Made by a program: the position numbers and the translations under genes | The notes under the pieces: generated by a model | Told to the model about the DNA's origin: nothing | The model's database searches: none | What the model saw: only the letters and a program-made list of their open reading frames with translations | DNA from: an uncultured Candidatus Peribacteria bacterium | Lineage (GTDB): Bacteria > Patescibacteriota > Gracilibacteria > BD1-5 > UBA6164 | Assembly (NCBI GenBank): GCA_964545685.1 | Contig: CAZJHB010000001.1 | Coordinates: 118,470-182,469 of the forward strand | DNA: 64,000 nucleotides | Direction of reading: 5' to 3' | Part shown: piece after piece, positions 1-64,000 of the stretch | How the letters are laid out: the number at the start of each line of letters is the position of its first letter | Numbering within the stretch: the first letter of the stretch is position 1

Positions 1-3000
1 TTGCTGTTTGTTTCTTAATATCAGCACTAGTTAAAGTATTATCTTGATCTATAATTAAACTGTTATATTCATATTCGTATAATTCGCTAATAATATATTT
101 AGCAAATGTTTTAATAACTTTTTGAAAATAATAATGATAACTTGGTTTATATATTTTGTGTATAGTCCAATTAGAAATATCTGGTTCATCAGGCAGTTTA
201 CCGTTTAAATAAAAATCACGTATATGTCGAATTGTTTCATTAACTTTAATATAATCGGCAGAAGTTTCTCCTAAATCCGGCACTACAAATCGCAATTTAT
301 CATTTTCTTTAATATCACTACATGGATGGTTTTCTTGTTTCATTCTAGCAACTAATTCCAATACATTATTTTTAGATTCAGTTGAATATTTTTGGCTCTT
401 TGCCAAATCTACAACAGGTATATCATCAAATGTTTTTGTAAATTTATCAATAATAGCAAAAACTGTTTCGGTCATATTTTTAACATTACCGGATAATAAT
501 TCTTCAAAGAATCCTTTTTGTAATGTTTGAATATACGGCTGACAATCTCGTCTAACTACTTCATATCCCTTTGATTTAATATTCTTATCCTTAAAACTTG
601 GTTTAAGTTTATTATATTCTTCTGGCATCATATTGTCAAAATCATCAACAGTTATATAAACATATCGTTTCTTTTCTACCGCTACATACATACGTCGTGC
701 CATCGCCTCAACATCCATTCCAACACGAGTGCGGTTAATAATATTTGTTAATAAATTTTTCATTACATTACGAAGTATATCAAGTTTATGCATTGCATCA
801 TAATCGTTATTCTTATGTAAATTATTTAATTCAGTTGATTTAAAATATTTGGAATCAGTATCACCATATACAACTTCACATGTTACTTTAGTAATACGAA
901 CAACAGGAATATCATGTATAGTATAATCATTACTAATGATGTTATTATCTTTTAATTTTTTAATCAATAATTCAACATTTTCTTTCGATTCATTTGATAA
1001 TTGTTCTTTAAATGTACTATCATATTCTATGTTATATCTATAATCATTTATATTATCAATCAATTCAATCGAATAAATAACTTTATTGTTATAACCATTA
1101 ATCAATTGATCTATTGTTTTTAAAGCAACAGACGGTGTAATTGTAATAACATTTGACTCAATACTGTTTTTTAGAAATGTAATTAACATTCTTCCAATAT
1201 AAGTGATGGTACCACCCGTTTTTTTATCAGCACAGCTAAAATTAGCATCCTGTAGTTTACCATATAGAGAATTCATAATTTCTTTAACTTTTTGTTGCCT
1301 GATATTAAAAATATTTGCTTTAATATAATCTCCTTCCTTTATGCATTCAGAATGCAATTTTCTTAAGTGATTACGAAAATCCCATAAATATTGCATTGTT
1401 CTACCAAAGAATGAATTTTCAATACCTTCAATAAAGTATGTTTTTTTGAATCTATTATTTTCTCGATTATATTCACAATAATATTGCTGAACAATAAATA
1501 CTTTTCCAGATTCAATATGTTTGAGTTTATATTTAAACCTTTCACCAAGATAGTCATTTATCTCAGTTTTTTCTAAACATTCATAACCATACAATTCTGG
1601 ATATTCGATAATAATTCCATTAACACGACATTGTGGTAAAATATTATATCCAATATTGATTGATGGATACATAGAATTAAAATCCAAACCAGTTACATTT
1701 TCATGCATACCAGGATGCTCAACTGCAACTAAACCGGCAACAATTCTTTTATTTCGATTAATACATACATTTTTTACATCCTGTAATAAATAACCGTGCT
1801 CAAATGCTGAATTTAAATATCTTATTTCTGTCATTTTTCCTCCAGCTCTCAACGCTGCATCTTCAATAGTATATTGACCAATGAATGCATTTTCCATAAG
1901 CATTGAATATATCTTATAACCTTCGAATAGCGCTAATGTTGCACATACATCACCATCGTTATATGTATTAATTAATTGTTTTTTATTATTATCATTGCTA
2001 TAATATATATTAAACATTTCATTGTATGTTAATCCAGTTTTATCAGCTTGCAGTTCTGGGTTTCTAATATCTTTAATATTATATCGCTTACACATACCCG
2101 ATAGGGTAGATGCTCCCAGACCATCACATCCTTTTGGATCCAAACGTTTAATAAATAACATAACATCAATAAATAATCTACCAGGTGTTTGTAATACAGT
2201 CAAATCTTTGATCATTTTACCGTATTCACCTTTAGCGCTTGATGATTGTATTTTACATAAATATCTTGATATTTCGTTTTTAGATATTTTATTATTCATA
2301 TATTTCTTTTTATTTAAATTATATCTAGATAATAAGAATTCTAACTGATCATTAATATTTAATTGTTTAGATCTTTCATTTATATAATTAATATCGAATT
2401 GTTGACCATTAAAATCACATACAATATCGCAGTACATCATATCAAGCATATATGCCCATATAAGAATACCAATAGCTTCTTTGTCAGAAGGATAATTCAC
2501 TGTACAATAATCTTTATGTGGTTCTGTTACAAAATCAGAAAATACTATTGAAAATAATAAATTATCTTCATCTGTCCATTTAAATGCTATTGCATTACTA
2601 AATATTTTATTCGTTTTAACCATAGGATCTAAACCCAATGTTTCAATATCATATGCTCCGATTAAAGCTATATTTGGTAATTCACATGTATCAAATTTTT
2701 CAATGTCTTCTTCATTATTTATATAATATGTTCTTTTAACTTTAGCAAAAGTTTCATCATGATTTAATATAGTTGCCTTATCTGCTTTAAATTTAAACCA
2801 ACCACATAACGAAATTTGATTTCGTTGTGAATAGTTATAAAACCATTTATTATCACTAATAAAAATCGAATGTCGAATAGGTGACTTATTTATTAATCTA
2901 TCATATGCTTCATTGCGATATATTGGTTCTTTTTCTATAATATTGATATATAATTGCTTTGAAAGTTCAATTGCTTTCGATAAAATCCATCTATATGATG

Positions 3001-3424
3001 AAGATATTTTCAAATAATTAAATTTTTGATAAGGAAAACAAGCCATACCATCATGCATTTGTTCAATAGTTATACTATATTTTCCATGATTATATGAACC
3101 AATTTCATTATTGATCACTCGTTTACAACGATTTAAAAATTCTTTGGGATCCATTCCATGTGGTATGACGCAATAAAAATATTCTGGTTTCGTGTTTATA
3201 ATAACCGATATAGGTTCTTTATATTTTGTATGACCCAGTAATTCAATACAATTTTTATAATTATATTTTACACTAACGGGCATAAATGCATTAAATAATA
3301 TTTCGTTATTTTCTTCTATAATGCTTTCATGATTCCAGTATGTTGTATCCATTAAATCCTCTAGTTTTGGTAACTTCCGAAAATCTTCATATTTTTTAAT
3401 CGAAATAACTTTATTGTTAAACAT
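1..3424 (-). CDS. polB: DNA polymerase, family B (N-terminal ~1141 codons; C-terminus lies beyond the left edge)
   Basis: Absent from the ORF track because it runs off the window. Own translation of the minus strand from ATG at 3424 (MFNNKVISIKKYEDF...) gives ExoI IGAYDIETLG (~2640-2670), ExoII NGQQFDINYI, motif A GLDFNSMYPS (~1660-1690), motif B KEIMNSLYGKL and motif C VVYGDTDSKY (~850-880). All are in the frame of the 3424 ATG. No stop-delimited ORF is listed in this frame, so it stays open to position 1. Confidence 0.93.
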   Translation of the reverse strand, partial: MFNNKVISIKKYEDFRKLPKLEDLMDTTYWNHESIIEENNEILFNAFMPVSVKYNYKNCIELLGHTKYKEPISVIINTKPEYFYCVIPHGMDPKEFLNRCKRVINNEIGSYNHGKYSITIEQMHDGMACFPYQKFNYLKISSSYRWILSKAIELSKQLYINIIEKEPIYRNEAYDRLINKSPIRHSIFISDNKWFYNYSQRNQISLCGWFKFKADKATILNHDETFAKVKRTYYINNEEDIEKFDTCELPNIALIGAYDIETLGLDPMVKTNKIFSNAIAFKWTDEDNLLFSIVFSDFVTEPHKDYCTVNYPSDKEAIGILIWAYMLDMMYCDIVCDFNGQQFDINYINERSKQLNINDQLEFLLSRYNLNKKKYMNNKISKNEISRYLCKIQSSSAKGEYGKMIKDLTVLQTPGRLFIDVMLFIKRLDPKGCDGLGASTLSGMCKRYNIKDIRNPELQADKTGLTYNEMFNIYYSNDNNKKQLINTYNDGDVCATLALFEGYKIYSMLMENAFIGQYTIEDAALRAGGKMTEIRYLNSAFEHGYLLQDVKNVCINRNKRIVAGLVAVEHPGMHENVTGLDFNSMYPSINIGYNILPQCRVNGIIIEYPELYGYECLEKTEINDYLGERFKYKLKHIESGKVFIVQQYYCEYNRENNRFKKTYFIEGIENSFFGRTMQYLWDFRNHLRKLHSECIKEGDYIKANIFNIRQQKVKEIMNSLYGKLQDANFSCADKKTGGTITYIGRMLITFLKNSIESNVITITPSVALKTIDQLINGYNNKVIYSIELIDNINDYRYNIEYDSTFKEQLSNESKENVELLIKKLKDNNIISNDYTIHDIPVVRITKVTCEVVYGDTDSKYFKSTELNNLHKNNDYDAMHKLDILRNVMKNLLTNIINRTRVGMDVEAMARRMYVAVEKKRYVYITVDDFDNMMPEEYNKLKPSFKDKNIKSKGYEVVRRDCQPYIQTLQKGFFEELLSGNVKNMTETVFAIIDKFTKTFDDIPVVDLAKSQKYSTESKNNVLELVARMKQENHPCSDIKENDKLRFVVPDLGETSADYIKVNETIRHIRDFYLNGKLPDEPDISNWTIHKIYKPSYHYYFQKVIKTFAKYIISELYEYEYNSLIIDQDNTLTSADIKKQTA

Positions 3425-3444
3425 ATCATATATTATTATAAAAA

Positions 3445-3452
3445 TCAATTTT
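3445..3452 (-). promoter_or_regulatory. AAAATTGA octamer upstream of polB
   Basis: Plus-strand tcaatttt is AAAATTGA on the minus strand, ~20 nt upstream of the polB ATG. It is the same octamer described upstream of early genes of Acanthamoeba polyphaga mimivirus. Confidence 0.5.
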
Positions 3453-3471
3453 AAAAAAAATATTTATATGA

Positions 3472-4926
3472 TTATATATGTACTAAATTTAAAGTATTTG
3501 CATTATGTAATGTATCATATATCGTTTTATATAATACATTAAAATTATTCAAATATAATTGATATTCTTGTTTAGTGTTATCAGATACTATGATATCTAA
3601 ATATTTTTTAAATAGATAATTGATAATTTCGTATGATGAATTATTTATATTATTATAAAAGTTTATAACACGTTCTGTAAATATCATATAATTATTTTTT
3701 TTATAATATATCTTTATATCCATTATTATACTTATTAATATTTTTTGACGATTTAAATACATTTGTTTTAAATTCTCATCTTTACCGATATTAATGTATT
3801 TCTTATCTTTACATAATTGTTGTATTTGATGTTTGTATAATAGTTCTGGAGCAAATAATCTTTCAACATTATCTTTTAATTTTTTTTCTATATTATAATT
3901 ATGCAAGAAATAATTATGATCAAATGGAATATTTTCTCTCCATAATAATTGATCACCCGTACCATATAATGTTAGTATTAAACCCAATAATTTAAGATAT
4001 TTTATTTTATCTATATCTTTTTTAATACAAACTTTATCAACAATATAATTACACATGTTATTAAAGAAATAAATATCTGTATGGTGTGGACTTTTAATTA
4101 TAATATTTTTATGTTGTAATTTTTTATAATTATAAAACATTGGTAACAACAAGTCATTATCATTTAGATACAATAATGGAAAATAATTATTTGTATCATA
4201 CGTTGTTAAATATAACGGTATCTGTATATCAGCTTCGTTAATCATTGATTTGTTTGATTCGAAATATATATGTGATTCTGTGAGAATAGTACTATTTTTA
4301 TCTATAAAATTTATTAATCGTGGATGATATGTTGGGATATAAATATTTGTTAATGGATATTTTTCTTTATAATACATAATTATATACGGAATATATAAGT
4401 ATAATTCGGTAGAAAATTGTTTATCATCATATATTTTAATTGAGTCATAAAATTGTTTATAAAAATTTCTTATATTATTATTTAAAGCACCTGCAAATAA
4501 AGTAATATTTCTTGACCACTTATTTAAGTTATCACTGTTATATTCAAAAGTTGGATCTGCAATAATATTTTTTCTTATATATTTTCTTTTTCGATCAGTA
4601 TATTCTTGTATATTATCGAAAAATAAATACACGTTTTCTATATTATTATTAATAATCGTTGGTAATTTACAATAATTATGTAACGCGTTATGTATGTTTT
4701 GTATCGTATGTATATTCTTGTATGCTTTCATATTATTTATTTTTTTTATATGTTGATATATAAAGGAAACATCGATGAATAAAGATATTTTTTTTATATT
4801 ATTATTAAAATTTAGTTGTTTATTATATAATAGAGGAATATCATATATGTTATATGATTTTTTTTTGTTTTCGTCGGTTATATTGTAAAATTTATGAAGA
4901 AGATTATTTATATTTTGAATACCCAT
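3472..4926 (-). CDS. XPG/Rad2/FEN1-family nuclease (putative)
   Basis: Track ORF 3472..4929 starts at TTG; the first ATG is at 4926 (MGIQNINNLL, cf. the MGIxGL start of XPG-N domains). KISLFIDVSFIYQ resembles AIDAS..lYqF. FFDNIQEYTDRKRK resembles FvFDG..p..K...kR. INEADIQIPLYL...LNDNDLLLP resembles the XPG-I EAEAQCA...sEDsD motif. By-eye similarity only. Confidence 0.5.
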   Translation of the reverse strand: MGIQNINNLLHKFYNITDENKKKSYNIYDIPLLYNKQLNFNNNIKKISLFIDVSFIYQHIKKINNMKAYKNIHTIQNIHNALHNYCKLPTIINNNIENVYLFFDNIQEYTDRKRKYIRKNIIADPTFEYNSDNLNKWSRNITLFAGALNNNIRNFYKQFYDSIKIYDDKQFSTELYLYIPYIIMYYKEKYPLTNIYIPTYHPRLINFIDKNSTILTESHIYFESNKSMINEADIQIPLYLTTYDTNNYFPLLYLNDNDLLLPMFYNYKKLQHKNIIIKSPHHTDIYFFNNMCNYIVDKVCIKKDIDKIKYLKLLGLILTLYGTGDQLLWRENIPFDHNYFLHNYNIEKKLKDNVERLFAPELLYKHQIQQLCKDKKYINIGKDENLKQMYLNRQKILISIIMDIKIYYKKNNYMIFTERVINFYNNINNSSYEIINYLFKKYLDIIVSDNTKQEYQLYLNNFNVLYKTIYDTLHNANTLNLVHI

Positions 4927-5221
4927 CAATAAAAAATATTTTTATTTTTTTAATTAATATATATATATCATTTGGATTTTTTGTAAGCTCATACTTCCAT
5001 CCGGCATAATATATATTATTATTAATATAAAAGAAATTTACATATTTATACTCGTATAATTCAATATATACTTTATCTATATATTCTTTTTCAATATAAA
5101 TTGGAATTTTTGTATATTTTGTAATGTATTTTTTATTCGAATTGACTCCTAACTGCCCATGGCTATTATTACCTTTAACGTATAGGTAATTATTTTTGAT
5201 GTAATATTTGATATCACTCAT
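4904..5221 (-). CDS. short RCC1-like repeat protein or gene fragment (105 aa)
   Basis: Track ORF 4904..5257 starts at a TTG inside the promoter-like AAAAATGAAAAAAAA. The first ATG is at 5221 (MSDIKYYIKNNYLYVKGNNSHGQLGVNS). GNNSHGQLG is the RCC1 repeat core. Only ~1.5 repeats are present, and the ORF overlaps the start of the XPG-like gene. Confidence 0.4.
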   Translation of the reverse strand: MSDIKYYIKNNYLYVKGNNSHGQLGVNSNKKYITKYTKIPIYIEKEYIDKVYIELYEYKYVNFFYINNNIYYAGWKYELTKNPNDIYILIKKIKIFFIDGYSKYK

Positions 5222-5246
5222 TATATACAATATTTTTTTTTCATTT

Positions 5247-5909
5247 TTAAAAATCAAAATCTAAAACATTTTGATCAATAACAATATTATTCATACAATA
5301 TCTAACTGGATATTTTTCAAAATTATAATAAGTAATATATCCATTATTTAATGCAATTTGACATAATTTTTTATATATATACCAGAAATAAATACAATGT
5401 CCTCCAGATGAATATCCTTGACTACCATATTTTTTATAATAATTTATAATATCTTTTTGCAACATTGTTTCAAAATTTTGAATATCACGATATGTTGGAA
5501 TATTATTATTCGATAATTTTTTATCAATACCCATATGTGCTAATTCATGTAATAAGACATACATAAGTGTATTTTCGGAATGAAGAGTATTATCATTCGC
5601 ATGAATACATAGTGAAGTTTCTTCACCTTTATTGATAGTATAACTTGTTGAATTAGAAAAAGGTAAAGGTATTGTTGGTATCATTTTATCTATATGATAA
5701 TTTTTTATCATTCTTTTAAAAGAATCCAATTCGAATTTATTAAATTCTTCTTTATGATCTAATATATAACCAAATATTTGCATTACATTGTTATTCAATT
5801 TTTTCATTAAAGAACATACTTTTAGGGTTTCTATACGTTTTTTATTATAAATTTTGAATATAATAATAAATATAATTATAGTTATAATTAATAAAAAACT
5901 ATAATTCAT
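5247..5909 (-). CDS. membrane-anchored HExxH zinc metallopeptidase (putative)
   Basis: N-terminal hydrophobic anchor FLLIITIIIFIIIFKIY. Zinc-binding motif VLLHELAHMG. AAAATTGA lies at 5925-5932 (minus), ~16 nt upstream of the ATG. Confidence 0.55.
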   Translation of the reverse strand: MNYSFLLIITIIIFIIIFKIYNKKRIETLKVCSLMKKLNNNVMQIFGYILDHKEEFNKFELDSFKRMIKNYHIDKMIPTIPLPFSNSTSYTINKGEETSLCIHANDNTLHSENTLMYVLLHELAHMGIDKKLSNNNIPTYRDIQNFETMLQKDIINYYKKYGSQGYSSGGHCIYFWYIYKKLCQIALNNGYITYYNFEKYPVRYCMNNIVIDQNVLDFDF

Positions 5910-5917
5910 TGATTCAA

Positions 5918-6775
5918 TTAAAAATCAATTTTAATTTTTTCCTTACATTTATTAAATTGATATAATGCTCCGCCTTCGGTTTTGATATTATTTACGGACA
6001 ATATATACATGATATTGCGTTTCCATATATTAATATTTTCCATGAATATATTGTATCGATCTATAATATCATCAATTTCGATATTTTCTATTGTTTCTAA
6101 ACTATTTTCAATGTAAGGTTTCATTTCATTATCTTGAATATATACAACAATATAATTCTTTTTCGAATCAAATTTGGATTTTTTAATGTCATTAATATCA
6201 TTTAATCTATTACCTTTTGGTTTATTAAATGTAAAATTAAATATTTTTTCATCTATTTTTATATCTTTTTGTTCTTCTTTATTAATGAGTGTGTGAACCA
6301 ATTGTTGTTGATCACGGGAATCAAATAATATTTTTGAATGATGAAATGGAAAATAATTTGGAACTGTAACAATTTGCTTTATATTTGAATCCTGAAGAAT
6401 ATTACAAACAGTTGTCATGTGTAAACCTTGTATTTTTTCAGTTGATACAACATTAATATTATTATTATTTAAAATAGCTATATGATCATTGTATTCTAAA
6501 TTTGAAATAATAGAACCCATGGTTAGCATTAATATTTTAAATCTTGTTAAACATTTATAATTATGTGATAATATAATACTTTGTCGGCTTAATGATCTAA
6601 TCATAGTATCAATATCTATATCTATAATTTCAATTATTTCACCATCTTTATCGCTTTTGTTTAAATATTTTTTATTCATTGCATAAATAATGTCATCTTT
6701 TATATTATTTATTGTTGCATAAGGTATAGTAACCGATAAATAATCCTGAACTTCTTTTTCTAAAAGATTCATCAT
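5918..6775 (-). CDS. hypothetical protein (285 aa)
   Basis: Long ORF with ATG start and an AAATTGA-like motif at 6791-6797 (minus) upstream. Its last codons AAA ATT GAT TTT TAA contain the octamer of the next gene. No family recognised. Confidence 0.6.
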   Translation of the reverse strand: MMNLLEKEVQDYLSVTIPYATINNIKDDIIYAMNKKYLNKSDKDGEIIEIIDIDIDTMIRSLSRQSIILSHNYKCLTRFKILMLTMGSIISNLEYNDHIAILNNNNINVVSTEKIQGLHMTTVCNILQDSNIKQIVTVPNYFPFHHSKILFDSRDQQQLVHTLINKEEQKDIKIDEKIFNFTFNKPKGNRLNDINDIKKSKFDSKKNYIVVYIQDNEMKPYIENSLETIENIEIDDIIDRYNIFMENINIWKRNIMYILSVNNIKTEGGALYQFNKCKEKIKIDF

Positions 6776-6798
6776 ATAATCAATAAAAAATCAATTTA

Positions 6799-7008
6799 TT
6801 AAAATACAAACAAATCGTTTAGATATATAATATTTCCATTTCGAACAATATAGCATGGTGATCTTTTGTATTCAACTTCTTTTTTTGCAATTTCTAATGA
6901 TGATAAATCACCAATAACATCAATTGTAATTTTTTCAGGATTATTATCAATCTCAACAGCTCTGTTTGCTAATACAGCGTTTAACTCAATTTGTGAAATT
7001 TTATTCAT
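6799..7008 (-). CDS. hypothetical small protein (69 aa)
   Basis: Track ORF 6799..7047. The upstream ATG at 7047 lies before the AAAATTGA octamer (7029-7036, minus) and overlaps the previous gene. The ATG at 7008 (MNKISQIELN) is ~21 nt downstream of the octamer, which is the usual spacing. Confidence 0.45.
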   Translation of the reverse strand: MNKISQIELNAVLANRAVEIDNNPEKITIDVIGDLSSLEIAKKEVEYKRSPCYIVRNGNIIYLNDLFVF

Positions 7009-7028
7009 ATCATTAAAAAATAAAATTA

Positions 7029-7562
7029 TCAATTTTTGTTCATACATAATTCACATTTATTAATATAAATATTTTTGTCAATTTCAATTAAATTATCGGT
7101 TACTTCCTTGCAACTACAAATTGCATTTCGTTGTTTACATACTTCACATAGTACAGTATCTATATTAAATATAACAACGTTTGAATTATTATTTAAAATA
7201 TATTCGTCTGTAAATGCATTATATGCTTCAACATTATCACCGGTATACCATTTTTGTAGAATAGTACAATATATATTAACATCAGTATCGTTAATATTAT
7301 TAATAAACGAAATAATATTGGGAATAAATTGTGTCTCATCTATATAAATATTCTTGATATCTTTATCAATATTACCGATATCATCGATATTATCGATAAA
7401 TATAATTTTATTTCTATCAATATTAATAATTTCATTCTTAAAAGCTGTATCATAACAAATTTTAGGCGCAATTAATAATGAATTACTAAAAGTATGCAGA
7501 TTCGACATCATTTTAGATGTTTTTCTCGAACGCATTAATCCAGAATAAATATATAATTTCAT
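7029..7562 (-). CDS. thymidine kinase-like protein (type II TK fold, atypical P-loop)
   Basis: LYIYSGLMRSRKTSKM resembles IQLIIGPMFSGKSTEL. IYIDETQFIPNI resembles IGIDEGQFFPDI. C-terminal Cys pairs CEVC...CELC resemble the TK zinc ribbon. The second Walker A Gly is replaced (GLMRSRKT). Confidence 0.5.
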   Translation of the reverse strand: MKLYIYSGLMRSRKTSKMMSNLHTFSNSLLIAPKICYDTAFKNEIINIDRNKIIFIDNIDDIGNIDKDIKNIYIDETQFIPNIISFINNINDTDVNIYCTILQKWYTGDNVEAYNAFTDEYILNNNSNVVIFNIDTVLCEVCKQRNAICSCKEVTDNLIEIDKNIYINKCELCMNKN

Positions 7563-7635
7563 TTTAAATCATTATTTAATAATTATAATCATTTTTTAAA
7601 AATTTAAAAAATGAAAAAATAAAGCTATTAATGAC

Positions 7636-7791
7636 ATGAATAATTTAAAATTGTTTGTTATATATTTTTATTCATTAATAATTTCACCGATTATTATGTT
7701 TATAGAAACAATTATTTATAATATTATGGATATTATTGACGATTATAAAGATTTAAATATTGAAATTAATTGTAATGATATTATTGAGTAA
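7636..7791 (+). CDS. candidate small membrane protein (51 aa, below track cutoff)
   Basis: Own translation: MNNLKLFVIYFYSLIISPIIMFIETIIYNIMDIIDDYKDLNIEINCNDIIE. It is preceded by AAAAAATGAAAAAATAAAGC ~20 nt upstream and has a hydrophobic N-terminal half. It fills an otherwise empty 220-nt spacer. Confidence 0.3.
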   Translation: MNNLKLFVIYFYSLIISPIIMFIETIIYNIMDIIDDYKDLNIEINCNDIIE

Positions 7792-7987
7792 ATTGTTTAT
7801 TTAATGATATTTTTTCTATATTATTTTGTTTATTAAATTTAGGTTTAGGTTTAGATTTAGGTTTATTTGACTTAAATACAGGTTTTTTTTGTGTTTCTCT
7901 TACATTACCCTGTACTAATGCATTAAATTCAATAATTTTGCTGTGTATTTCGTACGAATCAATTAATTGTCTAAACATTATTATCAT
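7781..7987 (-). CDS. hypothetical Lys-rich small protein
   Basis: Track ORF, ATG start, basic tail KKPVFKSNKPKSKPKPKFNKQ. No family recognised. Confidence 0.4.
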   Translation of the reverse strand: MIIMFRQLIDSYEIHSKIIEFNALVQGNVRETQKKPVFKSNKPKSKPKPKFNKQNNIEKISLNKQFTQ

Positions 7988-8007
7988 TTAAAATAAAAAA
8001 TATATAA

Positions 8008-8691
8008 TTATTCATATATTATTTTAATATGTCTTAAATATTTTTGTGGCATAATATTAATATATTTACTTGGCGTTTCATAATAATTATATAATGATAA
8101 TATATCATTGAGTGCAGATGAAGTATAAATACTAAATTTAGTAAAAATTTTTATATTATATAATATTATACTCATAGCAGTAAGCATGAATATCATAAAT
8201 ATTATAAATAAATGCAATAATATCGATTTAATACCAGTTTTATATTTATCATTATATATTATAAAATTTTTATATATTTTAATGTCGGTTACAGGTTCAT
8301 TAATATCAATTAGAATAGGTTCGGCAACATACGATCTACTGTAATATGTGTTGCTTATTTTGTACAACTTTTTATCAATTGTAGTTGCATATATAATTGG
8401 AAATTTATCTAAATGATAGTAAATATTTGTAATATATTCATCACTCAAATATTGTTTAGTTTCATCAATTGTTGTATTATAAATATATATACGATTTGAT
8501 TCCGTAATATATATAATCTCGAATAAATTTGTTGTAAATATATATTTAATTTTTTCATTGCATTTTAATTTTAATATAACTCTTTGTGATGTATACATAT
8601 AGTTTACACCATTTTTGTAATACACTAAATCATGTGATTTAGTAATATATGATTTTGCATTTCGTGGTATTTTTTTTATGAAAATATCCAT
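8008..8691 (-). CDS. hypothetical protein with C-terminal transmembrane segment
   Basis: Track ORF 8008..8703 starts at GTG; the first ATG is at 8691 (MDIFIKKIP). TM segment LLHLFIIFMIFMLTAMSIILY. Periodic EKIKYIF..IIYITESNRIYIY / EPVTDIKIYKNFIIYNDKY strings recall degenerate RCC1-like blades (weak). Confidence 0.5.
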   Translation of the reverse strand: MDIFIKKIPRNAKSYITKSHDLVYYKNGVNYMYTSQRVILKLKCNEKIKYIFTTNLFEIIYITESNRIYIYNTTIDETKQYLSDEYITNIYYHLDKFPIIYATTIDKKLYKISNTYYSRSYVAEPILIDINEPVTDIKIYKNFIIYNDKYKTGIKSILLHLFIIFMIFMLTAMSIILYNIKIFTKFSIYTSSALNDILSLYNYYETPSKYINIMPQKYLRHIKIIYE

Positions 8692-8718
8692 ATCTATAAT
8701 CACATAATAAAAAATAAA

Positions 8719-8949
8719 TTAATTATTAAACGATACACAAACATAATCATTGTATAAATTAAAAGTAATAGAGTCATTGCTATATTTACCAATAAAGGGA
8801 TATTGTAATAACTCATCAATTGTATAATCATTAAATTTTTCATTTAATTCATATCTGATTTCATAATCTTTTTTATGTAATAAAATATCATCAATCCAAC
8901 ACTTAAAAGCAGTTTCCATATATATATCGTTTATATAAAAATTTATCAT
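8719..8949 (-). CDS. hypothetical protein (76 aa)
   Basis: Track ORF with ATG start, divergent from the 8966 gene with only a 16-nt spacer. Confidence 0.45.
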   Translation of the reverse strand: MINFYINDIYMETAFKCWIDDILLHKKDYEIRYELNEKFNDYTIDELLQYPFIGKYSNDSITFNLYNDYVCVSFNN

Positions 8950-8965
8950 TTTTTATATAAATGTA

Positions 8966-9925
8966 ATGAACCATTTTAAGGGACTTATATACGGCGGAGC
9001 ACTCGGTGATGCATTAGGAGCACCACATGAAATGAAATATAATAAAAAATTATATAAATATACCGGTAAATTACAATATGATTGGAGATATCAAAGTAGA
9101 TTTATGAAAGAACCAATTTATTATCCAAAGGGACAAGTAACCGATGATACAGAAATGATGATGTGTATTTGTCAAATGTTAGATAATAACAATTTTGAAT
9201 TTAATCGTGAAAAACTTATTTTAAAATATGAAAATTGGGCAAGTAATGGTATTAGATTTTTAGGCCGCAATACTCGTGCGTTACTTAAGGGTATTAAAAC
9301 AGTTCATGGATATGAAAATCGTATGAAAAAAATAAATGAAAATGATAAAGAAAACATGCAATCCAATGGTTGCTTAATGAGAGCCGGTATTTTTGGTTTA
9401 ATGTTAAAGAATTCCACCGATAAAGAAAAAACAAAAGAATTTATTGAAATAGATACACGTATTACCAATCCCAATGATCATTGTGTTGAAATAGTATATC
9501 ACTTTGCACATATTATATGCATGGCCCTTGAAGGTTGTTCGAAAGATGAAATGACAACTTATTTATCAAACATTGAAAATGATTATATCATAGCAGCGAT
9601 ACATAAACAAAATATGGATTTATCTAATAAAGGATGGATATATGTTGCAATATATTGTGCAGTGTATGGATTTTTACATTTTAATACATTTAAGGAAGGA
9701 ATTGATTATATTATTAATGAATTTGATGGCGATACGGATACGAACGCATGTATTGGAGGGTATTTAATGGGTGCCTATTATGGATTCGATGAAATGATAA
9801 AAGATGAAACAACGCGATATAATGTTGATATTATTAAAAACTGCGAATCTGCATCTTCGAATGAATTTATCTTTGGTAAATATTTTACTGATGATAAAAT
9901 CAAAGAACTATATGAAAATATATAA
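8966..9925 (+). CDS. ADP-ribosylglycohydrolase (ARH/DraG family)
   Basis: N-terminal GGALGDALGAPHE and C-terminal DGDTDTNACIGGYLMGAYYG are the two metal-binding signature blocks of the ADP-ribosylglycohydrolase family. Confidence 0.85.
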   Translation: MNHFKGLIYGGALGDALGAPHEMKYNKKLYKYTGKLQYDWRYQSRFMKEPIYYPKGQVTDDTEMMMCICQMLDNNNFEFNREKLILKYENWASNGIRFLGRNTRALLKGIKTVHGYENRMKKINENDKENMQSNGCLMRAGIFGLMLKNSTDKEKTKEFIEIDTRITNPNDHCVEIVYHFAHIICMALEGCSKDEMTTYLSNIENDYIIAAIHKQNMDLSNKGWIYVAIYCAVYGFLHFNTFKEGIDYIINEFDGDTDTNACIGGYLMGAYYGFDEMIKDETTRYNVDIIKNCESASSNEFIFGKYFTDDKIKELYENI

Positions 9926-9958
9926 ATATATAAATTGCTTTTTTTTATATAATCTGTA

Positions 9959-10684
9959 ATGATATCGGAAATAGAAGATATCAAATCAAAATATAATATT
10001 GCAAAAGAATTTTGCAATGATGAAAAATATTTAACACAACAATATAATCAAATGTTGTTAAACTTAAAAAATACATATATGGAAAAAAAAGAAATCGAAA
10101 TAAATAATATTCAGGAACTAGATAATGTTGATTTTCAAACTTTAGAAGATGATATATTAAAAGCACGATATAACTTTATTGAAAAACTTGATAACCAATA
10201 TATTATTAATTTTATTATTGATAAACAAATAAGTAATAAACTTTTTAAACAAAATAAAATATCTCGAAGAGATATTAGTAATATATTAAATAAAGAAACT
10301 AAATTTAAAAAAGTTAAAAAATATATACAAATATTATTAAATTATTTAAATATAGCATTACAAGAAATTAAATATTATCAGACTCAATTATTGGATTTAA
10401 AATCAGTACTTGATGATAATAATATAAAATTGCTACTTTCGATTTATAAAAAATATGTAAAAAGATCTATTTTAAATGATTTAAATTATGATGAATTAGA
10501 AAGTATGTATAAATACATTCTTATAACTATTGAAGATGGTACTGATTTAATTAAATTAATAGATATATATGTATCGGAATATAACCTGTATGATTATGTT
10601 GAATATAAACATAAACAATATATTAAAAATATAAAACATTACAATGAGATTATCGATTGTGTTAATATGTTAATAATTACATAA
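9959..10684 (+). CDS. member A (most divergent) of a 5-gene paralog family, function unknown
   Basis: The N-terminus IEDIKSKYNIAKEFCNDEKYL..LLNLKNTYMEKKEIEINNIQ aligns with the N-termini of ORFs at 12227, 13206, 16708 and 31953. Confidence 0.6.
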   Translation: MISEIEDIKSKYNIAKEFCNDEKYLTQQYNQMLLNLKNTYMEKKEIEINNIQELDNVDFQTLEDDILKARYNFIEKLDNQYIINFIIDKQISNKLFKQNKISRRDISNILNKETKFKKVKKYIQILLNYLNIALQEIKYYQTQLLDLKSVLDDNNIKLLLSIYKKYVKRSILNDLNYDELESMYKYILITIEDGTDLIKLIDIYVSEYNLYDYVEYKHKQYIKNIKHYNEIIDCVNMLIIT

Positions 10685-10750
10685 TTAATATATTCTTTAA
10701 TTTTTTATTTTAAAAAATTAATATTATTTATTAATATGCTATATAGGTAA

Positions 10751-11167
10751 ATGCTTAACGATAAAAAGCAATCCTGTGATTTAATAGAAAAATTTATTGT
10801 TATTATTACCAATAAATATATGCTTGAATTTTTAGATTATGAAACAGAAGATTCAGAATTATCTGAAGATATTGTTGAAAAGATAAATACATTACATGAT
10901 ACAAATAGTCATAAAAATGTAAAATTACTCAAAAGAATTTTAGAAGAATTAAAAGATGCTTATAAATATTATGGTTATAATATGGCCGGTGGTTTTGGTT
11001 TACATGAAATCTACAATAAGGATACATGTGAAGTGGTCACCAATTTAATGAATGAAACAAAAATATATATATTACACGATAGTACACCATCGGATAACAT
11101 ATCATTTTATTATTATTTAAGTGAATTAATCAAAATTAATAAAAAAATTATTAAACTATATAAATAA
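10751..11167 (+). CDS. hypothetical protein (138 aa)
   Basis: Track ORF with ATG start and an AAAAAATTAATATTATTT motif upstream. Confidence 0.55.
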   Translation: MLNDKKQSCDLIEKFIVIITNKYMLEFLDYETEDSELSEDIVEKINTLHDTNSHKNVKLLKRILEELKDAYKYYGYNMAGGFGLHEIYNKDTCEVVTNLMNETKIYILHDSTPSDNISFYYYLSELIKINKKIIKLYK

Positions 11168-12157
11168 TGAACTGTCATAAAATTGTTCATAATTATTTAC
11201 ATTTATTTTTTGTCTAGATTTTTCTTTTTTTAAGCATTCTATGATTTCATCGCCCGGATAGTTTTTTCTCGAACAGCATAACGCGATGATTTTAGCCTGT
11301 TCAATACCTTTAACCAATAGAAATTTATCATTTTGATAAACAACAAATTTTTTATTATAATTAGGAATATCGGTGGTAACGAATTTTTTGAATCTTTCAA
11401 CAAGCCAGATATCATCATCTCTGTTGTCAGGTATAATAATACTATGTATATGGGATTTAACTTCAGCATCTATATATTTATTGTATTTTGACATATTACC
11501 TTTGAATATAATATAACGAGGCCTCCCCATTTCTACCCACCGTCGCTTTGCAGCGTTGTACATTTCTATGTCATATTTAATAATATCATTGTTCTCTTTT
11601 CTAAAACATTCTTCGATGAAAGTATAAATACTTGGGATAGTAATATCCAATGCACGATTGAATAAAACCATTTGATTCTCATTGTTTGATGTATCTGTAC
11701 CATTCATAGAACGTATAATTGATGATATAGCCATTGCGGATTTCGAAGATTTTCCATAATCGACAGCATCGATATGATAAAGATAATTGAAATACACATA
11801 TTCAATAACAAATTGTGTATCAATATCATATTTATCTTTTTTTAACTTATCAATAAGTTGTTTACCGAAATGAAACCAAATTAACCCACATGAAGCCAAT
11901 TTTTGTTCAATCAAGACGCCTGTGTTATTATAGTTCTTTTTAATTTCATTAAATGTTGATTGATGATGATCATATCGATTTTTTACATAATCATAAATAC
12001 CACCAACATCAATTACAATATCAGCTTCGTTTATAATATCTTGTTTTCTTGTACGAATTATATTGATATTTTCTCTACCATAAAGTAAAATCAATATAGA
12101 AATCGCACAAACTTCATCGGCATGAAAATTCCCACCATGTGTAACTATGTTTAACAT
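11156..12157 (-). CDS. MYG1/UPF0160 family metal-dependent hydrolase (DHH-like)
   Basis: N-terminal IVTHGGNFHADEVCAISIL matches the MYG1 signature (THnGtFHcDEalAc). The length of ~330 aa is typical. Confidence 0.8.
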   Translation of the reverse strand: MLNIVTHGGNFHADEVCAISILILLYGRENINIIRTRKQDIINEADIVIDVGGIYDYVKNRYDHHQSTFNEIKKNYNNTGVLIEQKLASCGLIWFHFGKQLIDKLKKDKYDIDTQFVIEYVYFNYLYHIDAVDYGKSSKSAMAISSIIRSMNGTDTSNNENQMVLFNRALDITIPSIYTFIEECFRKENNDIIKYDIEMYNAAKRRWVEMGRPRYIIFKGNMSKYNKYIDAEVKSHIHSIIIPDNRDDDIWLVERFKKFVTTDIPNYNKKFVVYQNDKFLLVKGIEQAKIIALCCSRKNYPGDEIIECLKKEKSRQKINVNNYEQFYDSSLFI

Positions 12158-12226
12158 ATGTAAACAGCATTATATACAAAATTATTAAATTTTATAAAAT
12201 GATTATATTTACTAAAATGTATTGTT

Positions 12227-12955
12227 ATGTCTGAGCTTCAAGATATTAGTAATAAATTTGAAATCGCAAAAGAATTTAGTGATGATGAAAAAAGTTTAAA
12301 ACAAAAATTAATCAATTTAAAAGAACAATATACTAAAGCACAAGATGTAGAAAAAAATAATATTCAATATAGCAACGATGAAGTTTTCATTTATATAAAA
12401 AAAATACCAGATGATATTATTGAATTAAAACTTCAAATTATAAAACAATTTATGGTATTTCCAATTAATACAATGCTTTTTAAAGAATATCATTATATCG
12501 ATGGTATTAATGATGATGTGATTGCAAAAAGTCTAGAAAAATTAAATATACCCACCGATATCTATGACAAATCACTAATTACTAGGTATAACGGGAATAT
12601 GGCCATAAATTTAAGTAAATGCTTAATTAATTTAAATCTTAAAAAAATAAAATATAATACATTAATTAGTTCGTTAATAAATATCTTATTTATTATATAT
12701 AGCAAAAATGTATTTATTAAAACACGACTTAAATATAAATATATGATTAAAGATAGCAAAGAATATTATGATCAAGATTTATATAAACTAATACAGTATT
12801 ATGATAAACAACCAACATCTAACTACTGTATAGAAAACCAAGATAATCTTGTAACACACTTGCAACAATGTAAAGATGTTAAAGAAAGTATCATAGATTT
12901 AATAAAAATGTTGAATTCTTACTATTCAAATATAAATGATACTAATTTCGTATAG
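12227..12955 (+). CDS. paralog family member B, truncated by an in-frame TAG
   Basis: N-terminus LQDISNKFEIAKEFSDDEKSLKQK. The ORF stops at TAG 12953-12955, but the same frame continues for 29 codons (TKINKCQEKVDYYVDLIKKIDDILDPKFD, TAA at 13043-13045). Those codons align with the conserved C-terminal tail of the paralogs. Confidence 0.6.
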   Translation: MSELQDISNKFEIAKEFSDDEKSLKQKLINLKEQYTKAQDVEKNNIQYSNDEVFIYIKKIPDDIIELKLQIIKQFMVFPINTMLFKEYHYIDGINDDVIAKSLEKLNIPTDIYDKSLITRYNGNMAINLSKCLINLNLKKIKYNTLISSLINILFIIYSKNVFIKTRLKYKYMIKDSKEYYDQDLYKLIQYYDKQPTSNYCIENQDNLVTHLQQCKDVKESIIDLIKMLNSYYSNINDTNFV

Positions 12956-13044
12956 ACTAAAATTAATAAATGTCAAGAAAAAGTTGATTATTATGTCGAT
13001 TTAATTAAAAAGATTGATGATATTTTAGATCCCAAATTTGACTA

Positions 13045-13212
13045 AAAATAAAAAATGATTATATTTTTTATTAGTAAAGGATAGCTTATACGTTTGCTAT
13101 ACCTCCTATTATAAATTCTACTGTACGTGCGATGCATTAGTATAGTAAGAATTTTTTTTAGTAAAAAATAAAAAGTGAATATATTTAATATTCATAATAT
13201 TGTATATGGACG
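13045..13212. repeat. copy 1 of a ~165-nt intergenic repeat (promoter-like motif, two hairpins, T-run, second promoter-like motif)
   Basis: Over ~115 nt (aaaataaaaaatgattatattttttattagtaaaggatagcttatacgtttgctatacctcctattataaattctactgtacgtgcgatgcattagtatagtaagaattttttt) it is identical to 16546-16660. The remainder up to ATGGACGTG is near-identical. Confidence 0.85.
13113..13154 (+). other. 14-bp imperfect stem-loop inside the repeat (possible 3'-end or ncRNA structure)
   Basis: aaattctactgtac (13113-13126) pairs with gtatagtaagaattt (13140-13154) with one bulged A and one G-U pair; the loop is 13 nt and a T-run follows. A second hairpin ggatagc/gctatacc lies at 13079-13103. Confidence 0.35.
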
Positions 13213-14042
13213 TGTTTGAGGATATTGTCGCTAAATTTGAAATTGCAAAAGAATTTAGTGGTGATGAAAAATTTTTAAAACAAAAATTTATACAAAAATT
13301 AATCAATTTAAAAAAATATTATATTAAAGAACAAGATAAAGAAAAAAATACTATTAAATCTATTAAAGATGAAGGCTTTTCTTATGAAAAAAATATGCCA
13401 AATGATATTATTGACTTAAAACTTCAAATTATAAAACAATTTATGGAATTTCCGATTAATACAATGCTGAAAAAAATCCAACAAACTCAAAATTGTGGTA
13501 AAATAAAAAAATATGCTGAGGACTTCGGTGTAATCGATATTTATGATAGATCAGAAACTAATCATTACCATTGTTTATGTATAAGTATTCCTATTTATTT
13601 AGAAGCTTTAAATCATAAGTTAATGTCGCATCGTGATGTAATAAATGTTTTATTAATACTACTTAGTGCTATGGATAATAGTATTTCAACTATTGAAGAT
13701 AGTATTTCAAATATTAAAGATACTATTAAATCAGATATTAAAACTGATCATTTATGTTATAGTCTATATTATAATAAATATATAGATTTTTATATAAACT
13801 TTAAGAATAATAATTATAACGCATATTTAGAAACAGAAGATAATCTCGAAAAACATCTACAACAGTGTAAATATGTCAAAGAAAATATCATATGTTTGAT
13901 TAAAATGCTGAATTCTTACTATTCAGATATTAACAATATTAATTCCGTACAGGCTAAAATTGATGAATGTCAAGAAAAAATTGATAATTATGATAAATTG
14001 ATCAAAGAAATCGATGATAGTTTAGATTCTAATTTTGAATAA
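13206..14042 (+). CDS. paralog family member C
   Basis: Track ORF 13200..14042 starts at TTG; the ATG at 13206 (MDVFEDIVAKFEIAKEFSGDEKFLKQK) matches the start of member D. The C-terminal tail AKIDECQEKIDNYDKLIKEIDDSLDSNFE is identical to member D. Confidence 0.65.
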   Translation: MDVFEDIVAKFEIAKEFSGDEKFLKQKFIQKLINLKKYYIKEQDKEKNTIKSIKDEGFSYEKNMPNDIIDLKLQIIKQFMEFPINTMLKKIQQTQNCGKIKKYAEDFGVIDIYDRSETNHYHCLCISIPIYLEALNHKLMSHRDVINVLLILLSAMDNSISTIEDSISNIKDTIKSDIKTDHLCYSLYYNKYIDFYINFKNNNYNAYLETEDNLEKHLQQCKYVKENIICLIKMLNSYYSDINNINSVQAKIDECQEKIDNYDKLIKEIDDSLDSNFE

Positions 14043-14061
14043 AAAATGATTCATTATTATA

Positions 14062-16476
14062 TTATAAATTAAATTGTTTAGAATAATTATAAAAATCATA
14101 TTTATTGATAAAATTTTTTGCACATAATAAAGCTAACGATGAATGATCAGTTTTATTGTTTGTTTCTATATTTTTTTCTTTTAAAATTTTTTTTAATTTT
14201 GGTACTCCACATGTTAAAGCTGCATCTAATGAAGTTATTGCTGTGGATGGAGTTAATTTAGGCGTTGGTTGATTGAGGCAGTAGTAATTTAATTCACATA
14301 AACAACATTTACAAACAAATAATAAATAATTTGGACGACTAATATTTATACATTTAATTTTATGTAATGGACACATTTGATTTTCATCAATATTATTATA
14401 TTTTAATATTATTTTATTGTCATTTGATATATTATAAAAATATTTATTATAACATTTTTCACACAGATGTTTATTATGAACGATATTATCAGTTTTTTTA
14501 TTACAACATATACACTTATTATTAGAGCATGTTAATCCTATTATATTGTAATCATATTTTGTTTCGATATAAGGATTACCACAATTACATTGTTTTATAT
14601 CTGAATTATTATGCATGTAATAATATATATTGTTGCTTATTTTGATGTGTTTTAAACATTCTTCACAAACAGGAATATCTTGATTTGATACCATTTTATT
14701 GCAAATTTTACAATATTTTAAACATTTGGGGCATGATATATTTATTTTAATACCATTTACATGAAAACAATAACAACTATTACACAGTGTTGATATGTAT
14801 TTTTCAATTTTCGTTTGACCTTTATTAAATGTTTTTTCGATTATATCACTATCAATAATATTATGCATAGGACATATATAATCATAAATTTTAATATATT
14901 TAAATTTTATTAATAAGTTACTATTACAGTTTGGACATTTTATGTTTACTCTACATTTTTTATAATTTTTACAAAAAGATGGATAATAATTTATTTGTAG
15001 TGTATGATTTAATTTTAATTTATATATTTCATTATTTACAATAAATTTATTATTGAATAAATTATTATTTAAATTTTTTTTCGGAATTAATTTCATAAAA
15101 ATATTAAAAGCATCTGGATGTTGTAAAATTTTATTTTTAAAATATCCAATTTTTGGAATTTGTGAATTAATATAACTATTATAATTTTTTTGGATAAAAT
15201 CTAATATTATATAATTAATAGTGTTTTTAGTATAATATTCATCAATATATCGTATATCTAATGATTTTTTCCATTTTTTTAATTCATTTGGTTTTGGATA
15301 TAAATCATACAAATTAAATAAATCAATCCAACCATTCCAATCATTCCAATATATATTAGACGGAGTAAGTGGTAGAAATAGTATAGTATTACATGCTTCA
15401 TAGTATTCGTCAATTGAGTTTATTTTTTTATCATTAACAAATTTTTTAAATTCTAAATAATCTTTTATTATATATGGATTTGTATTAGATTTATTATATA
15501 TTTTGGTATTATATATAATATAATTATTTATATCTTCTTTAATCATTTTATTTAGTTTATAATTAATATCTTTTTTATAATAGGTATAACTTTTTTTATA
15601 AAAATTATCTGATAAAATTTTCATTGTATGTTTTGTATTTTTAATATCTATTATTTCATTAATATTATGATTATTACAAATAATTAATGATGTTTCTTTA
15701 ACATTATAAATTCTAAAATATCGTAATATAAAATTTTTTATATTATTAATACTTCCAGTATCAAGATCTATAATGCAATCAAAATTTTCTAATATATTAT
15801 ATTTATAATATGTCTTATTATAAACAATATTAATATTTTTATTACATGTTCGTTGTGTCTGATGAGTATATTTTGTTGATATTGCAAATATATTATAATC
15901 AGTAATACTTTCATTAAAAATATGAAACCAAGATTTTATATTATTTACTTTATTATCATTACTTAATCCACAAAAACATAATATATTTTTATAATTGTTG
16001 TTATATATTATGTTTCTAATAAATTCAATTACATTATTGTTTAAAAATGTATTACCAATAATATGAATATCATTATTTGTTAAAATATTTTTTTCATATA
16101 ATTCGGGTATATAGCTTTCATAATAAATATAACTATCAAATAATTTATACTTAGAATTATTAAAATGGTTATATGGCAATATACCTATTAATCTTGTTGT
16201 ATTAATATTATCAATAGTATATTGTGTTTGAAATGGAAATAATATTATTACAATATCATATTTTTCATTATTATCATAATTTTCTGAAATATTTTTTAAA
16301 TTATATTTAGTTAATTTATCAGAAGGATATAATAATAATTTTTTGCCATTATATAATTCAAATAATTTACTTATTAAATTTATAAGCATCATATTAGGAG
16401 ATATAATTAAACCTTTATTACTATTATTATGTTTTAAAACATAATTATTATAAATAAATTGTTCGTATTTATTCAT
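14062..16476 (-). CDS. large Cys-rich (multiple CxxC zinc-ribbon-like) protein, function unknown
   Basis: 804-aa ORF. Its C-terminal half holds more than ten CxxC pairs (CPNCNSN, CPKCLKYCKICNK, CEECLKH, CEKCYNKY, CKCCLCE). There may be a SAP-like stretch near the C-terminus (LKKILKEKNIETNNK). It sits between paralogs C and D on the opposite strand. Confidence 0.6.
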   Translation of the reverse strand: MNKYEQFIYNNYVLKHNNSNKGLIISPNMMLINLISKLFELYNGKKLLLYPSDKLTKYNLKNISENYDNNEKYDIVIILFPFQTQYTIDNINTTRLIGILPYNHFNNSKYKLFDSYIYYESYIPELYEKNILTNNDIHIIGNTFLNNNVIEFIRNIIYNNNYKNILCFCGLSNDNKVNNIKSWFHIFNESITDYNIFAISTKYTHQTQRTCNKNINIVYNKTYYKYNILENFDCIIDLDTGSINNIKNFILRYFRIYNVKETSLIICNNHNINEIIDIKNTKHTMKILSDNFYKKSYTYYKKDINYKLNKMIKEDINNYIIYNTKIYNKSNTNPYIIKDYLEFKKFVNDKKINSIDEYYEACNTILFLPLTPSNIYWNDWNGWIDLFNLYDLYPKPNELKKWKKSLDIRYIDEYYTKNTINYIILDFIQKNYNSYINSQIPKIGYFKNKILQHPDAFNIFMKLIPKKNLNNNLFNNKFIVNNEIYKLKLNHTLQINYYPSFCKNYKKCRVNIKCPNCNSNLLIKFKYIKIYDYICPMHNIIDSDIIEKTFNKGQTKIEKYISTLCNSCYCFHVNGIKINISCPKCLKYCKICNKMVSNQDIPVCEECLKHIKISNNIYYYMHNNSDIKQCNCGNPYIETKYDYNIIGLTCSNNKCICCNKKTDNIVHNKHLCEKCYNKYFYNISNDNKIILKYNNIDENQMCPLHKIKCINISRPNYLLFVCKCCLCELNYYCLNQPTPKLTPSTAITSLDAALTCGVPKLKKILKEKNIETNNKTDHSSLALLCAKNFINKYDFYNYSKQFNL

Positions 16477-16545
16477 TTATATATCAATATATAATATAAA
16501 TATACTATATAAGAATATAAATAATATACATTATTTATATATTAA

Positions 16546-16714
16546 TAAAAATAAAAAATGATTATATTTTTTATTAGTAAAGGATAGCTTATACGTTTGC
16601 TATACCTCCTATTATAAATTCTACTGTACGTGCGATGCATTAGTATAGTAAGAATTTTTTTAGTAAAAAAACAAAAAAATGAATATATTTATCATTTATG
16701 ATATTGTATGGACG
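16546..16714. repeat. copy 2 of the ~165-nt intergenic repeat
   Basis: See copy 1. It lies immediately upstream of paralog D. Confidence 0.85.
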
Positions 16715-17643
16715 TGCATCAAGCTATTGCCGACGTAGTTGAAATTACAAAAGATAACAATAACAGTAAAAAAATTTTAAAGCAAAAAATGAACGAGTTG
16801 ATATGTCAATATATTCGCGGTCAAGGTGGAGATAAAAAGAATTTAACACAAAACTTAACGATCTTATTTACTCAATATATGAATGGAATATTCGAAGACG
16901 AAAAACAATTAAAACAAAAACCTATGCAAAAATTAATCAATTTAAAAGAATATGACATTAAAGAACAAGATGAAGAAAAAAATAATATTAAATCTATTAA
17001 AGATAAACATGGTTATTATAAAAATATACCAGATGATATTATTGAATTAAAACTTCAAATTATAAAACAATTTATAGAATTTCCAATTAATACAATGTTA
17101 AAAGAAAACCAAGAAACTCAAAATTGTGCTAAAATATTAAAAACTGCAGAAGATTTCGGTGTAAAAGATATTTATGTTGATTCTAATAAACATAATAAAC
17201 ATTGTTTAAGTTTAAATATTACTGATATGTTAGAAGCTTTAAATAATAAAAAATTACCATATAATGATGTAATAATGAGTTTATTAACATTACTTAGTGT
17301 TATGGAATATAAGATTTTAAAAATTAAATCTAAAATCAGCTCAAATATTATAGAAGAACATATATATCCTAATCAAGATTTAAGTGTATATGCAAACTTC
17401 TACAAAAACTACTATAAAATTAAATACAATGAATATCCGGAAACACAAGATAATCTCGAAAAACATCTACAGCAGTGTAAATATGTTAAAGAAAATACTA
17501 TAAATTTGATAGAAATGTTAACGTCTTATAATTCGAATATTAATTCTGTAAAGGCTAAAATTGATGAATGTCAAGAAAAGATTGATAATTATGATAAATT
17601 GATCAAAGAAATCGATGATAGTCTAGATTCTAATTTTGAATAA
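16708..17643 (+). CDS. paralog family member D (with N-terminal insertion)
   Basis: MDVHQ... start. There is a ~45-aa insertion relative to member C before EDEKQLKQK.MQKLINLKEY. The rest is colinear with C, and the last ~30 codons are almost identical at DNA level. Confidence 0.65.
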   Translation: MDVHQAIADVVEITKDNNNSKKILKQKMNELICQYIRGQGGDKKNLTQNLTILFTQYMNGIFEDEKQLKQKPMQKLINLKEYDIKEQDEEKNNIKSIKDKHGYYKNIPDDIIELKLQIIKQFIEFPINTMLKENQETQNCAKILKTAEDFGVKDIYVDSNKHNKHCLSLNITDMLEALNNKKLPYNDVIMSLLTLLSVMEYKILKIKSKISSNIIEEHIYPNQDLSVYANFYKNYYKIKYNEYPETQDNLEKHLQQCKYVKENTINLIEMLTSYNSNINSVKAKIDECQEKIDNYDKLIKEIDDSLDSNFE

Positions 17644-17650
17644 AAATCAA

Positions 17651-17760
17651 AAAAAATGATTATATTTTCTATTAATAAAGAATAGCCTATACGTGCGATG
17701 CATTAGTATATTAAGAATTTTTTACTAAAAAACAAAAAATGAATATTTTTTATTATTTGC
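17651..17760. repeat. copy 3 of the intergenic repeat, internally deleted, no paralog gene downstream
   Basis: aaaaaaaatgattatattttctattaataaagaatagcctatacgt|gcgatgcattagtatattaagaatttttt. The segment between two tacgt words, which carries one arm of each hairpin, is missing. It is followed by aaaaaatgaatattttttattatttgc. Confidence 0.7.
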
Positions 17761-17814
17761 TTTGTCTACTCCGGTAGATTCAGCACGGACAACCGTTGTA
17801 TATTTGCTTGCCAT

Positions 17815-18810
17815 TTATACACATGGTTGTTTTTTAGTATAAATATAGAACAATGAATAAATAGCATTTGATTTTTTTATTAATTTTATATTATAATCTA
17901 AATATTTATTACGTAATATAATGGGTAAATCTATACTCATTACAATAATATCATTGTTTTTATCAATAATATCAATATTACTTTCCTCGAAACAATATTT
18001 ATTATTAATCCAATATGTATATATTATATTATCTTTATATACAAAATATATATTTTTATTTACGAAGTCCCATTTTATATCAAATAAAGATTTCTTATTC
18101 ATAAAATTATCTTTATTAACAATACTACTAAGTATTCTTGTACTTAACACATTATTTGTATCATAGTTAGACTTAATACCAAGTTTTTTTACCAAAGATG
18201 TTGCGTCTTCTCCGAATCCTAAACCATATTCGATATTTTTATTTTTTAATAATTCAGCAATTGGATGTGTTTTAAAACGATTCCAATATTTATGATGATT
18301 ATTAGGTTTACCAACTTCAGCTGTAAAATCAATATTTAAAAACAATACTCCCTGATCTTCGAGATATTTTAAAGTCATCAACTGATCTGGAACATATGGT
18401 ACAAAATTAAAATGAGTTAATATTGCATAGAAAGCCAACATCGAATCTGTATTATATTCTTTATGTTCAAACCCTCTTCCTGTACTATTTTGTGATGGTG
18501 AAGAGTTGATAATAACATATTTATATGATGATGGTGGATTCCATAAAGGCAATAATAAATTTTCCGGTTCAGGAGTTATCATAATATTATTTTTTTCATC
18601 ACTGATAATATTTGTTCCATTAAATTCTATTAATTTATTGGCCATATTGATATTAAATATATTACCAATTGATACATTATAATAATTATATATAAACTTT
18701 AATGCATCTATAATGTTTTCTTTAAAATTATTATCTGTTAACCAACCAATATCGACCTTTTTAAAAACAATATCTATTAAATCATCAAAACCATATTTAA
18801 TATAATTCAT
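17815..18810 (-). CDS. uracil-DNA glycosylase-like protein (divergent, catalytic motifs not canonical)
   Basis: LEDQGVLFLNIDFTAEVGKPNNHHKYWNRFK resembles family-1 UDG WAkQGVLLLNavLTVrahqANSHkerGWEqFT. YKYVIINSSPSQNSTGRGFE sits where VVILGQDPYHGpnQAhGLcFS is expected. NVLSTRILSS sits where vLqtaHPSPLS is expected. Confidence 0.4.
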   Translation of the reverse strand: MNYIKYGFDDLIDIVFKKVDIGWLTDNNFKENIIDALKFIYNYYNVSIGNIFNINMANKLIEFNGTNIISDEKNNIMITPEPENLLLPLWNPPSSYKYVIINSSPSQNSTGRGFEHKEYNTDSMLAFYAILTHFNFVPYVPDQLMTLKYLEDQGVLFLNIDFTAEVGKPNNHHKYWNRFKTHPIAELLKNKNIEYGLGFGEDATSLVKKLGIKSNYDTNNVLSTRILSSIVNKDNFMNKKSLFDIKWDFVNKNIYFVYKDNIIYTYWINNKYCFEESNIDIIDKNNDIIVMSIDLPIILRNKYLDYNIKLIKKSNAIYSLFYIYTKKQPCV

Positions 18811-18830
18811 AACATATATTCAAAAAAATA

Positions 18831-18838
18831 TCAATTTT
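18831..18838 (-). promoter_or_regulatory. AAAATTGA octamer upstream of the UDG-like gene, abutting the stop of the previous gene
   Basis: Plus-strand tcaatttt at 18831-18838. The TGA stop of ORF 18840..19748 is at 18840-18842. The ATG of the downstream gene is at 18810. Confidence 0.5.
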
Positions 18839-18839
18839 T

Positions 18840-19748
18840 TCATTCTGCACGCAGTTTCCACCAGTTTAATATATTTCCATTCCAATTAATTACATCATTA
18901 AAAGTTCTATCATCTTTAATCATCATTTCGAAGAAATGTAATACATGTAATCCACATGTATTTCTATCAGGATTTTGATGTTTTTTTGTATTATAATAAT
19001 AATCATACCCGTCATCAAATTGGTTTATTTTTTTTAACCAATCAACAAATTCACATTCAGACTTATTGATAGATCCATTTTTACCAATATTTGTTCCATA
19101 TGAATTATAATATATAATTTTTTTATTTTCATGATCAATAATCATACCAAGCCAATGACCAATGGAATTGTTTCCATCATATAAAAACTCTTCTACTGAT
19201 TTATTCGGGTGAAATAATAATACAAATGTTTTATTTATTCCTTTATTTTTTACTTCATTAAAATATTCTTCAACAAATTCGGGTTGTGATTTAGTTAAAT
19301 GCGATTTCATATTATTTGGTAATATATTATGGGATGGATTCTTACTCATCGATATCATAGATACCGAACAACTAATGTCATCTGGGCAATACGCATAAAT
19401 TTTATCAATACAATGCACCATATCTTCAAGCGATGTACCTTTATTATCATCATAAACAATTTCGATTTTTTTAATATCATTTTCAATTTTTTTCAATTCA
19501 TACATAACATCAGTGTTAACACTACCTAATACTCTAAATAATTTAAATGTATCAGTGGCATCAACATTTGAATCAATTGATTTTGCATATTTTACGATAC
19601 CGTTATATAGTGTATCATATATATTATCATCATTATATTTAATTTTTTTATGCCATTCGGGAATATACGTATCTAGTATATTTTTTATACGATATATTAA
19701 ATGATTATTCAAACATCCCATTCGACCATTATTATATGTGCACGACAT
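18840..19748 (-). CDS. Ulp1/C48-like cysteine peptidase (putative)
   Basis: HWLGMIIDHENKKIIYYNSYG resembles HW.l.vid...k.i.yyDSl. QNPDRNTCGLHVLHFFE resembles Q.n..DCGvfvl.f.e with the catalytic Cys. Confidence 0.6.
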   Translation of the reverse strand: MSCTYNNGRMGCLNNHLIYRIKNILDTYIPEWHKKIKYNDDNIYDTLYNGIVKYAKSIDSNVDATDTFKLFRVLGSVNTDVMYELKKIENDIKKIEIVYDDNKGTSLEDMVHCIDKIYAYCPDDISCSVSMISMSKNPSHNILPNNMKSHLTKSQPEFVEEYFNEVKNKGINKTFVLLFHPNKSVEEFLYDGNNSIGHWLGMIIDHENKKIIYYNSYGTNIGKNGSINKSECEFVDWLKKINQFDDGYDYYYNTKKHQNPDRNTCGLHVLHFFEMMIKDDRTFNDVINWNGNILNWWKLRAE

Positions 19749-19785
19749 GCTTTTCCATATACTGATTAAAAAATATATTTATTGT

Positions 19786-20556
19786 TTAGTTTAATTTACT
19801 GTAAATTTTATATTTGTAAATAGCATTATAATATCTATTCAAAAATTCTTTATTGGTAAAATCATCACATGCAATATGATAATCAACAAAGTCGCATTTA
19901 TTATCTTCATCATGTAAATTTAGATAGCGGTTATTATACATGCAGTAATGGAGATTCAATTTTTTATTATCATTTGTTCTTTTTTCTTTATATTCTAAAA
20001 ACGACTTTAATGATTTATAATATGAACATGGCAATTTTTCATCTTTATCGGAATATTTAGCTTTAAGTTCCTCGATTGTGGTTGCATCTAAATATTTATC
20101 TGTTTGCATGATTTTAACCGTACGTAAACAATTATTTCCGGTTTTAAATGTTTTTGAATCTGTATTATATTTTTCTGGAATATAAAAATCGTTCTTTTCT
20201 TTATCTTTATAACATTTATATAAATTAAACGGATTTGTAAAATCCAAATCTTTATTTTCAGGATTATTCATAACCAAACATGAATTGATAATACCATCCA
20301 TTTGATCACGTGATAAGAACTGTGGGTATGAAAAATCCTTGAATTCAAAATTATACTTATCAGTCAATTCTTTTCTTAGCTCAAATCCTCCTTTATGTGT
20401 AATTTCAAGACAATCAATCATTGATCTAGATCCTTTTCTATTTGGCATGTATGGATAAATATAATGGGTATCATACTCTTGGTCATAATTGACGTTTACA
20501 ATATAACCATAAGTATACTTTTTATCAGTAACTAATTTAGCAAAAATTGCCTTCAT
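19786..20556 (-). CDS. hypothetical protein (256 aa)
   Basis: Track ORF 19786..20580 starts at the ATG inside the promoter-like AAAAATGATTATTTTTTTT. The next in-frame ATG, 24 nt downstream (MKAIFAKL), fits the usual motif-to-ATG spacing. Confidence 0.55.
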   Translation of the reverse strand: MKAIFAKLVTDKKYTYGYIVNVNYDQEYDTHYIYPYMPNRKGSRSMIDCLEITHKGGFELRKELTDKYNFEFKDFSYPQFLSRDQMDGIINSCLVMNNPENKDLDFTNPFNLYKCYKDKEKNDFYIPEKYNTDSKTFKTGNNCLRTVKIMQTDKYLDATTIEELKAKYSDKDEKLPCSYYKSLKSFLEYKEKRTNDNKKLNLHYCMYNNRYLNLHDEDNKCDFVDYHIACDDFTNKEFLNRYYNAIYKYKIYSKLN

Positions 20557-20582
20557 ATCAATCTTAAAAAAAATAATCATTT

Positions 20583-21620
20583 TTAAAATATCTTCTTAAT
20601 ATCATCTATATTAGATTTAATACTTGATAATTTATTTAAAATATCATAATCAAATATAGGATTTTCAATAATACCGGATATTATATCTATATATTCCATA
20701 CTCGTAATAGTTTTAAGTGTTCTGTTTGAATCTTTAATATAATCTTTGTATTTCGAAAGACGATTTTCTATAATGCTAGGAGTAGTTTTTCCGGTATGTA
20801 TATATAAATCAATTTTAGTTTCCGATAAATTACATTTCCATGATATATGATGAGATACTTTCATTGGTGTCAAAATATTAGCATCGATAAACATATATGC
20901 AGCTATTGCATCTAAAACATTTTTTGCATTTAATTTAATTGAATATTTTAATAACATATCTTTCGATATTTCTCTAGGTTTATATTTAATGTTGCCAGTG
21001 ATACTTTTATTATTTTTAACTATTTTCATATCGGCATCAATAGCATTTTTGACCAGCGTTTCAATATTATTGATATCAATATTGTTTTTCTTTGTTTGAT
21101 TTCCGGATATAATAATCTTGAAATTGTTTTTAATACAATTATGTAATAAATTATATCTTGCAGCATCCACATAATCGGTATTATTTGAATCACCGCCAAG
21201 ATGATGATTAATTGTTTGAGATCTATATTTCGTTGATAATAATTTTTTCAATATATTTCCTAATCTAACATGCATATATGCATAACTTGATGATAAATGC
21301 AAAACAACAGTTCCTTTATTTATATGAATATCATAATTATATACATTATTGGTAATTAAATTTGTTTTAAAAGTAACACCAATATTTTTAGCATTACTAA
21401 AATCGGACGAATACATTATATCATATAATGTATCTTTTAAATATTCTGCTGTTACATAATCAACTAACGTAATTCCTTTAATATCATCGGCCATATATTG
21501 TTTTATATCACTGTCATAATCAATCAATGATAAATCATGATCTGATATCTTAAAAATAAGATCAACATCAAACACACCGTTTGATAAATTCTTGTTTTCG
21601 TATATTTCTGTATAACCCAT
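20583..21620 (-). CDS. hypothetical protein (345 aa)
   Basis: Track ORF with ATG start (MGYTEIYENK). No family recognised. Confidence 0.6.
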   Translation of the reverse strand: MGYTEIYENKNLSNGVFDVDLIFKISDHDLSLIDYDSDIKQYMADDIKGITLVDYVTAEYLKDTLYDIMYSSDFSNAKNIGVTFKTNLITNNVYNYDIHINKGTVVLHLSSSYAYMHVRLGNILKKLLSTKYRSQTINHHLGGDSNNTDYVDAARYNLLHNCIKNNFKIIISGNQTKKNNIDINNIETLVKNAIDADMKIVKNNKSITGNIKYKPREISKDMLLKYSIKLNAKNVLDAIAAYMFIDANILTPMKVSHHISWKCNLSETKIDLYIHTGKTTPSIIENRLSKYKDYIKDSNRTLKTITSMEYIDIISGIIENPIFDYDILNKLSSIKSNIDDIKKIF

Positions 21621-21674
21621 AATTCAAATAATAAAAAAAATCAATAATATTTAAATTATACATATTTGATTATT

Positions 21675-22379
21675 ATGCAGATAAATATTAATAATACTGA
21701 ATTCACAAAAATATTAAATGCATATTGTGAATATTTAATAAAAGAAGATCAAAATATACGTAAAAAAAAGTTCTATAACGAAGAAAATGTAATTAATATT
21801 AATAAAAATACATTATATTTAACTATATCAAAAGAAGCAAGAAATATGTTTAATATAATATTCGAATATTATTTAACTGAGTTACATAATTCTATTGATG
21901 AATTAATTACGGATTTAAAAGATGATAGAATTATTAAACTGGATACATATAATGATTGCATAAATGATATTATAATTGATAATAAATATAAATATAATAA
22001 CTTAATTTCGTTATCACTTTTATCAGCATTTTATGGTTCATTGAAAAATAAATATTACAACAACTATACCTTAATATATAATTTTATGTTAACTAAAATT
22101 AAACAATGTATTACTAATAATATTATTATAAATGATTTTAATAATAATTGTATAGATTATGATATATTATCAAATGATATTACAAATAAATTTACTATTT
22201 TGATTATGGTTATATGTATTAATATTGTAAACTTTATTAAACATAATTATAAAAAACAAAAAACAAGTATTAAAGCTGAAAAAATTTTAGAAATTATAGA
22301 CAATATTAGATATAATAGTCAATGTAAGTTAATGGATATTAATACAATAGATCATATATATACTAAATACACTATATAA
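21675..22379 (+). CDS. hypothetical protein (234 aa)
   Basis: Track ORF 21666..22379 starts at TTG; the first ATG is at 21675 (MQININNTEF). Confidence 0.5.
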   Translation: MQININNTEFTKILNAYCEYLIKEDQNIRKKKFYNEENVININKNTLYLTISKEARNMFNIIFEYYLTELHNSIDELITDLKDDRIIKLDTYNDCINDIIIDNKYKYNNLISLSLLSAFYGSLKNKYYNNYTLIYNFMLTKIKQCITNNIIINDFNNNCIDYDILSNDITNKFTILIMVICINIVNFIKHNYKKQKTSIKAEKILEIIDNIRYNSQCKLMDINTIDHIYTKYTI

Positions 22380-25110
22380 ATTTCATTATTTTATTTGTAT
22401 TTTCAATCATATACTGTTCAATTAAATAACATTTTTTTTTACCTTTATATGTATTTGTTATTTTATACTGTTTGATGATTTCATCGAGTTCATTGTTTTT
22501 TCGAGATGCACATGACATATTACTTTCATTATATACTATTTTAAATATTATTTTCCATGATCCTGGTTTTATTATTTTTGGAATAGTATAATAAGCTATT
22601 CCATTGGCTGATATATTTTTATAATATATTATTTTATTTTTTATTTCTTTTGAATATATAAATGATAATTTTTTATCCGGTAGTTTAATTTGTGTATATT
22701 TAATTTTTGTTAAATAATAATTTAATAATTCTAATCTTAAATTTTTAAATTTAGTATCATCAGGAATAATAAGACCGTTATAATACAAAAATTTAATAAA
22801 CAATAATTCTTTATTATTTATTTTTGGATATCTATCTAATAAATTTTCAATACTTGAAATTAATATAGTTTCATTCGACATTAATTTATATATGATATCT
22901 TCAATGGGAGTTTCATTTATAATAGCAAGTGCATCATCAATAGTATTAATATTGGTTTTTATATATTCCACATCATATATATCTATACCAATTTCTTCGG
23001 GATTGATTATTTTCTGATATTGAGTTAATGTATATAAATTTTTACTATCAATATTTATATCATTAACTTGTATTATAATTTTTTTATTATTATATTCGAA
23101 AATTTTAATACTATAATCATTCTCATTAAATTTAATAATATTATCGGTTTCACGATTATTAAATAATGAAATTATATTTATTATATTTTCAGGTGTTATG
23201 TGCGATATATCATATTTTGCCAGATTATATCGATCATTTAAAATTACATTTATAAAATCATCCAATAACCATGCTTTACTTATATCAAATAAGTAAGTAA
23301 AAATTGTTTTCAACATTAAATAATCATAATATGATAATTCGAAATGTTTTAACATTATTTTGTTTTTATTAATACTATTATTTTGCAATTCTTCTAAATA
23401 TTTTTTTACCGCAATATAATCAAATTCTTTAAGTAAGTAATTTTTTTGTAATGTTGATATAAAATTATTATCAGAACGTGTATTAACAGGAATATGTATA
23501 TTAACCTTTCTATCTTTTAGTGGTAATTTGATATGCGAATCTCTTCTAACAACTCTGCCGATAATTTGTTGCAATTGTGTCATATGATCAATCATTCCTA
23601 ATATATACATATCTGTAACATTTGGTAGGGTAATAGATACTTCTACTACAGATGTAACTAAAATAATATCAATAATATCATTATCATTATGATATAATTC
23701 TAATATTTTTTTTCGATCATCATCCGATGTATTTCCGTATAATAATAAATAATTTAAAGGTTCAAATGTGTTGGTATCTTTATGTTCTTTGATGGTTTTT
23801 AGGCATTTGCGACATAATGTATCTTTACTATAGTTACTGCCGTATTGAATAAATCCATTACTGTTTAGTATTTCTGCCCATTGTAATACACCTGGACATT
23901 TAACAAGTGAATGATATATAACACTTTTAAATCTTTCAGAATTTTTAATTCGAGCATTTAATTTATCAAATATCGATTGTAATACATATTTAGGAATTAC
24001 ACCAATTTTATGTATATTTTTTAATTTTAAATCATCACTATAAACAATTTGTTTACTAATATTGTAACCGTTCTTATTATATTGTTCATATTTTTTTAAT
24101 TGAAAATTATTATGTATAATTAAAGATTTACTAATTGGAAATATCATTTCATTTTTAAAAGAATTATACGAATCTTCATTGATTTCTTCAACATTATAAT
24201 CATTTTTGCAAATTTGGTATTGAGTCAAATCCATTTCGAGTGGTATCAGTTTTAATTCTTTAAATCCGTCCAATTTTTTCCCTTCATAATTTACTTTTGG
24301 TAAATTCAAATTATCAGGGTTTTTATAAAACATGTAATATTTACTAAGTTTATCGATAAAATAATTATAGTGTTTTGGATCTAATATCGAATGATTCACT
24401 CCTTTCATTATATTTATTGACATATTGAAATTATCATATGTATATGGATCCATAATTTTTCCTTCATAAATATTAATAATATTTATATTTTCTAATAATG
24501 AACGATTAAATATGGTACCCGAAGCACCAACAACTCTTAAATTAGGAATTTTATTAATAAGATACATAATTAAATATGCATATGAATTTAATCCTTGATA
24601 GTTATATAATTTTTGAATTTCATCAATTAAAATAATATTATCCGTTAAATCACTAATAATATTTTGATTCAAAACAATTTTATGATTTAAAATTTTATTA
24701 TATAAATCATTTATATCGGTATATATAGCATCATTGCCGAAAAATATATTAAACATTTTTTTATATGTAATAAACTTGATAATACCAATTGTTTTTCTTT
24801 TTATGTCAATATATGTTGGGTTATCTTCTTTTGTAAAGAATCCAAATACAGGATTTGTTAAATCTCTATAAAATGCATGTTTAGCTTCTTTTGCGGCAAT
24901 AAAGTATATAGGTTTATCAGGAACCTTTGTTCTTAATCCCGCTAAAATCATTGAAATGGTTTTACCTGAACCAATATCATAATTAATTATTAATTTTTTT
25001 TGTGTTTTATATCGATGAATTAATTCCGCGGTTAATATTTGATGAGAATCAAAATTAAAATAATTTGTTTGAATATTATCTTTAGGTTTAAATTCGATAT
25101 CCTTTACCAT
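22372..25110 (-). CDS. SF2 helicase, poxvirus D6/VETF-small-subunit-like
   Basis: Motif I DIGSGKTIS, motif II ILIDEIQKL, motif III GASGTIF, motif VI QIIGRVVRRDSH. Size (912 aa) and motif spelling resemble the D6R-type helicases of NCLDVs. The subfamily call is by eye. Confidence 0.7.
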   Translation of the reverse strand: MVKDIEFKPKDNIQTNYFNFDSHQILTAELIHRYKTQKKLIINYDIGSGKTISMILAGLRTKVPDKPIYFIAAKEAKHAFYRDLTNPVFGFFTKEDNPTYIDIKRKTIGIIKFITYKKMFNIFFGNDAIYTDINDLYNKILNHKIVLNQNIISDLTDNIILIDEIQKLYNYQGLNSYAYLIMYLINKIPNLRVVGASGTIFNRSLLENINIINIYEGKIMDPYTYDNFNMSINIMKGVNHSILDPKHYNYFIDKLSKYYMFYKNPDNLNLPKVNYEGKKLDGFKELKLIPLEMDLTQYQICKNDYNVEEINEDSYNSFKNEMIFPISKSLIIHNNFQLKKYEQYNKNGYNISKQIVYSDDLKLKNIHKIGVIPKYVLQSIFDKLNARIKNSERFKSVIYHSLVKCPGVLQWAEILNSNGFIQYGSNYSKDTLCRKCLKTIKEHKDTNTFEPLNYLLLYGNTSDDDRKKILELYHNDNDIIDIILVTSVVEVSITLPNVTDMYILGMIDHMTQLQQIIGRVVRRDSHIKLPLKDRKVNIHIPVNTRSDNNFISTLQKNYLLKEFDYIAVKKYLEELQNNSINKNKIMLKHFELSYYDYLMLKTIFTYLFDISKAWLLDDFINVILNDRYNLAKYDISHITPENIINIISLFNNRETDNIIKFNENDYSIKIFEYNNKKIIIQVNDINIDSKNLYTLTQYQKIINPEEIGIDIYDVEYIKTNINTIDDALAIINETPIEDIIYKLMSNETILISSIENLLDRYPKINNKELLFIKFLYYNGLIIPDDTKFKNLRLELLNYYLTKIKYTQIKLPDKKLSFIYSKEIKNKIIYYKNISANGIAYYTIPKIIKPGSWKIIFKIVYNESNMSCASRKNNELDEIIKQYKITNTYKGKKKCYLIEQYMIENTNKIMKFI

Positions 25111-25135
25111 TATTCATACAATAATAAAAAAACAT

Positions 25136-25143
25136 AAAATTGA
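25136..25143 (+). promoter_or_regulatory. AAAATTGA octamer upstream of the dNK-like gene
   Basis: ataAAAATTGAtaattttt, ~24 nt upstream of the ATG at 25167. The track ORF start at 25140 is the TTG inside the octamer. Confidence 0.5.
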
Positions 25144-25166
25144 TAATTTTTTTATTATTGTTAGCA

Positions 25167-25694
25167 ATGTGCAAAACTATTACTTTCGTTAACGGTTTAC
25201 CGGGTGCAGGAAAGAGCACAATGATGTTGAATCTAGACAACAAATGTATTATTACTGAGCCTGTTTCGCAATATAAAATTAATAGATATTTAGCAGATAT
25301 TGAAAATCAAGCTTTTAGTTTTCAAACTGAAATAATTGAAGCTAAATTTAAAAAAATTGAAGAAATGATGCATAAAAATTGTAAAGAAATTTATGTTGAA
25401 CGTTACTGGCTCCTGGACAAGTCTTTTGCTAAAATGCGTTTAACCAATAATCAGTATAATTTATATAAAGGTTATTATCGAAAAATTGTAAGTATGTTTA
25501 ATAAGTTGGTCAATGACTATAATTATACAGTTAAACATATATTGATTGATACTTCGGTTGAACAATGCTTAAAAAATATTGAAAAAAGAGGAATTGAAAG
25601 TGAGATTAAATATTACACCATTGATAATTTAAATTATATCTATAACATTTCACATTATACCATGATTGGTATTAAACAAATACAAGTTCTTTAA
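25167..25694 (+). CDS. P-loop deoxynucleoside/nucleotide kinase-like protein
   Basis: First ATG gives MCKTITFVNGLPGAGKSTMM (Walker A). VERYWLLDKSFAKM resembles the ERS motif region of dNK-family kinases. Size is ~175 aa. Confidence 0.6.
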   Translation: MCKTITFVNGLPGAGKSTMMLNLDNKCIITEPVSQYKINRYLADIENQAFSFQTEIIEAKFKKIEEMMHKNCKEIYVERYWLLDKSFAKMRLTNNQYNLYKGYYRKIVSMFNKLVNDYNYTVKHILIDTSVEQCLKNIEKRGIESEIKYYTIDNLNYIYNISHYTMIGIKQIQVL

Positions 25695-25899
25695 AGCGCC
25701 ATAATGTTAATATTTGAGTTCCGATGAAGTTAACTATTGCTATAACAAGATTAGTGGCATCGCCAATACCTGGTACCAATCCAACCACTACACCTATGAT
25801 AGTAAGAGTTAATGAGAAAATGATTGCAACTGAATTAAATTTTATAAATATCCATAATTTTTTTAATTTTCTTTTAAATTCGTCTATATCAAACTTCAT
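25672..25899 (-). CDS. small membrane protein (75 aa)
   Basis: MKFDIDEFKRKLKKLW followed by two hydrophobic segments (AIIFSLTLTIIGVVVGLV, LVIAIVNFIGTQIL). Preferred over the overlapping plus-strand ORF 25724..25930, which is less protein-like. Confidence 0.45.
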   Translation of the reverse strand: MKFDIDEFKRKLKKLWIFIKFNSVAIIFSLTLTIIGVVVGLVPGIGDATNLVIAIVNFIGTQILTLWRFKELVFV

Positions 25900-25932
25900 T
25901 ACATTTAATTATTATTTATTTTTTTTTTGAAA

Positions 25933-26580
25933 ATGACAAATATTGAAATAAAAAGACATATTGTAACATTCGATATAATGTTACTATTAACATATACCGA
26001 ATATTTAAATAATAATTTAAATTTATATTCTTTATTTATTTTTATAGCGTTTATAGCCAATTGTTATACTAATTTATCTATTAATAAAATTTCTAAAAAA
26101 AATTTAGCTTTATATTTCATTAATATTATATCATTCTTTATCGAAATGCCTATAATACTATATTCGCGTATCTTAGTAAAATATCCATTTGTATTATTTT
26201 TATCATTATTTGCTTATATTTATTTAATATATGAAAATAACTATACTAAAAATATTAAAATACTTATTATTAATAAATTATTTTATATTTCACTTTCTAT
26301 GGTAATTTTTATATTTTTAGTAGCAAATATATTTATTAAAAAAAATTTATTAGATCCAATTTATATTGAATATAGCATGTATATATTTTTCGAAATATAT
26401 AGATTTATATTTGTTTTGATAAATAAAAAAGAAAAAAATTATCGCAGAATAATAATCAATATAATTTATTATATATTATTAGGTATGATGTTGATATTAA
26501 ATTATATAACAATAAGAAAATATTATAATATTATATTTATTTTAACAACAATTTTAAAATTAATTATAGTTAGAATATAA
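25933..26580 (+). CDS. multi-pass membrane protein, function unknown
   Basis: Track ORF 25927 starts at TTG; the ATG is at 25933. About six hydrophobic segments are spread through 215 aa. Confidence 0.55.
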   Translation: MTNIEIKRHIVTFDIMLLLTYTEYLNNNLNLYSLFIFIAFIANCYTNLSINKISKKNLALYFINIISFFIEMPIILYSRILVKYPFVLFLSLFAYIYLIYENNYTKNIKILIINKLFYISLSMVIFIFLVANIFIKKNLLDPIYIEYSMYIFFEIYRFIFVLINKKEKNYRRIIINIIYYILLGMMLILNYITIRKYYNIIFILTTILKLIIVRI

Positions 26581-26613
26581 ATAAAAAATGAATATTTTAT
26601 CATATATTGCCTA
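26581..26613 (+). promoter_or_regulatory. conserved ~35-nt upstream element, copy a
   Basis: ATAAAAAATGAATATTTTATCATATATTGCCTA followed directly by ATG. It is nearly verbatim at 38038-38074 and 54271-54304, and related at 35338-35371, 17731-17760 and 16670-16707. Confidence 0.55.
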
Positions 26614-26970
26614 ATGGAAATCATAAACCATTATAAATACCATTGTGTTGAGAATAACACATACTATCTGTCCGTTGTAATGCGCGATCCAAATGGTAAA
26701 GTTGATTGGAAAGATTTTGAATTTTTACCAAATCGATATACAGACACCGTTCCGATTCGTCGTTTGCGTAAAGGTAAGTGGTGTTATGACCACAGTCAAC
26801 TCGTGATGACACAAAAGTATTTGCCTCCACCGATGCCTGGTATGAGATCTAATGATGTTCGAAAGATACATGAATCGGATATCATTGAACCAACTTATCC
26901 TTTGTTAGACATCGACGGTTATCCTATCTGCATGATTCCGATGTCTATTCCAAGTGATTTCAATTACTAA
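26614..26970 (+). CDS. hypothetical protein (118 aa), G+C-richer than surroundings
   Basis: ATG start directly after the conserved element. It uses G/C-ending codons that are rare elsewhere in the window. No family recognised. Confidence 0.6.
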   Translation: MEIINHYKYHCVENNTYYLSVVMRDPNGKVDWKDFEFLPNRYTDTVPIRRLRKGKWCYDHSQLVMTQKYLPPPMPGMRSNDVRKIHESDIIEPTYPLLDIDGYPICMIPMSIPSDFNY

Positions 26971-26993
26971 AATGTGTTTTTTTTAATATTTTG

Positions 26994-27599
26994 ATGTTAC
27001 AAAAAATTTGTTTAAACTGCAATAGACCATATACAACTAAACATTGTTTATGTACAAGTTATAATAGAAAATCGGAATGGAAATTAGGTTGTTGGTTACA
27101 AGATAATAACTTCGAATATATCCAAGAATACAATTCACGTAAAATTAAAAAAAATACAAATTTTTATTATGATTTTTATTTACCAAATTATAATATCATT
27201 ATAGAATTAGATGGAGAACAGCATTTTTATGCTGTATCAAATATTGATATTCGTAAAATGAAATATGCTAATAGGGCTGGTATAAGTATTATTAGAATTC
27301 CACAGTTATTTGTTAAAGAAGATACAAATCAATGGGAAGAAATATTATTAAGTAAGATTAAAAAATATAAATATCCGAAAGTTGTATATATCGGTAAATG
27401 GAAATATAAAAATATGAAAAAGAAGTATTCGAAATGTATTAATATTTTACATTATATTTTATATAAGAAAGTTGATTATTATGATACATTATCATATAAT
27501 GAATTAAAAGAAATTGCTTGTAATAAGGGAATTATTAAATACTATAAAATGGATAAAAAACAATTGATACAAAAATTAAAATTAATTAATAACGTTTAA
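26994..27599 (+). CDS. PD-(D/E)xK (Vsr/DUF559-like) endonuclease with N-terminal Cys cluster and C-terminal SAP/Rho-N-like motif
   Basis: YYDFYLPNYNIIIELDGEQHF resembles the fDF.l.....iEvDG.qH core of Vsr/DUF559-type nucleases. CLNCNRPY...HCLC lies at the N-terminus. SYNELKEIACNKGIIKYYKMDKKQLIQKL resembles SAP/Rho_N helix-extended-helix motifs. Confidence 0.55.
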   Translation: MLQKICLNCNRPYTTKHCLCTSYNRKSEWKLGCWLQDNNFEYIQEYNSRKIKKNTNFYYDFYLPNYNIIIELDGEQHFYAVSNIDIRKMKYANRAGISIIRIPQLFVKEDTNQWEEILLSKIKKYKYPKVVYIGKWKYKNMKKKYSKCINILHYILYKKVDYYDTLSYNELKEIACNKGIIKYYKMDKKQLIQKLKLINNV

Positions 27600-28146
27600 G
27601 CATATTAATACAATCTTCATATGTATCAAATTCAAAATATTCTTTATATTCTTCAAAAATTTCACGTGTAAATGGAATAAATATTTTATCAGGAATTTCA
27701 TTTTCATCATGATTATAATCTTTTGAGGTATCGATATAATAATTTTTTTTATTATCCTGATATATTTTATAATAACCTTGATAATCCAAGTTTTTATAAT
27801 CAACAATATCAAAATCATCATCAAATGTTTGATGTATTAAAATATTATAATTTTTCATATAATATGTATTATTAATTAGATAAATATACGCATAAAGTCT
27901 ACATACACGCATAAATTTTTTAAGTTTAGTTGTAAATGAACAAATCGGTTGTTCTTCTTCTGATTCAAGAAGATCAATGATATAATCTTGATCAAATTCT
28001 ATTATAGAAATATCTACTTCTTTATTACTACAGGCATTAAAACAGTAAATCGGTTTATTATTTTTAATACCAATTACATAGTCATCTAAATTTTGATTAT
28101 AATAAATACCGTCTTTCAACATACTATTTTTATTAAGTATAATCAT
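27586..28146 (-). CDS. hypothetical protein (186 aa)
   Basis: Track ORF with ATG start. No family recognised. Confidence 0.55.
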   Translation of the reverse strand: MIILNKNSMLKDGIYYNQNLDDYVIGIKNNKPIYCFNACSNKEVDISIIEFDQDYIIDLLESEEEQPICSFTTKLKKFMRVCRLYAYIYLINNTYYMKNYNILIHQTFDDDFDIVDYKNLDYQGYYKIYQDNKKNYYIDTSKDYNHDENEIPDKIFIPFTREIFEEYKEYFEFDTYEDCINMLKRY

Positions 28147-28213
28147 TTTTTGTATTTACATTTATTAAATTCGAATAATATATAAATTGATTTTTTTTAT
28201 AATATTGAAAAAT

Positions 28214-28948
28214 ATGCCAATTGACAAGTATATTGATATTGAATTACTATTTATTGGTGAAATTAATGTACGCAAAGAAGTATATAAAAATAATGATTTA
28301 ACTAATCTGAAGAATAACATTAAGAAAAATGGACTTTTATCACCTTTACTGGTAATTCCAGTTGATGAAAAATATGAAATTATAGCTGGGCAGCGTAGAT
28401 ATTTAGCAATGCAACAATTAAAAATTAAAACTGTTCAATGTAAAGTATATCCTAATGATACGGATATTGAACAATTAAAATTAATTTCATTATCCGAGAA
28501 TATTCATCGTTTAAAAATGTCAAATATTGATAAAATGAATTCATATTATGAAATGTATATATTACTCGATAAAGATATGAAAAAAGCATCTAATAATATT
28601 GGTATTACAAAAAATACTTTGAAACAATATATTACAATTAAAGAACATATAGATCCAAATCTAATTAAACATATTGATTCGAAAAAAGAAAAGATCACAT
28701 TAAAAAATATGGAGCAAATTGCTTTGAAAACAAAAGATTATAGTTTACAAAAAATATATATTGATAATTTATTGAATGGAATAGATCCATTTAAAACAAA
28801 AGCAATTAAAGTAATCAAACCGAATATTAAATATGATAAAATCGAATGTTTTATTCCAGATATTAATAATATAGGTACATATTTACCTATACCAGAGGCG
28901 TGCTATAATGATATATATAATATTATTGAGAAATATAATAAAAAATAA
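28214..28948 (+). CDS. ParB/Srx-like N-terminal domain protein with HTH
   Basis: Track ORF starts at the TTG inside TAAATTGA (28183-28190); the ATG is at 28214 (MPIDKYIDIELL). GLLSPLLVIPVDEKYEIIAGQRRYLAMQQL resembles ParB GllqPi.V....yeiiaGERRyRAa. LSENIHRLKMS resembles ENlqRedLs. NNIGITKNTLKQYI is HTH-like. Confidence 0.75.
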   Translation: MPIDKYIDIELLFIGEINVRKEVYKNNDLTNLKNNIKKNGLLSPLLVIPVDEKYEIIAGQRRYLAMQQLKIKTVQCKVYPNDTDIEQLKLISLSENIHRLKMSNIDKMNSYYEMYILLDKDMKKASNNIGITKNTLKQYITIKEHIDPNLIKHIDSKKEKITLKNMEQIALKTKDYSLQKIYIDNLLNGIDPFKTKAIKVIKPNIKYDKIECFIPDINNIGTYLPIPEACYNDIYNIIEKYNKK

Positions 28949-28961
28949 TTATTTTTTATAT

Positions 28962-30092
28962 TTAAATATAATTATATACAATATAACTGAAATGATTAAA
29001 TTTATTATCAATATTATATGCAATATTTTTAATATTTTCTTTGGTTTCAGAGGATGTTACAATTACAAAATATGTTTTATTTGTATCATCATTTTTTTCT
29101 TCGATTTCAATTTGAGTTAAAACTCCATAGTTGTATGTATACCAGATATTATTTGTTTTGAATAATACTTTATTGTTTATATATGCACATTTATCAATGT
29201 CTTCGTATTTAATAATATTTATATTTTTATATAAATCATAAATATAACCATCATTATATACTAATCTATCATTAATATTTTTTGTTTCGTCAGTATTATT
29301 TAAAAGATGCAAAATATTGAAATAATTATTAATGAAATATATACTATCATTGGTTTCAATATATATCTTTTCGTTCTTAATACTAAATAGTTTGTTAATT
29401 TTTTTATTAAATTTAATTTTAAAGAATTTCTTAAAAGTAATTGTCGAATTATATTCACCTAGTAAATATAAATACTTTGGTGTTTTAACATACAATAGTT
29501 CATCATTATTAATTTTATCAATTTTTTCTATTTTTTCATTTAATTTAAATGTTTTAAATACTTTAGGATATTGTTTAATCATTGCATCAGTTTCTTTATA
29601 ATAAATTGTATTCTCATCATAGTAAAAGATATATTTATTACCAACATTCTGAATATTTAAATATGTATCTGGTAATTTTATATGTCCTTTTGGTGTATAA
29701 ATATATAAATCATTATTAAATCTAAACATATTTAAAATACCATTATTATCAAAACTAGTATATTGTGAAACAATATCAACTGAACAATTTTCATAAATAT
29801 CTATTTTATTATAATCATCATTATAACAATTTTTCAATACATTCATAACCAAATTGATATCGTTATCTGTAATTATACTTTTATATGAACGAAGATATAC
29901 TGTAATTTCACCTGAAATGATTTTAATACATTTAATGTTTATATGATCTGAAAAACCAATGATAGTATTAGTATTAGTATCATTATTATCTACATTTCTG
30001 GCTAATTCATCGATATAATTGCAATCATTATAATACTCATTTTCAATACAAGCACTTTTTTTAACAACAAAAATGTTTTCAAATATCTCCAT
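28962..30092 (-). CDS. hypothetical protein (376 aa), possibly degenerate repeat/propeller-like
   Basis: Track ORF with ATG start. Periodic KKINKLFSIKNEKIYIETNDSIYFIN / NIQNVGNKYIFYYDENTIYYKE strings are seen. No motif recognised. Confidence 0.55.
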   Translation of the reverse strand: MEIFENIFVVKKSACIENEYYNDCNYIDELARNVDNNDTNTNTIIGFSDHINIKCIKIISGEITVYLRSYKSIITDNDINLVMNVLKNCYNDDYNKIDIYENCSVDIVSQYTSFDNNGILNMFRFNNDLYIYTPKGHIKLPDTYLNIQNVGNKYIFYYDENTIYYKETDAMIKQYPKVFKTFKLNEKIEKIDKINNDELLYVKTPKYLYLLGEYNSTITFKKFFKIKFNKKINKLFSIKNEKIYIETNDSIYFINNYFNILHLLNNTDETKNINDRLVYNDGYIYDLYKNINIIKYEDIDKCAYINNKVLFKTNNIWYTYNYGVLTQIEIEEKNDDTNKTYFVIVTSSETKENIKNIAYNIDNKFNHFSYIVYNYI

Positions 30093-30126
30093 CTTACACT
30101 TTTAAAAAAAATACTCATTTATTTTA

Positions 30127-31908
30127 CTATGCAATTACTTTATCCCAATGTTCTAAAATTAATTTATGATCGGTAATTATTTTTTCATGTTCTTCATCAT
30201 ATACTAATCCAGTTTCCATATCAACACCATGATTAAGTTTTTTTGGTATTTCATATTCTGCTATATTTGGACATAATATATCAGCATAATAGGTTAATTC
30301 ACTAAAATTCATTTTATAATGTTCATCGATAAAGCAATGATAACAATTAAATTGAGATCTCATTTTCGGCATTCGTTTGTTTTTTAATTCATTGCGGCAG
30401 TATTCATTCTCTGCTTGGAATACAAGTGGACAGATTGGACTAGAAGCTTTTAATATATTTATCATTCTTCGGATTCTTTCTTCTTTTCGATTTGATGATT
30501 CAAATACTGTTAAATCTCCAGATTTTACTATATTACTTATCGAAATATACATGTTATGTTCAGTCCATTGTAATTCCTTTGGCAGATATTGTGTACCACC
30601 AATTCTTGAAATACGATTTTGAATTTGATCAACTAACCCAGGTGTCCATTGAGGATGTAAATGACTTACGTTGCACGAATATAAATCAATACCTTGTGCC
30701 GCCGTTCTTGTAAATAATACTACACGTATTAATTTACCACCATCAGATGCATTATTAATTTTTAATATTTTATCTTTAATTTTATCCGATTCATCACCTG
30801 TTAATGTTGCGAAATATTTATCTTTTGGCGCAGGTTCATGACCTTTTCTTAGAACTTCATTAAGATTTTTATATCCACGTAATTCCAATGCACGTTGATA
30901 TATTAATATTGTTCGAACGAATTCGGAATATATTACATGTTTTATGTGTGGTCTTTTATTTACAATATCATCTACTATCGCGTACATTGCGGTACCGTGT
31001 TTGATTAATTCATTATCTGTTAGCAATTTATCATCCGGTAATTCAACTTCACTTTCGCCGAAAAATAGATTCGGATTGGCATACTCGCATATTTGACGTG
31101 TATATGAATTAAATATTTGAGTTTTACCCATTGTATTCATTTTTTTTTCGTATAAGAAAGCATTATAATGTTGTTTTTCTTGATCAGAACCCATTTTTAC
31201 ATATTTAATATTTCGAAATGTGGGTAATTTTGGTAAATCGAAATAGAGTATATATTTATTTATTCTGGATGCAAGTTTTAATTCAAAATATTCATCGTTT
31301 TCAAAATTATTCCATTCTATTGGATTCATAGTAATAGCATCAAACCCGTCAATATAACCTATAGCGAAATTAAATAATGGTACTAACTCAAATGTTTTGT
31401 TAATCATTGGTGTACCTGTTAAAAGAATACGTTTAGAGTTTTCTAAATTCATAATATATCTATAAATAGGGTTTAATTCATCTTGTTCCAATATTTTATT
31501 TGAAATACTTGAAGATATTAAATGTGCTTCATCCATGACAATAGTGATATAATTCGAAATATCTTTATCCTCAGCATCTTTGAGATCGTGTTTTTTCTTA
31601 ATTATATTAATTGTGTTTTTAAAATGTTTTAAATTTTGTCCTGAATTTGAAGTAATATAATGAATGTTTGTATTATTTCCAAATTCATTCGATATTGAAG
31701 AATGTAATGCTTTTGGTGCAAAAATTATAATATCACGTTCAGGCCATAGGTCTGATATATGTTTAGCGGTACGAGTTTTACCAGCACCCATCGTATACGC
31801 TAATACGATACCGTTTATATTATCATTATCTTTCATATAATTAACGGCAAAATCCTGATGAGCAAACAACCCAGTTTTGGAATTTTTTACAAGATTAATA
31901 ATATCCAT
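30127..31908 (-). CDS. SNF2-family ATPase, poxvirus NPH-I/D11-like
   Basis: Track ORF starts at TTG (31923); the first ATG is at 31908 (MDIINLVKNSKTG). Motif I YTMGAGKTRTA, motif II IVMDEAHLIS, SNF2 motif III LLTGTPMINKTFELVPLFNF, motif VI QIQNRISRIGG. Confidence 0.75.
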   Translation of the reverse strand: MDIINLVKNSKTGLFAHQDFAVNYMKDNDNINGIVLAYTMGAGKTRTAKHISDLWPERDIIIFAPKALHSSISNEFGNNTNIHYITSNSGQNLKHFKNTINIIKKKHDLKDAEDKDISNYITIVMDEAHLISSSISNKILEQDELNPIYRYIMNLENSKRILLTGTPMINKTFELVPLFNFAIGYIDGFDAITMNPIEWNNFENDEYFELKLASRINKYILYFDLPKLPTFRNIKYVKMGSDQEKQHYNAFLYEKKMNTMGKTQIFNSYTRQICEYANPNLFFGESEVELPDDKLLTDNELIKHGTAMYAIVDDIVNKRPHIKHVIYSEFVRTILIYQRALELRGYKNLNEVLRKGHEPAPKDKYFATLTGDESDKIKDKILKINNASDGGKLIRVVLFTRTAAQGIDLYSCNVSHLHPQWTPGLVDQIQNRISRIGGTQYLPKELQWTEHNMYISISNIVKSGDLTVFESSNRKEERIRRMINILKASSPICPLVFQAENEYCRNELKNKRMPKMRSQFNCYHCFIDEHYKMNFSELTYYADILCPNIAEYEIPKKLNHGVDMETGLVYDEEHEKIITDHKLILEHWDKVIA

Positions 31909-31952
31909 ATCATTAAAAAACAAAAAATGATAAATTTTACTATATCGTTATA

Positions 31953-32774
31953 ATGTCAGAAGTTCAGGATATTATTAAAAAATACGAAATTGCTAAGGAA
32001 TTTAGTGATGATGAAGAAAGTTTAAAACAAAAATTTAGACAAAAATTAATAAATTTGAAAGATAAATATATAAAAATTATTAAACTTGAAGAAAAAAATA
32101 TTAAAGAAATTAATGATAATGGTGGATATTATAAAAAAATGATGGATGATATTATTGAATTACGTATTAATATTGTTAAACAATGTGCAGATGATATGGT
32201 ATCTGATGCATTACGTGATACATATAAGTATAGATGGGATTCATCGCATTCTATTTCGGCAGATGATACTAATATATACAACAAGTATATATTAGATTTT
32301 GGGTTATCAGATAAAATTGATATTAAAAAAGTTTTTAAAGACTTTAATACATCAATTTTACATAATATTATTAATTCAAAAAAAAATTATATAGATTTAT
32401 TAAATGATTTATTACTTGTTTTGATTATTACAAAGAAAGAGAATGATTGTATCGATAAATATATAAAATATATACATGAAAATCGTTTCGATACATATAA
32501 TTATGATTTATATGCAACTATTTTATATAAATATAATGATAGTTTACGTAAATCATATAGTTGTATGACAGAAAGTGAATGTAAACTATATAAATATAAA
32601 ATTGAAAAAATTCATAACGATACATTTAATTTAATCAAAATGCTTAATTCGTATTATTCTAATATTAATGATATTAATTCGGTTAAATCTAAAATCGAGA
32701 TATATCAAAATAAAATTGATACATATAATACATGGATTGAAATGATTAATGATATATTGAATCCTGATTTCTAA
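31953..32774 (+). CDS. paralog family member E
   Basis: MSEVQDIIKKYEIAKEFSDDEESLKQKFRQKLINLKDKY at the N-terminus and LIKMLNSYYSNINDINSVKSKIEIYQNKIDTY...DILNPDF at the C-terminus. Confidence 0.65.
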   Translation: MSEVQDIIKKYEIAKEFSDDEESLKQKFRQKLINLKDKYIKIIKLEEKNIKEINDNGGYYKKMMDDIIELRINIVKQCADDMVSDALRDTYKYRWDSSHSISADDTNIYNKYILDFGLSDKIDIKKVFKDFNTSILHNIINSKKNYIDLLNDLLLVLIITKKENDCIDKYIKYIHENRFDTYNYDLYATILYKYNDSLRKSYSCMTESECKLYKYKIEKIHNDTFNLIKMLNSYYSNINDINSVKSKIEIYQNKIDTYNTWIEMINDILNPDF

Positions 32775-32806
32775 TTTAAAAAATGATTTTTTATTGAAAT
32801 AATGTA

Positions 32807-32986
32807 ATGGTAGCTAAAAAGACGCAACAGCAGGCTGGTAAACTTTTAAGTGAAGGAACTCGTATGACACGTGAAGCCGGACATATGTTAGGAACTGCGA
32901 AAAATAAATCTCAGCAACAAAAAGCAGGTAAAATGTTGGCAGAAGGTAGAAAGAAACAACGTACCGCAGGTAAAATGATGCATTAA
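32807..32986 (+). CDS. unannotated small basic repeat protein (59 aa)
   Basis: Own translation: MVAKKTQQQAGKLLSEGTRMTREAGHMLGTAKNKSQQQKAGKMLAEGRKKQRTAGKMMH. It has four AG(K/H)(M/L)(L/M) repeats and is G+C-richer than the flanks. AAAAAATGATTTTTTATTGAAATAATGTA lies directly upstream. Confidence 0.5.
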   Translation: MVAKKTQQQAGKLLSEGTRMTREAGHMLGTAKNKSQQQKAGKMLAEGRKKQRTAGKMMH

Positions 32987-33047
32987 TTTTTTAACAAAAT
33001 TAATAATATTTGTATTATTTAAATTAAAAAATAATAATTATCAATAT

Positions 33048-33237
33048 ATTGATATTTTTCTGTCATCAATTGAAGTATTACCTTTTATGATTTTAGATAA
33101 ATCTTCGGGAATTGATTTTATTACTACAATTAGAGATATTAGTCTTAAATATAAAAAAATGCATTTAACCAATAGTGGAATTAAATGATACTGTAAAAAG
33201 CGAAGAAGATATATTTAAAATATTAGATTTAGAATTA
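33048..33237 (+). pseudogene. Pol X C-terminal fragment (decayed paralog of 39580..40266)
   Basis: Frame 1 reads IDIFLSSIEVLPFMILDKSSGIDFITTIRDISLKYKKMHLTNSGIK* (stop 33186-33188), versus intact LDIFLSSVEAMPFMILDKSSGVDFITDIRKLCLTLYNIHLSNVGFK. After a +1 shift, DTVKSEEDIFKILDLELI aligns with KIKNEQDIFKFLKFEYI. There is no N-terminal part and no start codon. Confidence 0.8.
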
Positions 33238-34227
33238 ATTTTCATTTTTTACAGGACAATATAAATTGTAATCATCATCATCAATGATCTTATCACCCAT
33301 TACCTTTAAATTGCGACCACATATATATGTTTCATTCGAAGTGGTAATAAATTCTGTTCTACGTAATTCATTGTTAATGATAATGTGTTTAATTGGTTTA
33401 TCAATACATACTTTAGTTGGAATTGTTTTATATTTTTCATTATCACCAATACCCAATCTCCCACATATATTACACCCAGCTGCCCATACAGTATCATCTT
33501 CGTCGAAGAAAAATGACATTCCTTTGAATAATAGCATTTTTTTAATGTTTTTATTTAATTTTACACTACCCGGGTTTAATACATCATATCTTTTATTATA
33601 TTCACCTGTACCCGCTGAGCCGGAGTCATCTGTACCACAAACATAAATTTTATTCGAATTGGTTATAAAGTAAGTGGCGTCTGGACCAAATGCAATAGAA
33701 TTTATTGCTTCATTTATATTTAATTTAGTTGGCTGTTTTAACCCACAACGAGAAATTAACCATCCATTTATGCCATTTTCAATAGTTCCTGCTATATATA
33801 CATTATGCATGTTTGATATATAATAAGTTGAATACTCTCGAAATATAACCTGATTAATTTCTTCGGGTAATATCATTTTACTTAATCGAATTATGTCAAT
33901 ATTAGGATCTTCACGACGACCTAATTTATTGTTATTATTATTTCCTGTAATATAAATAGTATTGGTGTTTGTTAGAAAACATGTACTATTATCCCGAGAT
34001 ACAATATTCTTAATATTTTCTTTAATATCAATTTTATCAGGATAATAAATATATTCATCCAAATCATTAAGACCAAGTTTATTGTCTTGGTTGTTACCGA
34101 TTCCGAATAATTCGTTATCAATATTTATAATAAAAATTGAATTGTTAAAAGTATATAAATGTTTAATGTTATTCTTCGTATAAAATAAATTTATCACCAG
34201 CATATCGAAATAAAAAATATATTTCAT
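33235..34227 (-). CDS. RCC1-like repeat protein (divergent)
   Basis: FGIGNNQDNKLGLN, ITGNNNNNKLGRR, VCGTDDSGSAGTG and AAGCNICGRLGIGDN spaced ~50 aa apart. Confidence 0.7.
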   Translation of the reverse strand: MKYIFYFDMLVINLFYTKNNIKHLYTFNNSIFIINIDNELFGIGNNQDNKLGLNDLDEYIYYPDKIDIKENIKNIVSRDNSTCFLTNTNTIYITGNNNNNKLGRREDPNIDIIRLSKMILPEEINQVIFREYSTYYISNMHNVYIAGTIENGINGWLISRCGLKQPTKLNINEAINSIAFGPDATYFITNSNKIYVCGTDDSGSAGTGEYNKRYDVLNPGSVKLNKNIKKMLLFKGMSFFFDEDDTVWAAGCNICGRLGIGDNEKYKTIPTKVCIDKPIKHIIINNELRRTEFITTSNETYICGRNLKVMGDKIIDDDDYNLYCPVKNEN

Positions 34228-34262
34228 TTATTAAAAATGAAAATTATCTTATATAATGCCAA

Positions 34263-34823
34263 ATGGAAGGATTTAAATTAATTCTTGTTTTACCAAACGA
34301 TAAAAATAATCTTGTAGAAAAAGTATTGTTGTTTATTTATGAACTCAGTGATCTTGATGGTGGAGTATGTAAAGAATCAATTGAAAGATTATATCATGAA
34401 ATTACCAAGTGTAATATTTGTGATTTAATCGATAATAATATTGTTAAAATAGAAGATATATATACCACTTACATTAAAAATATTGATGGTGTAAACATTT
34501 TATATAATCATTGTGTAGATACAATGGTGAAAAAAGAAAATGTATCAGATTTTAAATTACTAAATTTGAGCAATGCAAATACACTATTTGAAGTTATTGA
34601 TGAGTATTTACCATCTAGAGTTGTAAAAGAAGATATGAAAGAATTAATATTACAACTAATTAGTTGCGCAATTGATTATAGTAGCAATAATGCTGACAAA
34701 AGACAAGAAGGAAAAGACTTGCTTATCAAATTATTACAATCTAATAAAAGTAAGATAAACGATATCATTGAAGTATATTTAGATCAAAAATATTCAACAG
34801 GTAATTTTAAATATCTAAATTAA
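34263..34823 (+). CDS. hypothetical protein (186 aa)
   Basis: Track ORF. AAAAATGAAAATTATC lies 22 nt upstream of the ATG. Confidence 0.55.
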   Translation: MEGFKLILVLPNDKNNLVEKVLLFIYELSDLDGGVCKESIERLYHEITKCNICDLIDNNIVKIEDIYTTYIKNIDGVNILYNHCVDTMVKKENVSDFKLLNLSNANTLFEVIDEYLPSRVVKEDMKELILQLISCAIDYSSNNADKRQEGKDLLIKLLQSNKSKINDIIEVYLDQKYSTGNFKYLN

Positions 34824-34865
34824 TTATTTTTTAAAAATGAAAATATAATTATATATTGAGTAAGA

Positions 34866-35339
34866 ATGTCATTTCTTAAAAAGGTTGTAGATAACTTACC
34901 AAAAGATATTAAAGAATTGGAACGTAGTTTAAATAATGATAAACAAATGATGTTCAATCGAGGTGTTAAAGAAGGTATTGATCGATCCGATAAAAAATAC
35001 GAAATTCTTATTAAGAAGTTAAATACTGAAAAGGCCAACTATAAATCACAATATGAATCGGTAAATCCATTACATATCAAAAAGGATGATCTTAAAAAAC
35101 CTATTAAGGTTAATAAAGGATATATTCTATTGATTTCCGATGATGGTAATTATTGTGTAGAAAGTGCCGACAAGCCCAATAATATGAGCAAACGTCTTAA
35201 AGGACGTAAATTAGTTATGATGCTGTATACAAAATATCTAGATACGGATATTGATAATATTAATACATTAATCTTTAATAGCAAAACAACTATTAACCGT
35301 GAAAAAATCCCAATGATGATTACATATTTATTAAATTAA
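34866..35339 (+). CDS. hypothetical protein (157 aa)
   Basis: Track ORF. AAAAATGAAAATATAATT lies ~25 nt upstream of the ATG. Confidence 0.55.
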   Translation: MSFLKKVVDNLPKDIKELERSLNNDKQMMFNRGVKEGIDRSDKKYEILIKKLNTEKANYKSQYESVNPLHIKKDDLKKPIKVNKGYILLISDDGNYCVESADKPNNMSKRLKGRKLVMMLYTKYLDTDIDNINTLIFNSKTTINREKIPMMITYLLN

Positions 35340-35371
35340 AAAATTAATATTTTTTTATATTATTGCTATCA
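35338..35371 (+). promoter_or_regulatory. conserved upstream element, related copy
   Basis: TAAAAAATTAATATTTTTTTATATTATTGCTATCA followed by ATG at 35372. It overlaps the stop of the preceding gene. Confidence 0.45.
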
Positions 35372-35773
35372 ATGTGGATAAGACTTACTGGGTGTAAACC
35401 ATTTTGGGTTGAGAACGATGAACTTATGAAAGGTACTCCGTTCGATATCAAGTACGTTTTTGCCATACATTGGTTTTTGAGAAACACACACCGGAAAGGT
35501 CTGTATAAGTTTTGTCGAAATTTTGATCTATTGGATACTATATGCCGCAAGGATAGTTTAAAAGGATTAAAAAACGTTCATCACTACAACAGTATCACAA
35601 GAGTGTATAAAATCATAAAGCACTATTATGTTAACATGGAGGGTGCCGCTATTCATAATCCCACAATTTTGATGCTTATGCATCACTTATCGGCGTATTT
35701 TGCATTGTATTATCACATTCATTCAACGAACATTGCAATGTTAGAGGCATCAAGTCATGAATATGACATATAA
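35372..35773 (+). CDS. hypothetical protein (133 aa), G+C-richer
   Basis: Track ORF 35363 starts at TTG; the ATG is at 35372 (MWIRLTGCKPFW). Composition is distinct from neighbours. Confidence 0.55.
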   Translation: MWIRLTGCKPFWVENDELMKGTPFDIKYVFAIHWFLRNTHRKGLYKFCRNFDLLDTICRKDSLKGLKNVHHYNSITRVYKIIKHYYVNMEGAAIHNPTILMLMHHLSAYFALYYHIHSTNIAMLEASSHEYDI

Positions 35774-35797
35774 ATATTTTTTTATATAAAAAATAAA

Positions 35798-36415
35798 TTA
35801 TTCGTTGATATATTCATAACAATATTGGTACATTTTGATTTTATCCTTTACAGTTTTGCATATAAGATCTTTAGTCATAATATTATTATCAAGTTTAATA
35901 AAGTTAAATTTATTTGAATTTTTAATATTTTTATATTTCCATTCATCTAATACAATATTAGATTTATGATATGTATATAGTTGATCAATATCATCAACAA
36001 CTGTATACAACACGTATTTATTATTAATATTATAAATTAATACGATATATTGTGGATTAATATCTACGTAATCTCCTTCGTATAAAACTTTAGTAGAAGT
36101 ATTTTGTATTTCTTCATAGAAATGATTATTGTGATCAAGTATTTTATAATTATCATTATCATCAAACAACAAGAAATGAATAAAATGCATAAAATTTTCA
36201 AATTTTAAATAAAATGGATTATGTTTTTTATATCCTCCCATTGCAAATTTACCGTACATATCAAGATATTTAATAGGAATTCCATGGAGTTTAAAATTAT
36301 TTTCAACTCGTTTGATAATAATATCCATAAATGGTAAAGCATATGGATATTTTAATTTAATATAATCAGAAACTAGTTGTAGATCTTCCATTACATGTAT
36401 TACGAATTTTTTCAT
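35798..36415 (-). CDS. hypothetical protein, tandem paralog 2 of 2
   Basis: The track ORF extends to 36445 through the stop region of the upstream paralog. MKKFVIHVMEDLQLVSDYIKLKYPYALPF aligns residue for residue with the upstream paralog from its first Met. A conserved Met 8 codons further in (36391) is an alternative start. Confidence 0.6.
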   Translation of the reverse strand: MKKFVIHVMEDLQLVSDYIKLKYPYALPFMDIIIKRVENNFKLHGIPIKYLDMYGKFAMGGYKKHNPFYLKFENFMHFIHFLLFDDNDNYKILDHNNHFYEEIQNTSTKVLYEGDYVDINPQYIVLIYNINNKYVLYTVVDDIDQLYTYHKSNIVLDEWKYKNIKNSNKFNFIKLDNNIMTKDLICKTVKDKIKMYQYCYEYINE

Positions 36416-36431
36416 TTTTAAATATAAAAAA

Positions 36432-37052
36432 TTATTCGTTAACATATTCGTAATAACAATAGTGTGTATTGGTTTTATCCTTTACAATATTGCATATATG
36501 ATCTTCTGTCATAGATCTAATATCAGGTTTAATAAATCCGAATTTATTTGAATTTTTAATATTTTTATATTTCCATTTATCTAATATTACATTATATCCA
36601 TCGGGTATATCTTTTCGGACAATATCATCAACAACTGTATATAACACACATTGATTGTTTATATTGTAAATTAATACAATACGGTGTGGTCCAATATCAA
36701 CGTAATCTCCTTCATATAGAATTCCAGTTGAAGTATTTTGTATTTCTCTATAAACATAATTAATATGATCAATTAATTTGGCATGATCATCATATTTATC
36801 AGTTAATAAGAAATAAATATCATACATAAATTTTTCGAATGTTATATAAAATGAATTATATTTTTTATAACCCCCCATTTCAAATACATCATAATCTTCA
36901 AGATATTTAATAGGAATTTTATGAATTTTAAAATTATTTTTAATACGTTCGATGAAAATTTTTGCAAATGGTAAAGCATCTGGGTATTTTAATTCAATAT
37001 AGTTGGCAACTTTTTGTAAATCGTCCATTACATTTATTAATATTTTTTTCAT
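36432..37052 (-). CDS. hypothetical protein, tandem paralog 1 of 2
   Basis: MKKILINVMDDLQKVANYIELKYPDALPF...YEYVNE versus ...YEYINE in the downstream copy. Colinear over the full length. Confidence 0.6.
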   Translation of the reverse strand: MKKILINVMDDLQKVANYIELKYPDALPFAKIFIERIKNNFKIHKIPIKYLEDYDVFEMGGYKKYNSFYITFEKFMYDIYFLLTDKYDDHAKLIDHINYVYREIQNTSTGILYEGDYVDIGPHRIVLIYNINNQCVLYTVVDDIVRKDIPDGYNVILDKWKYKNIKNSNKFGFIKPDIRSMTEDHICNIVKDKTNTHYCYYEYVNE

Positions 37053-37089
37053 TTTTAAAAAATGAAAAAAAACAATATAAATTGTAATA

Positions 37090-37428
37090 ATGGCTGAAAC
37101 GAATAAATCTATCGTTGTATTTGTAGATCAAGTAAATAATGATATAAGCAATGAAATTAATAATTATATTCAAAAAACATTTAATTGGTGTTGTCAAGGA
37201 ACCAGATCAATAAGTCCTGTAAATGTTATAGATAAATTTGATGGAACGGTATATGTATCTAAAACATCTTTGAAATATAAATTCGATATTAATTATTCAT
37301 CAATGGATATCGATTCAAATGATCGATTCGAAGATGTTAAAGATTATTTGTCAAATAAATTTTGCGAAAACAATATCAATTATTTGATGACCAATGGTTA
37401 TCAAGAATATTGGAAGTTGATGCAATAA
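37090..37428 (+). CDS. hypothetical protein (112 aa)
   Basis: Track ORF. AAAAAATGAAAAAAAA lies ~27 nt upstream. Confidence 0.55.
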   Translation: MAETNKSIVVFVDQVNNDISNEINNYIQKTFNWCCQGTRSISPVNVIDKFDGTVYVSKTSLKYKFDINYSSMDIDSNDRFEDVKDYLSNKFCENNINYLMTNGYQEYWKLMQ

Positions 37429-37456
37429 AAAAAATGATTTTTTTATATTAATTGAT

Positions 37457-37978
37457 ATGGAAATATATTTTAAACCAAATAAAACACCAAGAGACATTTT
37501 TAAAGAAGGATCATTTGGTGGAGTTTATTGGCATGATTATTATTCAAATATATTAAAAACGAATTGTGTTAATCTGTATAAAAAATATCCATCTTCATGG
37601 TGGGTTGGTATTCCACATGAATTAATGACTTCAAGGTGGAAAGATAAAAATAGAAATAAATATAAAGTCAAAGTAGGATCTACTCTTCGAGAATGGGAAG
37701 ATAATGGATGGATACATCCACAGGATCCATATGGATGGGTACAGTGGTATTGCGAATATTATAATGGACGCCGTTCCGAAGATGATGAAAGACAAATTAA
37801 AAGATGGTTGGGCGTTGCTGGTCCAAATGGTAGATTTAGAAAAAGATTAATAAACATAATAAAAAGTTCCGATAATCCAACCGGATGGAATGATTATTCA
37901 ATTAGTCCAAAAATACGCCAAACCTTACTCCACTGGGGTTATGAACTAACAAAAAAAGATTTTAATAGTCAAATCTAA
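37457..37978 (+). CDS. conserved hypothetical protein (W/R-rich, G+C-richer)
   Basis: GWIHPQDPYGWVQWYCEYYNGRRSEDDERQIKRW looks like a conserved domain I cannot name. Composition is richer in G/C than neighbours. Confidence 0.6.
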   Translation: MEIYFKPNKTPRDIFKEGSFGGVYWHDYYSNILKTNCVNLYKKYPSSWWVGIPHELMTSRWKDKNRNKYKVKVGSTLREWEDNGWIHPQDPYGWVQWYCEYYNGRRSEDDERQIKRWLGVAGPNGRFRKRLINIIKSSDNPTGWNDYSISPKIRQTLLHWGYELTKKDFNSQI

Positions 37979-38037
37979 TATATATATAATATTATTTACC
38001 TTATACTGATCTAGTAACTATCGCATATATAAAAAAA

Positions 38038-38074
38038 TAAAAAATGAATTTTTTTTCATATATTGCCTGAGAAC
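38038..38074 (+). promoter_or_regulatory. conserved ~35-nt upstream element, copy b
   Basis: ATAAAAAATGAATTTTTTTTCATATATTGCCTGAGAAC followed by ATG at 38075. The motif ATG is closed by TGA after 8 codons. Confidence 0.55.
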
Positions 38075-38338
38075 ATGCGTTTCACCGAAGAAGAATTTGG
38101 ATGGATCAAGTACATCCTTGCTGTGCGTTCATATATCGAAAAAGCTCTTGAGGAAGGAGAAGAGGATGAGGAGAAGATGAAAGTAATACTTTCTCTCGTT
38201 AGTTATTTGTATGAATTTGTAGAAAATCACTCATATGTGATAATCAACAAGTCACGCAAAATGAACAAGTACTTAACATTGCTTGATAAGGCGAGAGACA
38301 TGTATAACTACTGTACTCTGTGTGAAATGTATAATTAA
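38075..38338 (+). CDS. hypothetical acidic protein (87 aa), G+C-richer
   Basis: Track ORF 38063 starts at TTG; the ATG is at 38075 (MRFTEEEFGWIKY). It uses AAG/GAG/ATC/CTT codons that are unusual for this window. Confidence 0.55.
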   Translation: MRFTEEEFGWIKYILAVRSYIEKALEEGEEDEEKMKVILSLVSYLYEFVENHSYVIINKSRKMNKYLTLLDKARDMYNYCTLCEMYN

Positions 38339-38389
38339 AAGAGAAATCTTTTTTAATTAATATAAAATCAAATCTTTATCTAAAAGATT
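38337..38389 (+). terminator. two short hairpins between convergent genes
   Basis: AAAAGA-gaaa-TCTTTT (38337-38352) starts in the stop codon. AATCTTT-atcta-AAAGATT is at 38371-38389. This is consistent with the hairpin-type 3'-end signals described for mimivirus transcripts. Confidence 0.35.
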
Positions 38390-38422
38390 AATTCTATTAT
38401 AATATTTTTTTATAAAAAATCA

Positions 38423-39541
38423 TTAGTATTTATATTTAATAGAGTCAATAGTATATTTATCATATAATATATTTATTAATTTTGTTGTTTTGTTTTCATT
38501 AATTTTACGTTTAATAAAGTTTACTTTTTTAGTTTTTTTATTAATTATAAATGTATTAATTTCACCATTTTTATTTTTAATATTTAATTCAATGCATGGT
38601 GACGTATTATACATATATTTTTCAATCAATATATTATTTTTATTTACACTTTCTAACTCATTAATTACTTTTTTATAGATGTCAATTGCCTTGTCATTAA
38701 ATACAATTTTTGTAGGATTAATGAGGTCTTCAAGCCATGATGGAGTATTGATTATAAAGCCTCTATTTTTATATTTATTAATCCATATGTAACAGTTTAA
38801 TAAATAAATATTATTATCAAAATTAATATTTGTTTTCATAGAAGGAATACCACATTTATCGTATACATATACTTTGCTATAACTATTATCGTAAATATAC
38901 GGATAATATTGTTTCAAACTATTAGACCATTTTAAACAAATAAAATTCATAACAGCGAAGAGATGAAAGCGTGAAATTATTTTGTTTTTATTTTTCGAAT
39001 ATATTAAATCATGATTATTATTTGTAAATCTTTGTGATGATTTTTTTTCATATTTTGATATAGCTTCCAAATTATCTGTAATAATATCAATATCATTATA
39101 TTTTATATTTAATGAGGGATATAGCAAAGACAATACAGAACTTCCGGTTATATAAATCGTATTTCCATAATATGTGCATAAATTATTTACTTTAATAAAA
39201 TCTTCAATAATATTTTTATCAATGAAAATAAATGATTTAAGATTATAATAATTATTTACTTCTAAATCATTGCTATACTCATATTCTTTATGCTGAATTG
39301 TTTCATCTTTTGGTTTAATTAACTTAAAAATATCTTCTGGAATATTATTATTTTCAATATCATTCATAAGATCATTGGTTCCTTTGTAATAATATATTTG
39401 ATTTAAAAATCTATAAATACATTCTTTATCCGATTTTAATACTTTAGTATTCTTACGAATTTCTTCAATAATACCAGATTCCTTTAAGAGTTGTGTAAAC
39501 ATAAACAATACCTGTATATCGTTAATAAAAATATTTTTCAT
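38423..39541 (-). CDS. hypothetical protein, possible Pol-beta-type nucleotidyltransferase fold
   Basis: 372-aa ORF. IYITGSSVLSLLYPSLNIKYNDIDIITD resembles the hG[GS]-x(9-15)-DhD NTase motif (weak, by eye). Confidence 0.5.
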   Translation of the reverse strand: MKNIFINDIQVLFMFTQLLKESGIIEEIRKNTKVLKSDKECIYRFLNQIYYYKGTNDLMNDIENNNIPEDIFKLIKPKDETIQHKEYEYSNDLEVNNYYNLKSFIFIDKNIIEDFIKVNNLCTYYGNTIYITGSSVLSLLYPSLNIKYNDIDIITDNLEAISKYEKKSSQRFTNNNHDLIYSKNKNKIISRFHLFAVMNFICLKWSNSLKQYYPYIYDNSYSKVYVYDKCGIPSMKTNINFDNNIYLLNCYIWINKYKNRGFIINTPSWLEDLINPTKIVFNDKAIDIYKKVINELESVNKNNILIEKYMYNTSPCIELNIKNKNGEINTFIINKKTKKVNFIKRKINENKTTKLINILYDKYTIDSIKYKY

Positions 39542-39561
39542 TTTTTTAAAATGAAAAATAT
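39531..39561. promoter_or_regulatory. perfect 14-nt inverted repeat carrying the AAAATGAAAAA motif on both strands (divergent gene pair)
   Basis: ATATTTTTCATTTT-ttt-AAAATGAAAAATAT. The left-arm CAT (39539-39541) is the start codon of the minus-strand gene. The plus-strand gene ATG is at 39580. Confidence 0.5.
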
Positions 39562-39579
39562 TTTAATATAAGTATAGCG

Positions 39580-40266
39580 ATGTCTTTTGAAATATTTAAT
39601 ATTAAATATTGGAGCAAATTTTTAATTAAAGATATTCATCAACACTTTGGTTATTATCCATCAATCGATGAATTAATCAAATGTTATAACAATGAAAATA
39701 CTTTACCAGAATTATCTTTGCAACAAAAATTATCATTAAAATATCATAATGATTTATCAAAAAAAATACCCCGAGATGATGTTAAAAAATATGTTGATGA
39801 ATTTATGAATGACTTAAAATATAATAAAAAGTATTATATCGTTGGTTCATATTGTAGAGGAAAAAAAATGTGTGGCGACATTGATTTGATTATTCAAACT
39901 AATCAAAAAACATGGTGTTATAATGCCCGTAAACTATCTTCCATTATTTTGGACGCATTTGTAATTAGCGATAAAAAGGCTCATTTTATATGTAAATCAA
40001 AAATTGATAACAAAATATTTCAATTGGATATATTCTTATCGTCAGTCGAAGCAATGCCATTTATGATACTAGATAAATCTTCTGGCGTTGATTTTATAAC
40101 TGATATTAGAAAATTATGTTTAACACTTTATAATATCCATTTATCGAATGTAGGATTTAAAGATCAACACAATAATTTATTAACCGATATAAATAAAAAG
40201 ATTAAAAATGAACAAGATATATTTAAATTTTTAAAGTTTGAATATATTAAACCAGAAGAAAGATAA
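39580..40266 (+). CDS. DNA polymerase family X (small, Pol-beta-like)
   Basis: YYIVGSYCRGKKMCGDIDLIIQT resembles the GS.RRGk...gDiDiLi NTase motif. The C-terminal EQDIFKFLKFEYIKPEER resembles the E.eiF..LGl.yipPe.R ending of Pol X enzymes. Confidence 0.8.
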   Translation: MSFEIFNIKYWSKFLIKDIHQHFGYYPSIDELIKCYNNENTLPELSLQQKLSLKYHNDLSKKIPRDDVKKYVDEFMNDLKYNKKYYIVGSYCRGKKMCGDIDLIIQTNQKTWCYNARKLSSIILDAFVISDKKAHFICKSKIDNKIFQLDIFLSSVEAMPFMILDKSSGVDFITDIRKLCLTLYNIHLSNVGFKDQHNNLLTDINKKIKNEQDIFKFLKFEYIKPEER

Positions 40267-40295
40267 TTATATTTTTTAATTTATATAATAAAAAA

Positions 40296-40745
40296 TTAAA
40301 CAACATCGTATAGGAATAATCCCATTTTTAATACATTACCATCAATATCATTAATATCTACGTATGGACGACCAGATTGTGTTTTCTTAATAAAATCAGA
40401 TCTTTTAAATTTCTTAATATCATCGTAATTGATCCAATGCAATGAACCCATTTCTTCTGGCACAAATGACGATAAATCATATTGTTCTTTTAATTCAATA
40501 TCTACTACATTAATGACAGGAATATCACCCTTTCTAAATTCACCAAATGATTTAATTTTATCTTTAGTAATCAATCCACTGCTTTCTTCTTCGATTTCTC
40601 TTAATACAGCAGCATGCATTGTTTCACCATTTTCAATTTTACCTCCAAGTAATTCAACTGTACCGATTCTATCACTTCTTGTTTTTTCACCAACAAGAAC
40701 TAAATTTTTAAAACGAATACAACCAAATACTGCTTCGATAGCCAT
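40296..40745 (-). CDS. Nudix hydrolase
   Basis: Track ORF starts at TTG (40757); the ATG is at 40745 (MAIEAVFGCI). Nudix box GGKIENGETMHAAVLREIEEESSG. Confidence 0.8.
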   Translation of the reverse strand: MAIEAVFGCIRFKNLVLVGEKTRSDRIGTVELLGGKIENGETMHAAVLREIEEESSGLITKDKIKSFGEFRKGDIPVINVVDIELKEQYDLSSFVPEEMGSLHWINYDDIKKFKRSDFIKKTQSGRPYVDINDIDGNVLKMGLFLYDVV

Positions 40746-40816
40746 GATATATAACAATATATAATATATTTTTTCATTTTTTAAATTATAAAAAATGATT
40801 TATATTACTTATATAA

Positions 40817-41239
40817 ATGCCGGGAAAGGATATAGTATATGACAAATTTATATCCAAGTATCGTGCACGTTATAAAAATGTTACTAACGCAGATATTAAA
40901 AAATTAACAAATAAAATTACACATAATCCTTTAGTATTAAATATAAATTTAAAAAATGAATATTATAACATGATATTTAAATCATTATTTAAAAAATATT
41001 TGATAAAAAATATTTCTATAAAACAAACAAATTTTATTGATATAACCGATTATTGCAAACATAATATATTTGCAATAAAAAATTACTATAAAAAATTATT
41101 TAATATTAATTTACTTATATTAATCATAAGTAAAATAGAATTTATAAATAATCCCGTGTATTTTAATTTATTTAACAACTGTTGTTGTTTATATCGAATA
41201 CTATATATACATCATTTTGAACATTCACAAAAAAAATAA
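40817..41239 (+). CDS. hypothetical protein (140 aa), low complexity
   Basis: Track ORF. AAAAAATGATTTATATT lies ~20 nt upstream of the ATG. Asn/Ile/Lys-rich. Confidence 0.4.
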   Translation: MPGKDIVYDKFISKYRARYKNVTNADIKKLTNKITHNPLVLNINLKNEYYNMIFKSLFKKYLIKNISIKQTNFIDITDYCKHNIFAIKNYYKKLFNINLLILIISKIEFINNPVYFNLFNNCCCLYRILYIHHFEHSQKK

Positions 41240-41257
41240 AATAAAAAGCAAATAATA

Positions 41258-41542
41258 TTATTTTTTTACAGAATACACAAACTGTGTTTTATCACTAGAA
41301 TTCAATACCGTAACTTCTATCATACATAAATTATTATTATAAAATATATTTAGTTTAGTACAAAATTGCATTAATAATACCTTCGATATAATACTACCAA
41401 TATAATCAATTTCACTATTGCTTGGAACATATAAAAGTGTTGTATCAATATCAAAAACACCATTATTGTTCCATGTGATTTTATTTATTAAATTATTTTT
41501 TTCAAAATTAAACATACCACGATCTTTTAAATCAATCAACAT
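41258..41542 (-). CDS. hypothetical protein (94 aa)
   Basis: Track ORF with ATG start. Confidence 0.5.
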   Translation of the reverse strand: MLIDLKDRGMFNFEKNNLINKITWNNNGVFDIDTTLLYVPSNSEIDYIGSIISKVLLMQFCTKLNIFYNNNLCMIEVTVLNSSDKTQFVYSVKK

Positions 41543-41560
41543 AACAAAAAATAAATTATA

Positions 41561-42766
41561 TTAAATTTTCATTTTATACTCTTCAATATACTTCAAATAA
41601 TTAATGAATCTAACAAACGGTGTACCTTTGGATCCAGAACCGGTGATTAAATCAGCGGCACTACCCATTAAATCAGTAACACGTCTTGGAGTTGTACCAA
41701 GCGATTTGTTATCAGCAATATCCTTCGAATTGACTACTTCTTGTACAAGTTTCTTAATTTCTTCATCAACCTGTTCCTTTGTAAAATCTTTATACTTGGG
41801 ATCGTTGAGAATTGCCTTGTACTTAATATCATAACTGTTTGAAAGATTTTTAAGATTTGGAGTACAACCAGGACTTACAGTGGGATCTGCTAACTCACAA
41901 ATCCATGAAACTGGATCTGTAAATGTTCCGTCGCCGAAAATCATGACTTCTACATCACGATTATGTCTTTCCTTAAATGCATTTTGAATCTTTTGACAGA
42001 ATTCATCACCATTCTTGGGGAAAAGCTTGAGTGTTTCATGTTCTTCGGAAATAATATTACACCCAAGAAGACCATATGGACTCCATCTTTCATCGCTATA
42101 ACCATTATTTTTATTACAAACATCGATTAAAGCATGTTTTTTTACATTACTAGACATTCCCATCAAATCAAGATGATAATCATGGAATCTACAAGCAAGT
42201 ACATTATCGGTCTTACACTGATAAATGTTACTATAAATAATTTCACATTGTTTACCCTCATCTTCGATGATTTTACGATAATATTTAGCATAGTCTTCAC
42301 CTGTCCATTCATGTGTACGAATACCCATTTCTTGTTCAGTTAAAACTGTATTAATATCGTTATATCCTTTAGTAATCATTTCATCAGGTTTCATAAATCT
42401 GTTACCTTGTTGATCATGATCAATGTTAAATTGAATAATAATTTTATCTGAAACTCCTCGAGCAAAACCCTTGAGCATCATACTAAATCTATTTCTTGAC
42501 AAAATAGGCATATAAAGCTGCAATTCGCGAGGATTATTATATAATCTCTTGATTTCACTAGCAATTTCATCAACAGTAATAACTAAATTTTGGCTTAAAG
42601 CTACTACCGATTCGGTAATAGCAATAGCTTCATGTTCAGTTTCACCTACATTATCTACTTTAACTAATTTATCGACTACATCATTCCAATTTGTATCTTT
42701 GTTTAATTTACCGTATTGAATACCGTATGCAATGCTACCAACTGTGTTTTCGTCAATATAGACCAT
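41561..42766 (-). CDS. hypothetical protein, possibly F420-0:gamma-glutamyl ligase (CofE)-like fold; G+C-richer
   Basis: HEAIAITESVVALSQNLVITVDEI resembles gDvlvv.stvvSKaeGr...l.e. The C-terminal VTDLMGSAADLITGSGSKGTPFVRF resembles vaDeiAaaA.LvmGeg..giPvvvvRG of CofE. Weak, by-eye similarity. Confidence 0.3.
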   Translation of the reverse strand: MVYIDENTVGSIAYGIQYGKLNKDTNWNDVVDKLVKVDNVGETEHEAIAITESVVALSQNLVITVDEIASEIKRLYNNPRELQLYMPILSRNRFSMMLKGFARGVSDKIIIQFNIDHDQQGNRFMKPDEMITKGYNDINTVLTEQEMGIRTHEWTGEDYAKYYRKIIEDEGKQCEIIYSNIYQCKTDNVLACRFHDYHLDLMGMSSNVKKHALIDVCNKNNGYSDERWSPYGLLGCNIISEEHETLKLFPKNGDEFCQKIQNAFKERHNRDVEVMIFGDGTFTDPVSWICELADPTVSPGCTPNLKNLSNSYDIKYKAILNDPKYKDFTKEQVDEEIKKLVQEVVNSKDIADNKSLGTTPRRVTDLMGSAADLITGSGSKGTPFVRFINYLKYIEEYKMKI

Positions 42767-42897
42767 TTATAACCATTGTATTAGAAAATAATCATTTTTT
42801 ACATATTAATGTTAATTTTTTTAATAATTTATATCCAAAAAATTTTCATTTTATAAAAAAAAATAATAATATATATATATACAAATGGTGTGGCAAC

Positions 42898-42946
42898 ATA
42901 ACTTGTGAGGCTATATTCCACGATTAATGAAAAAATTTTCATTTTT
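42898..42946. repeat. 49-bp direct repeat, copy 1
   Basis: ataacttgtgaggctatattccacgattaatgaaaaaattttcattttt is identical to 43008-43056. It contains the palindrome ATGAAAAAATTTTCAT. Confidence 0.85.
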
Positions 42947-43007
42947 TAAAAAATGCCACATATATTCATACTTATATATATATATATATGCACTTATTAT
43001 GGTAGAT

Positions 43008-43056
43008 ATAACTTGTGAGGCTATATTCCACGATTAATGAAAAAATTTTCATTTTT
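43008..43056. repeat. 49-bp direct repeat, copy 2 (abuts the stop of the 43055 gene)
   Basis: Identical to copy 1 and 110 nt away. A (TA)8-9 run at 42973-42989 lies between the copies. Confidence 0.85.
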
Positions 43057-43540
43057 AATAAATACATGACATGATATGCAACATGTTCAACCATTCAGCA
43101 ATATCTGTTTTTGGGTCCCATAATACTTCAGTTGGAAATTTTTCTTTTTTTAATATCCAATTGATGACATGATACCCACATGTATATCCATCGACCTGTT
43201 GACCATATTCGAAATCAATCAATACATCTTCACCATAATTTGTGTACGCATAATTCAATGCCTGTATTATATGGCTGTCGTGTATTAATGGATCAAAAAT
43301 GGTTAAAGTGTTATAAATTGCATTATAACATAAACCCATCCAATGATTGGCATTGACCAAAAGAAGCGTATAGTAGATCAGTGATTGATCATTTTCTAAC
43401 CCAAGTGGTTCAACTGCGCTTGCATTATTGCTTGAAAACTGCGAAGCAACAACGACATTGAGCTTTTGGTTTTTCCAGTTCATCATGTCAACGATATTGA
43501 CAATCTGCTCTTTTTCCAACATTAATTTGTTTGGTTCCAT
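43055..43540 (-). CDS. Ulp1/C48-like cysteine peptidase (short form)
   Basis: NANHWMGLCYNAIYNTLTIFDPL provides the HW...DP His/Asp region. QQVDGYTCGYHVINWIL provides the Q...CG catalytic Cys region. Confidence 0.6.
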   Translation of the reverse strand: MEPNKLMLEKEQIVNIVDMMNWKNQKLNVVVASQFSSNNASAVEPLGLENDQSLIYYTLLLVNANHWMGLCYNAIYNTLTIFDPLIHDSHIIQALNYAYTNYGEDVLIDFEYGQQVDGYTCGYHVINWILKKEKFPTEVLWDPKTDIAEWLNMLHIMSCIY

Positions 43541-43581
43541 CGATTAAAGTAAATAAGAAATTATTTTAAATTTTTAAAAAA

Positions 43582-45801
43582 TTATAAATATAAATCGTCT
43601 ACATCATCATCCATGATAATGTTATTATTTGTAATAAATATCATATTTTTTTCATTATATAAATCACATATACTAATACCAGATGTTAAATCTTTATTGG
43701 TATAATTTGGAATAATTCTATTTGCATCATAAGATTCCGTGATTTTTTTGACTTCTGCGGAATTTTCAATAATTTGTTTTCCTTTATATCCAGCCAATTT
43801 CTCGAATAATTTTTCTGATTTAATTTTACTAAAATATTCAGAAGGCATTACTAAAATGAAATTAATATTATAATCATATTGTTTTTTAACATTGATATTT
43901 TTTTCCTCAATATTGTATAGAATTTTAGCAATAATACTAGTAGCACCTTCTAAAAATTGAAAGTTATCAATAATAATAATACCCTTTTTTCGGTTATATT
44001 CTTCACTAATTTTATCATCCAATAATGTTTGAAACATCTGAGCGTTGATAATATATTCAACACAATTAATATAAGATACATGATCGATTGATTTATCATG
44101 TTGATATTTATTGGCGGTTTCTAATGCAATAGTAGATTTACCTGTACCAATACCACCGTGAATAAGTGTAATTTTTACACCATTCTTTTTTAATTCTAAA
44201 TTATTAATAGTTTGATTAATAGCGTTATCTGCTATACTTATATTCTTAACAAATCCGTTTTTTGAAATATTTGAACTAATTGTAAAATAATTACCACCAG
44301 GTGGAATACATTCACTAATAGCCTTTGCAATCATTTCATCGGTAAGAACAATGTTATTCATCTTTATTTTAGTAAAATCGATTGAATTATCATTGTTTAA
44401 TTCTTCTATAATATTATTGCACAGCATGTTTTGAACACGTGAAAATGCTTCACTTATCATGGCACCAGTAAAACCCGATGTCATAAATGCAAATTGATCA
44501 ATATTAGGATTTTTAATAATATTATTTTCAATATAAGGTTGTAATTGTAATTCTATCATTTCTTTACGTCCTTCAGTATCGGGAATACCAACTTCGATTT
44601 TAAGTCCTAAACGACCAGAACGAAGAATAGCATCATCAAGTAAATCTAATCTATTTGTTGTTCCAATAACAATATAATTATCGTTCTTTTTAATACCATC
44701 TATCTTAGATAAAAATTGATTAACAACTTTATCATCAATACCTGTACCACCAGAACTGCTTCCGCGTTTTTTTAGCAATGAATCAATTTCATCGATAATA
44801 ATTAAGAAAAATCCATCAGGATTACTCTCGGCTTCGGCAAAAATATCTCTGATATTAGATTCAGACTGACCAACATATTTATTTAAAACTTCCGGACCAG
44901 ATATTATTTTTGGTTCATTGGTAAAGCTAGCTAATTTAGAAATTTTACTAGCAATTAATGATTTTCCTGTTCCCGGTTGACCATAAAGAATACAACCTTT
45001 TTGTTTAAGATTTTTTAAATTCGGCATACCAACACCTCGAGGAAGTAAAAGTTGATTATATATTTCTCTTAAAATATGCGATGCACCACCAATACCAATA
45101 TTTTTATATGTAATTTCATTAGGTGGAATAAGTCCTTTTAGGACACTATCACCACGATAGTTCATATAATTTTTTTCATTGATATAATTAATATATGTAT
45201 ATAATGAATCTTTTTCAAGTAAAATTTCAGTTTTTTCAATATCAATAACACCTTCCGTGTCATTATCATTAATAGTAATCGGAACAATGTTTAATGTTAT
45301 TGTTTTATTTAAATTTTTAGGTGTATATTTAATAAAATATACACGGTTTTTAATAAAATACGATTGTGATAAGTATTTTTTAATTATATCGATCAATTCA
45401 GCCGCATCTATCACTATATTCATGTCATATGTAGTAGTTAAATAAACATTGAAAATGATTTTATTTATAATATTATTATTTGTAACAATAAAAGGTTCAA
45501 TATCATAATCTTTTTTAGGATTTATTTCTAAACATTTATAATTATTACTTGAAATCATATAATAGTTATTTACAATTCTTTTTGGAATTCTAATCATGTT
45601 ATATGTATTTTCAACATTTTCAATACTATTAATATGATCCATAAAACATACTTGATTTATCAATGGCATATGATTAATATCTTTAATAATTGCATAATAA
45701 ATTTTCTGACCATTAATTTCAGATTCTGATAATAAATTCATATATTCTCTTCTTAGAAAAATTTTCGAACTAACAACGTCTTCGATACAACAGATTTTCA
45801 T
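43582..45801 (-). CDS. NSF (N-ethylmaleimide-sensitive factor)/Sec18-like double AAA+ ATPase
   Basis: The D1 domain CILYGQPGTGKSLIASKISKLASFTNEPKIISGPEVLNKYVGQSESNIRDIFAEAE ... LIIIDEIDSLLKKRG ... VVNQFLSKIDGI ... VIGTTNRLDLLDDAILRSGRLGLKIEVGIPDTEGR tracks NSF-specific strings (EPKvVNGPEiLNKYVGESEaNIR, VVNQLLSKiDGV, GRLEvkmEIgLPDekGR). A second, degenerate P-loop is LIHGGIGTGKST. Length is 739 aa (NSF is ~745). Confidence 0.75.
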   Translation of the reverse strand: MKICCIEDVVSSKIFLRREYMNLLSESEINGQKIYYAIIKDINHMPLINQVCFMDHINSIENVENTYNMIRIPKRIVNNYYMISSNNYKCLEINPKKDYDIEPFIVTNNNIINKIIFNVYLTTTYDMNIVIDAAELIDIIKKYLSQSYFIKNRVYFIKYTPKNLNKTITLNIVPITINDNDTEGVIDIEKTEILLEKDSLYTYINYINEKNYMNYRGDSVLKGLIPPNEITYKNIGIGGASHILREIYNQLLLPRGVGMPNLKNLKQKGCILYGQPGTGKSLIASKISKLASFTNEPKIISGPEVLNKYVGQSESNIRDIFAEAESNPDGFFLIIIDEIDSLLKKRGSSSGGTGIDDKVVNQFLSKIDGIKKNDNYIVIGTTNRLDLLDDAILRSGRLGLKIEVGIPDTEGRKEMIELQLQPYIENNIIKNPNIDQFAFMTSGFTGAMISEAFSRVQNMLCNNIIEELNNDNSIDFTKIKMNNIVLTDEMIAKAISECIPPGGNYFTISSNISKNGFVKNISIADNAINQTINNLELKKNGVKITLIHGGIGTGKSTIALETANKYQHDKSIDHVSYINCVEYIINAQMFQTLLDDKISEEYNRKKGIIIIDNFQFLEGATSIIAKILYNIEEKNINVKKQYDYNINFILVMPSEYFSKIKSEKLFEKLAGYKGKQIIENSAEVKKITESYDANRIIPNYTNKDLTSGISICDLYNEKNMIFITNNNIIMDDDVDDLYL

Positions 45802-45862
45802 ATGTAACGATTATTATATTATTTTTTCACTTTTTAAAAATGAATATATATATATATAATTA

Positions 45863-46273
45863 ATGTCCTTTAAAACTGAAACGTTAAAACTATTTTCCGA
45901 TACAATATTTGAATATATATCAAAGGAAGTGTTATATGATCAAGAGCATTGTTTGCTTGATTTAATTAATTATTTGACAATTGTACAGTTTTCAAATTTT
46001 AGAAACTTTTTAACACAATCTAATATTATTTACAAATATATCATAGATGATGATGATTATATAATTGATATCGACAATATTGATTATACGCCTGTTGATT
46101 TTAAAAAAATAAATGAAATTATTGATGATGATAACGATTCGAAATTAATACATGCAATGTCATGTTTATATATATTATATTATATAAATCATGAAAAGTT
46201 AGATATAATAGATTTAAATGATTATTTTAAATTATTTAGTGAGTATATTATTAATAAAAATATATTTTTTTAA
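45863..46273 (+). CDS. hypothetical acidic protein (136 aa)
   Basis: Track ORF. AAAAATGAATATATAT lies upstream. Asp/Ile-rich. Confidence 0.5.
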   Translation: MSFKTETLKLFSDTIFEYISKEVLYDQEHCLLDLINYLTIVQFSNFRNFLTQSNIIYKYIIDDDDYIIDIDNIDYTPVDFKKINEIIDDDNDSKLIHAMSCLYILYYINHEKLDIIDLNDYFKLFSEYIINKNIFF

Positions 46274-46402
46274 ATAATAACATTTTTCAATAATATACTA
46301 TAATGACATGAATTAAATTGCTGTTGGAACCTCAATGTACCCCCCGTTCATTCCAAAATGACTTTTTTTAATCGAATAGTGTTTTTTTATCTATTATATG
46401 TT

Positions 46403-47467
46403 ATGAATGAAATTTTAGTATATAATTTATTACTGGAAGCATACAATTCTGATGATATTAATATAAAGAAGAACCTATATCAAGATATTTCGAAAAAATT
46501 ACCAAAACAAGGTACAAAGGAATGGTTTGAAACAAGAGAAGGTAGAACTTATGATAAAATTTTAAATTATTTATTAACGAACCCACAGTATCAAAATTTA
46601 ACTACTAAAATATTGGCATCAACTGTCATTAATAGTTCAGAATTAGGATTATTAATGAATGTTTCAAAATATCCAATGCCCGGAAAAACTGGTTATGAAA
46701 CATTGCTTTATAAAAAACGTAATCCAGAATATTTTAAAACATATGCAACAAGTTTTGGTAATAATTTTGAAGATGGTAGCGCCTTTATTCTTTCACAAAT
46801 GTTAAATATAGATATATGTGATATTGGTAGTATACAACATCCGGAATATCCATATGTACGTGGTTCGGTAGATGGTTTTTGTGAATATAATAATAAATTT
46901 ACTATTATAGAAATTAAAACACCACCGCGTAGATATCCGAATCCCAGTTATATAGTAGATGATTATTATCTACAAATGACACAAAATATGGAAATTATGA
47001 ATTGTAATCAAACAATATTTTGTGAAGTACACATGAAACCATGTTCTGTGGAACAATTAGATGATGAATTTGCATTTGTTCCAGAGCCAGGTTATTCGAG
47101 ATATTATACTCAATTTTCACGATATGGTCTTGCATCTAATGCTTCCAAATATAAAGTTTTATTAACGTTGATATATGATTACTCGAGTTCTTCTAATAAA
47201 ATTATTGATTTGGGAGCTTTAAATAATAAAAAAATATTCGAAGAATGGATGTTTGATGAAACTAAAATATTTAAACCATATAAAACTTTAGATACAAATA
47301 TCGACGAAGGTTATGAATTGATTGAAGAATTAGAAAACATGCCTAATGTAATTGGATATTGCTTTACTAAAATATTTTGTGTTAATATTCAAATAATGAA
47401 TCGTGATAAAAATAATTGGTATAATAATGTATTACCAACAATTAAAAAAATAATTGATGATGTTTAA
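46403..47467 (+). CDS. YqaJ/lambda-type (PD-(D/E)xK) exonuclease
   Basis: QGTKEWFETREGR resembles gs.eWl..R.g.iTaS. GSVDGFCEYNNKFTIIEIKTP resembles sPDGlv.....lvEiKcP. The track start at 46358 is the ATG of a promoter-like CAAAATGACTTTTTTT word followed by a hydrophobic stretch, so the ATG at 46403 (MNEILVYNLL) is preferred. The start is uncertain. Confidence 0.65.
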   Translation: MNEILVYNLLLEAYNSDDINIKKNLYQDISKKLPKQGTKEWFETREGRTYDKILNYLLTNPQYQNLTTKILASTVINSSELGLLMNVSKYPMPGKTGYETLLYKKRNPEYFKTYATSFGNNFEDGSAFILSQMLNIDICDIGSIQHPEYPYVRGSVDGFCEYNNKFTIIEIKTPPRRYPNPSYIVDDYYLQMTQNMEIMNCNQTIFCEVHMKPCSVEQLDDEFAFVPEPGYSRYYTQFSRYGLASNASKYKVLLTLIYDYSSSSNKIIDLGALNNKKIFEEWMFDETKIFKPYKTLDTNIDEGYELIEELENMPNVIGYCFTKIFCVNIQIMNRDKNNWYNNVLPTIKKIIDDV

Positions 47468-48456
47468 TTAAAAATCAATTCTAAACATGATTGGCGATTA
47501 CAGTTTTCAATATCGTCATAAATTAGTTCTAAACATTCTGTACGTTTTATATATAAAGGCGAGTATATTTTTTTTATATATGAAAACAATTCATATCTAT
47601 ATGTATATTCGTTTTTACCAGCAATGTATAATTCCCCGTTTAACGATATAAAATACGTAATTGTTGATAAATGTTTTCTTATGATTTGTGATATTGGTTC
47701 ATTGATATTAACTTTCGTTGGAATATTAATACATTTATCATATATATTAACACCAAGTTGACCGTAATGGTTAAACCCGGATGCATAACAATTATTTTCT
47801 GTTGTCATATAAAAATTTATATAATTCTGAAAATGCAATATTTTTCTAATAGGTTCATCTAATTGTATTTTCACAGGTGAAAGTATTTCGTTATCCGTAG
47901 AACCAACACCAAGACAACCTGCAACATTACAACCACACGCATAAATATCGTTATCTATTGTAGTAAAATATGTCGCTGTATATTCGTATTCTCTAATTTC
48001 TTTAATTTCTTTAATTTCTTTATCAATTACAACTTCTGTTGGTATAATTATTTTAAAAGTATTACTGTCAATACCAAGAGAGCCATGTAAGTTGCGCCCA
48101 CATGCATAATATCTATTATCTATTGTTTTAAAATATGTTGAATACTCAAAGCTAATAATATCTATAACTTGTTTATCAATATTAATTTTATATGGTTTGC
48201 GAATATAACCTTTATTTGGATCAATACCCATTTCACCATACTTATTATCACCGTATAAATATACTTCTCCATCGGTGGTTATACAAAATACTTTATTATT
48301 ATTTACAATAACTTTGTTAATCATTGAATCAATATATACATTTTCAATAAAATGTTTATGTCCATCTTCGTAATAAATATTTATTTCATTATTTTTGTTT
48401 ATTAATATTTTATTATCTTTATAATATAAAATTCTATCACCGGTTAAGCAATCCAT
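47464..48456 (-). CDS. RCC1-like repeat protein (divergent)
   Basis: YLYGDNKYGEMGID, YACGRNLHGSLGIDS, YACGCNVAGCLGVGS and YASGFNHYGQLGVN at ~50-aa spacing. Confidence 0.75.
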   Translation of the reverse strand: MDCLTGDRILYYKDNKILINKNNEINIYYEDGHKHFIENVYIDSMINKVIVNNNKVFCITTDGEVYLYGDNKYGEMGIDPNKGYIRKPYKINIDKQVIDIISFEYSTYFKTIDNRYYACGRNLHGSLGIDSNTFKIIIPTEVVIDKEIKEIKEIREYEYTATYFTTIDNDIYACGCNVAGCLGVGSTDNEILSPVKIQLDEPIRKILHFQNYINFYMTTENNCYASGFNHYGQLGVNIYDKCINIPTKVNINEPISQIIRKHLSTITYFISLNGELYIAGKNEYTYRYELFSYIKKIYSPLYIKRTECLELIYDDIENCNRQSCLELIFN

Positions 48457-48488
48457 ATACTGTTCTTAATAATAAAAATTTTCATTTA

Positions 48489-49070
48489 TTATATTATAAG
48501 TTTACCTGCATATTTTTCTATAACATTAGTATTTTCACTTATCCAACGAATTGATTTAACTTCGGTATTTTTTTGTATTAAAAATACTTTATTTATATTG
48601 TAATAATATTTATCCGGAATTTCTGCTTCATATAAATAATAATAATAATATTGATTGTTATCTTTAGCATGATATTTATAAACATTATAATAATTTGAAA
48701 AAGATAATTTATTTAAAATATTTCGTATTAACGGAACTTCTTCATATAATTCACGTTTAGCTGTTTCAATTTTTGTTTCATTTTTTTCTGCCTTTCCTTT
48801 TGGAAACGATAATATAATTTTATCTTCAATCCAATTACCTAAACTAATATCAATATTATATTCTGGATATAATTTAATAAATTTATAAAATTCTTCTTTA
48901 GTACAACTTAATAGATATTTTTTTAATTGATTTTTTGATATTCGTTTATTTCGTTTTATTCTATCAATCAATAATTGATATGCATAACTATCTTTGCGCT
49001 CTACCAAGCAATAGTATTTACTACCATTAATAACCTGGTATAATAGCACTCCTATACTCGTATTGGTCAT
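48489..49070 (-). CDS. Nudix hydrolase, Dcp2-like (possible mRNA decapping enzyme)
   Basis: FPKGKAEKNETKIETAKRELYEEVP is a Nudix box with the PKGK prefix typical of Dcp2-type enzymes. The function is an inference. Confidence 0.65.
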   Translation of the reverse strand: MTNTSIGVLLYQVINGSKYYCLVERKDSYAYQLLIDRIKRNKRISKNQLKKYLLSCTKEEFYKFIKLYPEYNIDISLGNWIEDKIILSFPKGKAEKNETKIETAKRELYEEVPLIRNILNKLSFSNYYNVYKYHAKDNNQYYYYYLYEAEIPDKYYYNINKVFLIQKNTEVKSIRWISENTNVIEKYAGKLII

Positions 49071-49095
49071 TACAATGATACAAAAAAATATTTAT

Positions 49096-49590
49096 TTAGA
49101 CAATTTTTTTATATTCAAAACATAATTTAGATATACTATTTTCATTTTTATAATATTCAATTCGAATAATTTCACCAACATCACCAAACATATGAACCGA
49201 TAATGGATCATTAATGTCTATTTCTTGAAGATACTCATATTTGTCTAATATTTCTTCGTGATCTTTATTAATTATGGTAATATTTTTAATATTATAAAAT
49301 AATACATTCTGAAAGAAAGGAATATACAATAAATTAATATCATTCATTACAACATTATTATAATATATTACGATATTTTTTTTCTTGTTATCAATATTTA
49401 ATCCATATATTACAATTTTATCATAACTATTTAATTTATTAATAAGTGTTATATATTCTTTGGCGGATTTACTTGTATTTACAACTACACATGCTACTTT
49501 TTTGTTCATAAACTCACCAAAATAATATATTATATTGGTATCTTTTTTGACAGTGTATTTAATATTGAGATATTCAAACCACTCTTCCAT
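49096..49590 (-). CDS. RNA polymerase subunit RPB5-like
   Basis: The C-terminal EIDINDPLSVHMFGDVGEIIRIEYYKNENSISKLCFEYKKIV resembles LPrI...DPvaryyG.krGqvvkIiR.SetaGryitYR.V. The track start at 49614 lies in a promoter-like AAAAATGCTTTTTT word, so the ATG at 49590 (MEEWFEYLN) is preferred. Confidence 0.55.
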   Translation of the reverse strand: MEEWFEYLNIKYTVKKDTNIIYYFGEFMNKKVACVVVNTSKSAKEYITLINKLNSYDKIVIYGLNIDNKKKNIVIYYNNVVMNDINLLYIPFFQNVLFYNIKNITIINKDHEEILDKYEYLQEIDINDPLSVHMFGDVGEIIRIEYYKNENSISKLCFEYKKIV

Positions 49591-49622
49591 TACATATAAT
49601 AAGTAAAAAAGCATTTTTAGTA

Positions 49623-49832
49623 TTATGTAGTATTAAATGGTATAAATCTTAAACGGTCTTTTAATATACGTATGACCGCTAAATCAGCAATGGTAAGTTT
49701 TTTTTTAAAGGTTGGTTTATGTTCAACTGGTAAAATCAATGGCATATTAGATGTAATTTCATAAGCTATATCGGTAACTTTATTGGAATCTCTCTCGTAC
49801 GATTCAGTATTTAAAATATTATCCAAATTCAT
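49623..49832 (-). CDS. possible RNA polymerase subunit RPB6/omega-like (tentative)
   Basis: TESYERDSNKVTDIAYEITSNMPLILPV...LTIADLAVIRIL loosely matches TkYERArvlG.RAlQIsmgAPvlV...plIAmkEL. It lies beside the RPB5-like and RPB1 genes. Confidence 0.35.
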   Translation of the reverse strand: MNLDNILNTESYERDSNKVTDIAYEITSNMPLILPVEHKPTFKKKLTIADLAVIRILKDRLRFIPFNTT

Positions 49833-49948
49833 TTATTCATTTAATTAGTAAATATTATATTTTTTATATATTTCATAATAATACTTTTTTCGAATTATAA
49901 AGATATTATCTGGTCCATTATTGTTATATTAAAAAAAAAAACAATTCT

Positions 49949-50104
49949 TTAATGTCGTAATTCAACATTAATCATGTTATAAAGTTCATCAGCCGATAAC
50001 ACATATGCGCCAATGTCATCTTCTGTCGGAGTTACTGGATCGCAATCAAAATTGATATGAATATTGTTCATATCACATTCAATGCTAAATAAATCGTCGT
50101 ACAT
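49949..50104 (-). CDS. hypothetical small acidic protein (51 aa)
   Basis: The track ORF start at 50137 is the TTG inside the AAAATTGA octamer. The first ATG is at 50104 (MYDDLFSIECD), ~30 nt downstream of the octamer. Confidence 0.4.
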   Translation of the reverse strand: MYDDLFSIECDMNNIHINFDCDPVTPTEDDIGAYVLSADELYNMINVELRH

Positions 50105-50133
50105 CAGATATACAGTATAATATGAAAAAAAAA

Positions 50134-50141
50134 TCAATTTT
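50134..50141 (-). promoter_or_regulatory. AAAATTGA octamer
   Basis: Plus-strand tcaatttt, upstream of the 50104 ATG on the minus strand. Confidence 0.45.
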
Positions 50142-50194
50142 CAAATCAACTTAACTGTGTTTAATAAATTACTTTTTTTATTATTATATGAAAC

Positions 50195-53100
50195 ATGGAC
50201 GATTTTATTCCGCATACATATAACATTAGACTTGCTAATGAAACAGAATTAAAAAATCGATCAGTTAAAATAATTACACTTAATAATAATATACAATCAA
50301 TATATAATGATACATATCTTGGTATAGCAGATGATCAAAAAATTTGTGAATTTTGTAATCAAAATAAAAATAAATGTCCCGGACATTTAGTATTATACGA
50401 ATTGCAAGATTATATTCCAAATCCTATTGTAGTTAATATGTTTAAAATTGTTTTGAAATCAGTATGTGCCAATTGTGGTGCTATACCTTTAAATAATGAA
50501 AAGTTAAATGCCTTATATATTAATAAAAATAAACTTATACATATTGCTGTAGCAGATGCTATAGAGAAAGAAGAAGTTTGTCCACACTGTGGTAAAAAAA
50601 TACAAATTTATAAAACTAAATCGGAATATTTATGGTCTAAATATATTTTAAATGATATAGTAATTGATAACAATATGGAAATTAAAAAATTATTGGATAA
50701 ATTTCCGGATGAACACTGTAAATATATTAATTTAGAAGCTGATCATTCTCATCCAAAATTATTCATGACAAAATATTTTACTATTCCTAATTATAATATT
50801 CGAACAGAAAAACGTGATATTAAAACAGGTAAAGTTAGTATTTTGGAAGATATATTAAAAAAATTACATATTTTTAATAAAGAATCATTTTATAGTAGTA
50901 AATCGAATGAAAAATTAAAAGATATTGACAAAATTACACGTCCAATGAAAGTATTTGCATGTGTATCACGAATGATAACACAATTGGGTGAAAAAGATGA
51001 AAATCTTATCAATAGAGTTATTTATGATCAAACTAAACAATTGAACCATATCCCTATGGGAATAGGTGATAAAGAAAAAGATGGTTTCTGGAGACAAGAA
51101 TTAACAGCTAAACGTATGAATAATACTGCTCGTTCTGTTATTGGTCCCGATCCTAACCTTAAACCATGGCAGATAGGTATACCGAAATATGCTGCAGAAA
51201 AACTATTTTATCCAGAAGTTATTAATCATTTAAATATTGATAAAATAAGATCATTGGTAAGCAATGATACATATCCCAAAGTACATAAAATTTTAAAAAA
51301 GAATGGTAAAAATTTATATGTTTCAAATAATAAACAATTTATAAACAACAGTTTAATGATCGGTGATATTGCGTATAGAACAGTTATGGATAATGATATT
51401 ATTGTAACTATGCGTAATCCAGCAAATCATAAAGGTTCATGGTCAGCATTGCATGCTGTGATTCATAACGAAACAAATATAAAATTACAACCATCACTGT
51501 GTCCTAAATTCAATGCAGACTTTGACGGTGATGAAATGAATATATACTGTCCAATTGATCCAAAGGTAATATATGATATATATTTACAATTATCTATTGA
51601 AACACAAGTTATGGATGAAAAATACATGCGTCCTACAATAACATTAACACAAGATCCTTTAATTGGTATTATTCATCTTTCGTATAATAATTATAAATTA
51701 AACAAAGATGAAATTAATTATTTAATTAAAGATTTGAATATTAATGATCTGAAAGATAATCCAACGGGTAATGATATTATCAGTAAGATTATCCCAAAAG
51801 GTATTTACATAACAAGTAATTCGAATGTTAAGGATTATTATAATAAATTCAATGTATCTTTCCCAAGTACTATTATTGAAGATGGTGAAATTAAACAAGG
51901 AATCATCGATAGTGTATTCGTAGGTAATAAAGGTGGTAAGCTTATTGTTGCTATTTTTAATAAATATGGAGCTAAACGTGCAACCGAATTTATTGCAGAT
52001 GCAATTACATTAGGTAATAGATCATGCCAAATTATCGGTAATACGTTACCAATGGCGTGGTTCTCAAAAAATAAAGATAAAATTACACGTAATATAGAAA
52101 AAAACAAACAAGAAATTATCGATCTTTCGATGAATTATACAATGAATAATATCAATATTCCAACAAGTATTGATCCTAAAAAATATATTGAAAATCTAAC
52201 AAGTATTTATTTGAATAAACATTCGTCTACTATTGAAAAATTATCAATTAATAATATGCTTAACAGTCCACTATTCTTTAATATGCTTATTAAAAATTTT
52301 GATACACAAATTAATCAAATTTATGGTGTTATTGGTCAAGTATCAATTAATTCAGAAAGACCAGAATTACAACCAAATTATACGAATAGAGCATTGCGGT
52401 CATTTGCTTTCAATAGTAATTTTGCTGAACACAGAGGTTACATATCTAATGGATATAACAGCGGAATGACTGAAGATGAATTATTCTTTGCAGCAATGGA
52501 AGGACGAAAAGATTTATATGCAAGTAAAGCAAGTGTATCCGAGGAAGGTGAGTTTGATAAAAAAATCAATCATAATCTTCTTAATATCCATTATTCAAGC
52601 AATAATTGGGTTGCTGGAGCAAATAATAAAATTATTTCTTTAGATTATGGGATGTATAATTGCTATACTATATATAAATCAAAAATTAAATATTACATTA
52701 CACAGATGAACAATGAAGAAATTAATGAATTAAGTAATATTAAAGAAGAAATTGAAGCACTATTCAACGATAGAGATGAAAACAGAAATGTTTTAGTAAA
52801 CAGTTATAGTGTATCGCAAAAGAAAGTATTCGATGAAAATGATGTAACAATTACAATCCCATTTCCATTAGAAACAATAATAAAGGAACTAAACACGGAT
52901 GTATTGAAAAAAGATAAAATTATTTCGAATACAGAATGTTATAATATAGTTAAAGAATTTAATAATAATTTGCCTTTACTGTTCGGTGATAAAATTAATA
53001 ATATCACCGAATCTCATACTCAAATTATTAAAAAAATTATTAGATTTTATTTTGCAAGCAATATAGTAATAAAAAAATACAAATGGGATAAAGAAACATT

Positions 53101-54271
53101 AATTCAATGTTTGGATATTATTAAAAATGCTTATAATAAGGCTATTCTTGGTTATTATGAACCAATAGGTCCGATAGCTGCACAATCCATTGTCGAACCA
53201 ACGAAGCAAGCAAAACTAAATGCCCTGCATACTAAAGTCATTTTGATTGGTGCTGTTTCTACTTTAAATCAAACAAGAGGTTTGAAACGCATTGATGAAT
53301 TAATTAATGGAAGTAGTGAAACCGAAAATATTATTAAAAATACAATTACATATTTATCTTTAAAACCTGGAGTCGATTCTAATATTGTATTATTGAAATT
53401 AAAAAATATATCACTAAATAATTTACTATATAATTTTCAAATTAGAATCGAAGATAAAATTTCATATATTGAGTTGACTATGGATACTGATGCAATGATC
53501 GAAAATGGTATGATATATCATATGATCGTTATTAAGGAAATTATTCGTAATAAATATCAAGATAAAATCAATGATATTAAAATTGATAAACCAAGTGTTA
53601 TTAATCCAAAAATAACTATTACAATTAAAAATATTAATGATAAACAATTAATTGAATTAGCACATGATATTAAAAACAATACCATTATAAATGGTTATGA
53701 TGGAATTAATAATGCTACTAAAGTAATAATTAAAAATAAACCATTATTTAAAGATGATGGTATTGTTTATTTAGATGAAGAAAGAATTTATGTAAATAGC
53801 ACATTTAGTAATATACTAAAATATGCCGATGTTTTAAATAATTATATTGATTTTAGTAAATCATATTCAAATAACATACATGATATGTATAATATATTTG
53901 GCATTGTTGGTGTTAAGAATTTAATTAAGCAAGAATTTATTTTGGAAGATATTGTTAAGATTAACGAAGAACATGTTGATCTTTTGATTAATTACATATG
54001 TTCGAAGAAAAAAATGACAGGTATTAAGTATTCTACAAATATTAGAGATTCAGAAGATTTGTTTAGTAAAATAACATTTGCAGAAGTTACTAATGGTTTA
54101 GAAAATATTATACGTCATAAAAATATATCATCTGCAAATAATACTATACCGAGTATTATTATGAAAAATAAAAATAGTATTGGTACAGCTGCGGTGGAAT
54201 GTGGAACTGATTTTAATGTATTATTTGATAATAAAACATATCAAGAACTGGCTGAAGAATTTGGATTATAA
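50195..54271 (+). CDS. rpb1: DNA-directed RNA polymerase largest subunit (RPB1 homolog)
   Basis: Catalytic NADFDGDEMN (~51512-51541). N-terminal zinc motif CEFCNQNKNKCPGH. RQELTAKRMNNTARSVIGPDPNL resembles R..l.GKRvdfsaRsVI.pDP.l. The ORF is continuous over 1358 aa. Confidence 0.97.
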   Translation: MDDFIPHTYNIRLANETELKNRSVKIITLNNNIQSIYNDTYLGIADDQKICEFCNQNKNKCPGHLVLYELQDYIPNPIVVNMFKIVLKSVCANCGAIPLNNEKLNALYINKNKLIHIAVADAIEKEEVCPHCGKKIQIYKTKSEYLWSKYILNDIVIDNNMEIKKLLDKFPDEHCKYINLEADHSHPKLFMTKYFTIPNYNIRTEKRDIKTGKVSILEDILKKLHIFNKESFYSSKSNEKLKDIDKITRPMKVFACVSRMITQLGEKDENLINRVIYDQTKQLNHIPMGIGDKEKDGFWRQELTAKRMNNTARSVIGPDPNLKPWQIGIPKYAAEKLFYPEVINHLNIDKIRSLVSNDTYPKVHKILKKNGKNLYVSNNKQFINNSLMIGDIAYRTVMDNDIIVTMRNPANHKGSWSALHAVIHNETNIKLQPSLCPKFNADFDGDEMNIYCPIDPKVIYDIYLQLSIETQVMDEKYMRPTITLTQDPLIGIIHLSYNNYKLNKDEINYLIKDLNINDLKDNPTGNDIISKIIPKGIYITSNSNVKDYYNKFNVSFPSTIIEDGEIKQGIIDSVFVGNKGGKLIVAIFNKYGAKRATEFIADAITLGNRSCQIIGNTLPMAWFSKNKDKITRNIEKNKQEIIDLSMNYTMNNINIPTSIDPKKYIENLTSIYLNKHSSTIEKLSINNMLNSPLFFNMLIKNFDTQINQIYGVIGQVSINSERPELQPNYTNRALRSFAFNSNFAEHRGYISNGYNSGMTEDELFFAAMEGRKDLYASKASVSEEGEFDKKINHNLLNIHYSSNNWVAGANNKIISLDYGMYNCYTIYKSKIKYYITQMNNEEINELSNIKEEIEALFNDRDENRNVLVNSYSVSQKKVFDENDVTITIPFPLETIIKELNTDVLKKDKIISNTECYNIVKEFNNNLPLLFGDKINNITESHTQIIKKIIRFYFASNIVIKKYKWDKETLIQCLDIIKNAYNKAILGYYEPIGPIAAQSIVEPTKQAKLNALHTKVILIGAVSTLNQTRGLKRIDELINGSSETENIIKNTITYLSLKPGVDSNIVLLKLKNISLNNLLYNFQIRIEDKISYIELTMDTDAMIENGMIYHMIVIKEIIRNKYQDKINDIKIDKPSVINPKITITIKNINDKQLIELAHDIKNNTIINGYDGINNATKVIIKNKPLFKDDGIVYLDEERIYVNSTFSNILKYADVLNNYIDFSKSYSNNIHDMYNIFGIVGVKNLIKQEFILEDIVKINEEHVDLLINYICSKKKMTGIKYSTNIRDSEDLFSKITFAEVTNGLENIIRHKNISSANNTIPSIIMKNKNSIGTAAVECGTDFNVLFDNKTYQELAEEFGL

Positions 54272-54304
54272 TAAAAAATGAATATTTTTTCATATTTTGC
54301 CAAA
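54271..54304 (+). promoter_or_regulatory. conserved ~35-nt upstream element, copy c
   Basis: ATAAAAAATGAATATTTTTTCATATTTTGCCAAA followed by ATG at 54305. It starts in the rpb1 stop codon and contains the ATGAA-tatttt-TTCAT hairpin. Confidence 0.55.
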
Positions 54305-54514
54305 ATGTACAGATTTGTTCCATTTGATACACCTCGTAGAGCTATGGTTATAAAACCAGAACCTAAACAAGTGTTGTTTCCTCCAATTGCCCCGAAATCT
54401 AAAAAAAAATTATATGTCAATGGGCGTTTGAGATTACCGTGTATTAAAAACACACGTATATGTGAAGAATCTGTCTTTAAGGAGAAATTTGTTTTGCCGC
54501 AAATTTCTCATTAA
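54305..54514 (+). CDS. hypothetical basic protein (69 aa), G+C-richer
   Basis: The track ORF at 54278 begins at the ATG inside the conserved element. In the two sister elements (26581, 38038) that ATG is closed by a stop, so the homologous start is 54305 (MYRFVPFDTPRR). Confidence 0.5.
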   Translation: MYRFVPFDTPRRAMVIKPEPKQVLFPPIAPKSKKKLYVNGRLRLPCIKNTRICEESVFKEKFVLPQISH

Positions 54515-54553
54515 TTTTTTTTATAAAAAAAATGATTAATTATATATTTTTTA

Positions 54554-55510
54554 ATGAAAGTAAAAATAGATATTGATACTTTTAACATTAAAGATTTAAA
54601 TGAAGATACTTATAAAAAATATAATTACACAAGTTTATATAGATATATTATATCTAAAAAATGTAATTATGATGAAATATTATATTTATCAAAATTTGAT
54701 TTAGGTAAAAAAATAAATAATTATATAACTAATAAATATTGTATAAAAAAATACACAGATAAAATATATTATATTAAAGCATTTAGTTTTCATTATCATA
54801 ATAAACATGAAAATATTATCGATTTATTGTCTTATAATCATCAAAATTTAGAAATGTTATATAAAAAATATGACACAACATCCGATATTACAAATTGTTG
54901 TGAACAAATTAAAAATGTATTAAACTATATTCATTCCAATGGTTGGTATCACGGAGACTTACATATGAATAATATAGTTTACGACAATAATAATAAATTA
55001 ATTAAATTAATTGATTTTGAATTATCAGATAATATCAATATAAATTACTTACCATTTGTATATAAAATAGAACCTAAATGTAATATCCATTCGTTATTAA
55101 ACATATTAACAAATGATATATTTAAAAAAGATATATACTATCTTAGTTATTTTAAATTTAAAAATGATATAGAATTATATAGAAATGATAATGTTATTAA
55201 AAAATATAGTACTGAATGCAGCATACAGAATTTACCAATAAATATATTAGATATAATTTATGATATTCAATATAAAAATGCATTTATTCATAGTGTAATA
55301 TTAAAACCTGATTTAAAAATTATTTTTATTTCATCTAAATACATTACATCGATGTGTCGATATCAAAATATTGATATAACAGATTTTTATTATTATGTAA
55401 ATAATAAAAAAAGAAAAGCCGAAATAGATAATTATAAACAATGTTTTTATAATGAATTATATACAAAAAATAATAATCAGCATATTACAAATGTTATTAA
55501 ATATATTTAA
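54554..55510 (+). CDS. protein-kinase-like fold protein
   Basis: NGWYHGDLHMNNIVYDNNNKLIKLIDFELS gives an HGDLHxxN catalytic loop plus DFE (DFG-like), as in RIO/Bud32/APH-type kinases. AAAAAAATGATTAATTATAT lies upstream. Confidence 0.6.
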   Translation: MKVKIDIDTFNIKDLNEDTYKKYNYTSLYRYIISKKCNYDEILYLSKFDLGKKINNYITNKYCIKKYTDKIYYIKAFSFHYHNKHENIIDLLSYNHQNLEMLYKKYDTTSDITNCCEQIKNVLNYIHSNGWYHGDLHMNNIVYDNNNKLIKLIDFELSDNININYLPFVYKIEPKCNIHSLLNILTNDIFKKDIYYLSYFKFKNDIELYRNDNVIKKYSTECSIQNLPINILDIIYDIQYKNAFIHSVILKPDLKIIFISSKYITSMCRYQNIDITDFYYYVNNKKRKAEIDNYKQCFYNELYTKNNNQHITNVIKYI

Positions 55511-55625
55511 TGTATTAAAATTATTTTGTATGATATTTACAATACAATCATATTTGGGTTTCGATAAATATTTTTTCAAATAGATAAGGTATTATGTATA
55601 TTTATAAATATATTATTAATTTTCA

Positions 55626-55633
55626 AAAATTGA
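55626..55633 (+). promoter_or_regulatory. AAAATTGA octamer
   Basis: ttcaAAAATTGAttattatt, ~25 nt upstream of the ATG at 55658. Confidence 0.5.
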
Positions 55634-55657
55634 TTATTATTATATTATTGTGAGGTA

Positions 55658-56299
55658 ATGTCCGAAGGAAGTTCTAATTGCAAGAAGTTTTATATTAATT
55701 ATGATAATCGTAAAGAAGCATATAATTATATCGCTAATATTTCATACTACGCAGTCAAAGATGCATATAAAATGTATATCAAAAAACATCCTGAAGAAGA
55801 TGAAATATGTAAAAATATGTTAGATTTGATATATATTTTAGAAAAATACGATATTGATGATACAACCGGAATTTATTTGACGGGATTATCGTTAAAAAAT
55901 CATGGATTAACAAAAGAAAATTGCTATACCAATGCACGTAAATTTATTGAAAATAAAGATTTTAGAAGCGAAGCTTTAGCCCATAATAGAAATAAAATTG
56001 TAGGCGGCGAAATTGATGATAAAAAAGAAAGATATTATAATTATGTTGATAAAGTAATTGAAGGATTTATTACAAAAAGAGCTACTGATAACAAGTTTAC
56101 AAGAATGTTAAATGATTATGTATTAGACTTTACTAATTTTGATGATACAAAGAATCCATCAGAATACGAATATGTTGATGTTGAAACATGTTACGTGGCT
56201 ACACCAATTAGCGGTTGGCTTAATTTAGCTCATACAATGGGTATTTTCCGTTTCAACATAAACAATATTGTTTATCAAGAGAATTTTGATAAAGAATAA
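55658..56299 (+). CDS. hypothetical protein (213 aa)
   Basis: Track ORF with ATG start and a promoter octamer upstream. No family recognised. Confidence 0.6.
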   Translation: MSEGSSNCKKFYINYDNRKEAYNYIANISYYAVKDAYKMYIKKHPEEDEICKNMLDLIYILEKYDIDDTTGIYLTGLSLKNHGLTKENCYTNARKFIENKDFRSEALAHNRNKIVGGEIDDKKERYYNYVDKVIEGFITKRATDNKFTRMLNDYVLDFTNFDDTKNPSEYEYVDVETCYVATPISGWLNLAHTMGIFRFNINNIVYQENFDKE

Positions 56300-56303
56300 A
56301 AAA

Positions 56304-57731
56304 TTATATAGTTATATGTGTTAAGTTTATATTTTTTTCACGAGATATTCTAAATACTCTATTGGTTTTTTGCATAATTTCAGTTTTTGTATATTTTTTA
56401 TCTGCATCATCAATAATTAAATAATCTGTAATACTGTCTAAATTTAATCCTTCGATATTATTTATTGTTAAATTATCTTTATTAATGTTAAAATTATTAA
56501 TAACCCAATCATATATTGCATTGTTATATACACTTATAAAATATGAATTTTTAGTTAAGATGCTATTAATTATATTTTTTATAACACTTAAATTAACATA
56601 TTCAACTGTGTTGTTCTTTTTGTTATTATCGTCTATCATAATTATATTATTAAATAAATTAATATGTTTATTACATGTTTGACAAATGTTTGTACAATGA
56701 TTATTAGTATTAAAATTAGTAGATTTATATGTATTCATAAATGTAATATAACATTCAGCATGTATTGCATGTCCACAATCACCGTATATGATTAACTTAT
56801 CTATATTATTAAAAACTTTTCTGCAGATAGGACATACCAATTTATCATTTGTCAATTTCAATAATGAATTAAAATCTAATGCTAGTAATTGATTGAAATC
56901 TGTTAATTCTATTTCCGTATCATGTTTTTCAGCATTAATGTAATCTAATAAACTATATAGATATGATTTATTTATATGATCATATTTTTTATTTGTTAAA
57001 ATACTATTTATAAACATTGTACAATTCGATGATGGTATAATATTTAATATATTATTTACAATGTCCTTATTATCATTGGATTGTAGCAATAATGATACAT
57101 AGTATTGTTTATCAACATAATTACGTAATTTTTCATAATTCGTATCAAGTATATATTTATTTTCTATAATATCAAATGCATAATATTTTTTTAAATCTTC
57201 ATATAAATAACGAATTTCATGTATATTTAAATGTTTAACATAATTCACTTCGTAATTTTCCATTTTTTCAACATATCTTAGATATAATAACTTATCAAAT
57301 GTTTTAAATGTATTTAAATAATATGATTGAACATCATCTAATATAACCAATAATTTCATACCATACATAGTAAACATTGATAAGATGTTACAAATATCAC
57401 CATGTGTTGATATAATAATATCATAATCATTGATTGTATCAAAATCCATCTTGTTATTTGCATTTTTATATAGTAATATGTTTGAAAAACTTGTCCATTT
57501 TTTGTATTCATTTAATACTTGTAATGCTAATTTCTCATTTTCTGCAATATAAATAGTTCTATAACCATCCTCTATTAATATGATAGAAGGAATAATAGCA
57601 GATAAGGTTTTACCAGATCCGGTATAACTCGAATTCCATATATGATTATATTTGTTATTTTTATTTGTTAAACATATATATGGAAGGTATTGATCCTCGC
57701 GGTATTTATCGATATTTTTTAAATACTCCAT
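56304..57731 (-). CDS. SF2 helicase-like ATPase with an inserted RING-H2 finger
   Basis: Motif I YTGSGKTLSAI, motif II LLVILDDVQ, motif VI-like QKTNRVFRISR. Between the lobes lies CPICRKVF-x11-CGHAIHAEC-x21-CQTC, a C3H2C3 RING pattern. Confidence 0.65.
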   Translation of the reverse strand: MEYLKNIDKYREDQYLPYICLTNKNNKYNHIWNSSYTGSGKTLSAIIPSIILIEDGYRTIYIAENEKLALQVLNEYKKWTSFSNILLYKNANNKMDFDTINDYDIIISTHGDICNILSMFTMYGMKLLVILDDVQSYYLNTFKTFDKLLYLRYVEKMENYEVNYVKHLNIHEIRYLYEDLKKYYAFDIIENKYILDTNYEKLRNYVDKQYYVSLLLQSNDNKDIVNNILNIIPSSNCTMFINSILTNKKYDHINKSYLYSLLDYINAEKHDTEIELTDFNQLLALDFNSLLKLTNDKLVCPICRKVFNNIDKLIIYGDCGHAIHAECYITFMNTYKSTNFNTNNHCTNICQTCNKHINLFNNIIMIDDNNKKNNTVEYVNLSVIKNIINSILTKNSYFISVYNNAIYDWVINNFNINKDNLTINNIEGLNLDSITDYLIIDDADKKYTKTEIMQKTNRVFRISREKNINLTHITI

Positions 57732-57756
57732 TATTTTATACTAAAAAAATCATTTT

Positions 57757-58335
57757 TTATTTTTCTTCATTAATATTATAAGAAATATTATTATTCATAA
57801 TCTGAAGATATATATTATTTAATTTTTTATTATTTTGGATATATTTTAAAGAATTGCTTGCAATATTTTTAATTTTTTCTTCAGACAATAAGTTGTGACC
57901 AATACCATCATGATCATCTTTATATAGTGAAAACATATTATTTAGAAATTTATACATAATATGAATAAGATCATCACCGGGTTGATATGATGTGGAACCG
58001 ATTATATCATCATATTCATGATAATGTGAAAGAGTTACACATATAGCCATGTTTGTTTTGTATACACCGGTAGGCGTTAATACTCTAATTATAGGAGCAT
58101 ATAATGGATATTCTCGAAAACTAAATTGTATTATATAATAACCACCATCAAACAACTTTGCTGTATCAATATATCGAGATATAAGCTCTTGATCAACATG
58201 AACTAAATAATACACAATAAAATTATTATCTTCCATTAAGGTTGTTATTTTTATATTTAAATCATTATTTTCTTTTAGCATTTTAGCATAATTTTTAAAT
58301 TCAGAAACAATTCTATGAAGATTTATGTTACTCAT
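57757..58335 (-). CDS. ubiquitin-conjugating enzyme E2, UBE2J/Ubc6-like
   Basis: GGYYIIQFSFREYPLYAPIIRVLTPTGVYKTNMAICVTLSHYHEYD resembles UBE2J GG.yhG.i.FP.eYPfkPPsi.mlTPNGRF...kiCLSiS.fHPe.W, with the active-site Cys in AICVTLS. No C-terminal TM tail is present. Confidence 0.7.
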   Translation of the reverse strand: MSNINLHRIVSEFKNYAKMLKENNDLNIKITTLMEDNNFIVYYLVHVDQELISRYIDTAKLFDGGYYIIQFSFREYPLYAPIIRVLTPTGVYKTNMAICVTLSHYHEYDDIIGSTSYQPGDDLIHIMYKFLNNMFSLYKDDHDGIGHNLLSEEKIKNIASNSLKYIQNNKKLNNIYLQIMNNNISYNINEEK

Positions 58336-58462
58336 GACATTTATGTTAAAAAAATCATTTTTATAATTTTGTTATATAATCAAATATGTATAGTGCATGA
58401 ATCAAAGCAATTAATAAATATTGTTATTTATATGATAATAATTATTTTTTAATCAAAAATTA

Positions 58463-58484
58463 ATATATATATATATATATATAT
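58463..58484. repeat. (AT)11 microsatellite
   Basis: atatatatatatatatatatat in the spacer between the RCC1 array and the E2 gene. Confidence 0.9.
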
Positions 58485-58621
58485 GATTAGTTTATCTAAT
58501 TGTAAAAAATATTTATATATTAGAAAATCATTATAATTTTTTGTAGATTACACACAACTTTGTTGTGTGAACCAACTCCAAGATACCTCTATATATATAT
58601 AAACTTTATCATCATTTATTA

Positions 58622-60070
58622 TTAAACTGCATTCGGCATGTATATATTTATAAATACAGATTTTTTGTCGAGTAAAACTTTCTGTGGAATATATATAACT
58701 TTGTCATATGAAGCAACTCTAAGACGTCCATTATAATAGTTATCACCACATGCATAATAATTATTATCAACTGTTGTAATATACATATAATATTTATCTA
58801 TATGAATACACGTAATTTTTTCTTCGATTAAAACTTTTTGTGGAATACGTAAAACTTTATAACGTGAACCAACTCCAAGTTGCCCATACTTATTACCACC
58901 ACATGCATAAACTTTATTATCAATTGTTATAAAATATGTTCGATGCCAACTTGATTCAATACTTTTGATTTTTTCTTCGAGTAAAACTTTTTGTGGAATA
59001 TACACGACTTTATCATATGAACCAACTCCAAGTTGCCCATACTTATTACCACCACATGCATAAACTTTATTATTAATTAGTATAAAATATGTTTGGTCAT
59101 AATTTGATTTAATATCTTTAATTTTTTCTTTAATTAAAACTTTTTGTGGAATACGCACAACTTTATCATATGAACCAATTCCAAGATGCCCATATTCATT
59201 ATTGCCGCATGCATAAAATTTATTATCAATTGTTATAAAATATGTTCGATGCCAACTTGATTCAATATCTTTGATTTTTTCTTCGAGTAAAACTTTTTGT
59301 GGAATGCGTAAAACTTTATAACGTGAACCAACTCCAAGTTGCCCATACTCATTCTTACCACATGCATAAACTTCATTATCAAATGTTATAAAATATGTAT
59401 GGTTATATTCTAATTTAGTATCTTTAATTTTTTCTTTGATTAAAACTTTTTGTGGAATACAAACAACTTTGTCATATAAACCAATTCCAAGATGTCCATA
59501 TTCATTATCACCACACGCATAAACTTTATTATTATTTGTTATAAAATATGTACGATAATATATTAATTTGATATCTTTAATTTTTTCTTCGATTAAAACT
59601 TTTTGTGGAATATACACAACTTTATCATATGAACCAATTCCAAGCTGCCCACATGCATTATTACCACATGCATAACACTCATCATCGATTGTTATAAAAT
59701 ATGTTTGATTATATTTTAATGCAATAATATCTTTGATTTTTTCTTCAATTAAAACCTTTTGTGGAATGAGTTCAAAATCGCTGTCTGAACCAATTCCAAG
59801 ATATCCATCATGATTATTACCACATGCATAAACTTCATTATCAAATGTTATAAAATATGTTTGGTTATAGTCTGATTTAATGTCTTTAATTTTTTCTTCG
59901 ATCAAAACTTTTTGTGGAATGTGAATAACTCCACTATATAATCCAGTTCCAAGATGTCCATAGCTGTTATTACCACATCCATAATCTTTATTTGAATATG
60001 TTTTATAAAATTGATTATTATAAATTTCAGATACTGTATTGCAAGAATTATAAGTATTGATAAACGGCAT
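58622..60070 (-). CDS. RCC1-like repeat protein, array member 1 (nine ~51-aa repeats)
   Basis: The track ORF start at 60097 is the ATG inside AAAAATGATTTTTTTT, which overlaps the TGA of the upstream gene. The paralogs start at MPFINTYNSC, so the start is 60070. Repeats read YACGNN.YG.LGIGSYDKVV.IPQKVLIEEKIKDIK. Confidence 0.85.
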   Translation of the reverse strand: MPFINTYNSCNTVSEIYNNQFYKTYSNKDYGCGNNSYGHLGTGLYSGVIHIPQKVLIEEKIKDIKSDYNQTYFITFDNEVYACGNNHDGYLGIGSDSDFELIPQKVLIEEKIKDIIALKYNQTYFITIDDECYACGNNACGQLGIGSYDKVVYIPQKVLIEEKIKDIKLIYYRTYFITNNNKVYACGDNEYGHLGIGLYDKVVCIPQKVLIKEKIKDTKLEYNHTYFITFDNEVYACGKNEYGQLGVGSRYKVLRIPQKVLLEEKIKDIESSWHRTYFITIDNKFYACGNNEYGHLGIGSYDKVVRIPQKVLIKEKIKDIKSNYDQTYFILINNKVYACGGNKYGQLGVGSYDKVVYIPQKVLLEEKIKSIESSWHRTYFITIDNKVYACGGNKYGQLGVGSRYKVLRIPQKVLIEEKITCIHIDKYYMYITTVDNNYYACGDNYYNGRLRVASYDKVIYIPQKVLLDKKSVFINIYMPNAV

Positions 60071-60093
60071 TACAAGTTTTGAAGTAAAAAAAA

Positions 60094-61491
60094 TCATTTT
60101 TCAATTTTTTGTGGAATACACACGACTTTATCATATGAACCAATATCAAGATGTCCATTGATATTACTGCCACATACATATACTACATCATTAATTGCTG
60201 TAAAATATGTTTTTTCATAATATATTTCAATATTTTTAATTTTTTCTTCGATTAAAACTTTTTGTGGAATACAAACAACTTTGTCATGTGAACCATTTCC
60301 AAGTTGCCCAACCGCATTATTACCACATGTATAAATTTCATTATTAAATGTTATAAAATATGTTCGATACCAATCTAATTTAATATCTTTAATTTTTTCT
60401 TTAAGTAAAACTTTTTGTGGAATACAAACAACTTTATCATATGAACCAATTCCAAGCTGCCCATAATGATCAATACCATATGCATATAATTCGTTATTAC
60501 TTGTTATAAAATATATTAGATCCTTATATATTAGAATATCTTTAATTTTTTCTTCGATTAAAACTTTTTGTGGAATATATACAACTTTATTATGTGAATC
60601 AACTCCAAGTTGCCCGTAATTATTATTACCACATACATATACTTCATCATTAATTGTTGTAAAATATGTTCGTTCACATTTAAAGTTAATATCTTTGATT
60701 TTTTCTTCAATTAAAACTTTTTGTGGATTATATATATATTTATCATGTGAACCAATTCCAAGTTGCCCAGCATTATTATCACCACACGCATAAACTGTAT
60801 TATCGATTGTTGTAAAATATGTGTGATAATAATCACCTTTAATATTTTTAATTTTTTCTTCGATTAAAACTTTTTGTGGAATATATACATCTTTATCATG
60901 TGAACCAATTCCAAGATGTCCATCGTCATTATCACCACATGCATAAACCTCGTCATTAACTGTTATAAAACATGTTTGTTTACAATTTAATTTAATATCT
61001 TTAATTTTTTCTTCAAGTAAAACTTTTTGTGGAATACACACAACTTTGTTGTGTGAACCAATTCCGGCCAGACCATTCTCATTATCACCACATGCATAAA
61101 CCTCGTCATTAACTGTTATAAAACATGTTTGTTTACAATTTGATTTAATATCTTTAATTTTTTCTTCAAGTAAAACTTTTTGTGGAATATGCACACCTTT
61201 GCCATGTGAACCAATTCCAAGCTGCCCATTATAATTAATACCACATGCATATAATTTATTAGTAATTGTTATAAAATATGTTCGATGCCAAATTGATTTA
61301 ATATCTTTAATTTTTTCTTTGAATAAAACTTTTTGTGGAATACGCACAACTTCTTTGTCTGAACCAATTCCAAGTTGCATATTTCTATTATCACCATATG
61401 CATAAACTTTATTTGAATATATTTTATAAAATGTATTATTATAAATTTCAGATATTATATCACAAGAATTATACGTATTAATAAACGGCAT
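60094..61491 (-). CDS. RCC1-like repeat protein, array member 2
   Basis: MPFINTYNSCDIISEIYNN followed by nine repeats (YAYGDNRNMQLGIGS ... YVCGSNINGHLDIGS). Confidence 0.85.
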   Translation of the reverse strand: MPFINTYNSCDIISEIYNNTFYKIYSNKVYAYGDNRNMQLGIGSDKEVVRIPQKVLFKEKIKDIKSIWHRTYFITITNKLYACGINYNGQLGIGSHGKGVHIPQKVLLEEKIKDIKSNCKQTCFITVNDEVYACGDNENGLAGIGSHNKVVCIPQKVLLEEKIKDIKLNCKQTCFITVNDEVYACGDNDDGHLGIGSHDKDVYIPQKVLIEEKIKNIKGDYYHTYFTTIDNTVYACGDNNAGQLGIGSHDKYIYNPQKVLIEEKIKDINFKCERTYFTTINDEVYVCGNNNYGQLGVDSHNKVVYIPQKVLIEEKIKDILIYKDLIYFITSNNELYAYGIDHYGQLGIGSYDKVVCIPQKVLLKEKIKDIKLDWYRTYFITFNNEIYTCGNNAVGQLGNGSHDKVVCIPQKVLIEEKIKNIEIYYEKTYFTAINDVVYVCGSNINGHLDIGSYDKVVCIPQKIEK

Positions 61492-61515
61492 TACAAGTTT
61501 TAAAGTTAAAAAAAA

Positions 61516-62913
61516 TCATTTTTTAACTTTTTGTGGAATGCACACACTTTCATCGTCTAAACCAACTCCAAGTACCCCTTTATAGTTATTACCACATACA
61601 TATACTTCATCATCGATTGTTGTAAAATATATTCGATTATAATGTATTTTAATATCTTTAATTTTTTCTTCAATTAAAACCTTTTGTGGAATACACACAA
61701 CTGGGTTGTCTGAACCAACACCAAGTTGCCTATAACCATTATCACCATATGCATAAAATTCATTATTAATTGTTAATAAAAATGTTTGATTGCATTCTGA
61801 TATTATATTTTTAATTTTTTCTTCGATTAAAACTTTTTGTGGAATACACGCAACTTTGTTGCGTGAACCAATTCCAAGATGCCCATAGTTGTTATTACCA
61901 CACGCATATACTTCATCATTAATTGCTATAAAATATGTTTGTTCCCTAAGTATTTTAATTTCTTTAATTTTTTCTTCGATTAAAACTTTTTGTGGAATAA
62001 ACACAAATTCATCATTTGAACCAGTTCCTAGTTGCCCACATTCATTATCACCACATCCATAAACTTCATTATTAATTGTTATAAAATATATTCGATTACA
62101 ATCTAATTTAATATTTTTAATTTTTTCTTCGATTAAAACTTTTTGTGGAATATACGCAACTTTGTTGTGTGAACCAATTCCAAGATCCCCATAGTTGTTA
62201 CTACCACATGCATATACTTCATCATTAATTGCTATAAAATATGTTTGTTTCCCAAGTATTTTAATTTCTTTAATTTTTTCTTCGATTAAAACTTTTTGTG
62301 GAATACACACAGCACTATTACTTGAACCAATTCCTAGTTGCCTATAATTGTTACTACCACACGCATATACTTCATCATTAATTGCTATAAAATATGTTTG
62401 TTCCCCAAGTATTTTAATTTCTTTAATTTTTTCTTCGATTAAAACTTTTTGTGGAATATATACATCTGTATCATGTGATCCAACTCCAAGATATTCATTG
62501 TAATTATCACCACATGCATAATACTCATCATCGATTGTTTTAAAATATGCTCGAGCATTCTCTATTTTAATATCTTTAATTTTTTCTTCGATTAAAACTT
62601 TTTGTGGAATGTATACAAATTTATCATATGAACCAATTCCACTTATCCCATAAGAATTACAACCACATGCATAAACTTCATTATCTAAAGTTATAAAGTA
62701 TGTTAGTTCAATATATAGTTTAATATCTTTAATTTTTTCATTAATTAAAACTTTTTGTGGAATATATATATCTTCGTCGTATGAACCAATTCCAAGTTGC
62801 CCATATTGATTATTACCGCATGCATAAATTTTATATGAATATGTTTTATAAAATTTATTATTATAAATTTCAGATACTATATCACAAGAATTATACGTAT
62901 TAATAAACGGCAT
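61516..62913 (-). CDS. RCC1-like repeat protein, array member 3
   Basis: MPFINTYNSCDIVSEIYNN followed by nine repeats. Three blades are nearly identical (EIKILGEQTYFIAINDEVYACGSNNY...). Confidence 0.85.
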   Translation of the reverse strand: MPFINTYNSCDIVSEIYNNKFYKTYSYKIYACGNNQYGQLGIGSYDEDIYIPQKVLINEKIKDIKLYIELTYFITLDNEVYACGCNSYGISGIGSYDKFVYIPQKVLIEEKIKDIKIENARAYFKTIDDEYYACGDNYNEYLGVGSHDTDVYIPQKVLIEEKIKEIKILGEQTYFIAINDEVYACGSNNYRQLGIGSSNSAVCIPQKVLIEEKIKEIKILGKQTYFIAINDEVYACGSNNYGDLGIGSHNKVAYIPQKVLIEEKIKNIKLDCNRIYFITINNEVYGCGDNECGQLGTGSNDEFVFIPQKVLIEEKIKEIKILREQTYFIAINDEVYACGNNNYGHLGIGSRNKVACIPQKVLIEEKIKNIISECNQTFLLTINNEFYAYGDNGYRQLGVGSDNPVVCIPQKVLIEEKIKDIKIHYNRIYFTTIDDEVYVCGNNYKGVLGVGLDDESVCIPQKVKK

Positions 62914-62937
62914 TACAAGTTTTAAAATTAAAAAAAA

Positions 62938-63264
62938 TCATTTTTTAATTTTTTGCGGAACACGTACTTTTGCATCATCTGAACTAATTCCAAGCTTCCC
63001 AATACTATTATCACCACATGCTTAAACTTCATTATTAATTGTTAATAAAAATGTTTGATCGCATTATGATATTATATTTTTAATTTTTTCTTCAATTAAA
63101 ACCTTTTGTGGAATACACGCAACTTTGTTACGTGAACCAATTCCAAGTTGCCCACATTCATTATTAACACATGCATAAACTTTATTTGAATATATTTTAT
63201 AAAATGTATTATCATAAATTTCAGATACTATATCACAAGAATTATACGTATTGATAAACAGCAT
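62938..63264 (-). pseudogene. decayed RCC1-like array member (two blades, two in-frame TAA)
   Basis: Track ORF 63064..63264 (MLFINTYNSCDIVSEIYDN...KNIIS*). The same frame continues as CDQTFLLTINNEV*ACGDNSIGKLGISSDDAKVRVPQKIKK*. The stops replace E (GAA) and Y (TAT) of the intact paralog string NIISECNQTFLLTINNEFYAYGDN. Confidence 0.8.
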
Positions 63265-63290
63265 TACAAGTTTTAAAGTTAAAAAAATTA

Positions 63291-64000: not shown

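Follow-up and report, generated by a model that had tools for sequence, protein, structure and literature searches.

Why does an element of some 31 bp stand, almost letter for letter, in front of several small and unusually G+C-rich genes? The question was raised by a stretch of 64,000 nucleotides (hereafter the window) with a G+C content of 23%. The contig of origin is that of an uncultured giant virus (NCLDV) from a marine-sediment metagenome. This virus branches very deep, and its Rpb1 (50195-54271) shows ~25% identity to its best matches, evidencing a highly divergent virus. No relatives of it were found in IMG/VR, in a metagenome collection or among GTDB genomes, and a comparison of two assemblies of this region showed them to be identical. 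An earlier note on this DNA had offered two explanations for the element: a distinct, for example late, expression class, or a common foreign or mobile origin of genes that brought their own control region. The evidence presented here favours a recent addition of genes over a control element of a novel type.

Three near-identical modules precede small ORFans

Copies of the module were located on the forward strand at 26581-26611 (copy 1, ATAAAAAATGAATATTTTATCATATATTGCC), 38037-38067 (copy 2, ATAAAAAATGAATTTTTTTTCATATATTGCC) and 54271-54301 (copy 3, ATAAAAAATGAATATTTTTTCATATTTTGCC). The earlier note had placed the first and third starts correctly and the second, given as 38038, one nucleotide off. 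Pairwise identity within the trio is 29/31, as compared with a mean of 17.8 (s.d. 3.1) over 528 promoter pairs, which places the trio 3.6 s.d. above that mean. A 29-mer search allowing up to three mismatches returned three matches, and none in 100 shuffles. The near-identity reported by the note was borne out, the promoters of tandem RCC1 paralogs being the only pairs as alike as the trio. All three differences within the trio exchange A for T or the reverse, and affect positions that are free to vary in other promoters. The modules are sharply bounded: they extend from 4 nt 5' of a core motif, described below, through a TTGCC block, and on both sides the identity of the flanks drops to a random 6-9/20. 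Copy 1 lies immediately 3' of the stop codon of 25933-26580, copy 3 shares the last base of the Rpb1 stop codon, and an ATG is found 2-7 nt 3' of each copy. Outside the window, on other contigs of the same samples, at least two further copies were found, an exact twin of copy 2 and a copy with three mismatches, each of them followed by an ATG. A contig of 3.4 kb bears one of these extra copies; the depths of this contig and of the virus were 22.7 vs 10.6 in sample X1, and in sample X2 they were 15.2 vs 12.8.

The genes behind the three copies are small and mutually unrelated. Copy 1 precedes a 118-aa ORFan (26614-26970; GC 0.353 at third positions, GC3, and 0.373 overall) for which homolog searches gave no credible match, and which is followed, 6 nt 3' of its stop, by a terminator-like T8 run (26977-26984). 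Behind copy 2 stands an acidic ORFan of 87 aa (38075-38338; GC 0.352), helical-looking by sequence, whose GC3 of 0.420 is the maximum of the window; a terminator-like T6 run (38349-38354) lies 10 nt 3' of its stop. Copy 3 is followed by a basic ORFan of 69 aa (54305-54514; GC 0.338, GC3 0.243), whose stop is abutted by a T8 run (54515-54522) and then by the early core of a kinase gene (54554-55510). The probability that a frame would be open to this extent by chance was ≤0.0007 for ORFs 26614, 35372 (see below) and 38075, 0.006 for 54305 and 0.014 for 32807 (see below). In the last two, antisense frames are nearly as open, and the coding status of 54305-54514 is less certain for this reason.

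The module had also been described as containing a short hairpin, ATGAA-N6-TTCAT. Folding energies of -0.9, -2.8 and -4.2 kcal/mol in the three copies (z 0.13, -0.36 and -1.97) were no better than those of shuffles, and stems amounted to 4-5 A/T-rich pairs, with a broken palindrome and a stem of 4 bp in copy 1. The hairpin is thus thermodynamically trivial, and a search of Rfam with the element matched no family.

The module is a version of the general promoter of the virus

A core AAA(A/T)TGA is present 22-37 nt 5' of the ATG in 33 of the 69 called genes of the window, with a distance distribution that peaks at 25-34 nt. Anchoring these 33 promoters on the core fixes its AAA, T, G and A by design; around it, A was seen at both -1 and -2, and positions +10 to +14 carried a run of T. 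The resulting architecture comprises the core (A)AAAA(A/T)TGA and, beyond a G-free A/T stretch of ~15 positions, an (A/T)TTG block. The core variant AAAAATGA occurs in 25 of the 33 promoters and AAAATTGA in eight, and the first G 3' of the core falls at +23 to +25 in 18/33, mostly in an ATTG context. The TATTGCC to which the earlier note drew attention is therefore partly a general feature, this first G lying within an (A/T)TTG block in those same 18 promoters. Matches to a position weight matrix (PWM) were found at promoter distance in 36-38 of the 69 genes, versus 1-2% of control positions. Core carriers include the genes for TK, dNK, PolX, ParB, two NUDIX proteins, a kinase and a helicase, as well as polB at the window edge (AAAATTGATTTTTATAATA, 27 nt 5' of the ATG); no early core was found before Rpb1, a 912-aa helicase or an SNF2 helicase. 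T-runs of at least six occur within 30 nt 3' of the stop in 46/69 genes and A-runs in 16/69, while inside ORFs there are 11 such T-runs on the sense strand versus 281 A-runs. By analogy, the T-runs that follow stops appear to be terminator-like.

The repeated element is a well-preserved version of this ordinary NCLDV early-type promoter, its early timing being assigned by analogy. When the PWM was built without the trio, the three modules ranked 2nd, 5th and 6th of 33, near the top though not as outliers. The best score of the window belonged to an ordinary early-type promoter (32776-32806, forward strand), which serves a basic, internally repetitive ORF of 59 aa (32807-32986; GC 0.40, GC3 0.267). 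A late expression class is contradicted by the early-type core at canonical distance, as in TK, dNK, PolX and polB. Further sites that the note had listed as related copies (35338, 32778, 16670, 13170 and 17731) match at best 23-24 of 31 positions and do not belong to the tight family. They are ordinary representatives of the promoter that precedes about half of all genes; those at 13170, 16670 and 17731 are part of a separate duplicated upstream segment, and the one at 35336-35366 (forward strand; AAAAAATTAAT) is a degenerate promoter with a core lacking the G and mismatches at 7/31 positions.

In poxviruses, the early upstream control element is bound by VETF (D6/A7). By analogy, a D6/A7-type early factor (D1133L/G1340L in ASFV), packaged in the virion, would bind the core described here and recruit the viral RNA polymerase containing Rpb1. 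Transcription would start at or beside the G/C of TTGCC, ~24-26 nt 3' of the first A of the core, predicting 5'UTRs of 2-10 nt, and would stop at the T-run. No early transcription factor of the D6/A7 type was recognisable by sequence. Two SF2 helicases are candidate early factors, neither of which matches by sequence the VETF or NPH-I chains in the PDB.

Genes behind the modules are compositional outliers

The five genes flagged by the earlier note, whose coordinates were correct (26614-26970, 32807-32986, 35372-35773, 38075-38338 and 54305-54514), are all among the seven highest in GC3 of the 69, together with 43055-43540 and 49949-50104, both on the reverse strand. GC3 of these seven is 0.24-0.42, in comparison with 0.151 ± 0.034 in the rest (z 2.7-7.8). 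The enrichment in G/C-ending codons was likewise confirmed, with fractions in flagged genes versus the rest of 0.31 vs 0.09 for AAG, 0.23 vs 0.07 for GAG and 0.31 vs 0.09 for ATC. C and G at third positions were each raised ~2-3 fold, about equally, and the amino acid content was shifted to fewer I, K and N and more A, H, M, P, R and W, that is, to a less AT-driven usage. Because G- and C-ending codons are both increased and amino acids shift as well, the effect appears to be compositional and not one of tRNA-driven selection.

Five of the 33 genes with a core are GC3 outliers, and all three trio genes belong to these five (P = 0.002, post hoc). Ordinary genes showed no correlation between GC3 and promoter score (rho 0.06, p 0.78). 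The 133-aa helical ORFan 35372-35773 (forward strand; GC3 0.381) stands behind the degenerate promoter, and no early core lies upstream of the 161-aa ORF 43055-43540 (GC3 0.352), in which weak motifs resembling those of CE-clan (C5/C48) proteases were seen. Since these two outliers lack a good early core, the promoter class and the composition class overlap in part only. The 51-aa ORF 49949-50104 (GC3 0.288) has a promoter at 50105-50144 on the reverse strand (AAAATTGATTTTTTTTTCATATTATACTG) with the T-run and TTCATAT common to the trio (15/20 downstream positions). As the note had stated, the short genes lack a recognisable family, and neither a credible homolog nor a donor was found for them; their being ORFans is not distinctive in this virus, because the virus as a whole is so divergent.

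Origin of the modules

With a probability of about 60%, the trio represents young, recently acquired early accessory genes equipped with recently copied early-type promoter modules. A single cause, youth, would account both for the near-identity of the modules and for the unameliorated composition of the genes. The modules may have been copied from a single template, or may have come with the genes from one donor using the same promoter type, and would not yet have drifted. As no homolog or donor of the small genes was found, it is their composition that speaks for recent acquisition. A foreign origin, as put forward in the earlier note, or a young one fits this composition as well as the near-identical, sharply bounded modules. 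By contrast, the control region is of no foreign kind: its promoter is of the virus's own type. Neither mobile hallmarks nor a donor were detected.

The likeness of the copies could alternatively stem from subclass-specific selection at every position. According to this possible, if rather unlikely, explanation, the trio would form a dedicated regulon whose extra conserved part (TGAAT, A/T-run, TTCATAT, TTGCC) is read by an additional sequence-specific factor, or would carry the promoter in its optimal, 'strong' or immediate-early form. The copies would be kept identical by selection and not by recent copying, and G+C-rich codons would reflect efficient expression of abundant small proteins. 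Conservation does stop exactly at the functional edges of the promoter, and the trio ranks high by a PWM built without it, but promoters of equal score are not alike. The imperfect palindrome has the geometry of a dimer-binding site, yet it is broken in copy 1. A shared T-run and TTCATAT before the 49949 gene, another GC3 outlier, would also fit a regulon, whereas the independence of GC3 from promoter score among ordinary genes and the ordinary GC3 of conserved core genes like Rpb1 (0.148) argue against it, as does a codon and amino acid shift that looks compositional.

We regard it as improbable that the module, be it a portable handle or the mark of a co-replicating satellite or episome, allows foreign genes to be captured one by one, expressed early and shuffled. 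The 31-bp module would then act as a recombination handle of mobile promoter-gene cassettes, a giant-virus equivalent of PeSLs (promoter-early stem-loops), the mobile promoter units that shuffle ORFans in T4-like phages (PMC2839356); in a variant of this explanation, the genes derive from a virophage-, transpoviron- or plasmid-like element whose genes all carry a stereotyped promoter. At least five near-identical or identical, sharply bounded modules before unrelated ORFans would agree with such cassettes, as would the composition of the flagged genes, which is unlike that of the resident genome. The modules resemble PeSLs in being near-identical early promoter modules repeated through a genome directly before small ORFans. 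They differ from PeSLs in belonging to another virus realm with another transcription machinery, and in lacking the stable stem-loop terminator that makes up the other half of a PeSL. If copy 3 and its ORF are cut out in thought, the stop codon, the T8 run and the promoter that follows form a junction of normal appearance, but no terminal inverted repeats, target duplications or transposon ends were found around the cassettes, where repeats were limited to 70-88% A/T-rich ones at chance level. Nor was any integrase, transposase or virophage capsid or ATPase gene found nearby, the neighbours being ordinary viral genes. On this account, the 3.4-kb contig, with a depth ratio to the virus that varies between X1 and X2, would be a free or repeated element of that kind; on the other hand, no presence/absence polymorphism was seen among the contigs available, the two compared assemblies being identical. 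In marseilleviruses, the presence of several promoter copies has been proposed to help acquired genes become fixed (PMC8875882).

Finally, a chance resemblance of A/T-rich, low-complexity sequence, or an element that acts in the transcript as a hairpin or as part of the 5'UTR, is conceivable in a genome of such low G+C, where A/T-rich similarities and short palindromes are common. Both are effectively refuted by the shuffles, the pair identity and the hairpin energies, to which the Rfam result and the position of the hairpin upstream of the predicted start site can be added.

Taken as young additions, the compositionally foreign ORFans behind the near-verbatim modules would be the youngest genes of the genome. 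Should the modules serve as handles for recombination, they would reveal how new genes are fitted into the early programme of giant viruses, a mechanism which to our knowledge has so far been documented for T4-like phages only; if they simply formed a strong-promoter subclass, the finding would be an ordinary one. A clean promoter model is provided for a deep-branching uncultured giant virus, consisting of core, G-free spacer, initiator-like TTG and poly-T end, which can be used in gene annotation and in sorting genes into early-type and other classes.

Comparison with known early promoters

The promoter type itself is already known as the early type of poxviruses, mimivirus, ASFV and iridoviruses, and has been reported for sediment NCLDV bins. 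As in poxviruses and ASFV, an A-run and TGA core is followed by A/T-rich sequence and keeps a narrow distance to the start of the gene. Likewise shared are its occurrence before about half of the genes, those of nucleotide metabolism and replication among them, and a virus-encoded RNA polymerase; the T-runs after ORFs resemble the pox U5NU signal and the ASFV poly-T terminators. In ASFV, the early promoter motif (EPM) has a fixed spacing to the TSS, D1133L/G1340L are the factors and terminators are poly-T (PMC7163114). Unlike in these viruses, the core-to-ATG distance here is very short (22-37 nt), implying 5'UTRs no longer than a few bases. The place of the ASFV Inr with its initiating A is taken by an (A/T)TTG block, and no D6/A7 homolog is recognisable.

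In mimivirus, AAAATTGA is found before 45% of genes, within 150 nt upstream of the start codon (PMC5294985). The motif of Mimiviridae and CroV belongs to the same octamer family and precedes a similar share of genes, but in mimivirus its position is looser, and in the present virus AAAAATGA is commoner than AAAATTGA. The same spacing and a similar habitat have been reported for the Loki's Castle sediment NCLDV bins, where AAAnTGA precedes the ATG by 20-40 nt (Bäckström et al. 2019; PMC6401483). In the literature examined on Mimiviridae, CroV and sediment bins, no 31-bp near-verbatim subfamily before compositional outliers is described. Early cores have been placed at -25 to -13 in VACV (AAAANTGAAAA) and at -19 to -2 in IIV-6 (AAAATTGATTATTTGTTTT) (PMC5294985). 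The latter is the promoter of the IIV-6 DNA polymerase gene, and the AAAATTGATTTTTATAATA found before polB in the present virus is almost the same string in front of the same gene, a resemblance at the level of sequence.

Gene content and affiliation of the window

The window has a G+C content of 23% and encodes the large subunit of a multisubunit RNA polymerase (Rpb1; 50195-54271, + strand), several SF2 helicases, a CDC48-like AAA ATPase, RCC1-repeat paralogs, TK, dNK, PolX, two NUDIX proteins, ParB-N, a protein kinase and a C48 protease. The gene of a family-B DNA polymerase (polB) starts at 3424 on the - strand and continues past the left edge. The source of the window is a giant virus (Nucleocytoviricota). 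Contigs from a single marine-sediment sample set were the only place where proteins identical to those of the window were found; the longest of these contigs measured 183 kb (JGI 3300029449, Ga0243128_1000001, with the window at about 118262-182261) and 187 kb. In a search of 5.8 billion proteins, Rpb1 was only ~25% identical to its best matches, and no relatives were detected through Rpb1 in IMG/VR. This points to a very deep-branching and apparently unsampled lineage of NCLDVs, in which the ORFan status of a gene consequently carries little weight. Poxvirus RPO147 was more distant from Rpb1, by E-value, than cellular Pol II and ASFV were. No strain variation was available for dN/dS, the window being identical in the ENA and JGI assemblies.

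An early-type promoter in the window

Sixty-nine genes were called in the window and promoters were anchored on the early core AAA(A/T)TGA. The core was located 22-37 nt upstream of the ATG in 33 of the 69 genes, with a sharp peak at 25-34, and at that distance a 20-nt weight matrix was matched by 36-38 of the 69 genes, versus 1-2% of control positions. Some 15 G-free positions followed the core, and the first G after it fell at +23 to +25 in 18 of the 33 promoters, mostly in ATTG or AATG. An earlier note, made from the sequence alone, had described a conserved TATTGCC just before the start codon of a few small genes; this motif is indeed present there, but its 'TATTG' belongs to the second, initiator-like block common to these promoters. 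By analogy, transcription would start at or beside the G/C of TTGCC. Carriers of the core included the TK, dNK, ParB, PolX, NUDIX, kinase and helicase genes and the RCC1 paralogs. The polB promoter (3425-3471, - strand), AAAATTGATTTTTATAATA, lies 27 nt before the ATG, is preceded by a stop codon and a T8 run, and is nearly the same as the experimentally mapped DNA polymerase promoter of IIV-6, AAAATTGATTATTTGTTTT, located at -19 to -2 (PMC5294985).

This promoter architecture is already known. The VACV early consensus AAAANTGAAAA is found at -25 to -13, and the mimivirus motif AAAATTGA and a CroV motif lie upstream of 45% and 35% of genes, respectively (PMC5294985). In ASFV, the EPM is 9-10 bp from the TSS and its proposed binders, D1133L/G1340L, are homologs of D6/A7 (PMC7163114). 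In most NCLDV bins from Loki's Castle sediment, Bäckström et al. detected AAAnTGA at a distance of 20-40 nt before the ATG (PMC6401483). Judged by its sequence, the element is well supported as an early-type NCLDV promoter; it belongs to a known promoter kind and does not constitute a novel class of control element.

T-runs of at least 6 occurred within 30 nt after the stop codon in 46 of the 69 genes, versus 16 of 69 for A-runs. Inside ORFs, sense-strand T-runs were rare (11, against 281 A-runs), a gap due in part to lysine versus phenylalanine usage. The pattern suggests that termination follows a poly-T rule, as it does in poxviruses and in ASFV, whose terminators are poly-T (PMC7163114).

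At 7562-7636, 25110-25167, 39541-39580, 40745-40817 and 45801-45863, very short intergenic regions between divergent genes, back-to-back divergent early cores formed palindromes of the type TTTTTCATTTTT…AAAAATGAAAAA. AAA directly preceded the ATG in 9 of the 36 genes without an early core, as against 2 of the 33 with one (p=0.047); examples of genes without the core are 8719-8949, 19786-20580, 27586-28146, 36432-37052, 38423-39541 and 49096-49614, all on the - strand. The late start context of poxviruses is TAAATG, which the AAA-ATG junction recalls, and by this analogy the genes with AAA before the ATG may represent a second promoter class.

Three near-identical promoter modules

Three near-identical copies of one such promoter had been reported in front of small genes, and the re-analysis agreed: when up to 3 mismatches were allowed, a 29-mer of the 31-bp module matched in the copies at 26581-26611, 38037-38067 and 54271-54301, and nowhere in 100 shuffles. 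Each copy of this trio is followed 2-7 nt on by an ATG, and the ORFs described do exist (26614-26970, 118 aa; 38075-38338, 87 aa; 54305-54514, 69 aa). Pairwise identities over the 31 positions were 29, 29 and 29, versus 17.8±3.1 across 528 promoter pairs, the promoters of tandem RCC1 paralogs being the only pair equally alike (30). Chance or low complexity was ruled out by these identities and by the shuffles. Immediately on either side of the modules identity fell to 6-9 of 20 positions. Each copy departs from the other two by a single A/T swap, three differences in all, and other promoters vary freely at these positions. When the promoters were scored with a matrix from which the trio had been left out, its members ranked 2nd, 5th and 6th of 33; since promoters scoring as well are not alike among themselves, closeness to the consensus does not explain the identity of the trio.

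Beyond the window, further copies came to light when Logan contigs of two sequencing runs were aligned to the second copy. On contigs at virus depth there was an exact twin of the 30/31-mer, its flanks unrelated and GACA-ATG following it, and a copy with 3 mismatches, followed by TCG-ATG, was present on a 3.4-kb (3,409-nt) contig. Together with the trio, these give a family of at least five members. The 3,409-nt contig had a depth of 22.7 versus 10.6 for the virus in run X1, and of 15.2 versus 12.8 in run X2, and could represent either a repeat region or a small replicon of its own. The element had no matches in IMG/VR or in GTDB genomes, and its 16 matches in a metagenome collection were all due to chance, lacking the A-run or a following ATG.

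Other properties attributed to the element did not hold. The supposed related copies at 35338, 32778, 16670, 13170 and 17731 are ordinary members of the promoter family, and the last three are part of a duplicated segment upstream of a paralog pair. A hairpin in the RNA or DNA (ATGAA-N6-TTCAT) was rejected: its predicted energies, -0.9 to -4.2 kcal/mol (z 0.13 to -1.97), were no better than those of shuffles, it has 4 bp in the first copy, and its stem lies upstream of the putative transcription start. Searches for tRNAs and known RNA families were negative.

The two paralogs (13206-14042 and 16708-17643), whose proteins are 64% identical, share an almost identical upstream stretch of ~90 nt (…TACGTGCGATGCATTAGTATAGTAAGAATTTTTTT…AAAAAATGAATAT; 13090-13205, 16590-16707 and 17690-17760) that is better conserved than the genes themselves; the third copy, at 17731, is partial and is not followed by a gene. 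The RCC1-repeat tandem array (58622-63264, - strand) comprises three genes and a 66-aa remnant, and the early promoter of each next gene lies within the conserved 3' end of the copy before it, two of these promoters being identical at 30 of 31 positions.

Composition of the small genes

The small genes were said to be richer in G+C and in G/C-ending codons than their surroundings, and both statements were confirmed. The seven genes with the highest GC3 were the five of the earlier note (the trio genes, 32807-32986 and 35372-35773) plus 43055-43540 and 49949-50104, both on the - strand. Their GC3 was 0.24-0.42, versus 0.151±0.034 in the rest (z 2.7-7.8), and G+C islands coincided with the outlier ORFs. 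In these genes AAG and ATC each rose to 0.31 from 0.09 in the rest, GAC reached 0.30 versus 0.09 and CAG 0.39 versus 0.12, about threefold for a single codon. C-ending and G-ending codons both increased, overall C3 and G3 by ~2-2.6 fold, and the outlier proteins were depleted in I, K and N and enriched in A, H, M, P, R and W. From these profiles, the shift looks like a whole-gene difference and not tRNA-driven selection. Given their own composition, the probability of being open by chance was at most 0.0007 for the ORFs of 118, 133 and 87 codons; for the three shortest it was 0.006-0.015, and two of these had antisense frames that were nearly as open.

The lack of a recognisable family was also upheld, no credible homolog or family being found for the small proteins in Pfam, PHROGs or NCBIfam. 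Word-indexed protein searches returned only the proteins themselves, an exhaustive HMMER search with the 118-aa protein only translated tandem-repeat junk, and IMG/VR scans with three small proteins nothing. Single-sequence AlphaFold models of two of them were unusable (pLDDT 34 and 46).

Among ordinary early-core genes, GC3 did not correlate with promoter score (rho 0.06), and it was equal in genes with and without the core. The 33 core-bearing genes included five outliers, and all three trio genes were among these (P=0.002, post hoc).

Origin of the modules and their genes

Youth would be a single cause of both anomalies, the near-verbatim modules and the composition of the genes. The small genes would not yet have drifted to the 23% G+C equilibrium, and the promoter modules would not yet have diverged, whether they stem from the copying of one template or came in with the genes from a donor using the same promoter type. 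A dedicated regulon or a subclass of strong promoters is an unlikely alternative that would require a separate explanation for the composition. Still less probable are mobile promoter-gene cassettes or satellite-derived genes, for which there are parallels in the PeSL cassettes of phages (PMC2839356) and in the suggestion, made for marseilleviruses, that acquired genes become fixed more readily through promoter copies (PMC8875882). However, the module is without the stem-loop half of PeSL cassettes, no terminal repeats, target duplications or transposon ends and no hallmark genes were found, and there was no polymorphism between the ENA and JGI assemblies, a contig-level search yielding only spurious A/T-rich joints. 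Late promoters of virion components, as the earlier note had envisaged, are contradicted by a core of the early type, carried by replication and nucleotide-metabolism genes. That a tight subfamily of a known promoter kind stands before ORFans of foreign composition is of modest interest.

A G+C-rich ORF and its neighbouring units

The G+C-rich ORF at 43055-43540 (- strand) encodes a 161-aa protein with weak CE-clan cysteine-protease motifs (HW…D…Q…CG.H) and has no early core upstream. It had no match in the PDB. A paralogous relationship to the resident C48 gene (18840-19748) was discarded, the match being weak and at motif level only; the ORF may be a second, foreign protease gene. Beside it, at 42867-43062 (- strand), are two tandem units, each with a promoter-like AAAAATGAAAATTTTTTCATTAATCG, an identical 25-nt leader TGGAATATAGCCTCACAAGTTAT and a T-run at the end, and with no ATG ORF behind. 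Their predicted hairpins have energies of -11.6 and -15.2 kcal/mol (z -1.7 and -2.7), and the units may be small non-coding transcription units or decayed gene stubs.

Follow-up and report, generated by a model that had tools for sequence, protein, structure and literature searches.

Two adjacent genes on a giant-virus contig may encode an early-expressed, lineage-specific E2/RING-E3 pair in which the RING is carried by a degenerate DEAD-box scaffold. We favour this reading tentatively and hold its chances to be just short of even. The window, by which we mean the whole 64,000-nucleotide stretch of DNA analysed, is part of a 186.6-kb contig on which 167 ORFs reach 120 aa or more and 235 reach 60 aa or more. 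Its source is a divergent, Mimiviridae-like giant virus; because the contig is mis-binned, the bacterial relatives of the bin are irrelevant and were ruled out as a comparison set. Neither RPB1 synteny nor single-sequence scans with the E2 found relatives. The two genes are arranged as the original prediction had described them, co-oriented and separated by a 25-nt spacer, with the RING-helicase gene downstream (Table 1). The E2 gene is the sole E2 match in the whole assembly, and the RING-helicase gene, embedded in DNA of 22% G+C, is the sole ORF with a RING consensus among the 235 on the contig. No paralogue of the RING-helicase and no ubiquitin gene were found in the assembly, viral contig included.

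Table 1. Predicted features of the E2 and RING-helicase locus, in window positions
Feature	Position	Strand	Basis or remark
E2 gene, predicted soluble Ubc6/UBE2J-type, 192 aa	57757..58335	-	ORF list and PDB phmmer
E2 active-site stretch LTPTGVYKTNMAICVTLSHYH, aa 86-106	58018..58080	-	alignments
E2 catalytic Cys99 codon (predicted)	58039-58041	-	aligns with Ubc6 active-site Cys
Early-promoter-like 16-mer AAAAATGATTTTTTTA	58347..58362	-	starts 27 nt upstream of E2 ATG
Identical promoter-like 16-mer	57742..57757	-	starts 26 nt upstream of RING-helicase ATG
RING-helicase gene, orphan, 475 aa; putative DEAD-box-derived scaffold with inserted RING-H2	56304..57731	-	ORF list and domain matches
RecA-like helicase lobe 1, aa 31-156	57264..57641	-	Pfam DEAD, BLASTP, hhalign
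Walker A GSGKT (within TGSGKT)	57606-57620	-	intact P-loop
Motif II (Walker B) DDVQ	57327-57338	-	catalytic Glu replaced by Asp
Motif-IV-like lobe-2 entry block, aa 207-245, QYYV...CTMFINSI	56997..57113	-	hhalign
RING-H2 finger, aa 300-353	56673..56834	-	regular expression and alignment to RNF4, EL5
C-terminal 119 aa	56307..56663	-	strings readable as motifs V/Va/VI: EGLNL, LIIDDAD, QKTNRVFR
Candidate hairpin, 13-nt arms, 92% complementary, 7-nt loop	56266..56298	.	6-38 nt past RING-helicase stop

Judged by its alignments, the E2 is a true member of the Ubc6/UBE2J type that retains the catalytic cysteine and is predicted to be soluble. A single-sequence phmmer search of the PDB lists yeast Ubc6 (3.7e-8) and UBE2J2 (1.6e-4) and no other E2s, and a profile of seven viral homologues reaches the same two proteins at 1.8e-44 and 2.8e-40, while all other E2s come out at about 1e-14. 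Cys99 aligns with the active-site Cys of Ubc6 and is invariant across the seven viral homologues, as are T87, P88, G90, N95, I98 and H106. The TPNGRF motif of Ubc6 has become TPTGVY, with Thr in place of Asn; the viral relatives carry TPNGRF or TPSGRF, with Asn or Ser at this position, and loss of the Asn is, as the alignments have it, recurrent within the viral clade. The protein has no hydrophobic stretch that would make a C-terminal membrane anchor, its tail ending in ...NNNISYNINEEK, and the tails of its viral relatives, which are rich in K/E/D, lack a TM segment too. The prediction of a UBE2J-like E2 without a membrane anchor was thus borne out. It is the only one among the seven viral homologues to fail the Pfam UQ_con model, and it carries three lineage-specific insertions. 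The seven residues EYDDIIG, an insertion unique to this E2 among the aligned viral E2s, stand directly before the QPG loop, which we take to be the equivalent of the loop that contacts the RING in other E2s. AlphaFold2 models of the E2 and the RING-helicase, each computed from the single sequence without an alignment, reached pLDDT values of 42 and 32, too low for the models to lend any structural support.

The E2 is not new as such, since soluble E2s of its kind form a large clade in giant viruses. Database proteins matching this clade at E<1e-10 number 135 and carry the JGI label 'E2 J1/J2', and the soluble Ubc6-like E2s of Imitervirales metagenome genomes (GVMAG/IMG-VR loci L004-L012) share 25-32% full-length identity with it. 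In these relatives the E2 gene is accompanied by translation-factor genes (eIF4A-like DEAD-box, RRM, eIF-1A, IF4E) or by a capsid gene, and a canonical eIF4A-like DEAD-box gene stands just upstream of it in five lineages or more. In L008 and L012, the genes that separate eIF4A from the E2 look USP-like by eye, yet they have no Pfam match. The placement of a mimivirid Ubc6-like E2 within a translation-factor cluster is a separate, testable lead on the targets of viral E2s. The original prediction had proposed to look for the gene pair in relatives and had counted its absence there against a shared role; relatives of the E2 turned out to be many, and in none of those examined does a RING gene adjoin the E2.

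The body of the second protein is solidly assigned by sequence comparison to the DEAD-box type and not to SNF2, as far as lobe 1 is concerned. Pfam DEAD matches aa 34-138 at 2.2e-13 (50.7 bits, the cut-off being 26), BLASTP aligns the lobe with a DEAD-box protein at 1e-12, placing DDVQ opposite DEVD, and hhalign relates the RING-helicase to DEAD-box helicases with probabilities of 97.5% and 90.6%. An ELAxQ-like motif Ia (E-x-LA-x-Q) and a TxG motif Ib align to the same helicases. Only DEAD and ResIII represent helicases among the 15 Pfam families found at E<=1, and neither the SNF2 profile (SNF2-rel_dom) nor HIRAN is among them. The DEAD-box Q motif is absent from the protein, and motif III, SAT, is absent at its aligned place in lobe 1.

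These comparisons bear directly on the original prediction, according to which the protein is a minimal active SF2 ATPase with a RING between its two lobes, a miniature analogue of RAD5, HLTF and SHPRH that would attach ubiquitin, in a nucleic-acid-dependent manner, to targets involved in replication or on chromatin within the viral factory. We consider this very improbable. Of the motifs I, II and VI on which it drew, the first stands, with the Walker A sequence intact, whereas motif II is DDVQ and not DExx, and motif VI does not rise above shuffled sequences. With the Walker B Glu and SAT lost and motifs V and VI undetectable, the claim of an active ATPase is not sustained; we infer an impaired ATPase, and the helicase portion seems to be inactive. 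The position of the RING also differs from the predicted one. The hhalign alignment to a viral eIF4A-like profile is collinear through the motif-IV-like block, with per-column confidence of 6-9, and the block alone finds the same place with a score of 21.9 against 13.6 +/- 2.5 for shuffles, 3 of 200 of which score as high. Since this block lies upstream of the RING, the RING would be inserted inside lobe 2 and not between the lobes.

Is there, then, a remainder of lobe 2 downstream of the RING? In favour of one, strings in the C-terminal segment can be read by eye as GLNL, LIIDD and Q-x3-R-x2-R, arranged and spaced like motifs V, Va and VI, and an HMM trained on the Helicase_C domains of this genome puts them in the same register, ranking the real C-terminus 12th of 501 when compared with shuffles. 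Against it, Pfam Helicase_C matches neither the excised C-terminus nor this region in a six-frame scan of the whole genome at E<=10, and hhalign of the C-terminus against lobe 2 does not exceed shuffles. In a separate comparison, hhalign reads the same string as a Walker-B look-alike. The ARGxD and HRIGR motifs of DEAD-box lobe 2 are not detectable in the protein. The predicted second lobe is accordingly not recovered. Nor does anything point to DNA as the substrate of the predicted chromatin or replication activity; the DEAD-box family acts on RNA, and the ancestry of lobe 1 would, if anything, suggest RNA or RNPs.

The finger itself was predicted correctly, and the RING-helicase is probably a RING-H2 E3, that is, a candidate ligase by sequence. 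All eight ligands are present (C300, C303, C319, H321, H324, C327, C350 and C353) with the spacing C-x2-C-x15-C-x-H-x2-H-x2-C-x22-C-x2-C, in C3H2C3 order, and align one by one with those of RNF4 and EL5. Profile scores are marginal: in the whole protein every RING family remains under its Pfam cut-off (best 21.4 against 25.2), and the excised 84-aa segment just passes it with zf-RING_UBOX (25.8 bits against 25.2, E 1.1e-5), followed by some 20 further RING/PHD families below their cut-offs, with FYVE and C2H2 also listed. The position of the linchpin Arg after the last Cys is occupied by Asn (CQTC-N-K as compared with CPTC-R-K in RNF4), with Lys one position later. Such scores, the missing Arg, the degenerate helicase motifs and the lack of homologues would suit a PHD-like or treble-clef zinc module with a role in structure or nucleic-acid binding and no ligase activity, or else a fast-decaying orphan with no role in ubiquitylation. 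We give this possibility little credence. The ligands follow the RING-H2 order and frame an EL5-type CGHxxHxEC core, with Ile in C-P-I-C and Phe at the Trp position; a frame open over 475 codons at 22% G+C and preceded by a well-placed promoter word does not look like decay; and the sole same-strand neighbour of the gene is the E2.

The RING-helicase is a singleton on one metagenomic contig, and its architecture is lineage-specific. A word-indexed search of 5.8 billion clusters matched only the protein itself. Exhaustive phmmer over 1.84 billion cluster representatives (about 15 billion proteins) returned two ordinary DEAD-box proteins, both through lobe 1 only and at E of about 5e-4, and scans for peptide patterns in three contig collections, drawn from viruses, metagenomes and genomes, yielded no orthologue. 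An IMG/VR scan for RING-H2 fingers of the spacing CPIC-x15-CGHxxHxxC gave 57 loci, none of which (0/57) has a P-loop or similarity to lobe 1; the longer matches among them are CHY+RING proteins resembling Pirh2, apart from one long protein of low complexity. A RING within a non-SNF2 body of DEAD-box type was found nowhere else in the 1.84 billion representatives or the 57 RING-H2 loci.

Both genes of the pair are preceded by the same promoter-like word. The copy in front of the RING-helicase gene, AAAAATGA..., shares its first base with the E2 stop codon, whose final A it takes up, an overlap that had been predicted. The full 16-mer has five copies in the 1.81-Mb assembly, all on the viral contig, and two of the five precede the E2 and RING-helicase genes. 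Parts of it are more common: the 12-mer core also lies upstream of the neighbouring RCC1 genes, and the promoter octamer is found 18-45 nt upstream of 49 of the 167 ORFs (29%), against 1.4% expected. At the other end of the locus, the hairpin past the RING-helicase stop is a candidate 3'-end signal that may be common to the convergent gene at 55658-56299, by analogy with mimivirus mRNAs, whose 3' ends lie at hairpins.

Do the two proteins act together, or do they only happen to be neighbours? That the sole E2 and the sole RING of a 186.6-kb contig should be direct neighbours supports their linkage; among 167 ORFs of 120 aa or more, the chance of such an adjacency is about 2/170, or about 1%. 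We tentatively infer that the E2 and RING-helicase proteins are cognate partners. Under the alternative, which we regard as somewhat unlikely, the E2 pairs with E3s of the host or with other viral ones while the RING protein uses host E2s, for example of the UbcH5 type, and their adjacency and common promoter word reflect the compact packing of early genes. The wide occurrence of the E2 clade with no RING gene alongside agrees with this, as do the promoter core shared with the RCC1 genes, the frequency of the octamer and the promiscuity of most RING E3s towards E2s. Against it stand the improbable adjacency, the rare full 16-mer, two of whose five copies precede these two genes, and the lineage-specific insertion that the E2 carries by its RING-contacting loop. 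Of the self-contained ubiquitylation module originally envisaged, what holds is the adjacency, the common orientation, the shared 16-mer and the plausibility of the pair; conservation in relatives does not.

Several observations on the locus have a bearing on the pairing itself. The EYDDIIG insertion speaks for it. The marginal RING scores, the Asn at the linchpin position and an E2 that has lost the TPNGRF Asn and fails UQ_con speak against it, and so does its occurrence in this virus only, with no homologue of the RING-helicase in which ligand conservation or selection could be followed.

How might a cooperating E2/RING-E3 pair operate? The host E1 would charge the viral E2 with host ubiquitin, a supply that we propose because no ubiquitin gene is present on the contig. 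Most probably the RING would recruit the charged E2~Ub, either the neighbouring viral E2 or a host E2 or both. The helicase-derived body would then serve as a targeting module that binds nucleotide, RNA or protein, and not as a motor.

A more specific scenario derives the RING-helicase from the eIF4A-like gene that flanks the E2 in at least five lineages. The protein would be a motorless, eIF4A-shaped decoy which has acquired a RING and which, through the viral E2, ubiquitylates eIF4A partners or host translation RNPs. We consider this improbable; if true, it would make the protein the first DEAD-box-derived RING E3 and part of a viral E2/E3 pair aimed at translation factors and not at DNA. 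A comparison of the two genes gave no support for treating them as positional orthologues: for the RING-helicase, phmmer gives 0-6 bits against four such proteins, the best generic DEAD-box match reaching 35; the gene order is reversed, with the E2 upstream here and downstream in the relatives; and the other genes of the relatives' translation-factor neighbourhood were not found on the viral contig.

To our knowledge, hardly any cognate pairs of virus-encoded E2 and E3 have been defined. Should the present pair cooperate, it would offer a compact and experimentally tractable case of viruses making new ubiquitin ligases from housekeeping enzymes.

Among known systems, the E2 most resembles Ubc6 and UBE2J1/UBE2J2 (PDB 9en5, 2f4w), by far its best PDB matches, whether the search starts from the single protein or from the profile of the viral clade. 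It shares with them the UBC fold, the Cys within I/L-C-x-S/T-x-S-x-x-H and T-P-x-G in place of HPN. Yeast Ubc6 and human UBE2J1/UBE2J2 are ER-anchored E2s of ERAD, whereas the viral protein has no tail anchor and differs further in the Asn-to-Thr change in TPNGRF, in its three insertions and in failing UQ_con. Closer still in lacking a TM tail are the soluble Imitervirales E2s, which at 25-32% identity have the same invariant active-site residues; theirs, however, reside by translation-factor or capsid genes and never by a RING gene.

The RING-helicase recalls RAD5, HLTF and SHPRH, in which a RING is likewise embedded mid-polypeptide in an SF2 helicase-like protein and the E3 acts with a dedicated E2, as is predicted here. 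Those ligases are far longer than 475 aa and hold the RING between motifs III and IV, whereas the viral RING follows the motif-IV-like block of a DEAD-box-like core with degenerate catalytic motifs, no SNF2 match and no HIRAN. The topology of these ligases, originally predicted for the protein, is not supported; the architecture is convergent, and the protein is not a RAD5/HLTF homologue. With DEAD-box helicases, both the mimivirid eIF4A-like proteins and the archaeal and bacterial DeaD-type P0003 and P0004, it is collinear in motifs I, Ia and Ib and in the motif-IV-like block, and it departs from them in the missing Q motif, DDVQ for DEAD, the lost SAT, the undetectable ARGxD and HRIGR and the inserted RING.

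Homologues of E1, E2 and E3 are known from giant viruses (PMC10583209). The poxvirus protein p28 combines a KilA-N DNA-binding domain with a RING E3 and brings ubiquitin to the factories of the virus (cited in PMC10583209). Like p28, the RING-helicase is a RING protein, here a candidate E3, of a large DNA virus with a nucleic-acid-related targeting domain outside the RING; unlike it, the targeting domain is an unrelated one, the RING is inserted and not terminal, and a viral E2 gene adjoins.

The best single explanation for the adjacent genes of a ubiquitin-conjugating enzyme (E2) and of a DEAD-box-like protein with an inserted RING-H2 finger (the RING-helicase) is that they encode a cognate E2/E3 pair, a reading to which we give about an even chance. 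We prefer it because of the low probability of a chance neighbourhood, the common orientation of the genes, the rare 16-mer that they share and a private feature of the E2. The RING consensus is fitted by one of the 235 open reading frames of at least 60 aa on contig C1, the RING gene itself, and no credible second E2 was matched by tblastn; a genome scan with UQ_con found none either, a weak negative since the same scan misses the known E2. The chance that such a unique pair would adjoin among ~170 genes is ~1%, and co-orientation halves it. The E2 also has an insertion of 7 residues that is private to it, immediately ahead of the loop that corresponds to the one by which other E2s contact RINGs. 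That the E2 and the RING protein act independently is the main rival, which we hold to be less likely but still a serious possibility, and in favour of which speaks the lack of a RING gene beside the E2 in all relatives' loci examined. Since no ubiquitin gene was found in the assembly, ubiquitin would have to be supplied by the host, as would the E1 as far as the partial genome shows.

Both reading frames were confirmed in coordinates and strand, as was the 25-nt spacer from the E2 to the RING gene. An identical 16-mer, AAAAATGATTTTTTTA, stands at -27 of the E2 ATG and at -26 of the RING gene ATG, and the whole assembly holds just five copies, all on C1. The predicted overlap of the RING gene's promoter-like word with the E2 stop is borne out, the copy starting on the last A of the stop codon. 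The genes behind the other three copies could be tightly co-regulated with the pair. No strong hairpin was found between the two genes; the hairpin listed in the table, located where the stop codons of the RING gene and its convergent neighbour are 4 nt apart, is a candidate bidirectional 3'-end signal.

Features of the E2/RING locus and the remaining exact copies of the shared 16-mer (window positions, except where C1 is indicated)
Feature	Position	Strand	Remark
E2	57757-58335	(-)	ORF, 192 aa
RING gene	56304-57731	(-)	ORF, 475 aa
Hairpin, 13-nt arms	56266-56298		6-38 nt beyond RING gene stop, in last codons of convergent gene
Convergent gene	55658-56299	(+)	213 aa; sub-threshold DUF5845 match alone (E 0.002)
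Kinase-like gene	54554-55510	(+)	truncated-looking; Pfam Pkinase 4.8e-9, catalytic-loop region only; 0.8 kb from RING gene
16-mer copy	37430	(+)	
16-mer copy	C1:1527	(+)	
16-mer copy	C1:34673	(-)	

E2s of giant viruses are well documented (PMC10583209). A phmmer search of PDB sequences with the window's E2 returned yeast Ubc6 (3.7e-8) and UBE2J2 (1.6e-4) and no further E2, while Pfam UQ_con gave no match. An IMG/VR scan seeded by an alignment of the viral E2 with a Ubc6 fragment recovered nine giant-virus loci with full-length homologues at 25-30% identity. Cys99, T87, P88, G90, N95, I98 and H106 are invariant in an alignment of seven viral E2s, the profile of which matches Ubc6 at 1.8e-44 and UBE2J2 at 2.8e-40 versus ~1e-14 for all other E2s; UQ_con recognises six of the seven, the window's E2 being the sole failure. 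In a large protein database, 135 relatives were found at E<1e-10, many of them metagenomic and JGI-labelled 'E2 J1/J2', followed by fungal Ubc6/UBE2J1. With Ubc6 as the best PDB match and a transmembrane tail absent from every viral member, the assignment to an anchorless Ubc6/UBE2J type stands. The profile, the database relatives and the missing tail indicate that this E2, as judged from sequence, has diverged furthest within a soluble giant-virus Ubc6-like clade that is already known and widespread.

What do the relatives tell about the pair? The co-occurrence of both genes, named as a check in the original prediction, fails, as a RING gene adjoins the E2 in none of the loci examined. The RING-helicase had only a self-match among 5.8 billion clusters, and when 1.84 billion representatives were searched exhaustively, just two generic DEAD-box proteins came up, aligned over lobe 1 only; nothing was found in viral, metagenome and genome contig scans, nor any paralogue in the assembly. 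P-loop or lobe-1 similarity was seen in 0/57 IMG/VR loci that encode a RING-H2 spaced as in the RING-helicase (CPIC-x15-CGHxxHxxC). Five giant-virus contigs from the IMG/VR scan (L026, L036, L040, L064 and L065) encode proteins that combine a CHY zinc finger with a RING-H2, Pirh2/RCHY1-like by eye; the product of L043 is long and of low complexity, and has a conserved domain at its C-terminus besides a RING-H2.

Among giant-virus loci with E2 relatives, the L009 group (L009, L011, L013-L016, L021, L022), L008, L012, L017 and L019 have a canonical eIF4A-like gene (DEAD+Helicase_C, 401-462 aa) on the same strand as the E2, which lies 0.1-6 kb downstream of it, often with an RRM gene in between and eIF-1A after; in L019, IF4E, RFC and PCNA are found near this neighbourhood. 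The conserved mimivirid order runs TPD, 517 aa, 106 aa, eIF4A-like DEAD-box, small gene or RRM, Ubc6-like E2, eIF-1A (L009:3886-9265, L013-L016, L019:1-11848, L021, L022, L008, L012, L017). The E2 adjoins a capsid gene in L004-L007 and L020. A kinase gene next to the RRM-E2 pair (L017:4421-5320, minus strand) is weakly similar to the kinase-like gene of the window (29% over 112 aa, E 0.003). Because the E2 is embedded in a translation-factor cluster, there are hints that the viral Ubc6-like enzyme may act on translation-related targets. The recurrent E2/DEAD-box synteny also suggests descent of the RING gene from the eIF4A-like neighbour, to which we assign a low probability: the RING-helicase scores 0-6 bits to viral eIF4A-likes in phmmer versus 35 bits to generic DEAD-box proteins, the gene order on C1 is reversed relative to the other loci, and further genes of the neighbourhood were not found on C1.

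The RING finger has the ligand order and spacing of RING-H2 (C300, C303, C319, H321, H324, C327, C350, C353), with 7/10 of the protein's cysteines inside aa 300-353. Each ligand has its counterpart in RNF4 and EL5, and the match extends to the CGHxxHxEC core, the C-P-I-C Ile and the Trp position, which is occupied by Phe; Asn stands in the place of the linchpin Arg. Support from profiles is marginal, the excised segment scoring 25.8 bits for zf-RING_UBOX (cut-off 25.2) and other families remaining below their cut-offs. Lobe 1 is DEAD-box-like by Pfam DEAD (2.2e-13, aa 34-138), by a BLASTP match with a DEAD-box protein (1e-12) in which TGSGKT, E-x-LA-x-Q and T-x-G line up, and by hhalign to DEAD-box profiles (probability 97.5% and 90.6%). 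No SNF2 family was matched even at E<=1, which tells against the RAD5/HLTF/SHPRH analogy.

The RING was originally placed between the two lobes. In hhalign, a profile made from five eIF4A-like viral helicases is collinear with the protein from aa 31 to aa 245, and the alignment ends at QYYV...NDNKDIVNNILNIIPSSNCTMFINSI, facing with high per-column confidence the DEAD-box block into motif IV, 'IIFxNT'. Residues 160-297 alone align to the same place (21.9 versus 13.6 +/- 2.5 in 200 shuffles, three as high). Since this motif-IV-like block lies upstream of the RING, lobe 2 begins before the finger, which is inserted inside it. Helicase_C did not match the excised C-terminus, and when the genome was scanned in six frames at E<=10, 15 other helicases were detected but nothing at this place. 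An HMM built from these helicases ranks the true C-terminus 12/501 against shuffles, aligning GLNL, LIIDD and QKTNRVFR in the motif V/Va/VI register of the original prediction; hhalign alternatively takes LIIDDADKKY for a Walker-B look-alike, and a greedy global alignment puts the RING in place of the ARGID loop. None of these registers is preferable to the others, and the post-motif-IV remainder without the RING is at shuffle level (43/120 shuffles as high).

Walker B, SAT and the arginine finger have established roles in SF2 enzymes. Motif II reads DDVQ opposite DEVD, its catalytic Glu changed to Asp, and no SAT motif was found after it in the alignments. An active minimal ATPase with motif VI is therefore unlikely: given the changed Walker B, the loss of SAT and an arginine-finger motif that could not be demonstrated, the body is, to judge from these motif roles, a probable pseudo-helicase that may still bind nucleotide. 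The original observation thus holds for the most part; what survives of its interpretation as a self-contained ubiquitylation module is the candidate E2/E3 pair, and not the helicase family, insertion point, likely activity or conservation.

The window spans C1:118470-182469. The assembly (1.81 Mb, 340 contigs) is scored as an 83%-complete bacterium, within which C1 (186.6 kb, 22-24% G+C) is most likely a giant-virus contig binned with an AT-rich bacterium by composition. Helicase genes on other contigs have 3-9 in-frame TGA each (e.g. C55:3244-3573, C217:1420-1740, C30:4846-5166), and reading TGA as Trp puts W at the conserved Gly of helicase motifs (RIWRTGR, AARWID), indicating a bacterium in which TGA encodes Gly (code 25-type). 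The viral reading of C1 is supported by the lack of in-frame TGA in its helicase genes, by its RPB1, kinase-like gene and RCC1 arrays, and by the octamer AAAA[AT]TGA 18-45 nt 5' of 49/167 ORFs (1.4% expected; peak at 25-34 nt).

Among known systems, the E2 belongs to the Ubc6/UBE2J subfamily as a divergent representative, predicted to be functionally alike, and differs from the subfamily by the lack of the anchor and by T at the Asn position of the TPNGRF motif, where viral relatives have N or S. The RING-helicase is predicted to work like a RING-H2 E3. Its likeness to RAD5/HLTF/SHPRH is a RING inside an SF2-like chain and nothing else; all family membership tests run were negative, and 'DEAD-box derivative' is the more fitting description. 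A functional analogue is poxvirus p28, which combines a nucleic-acid-binding domain with a RING.
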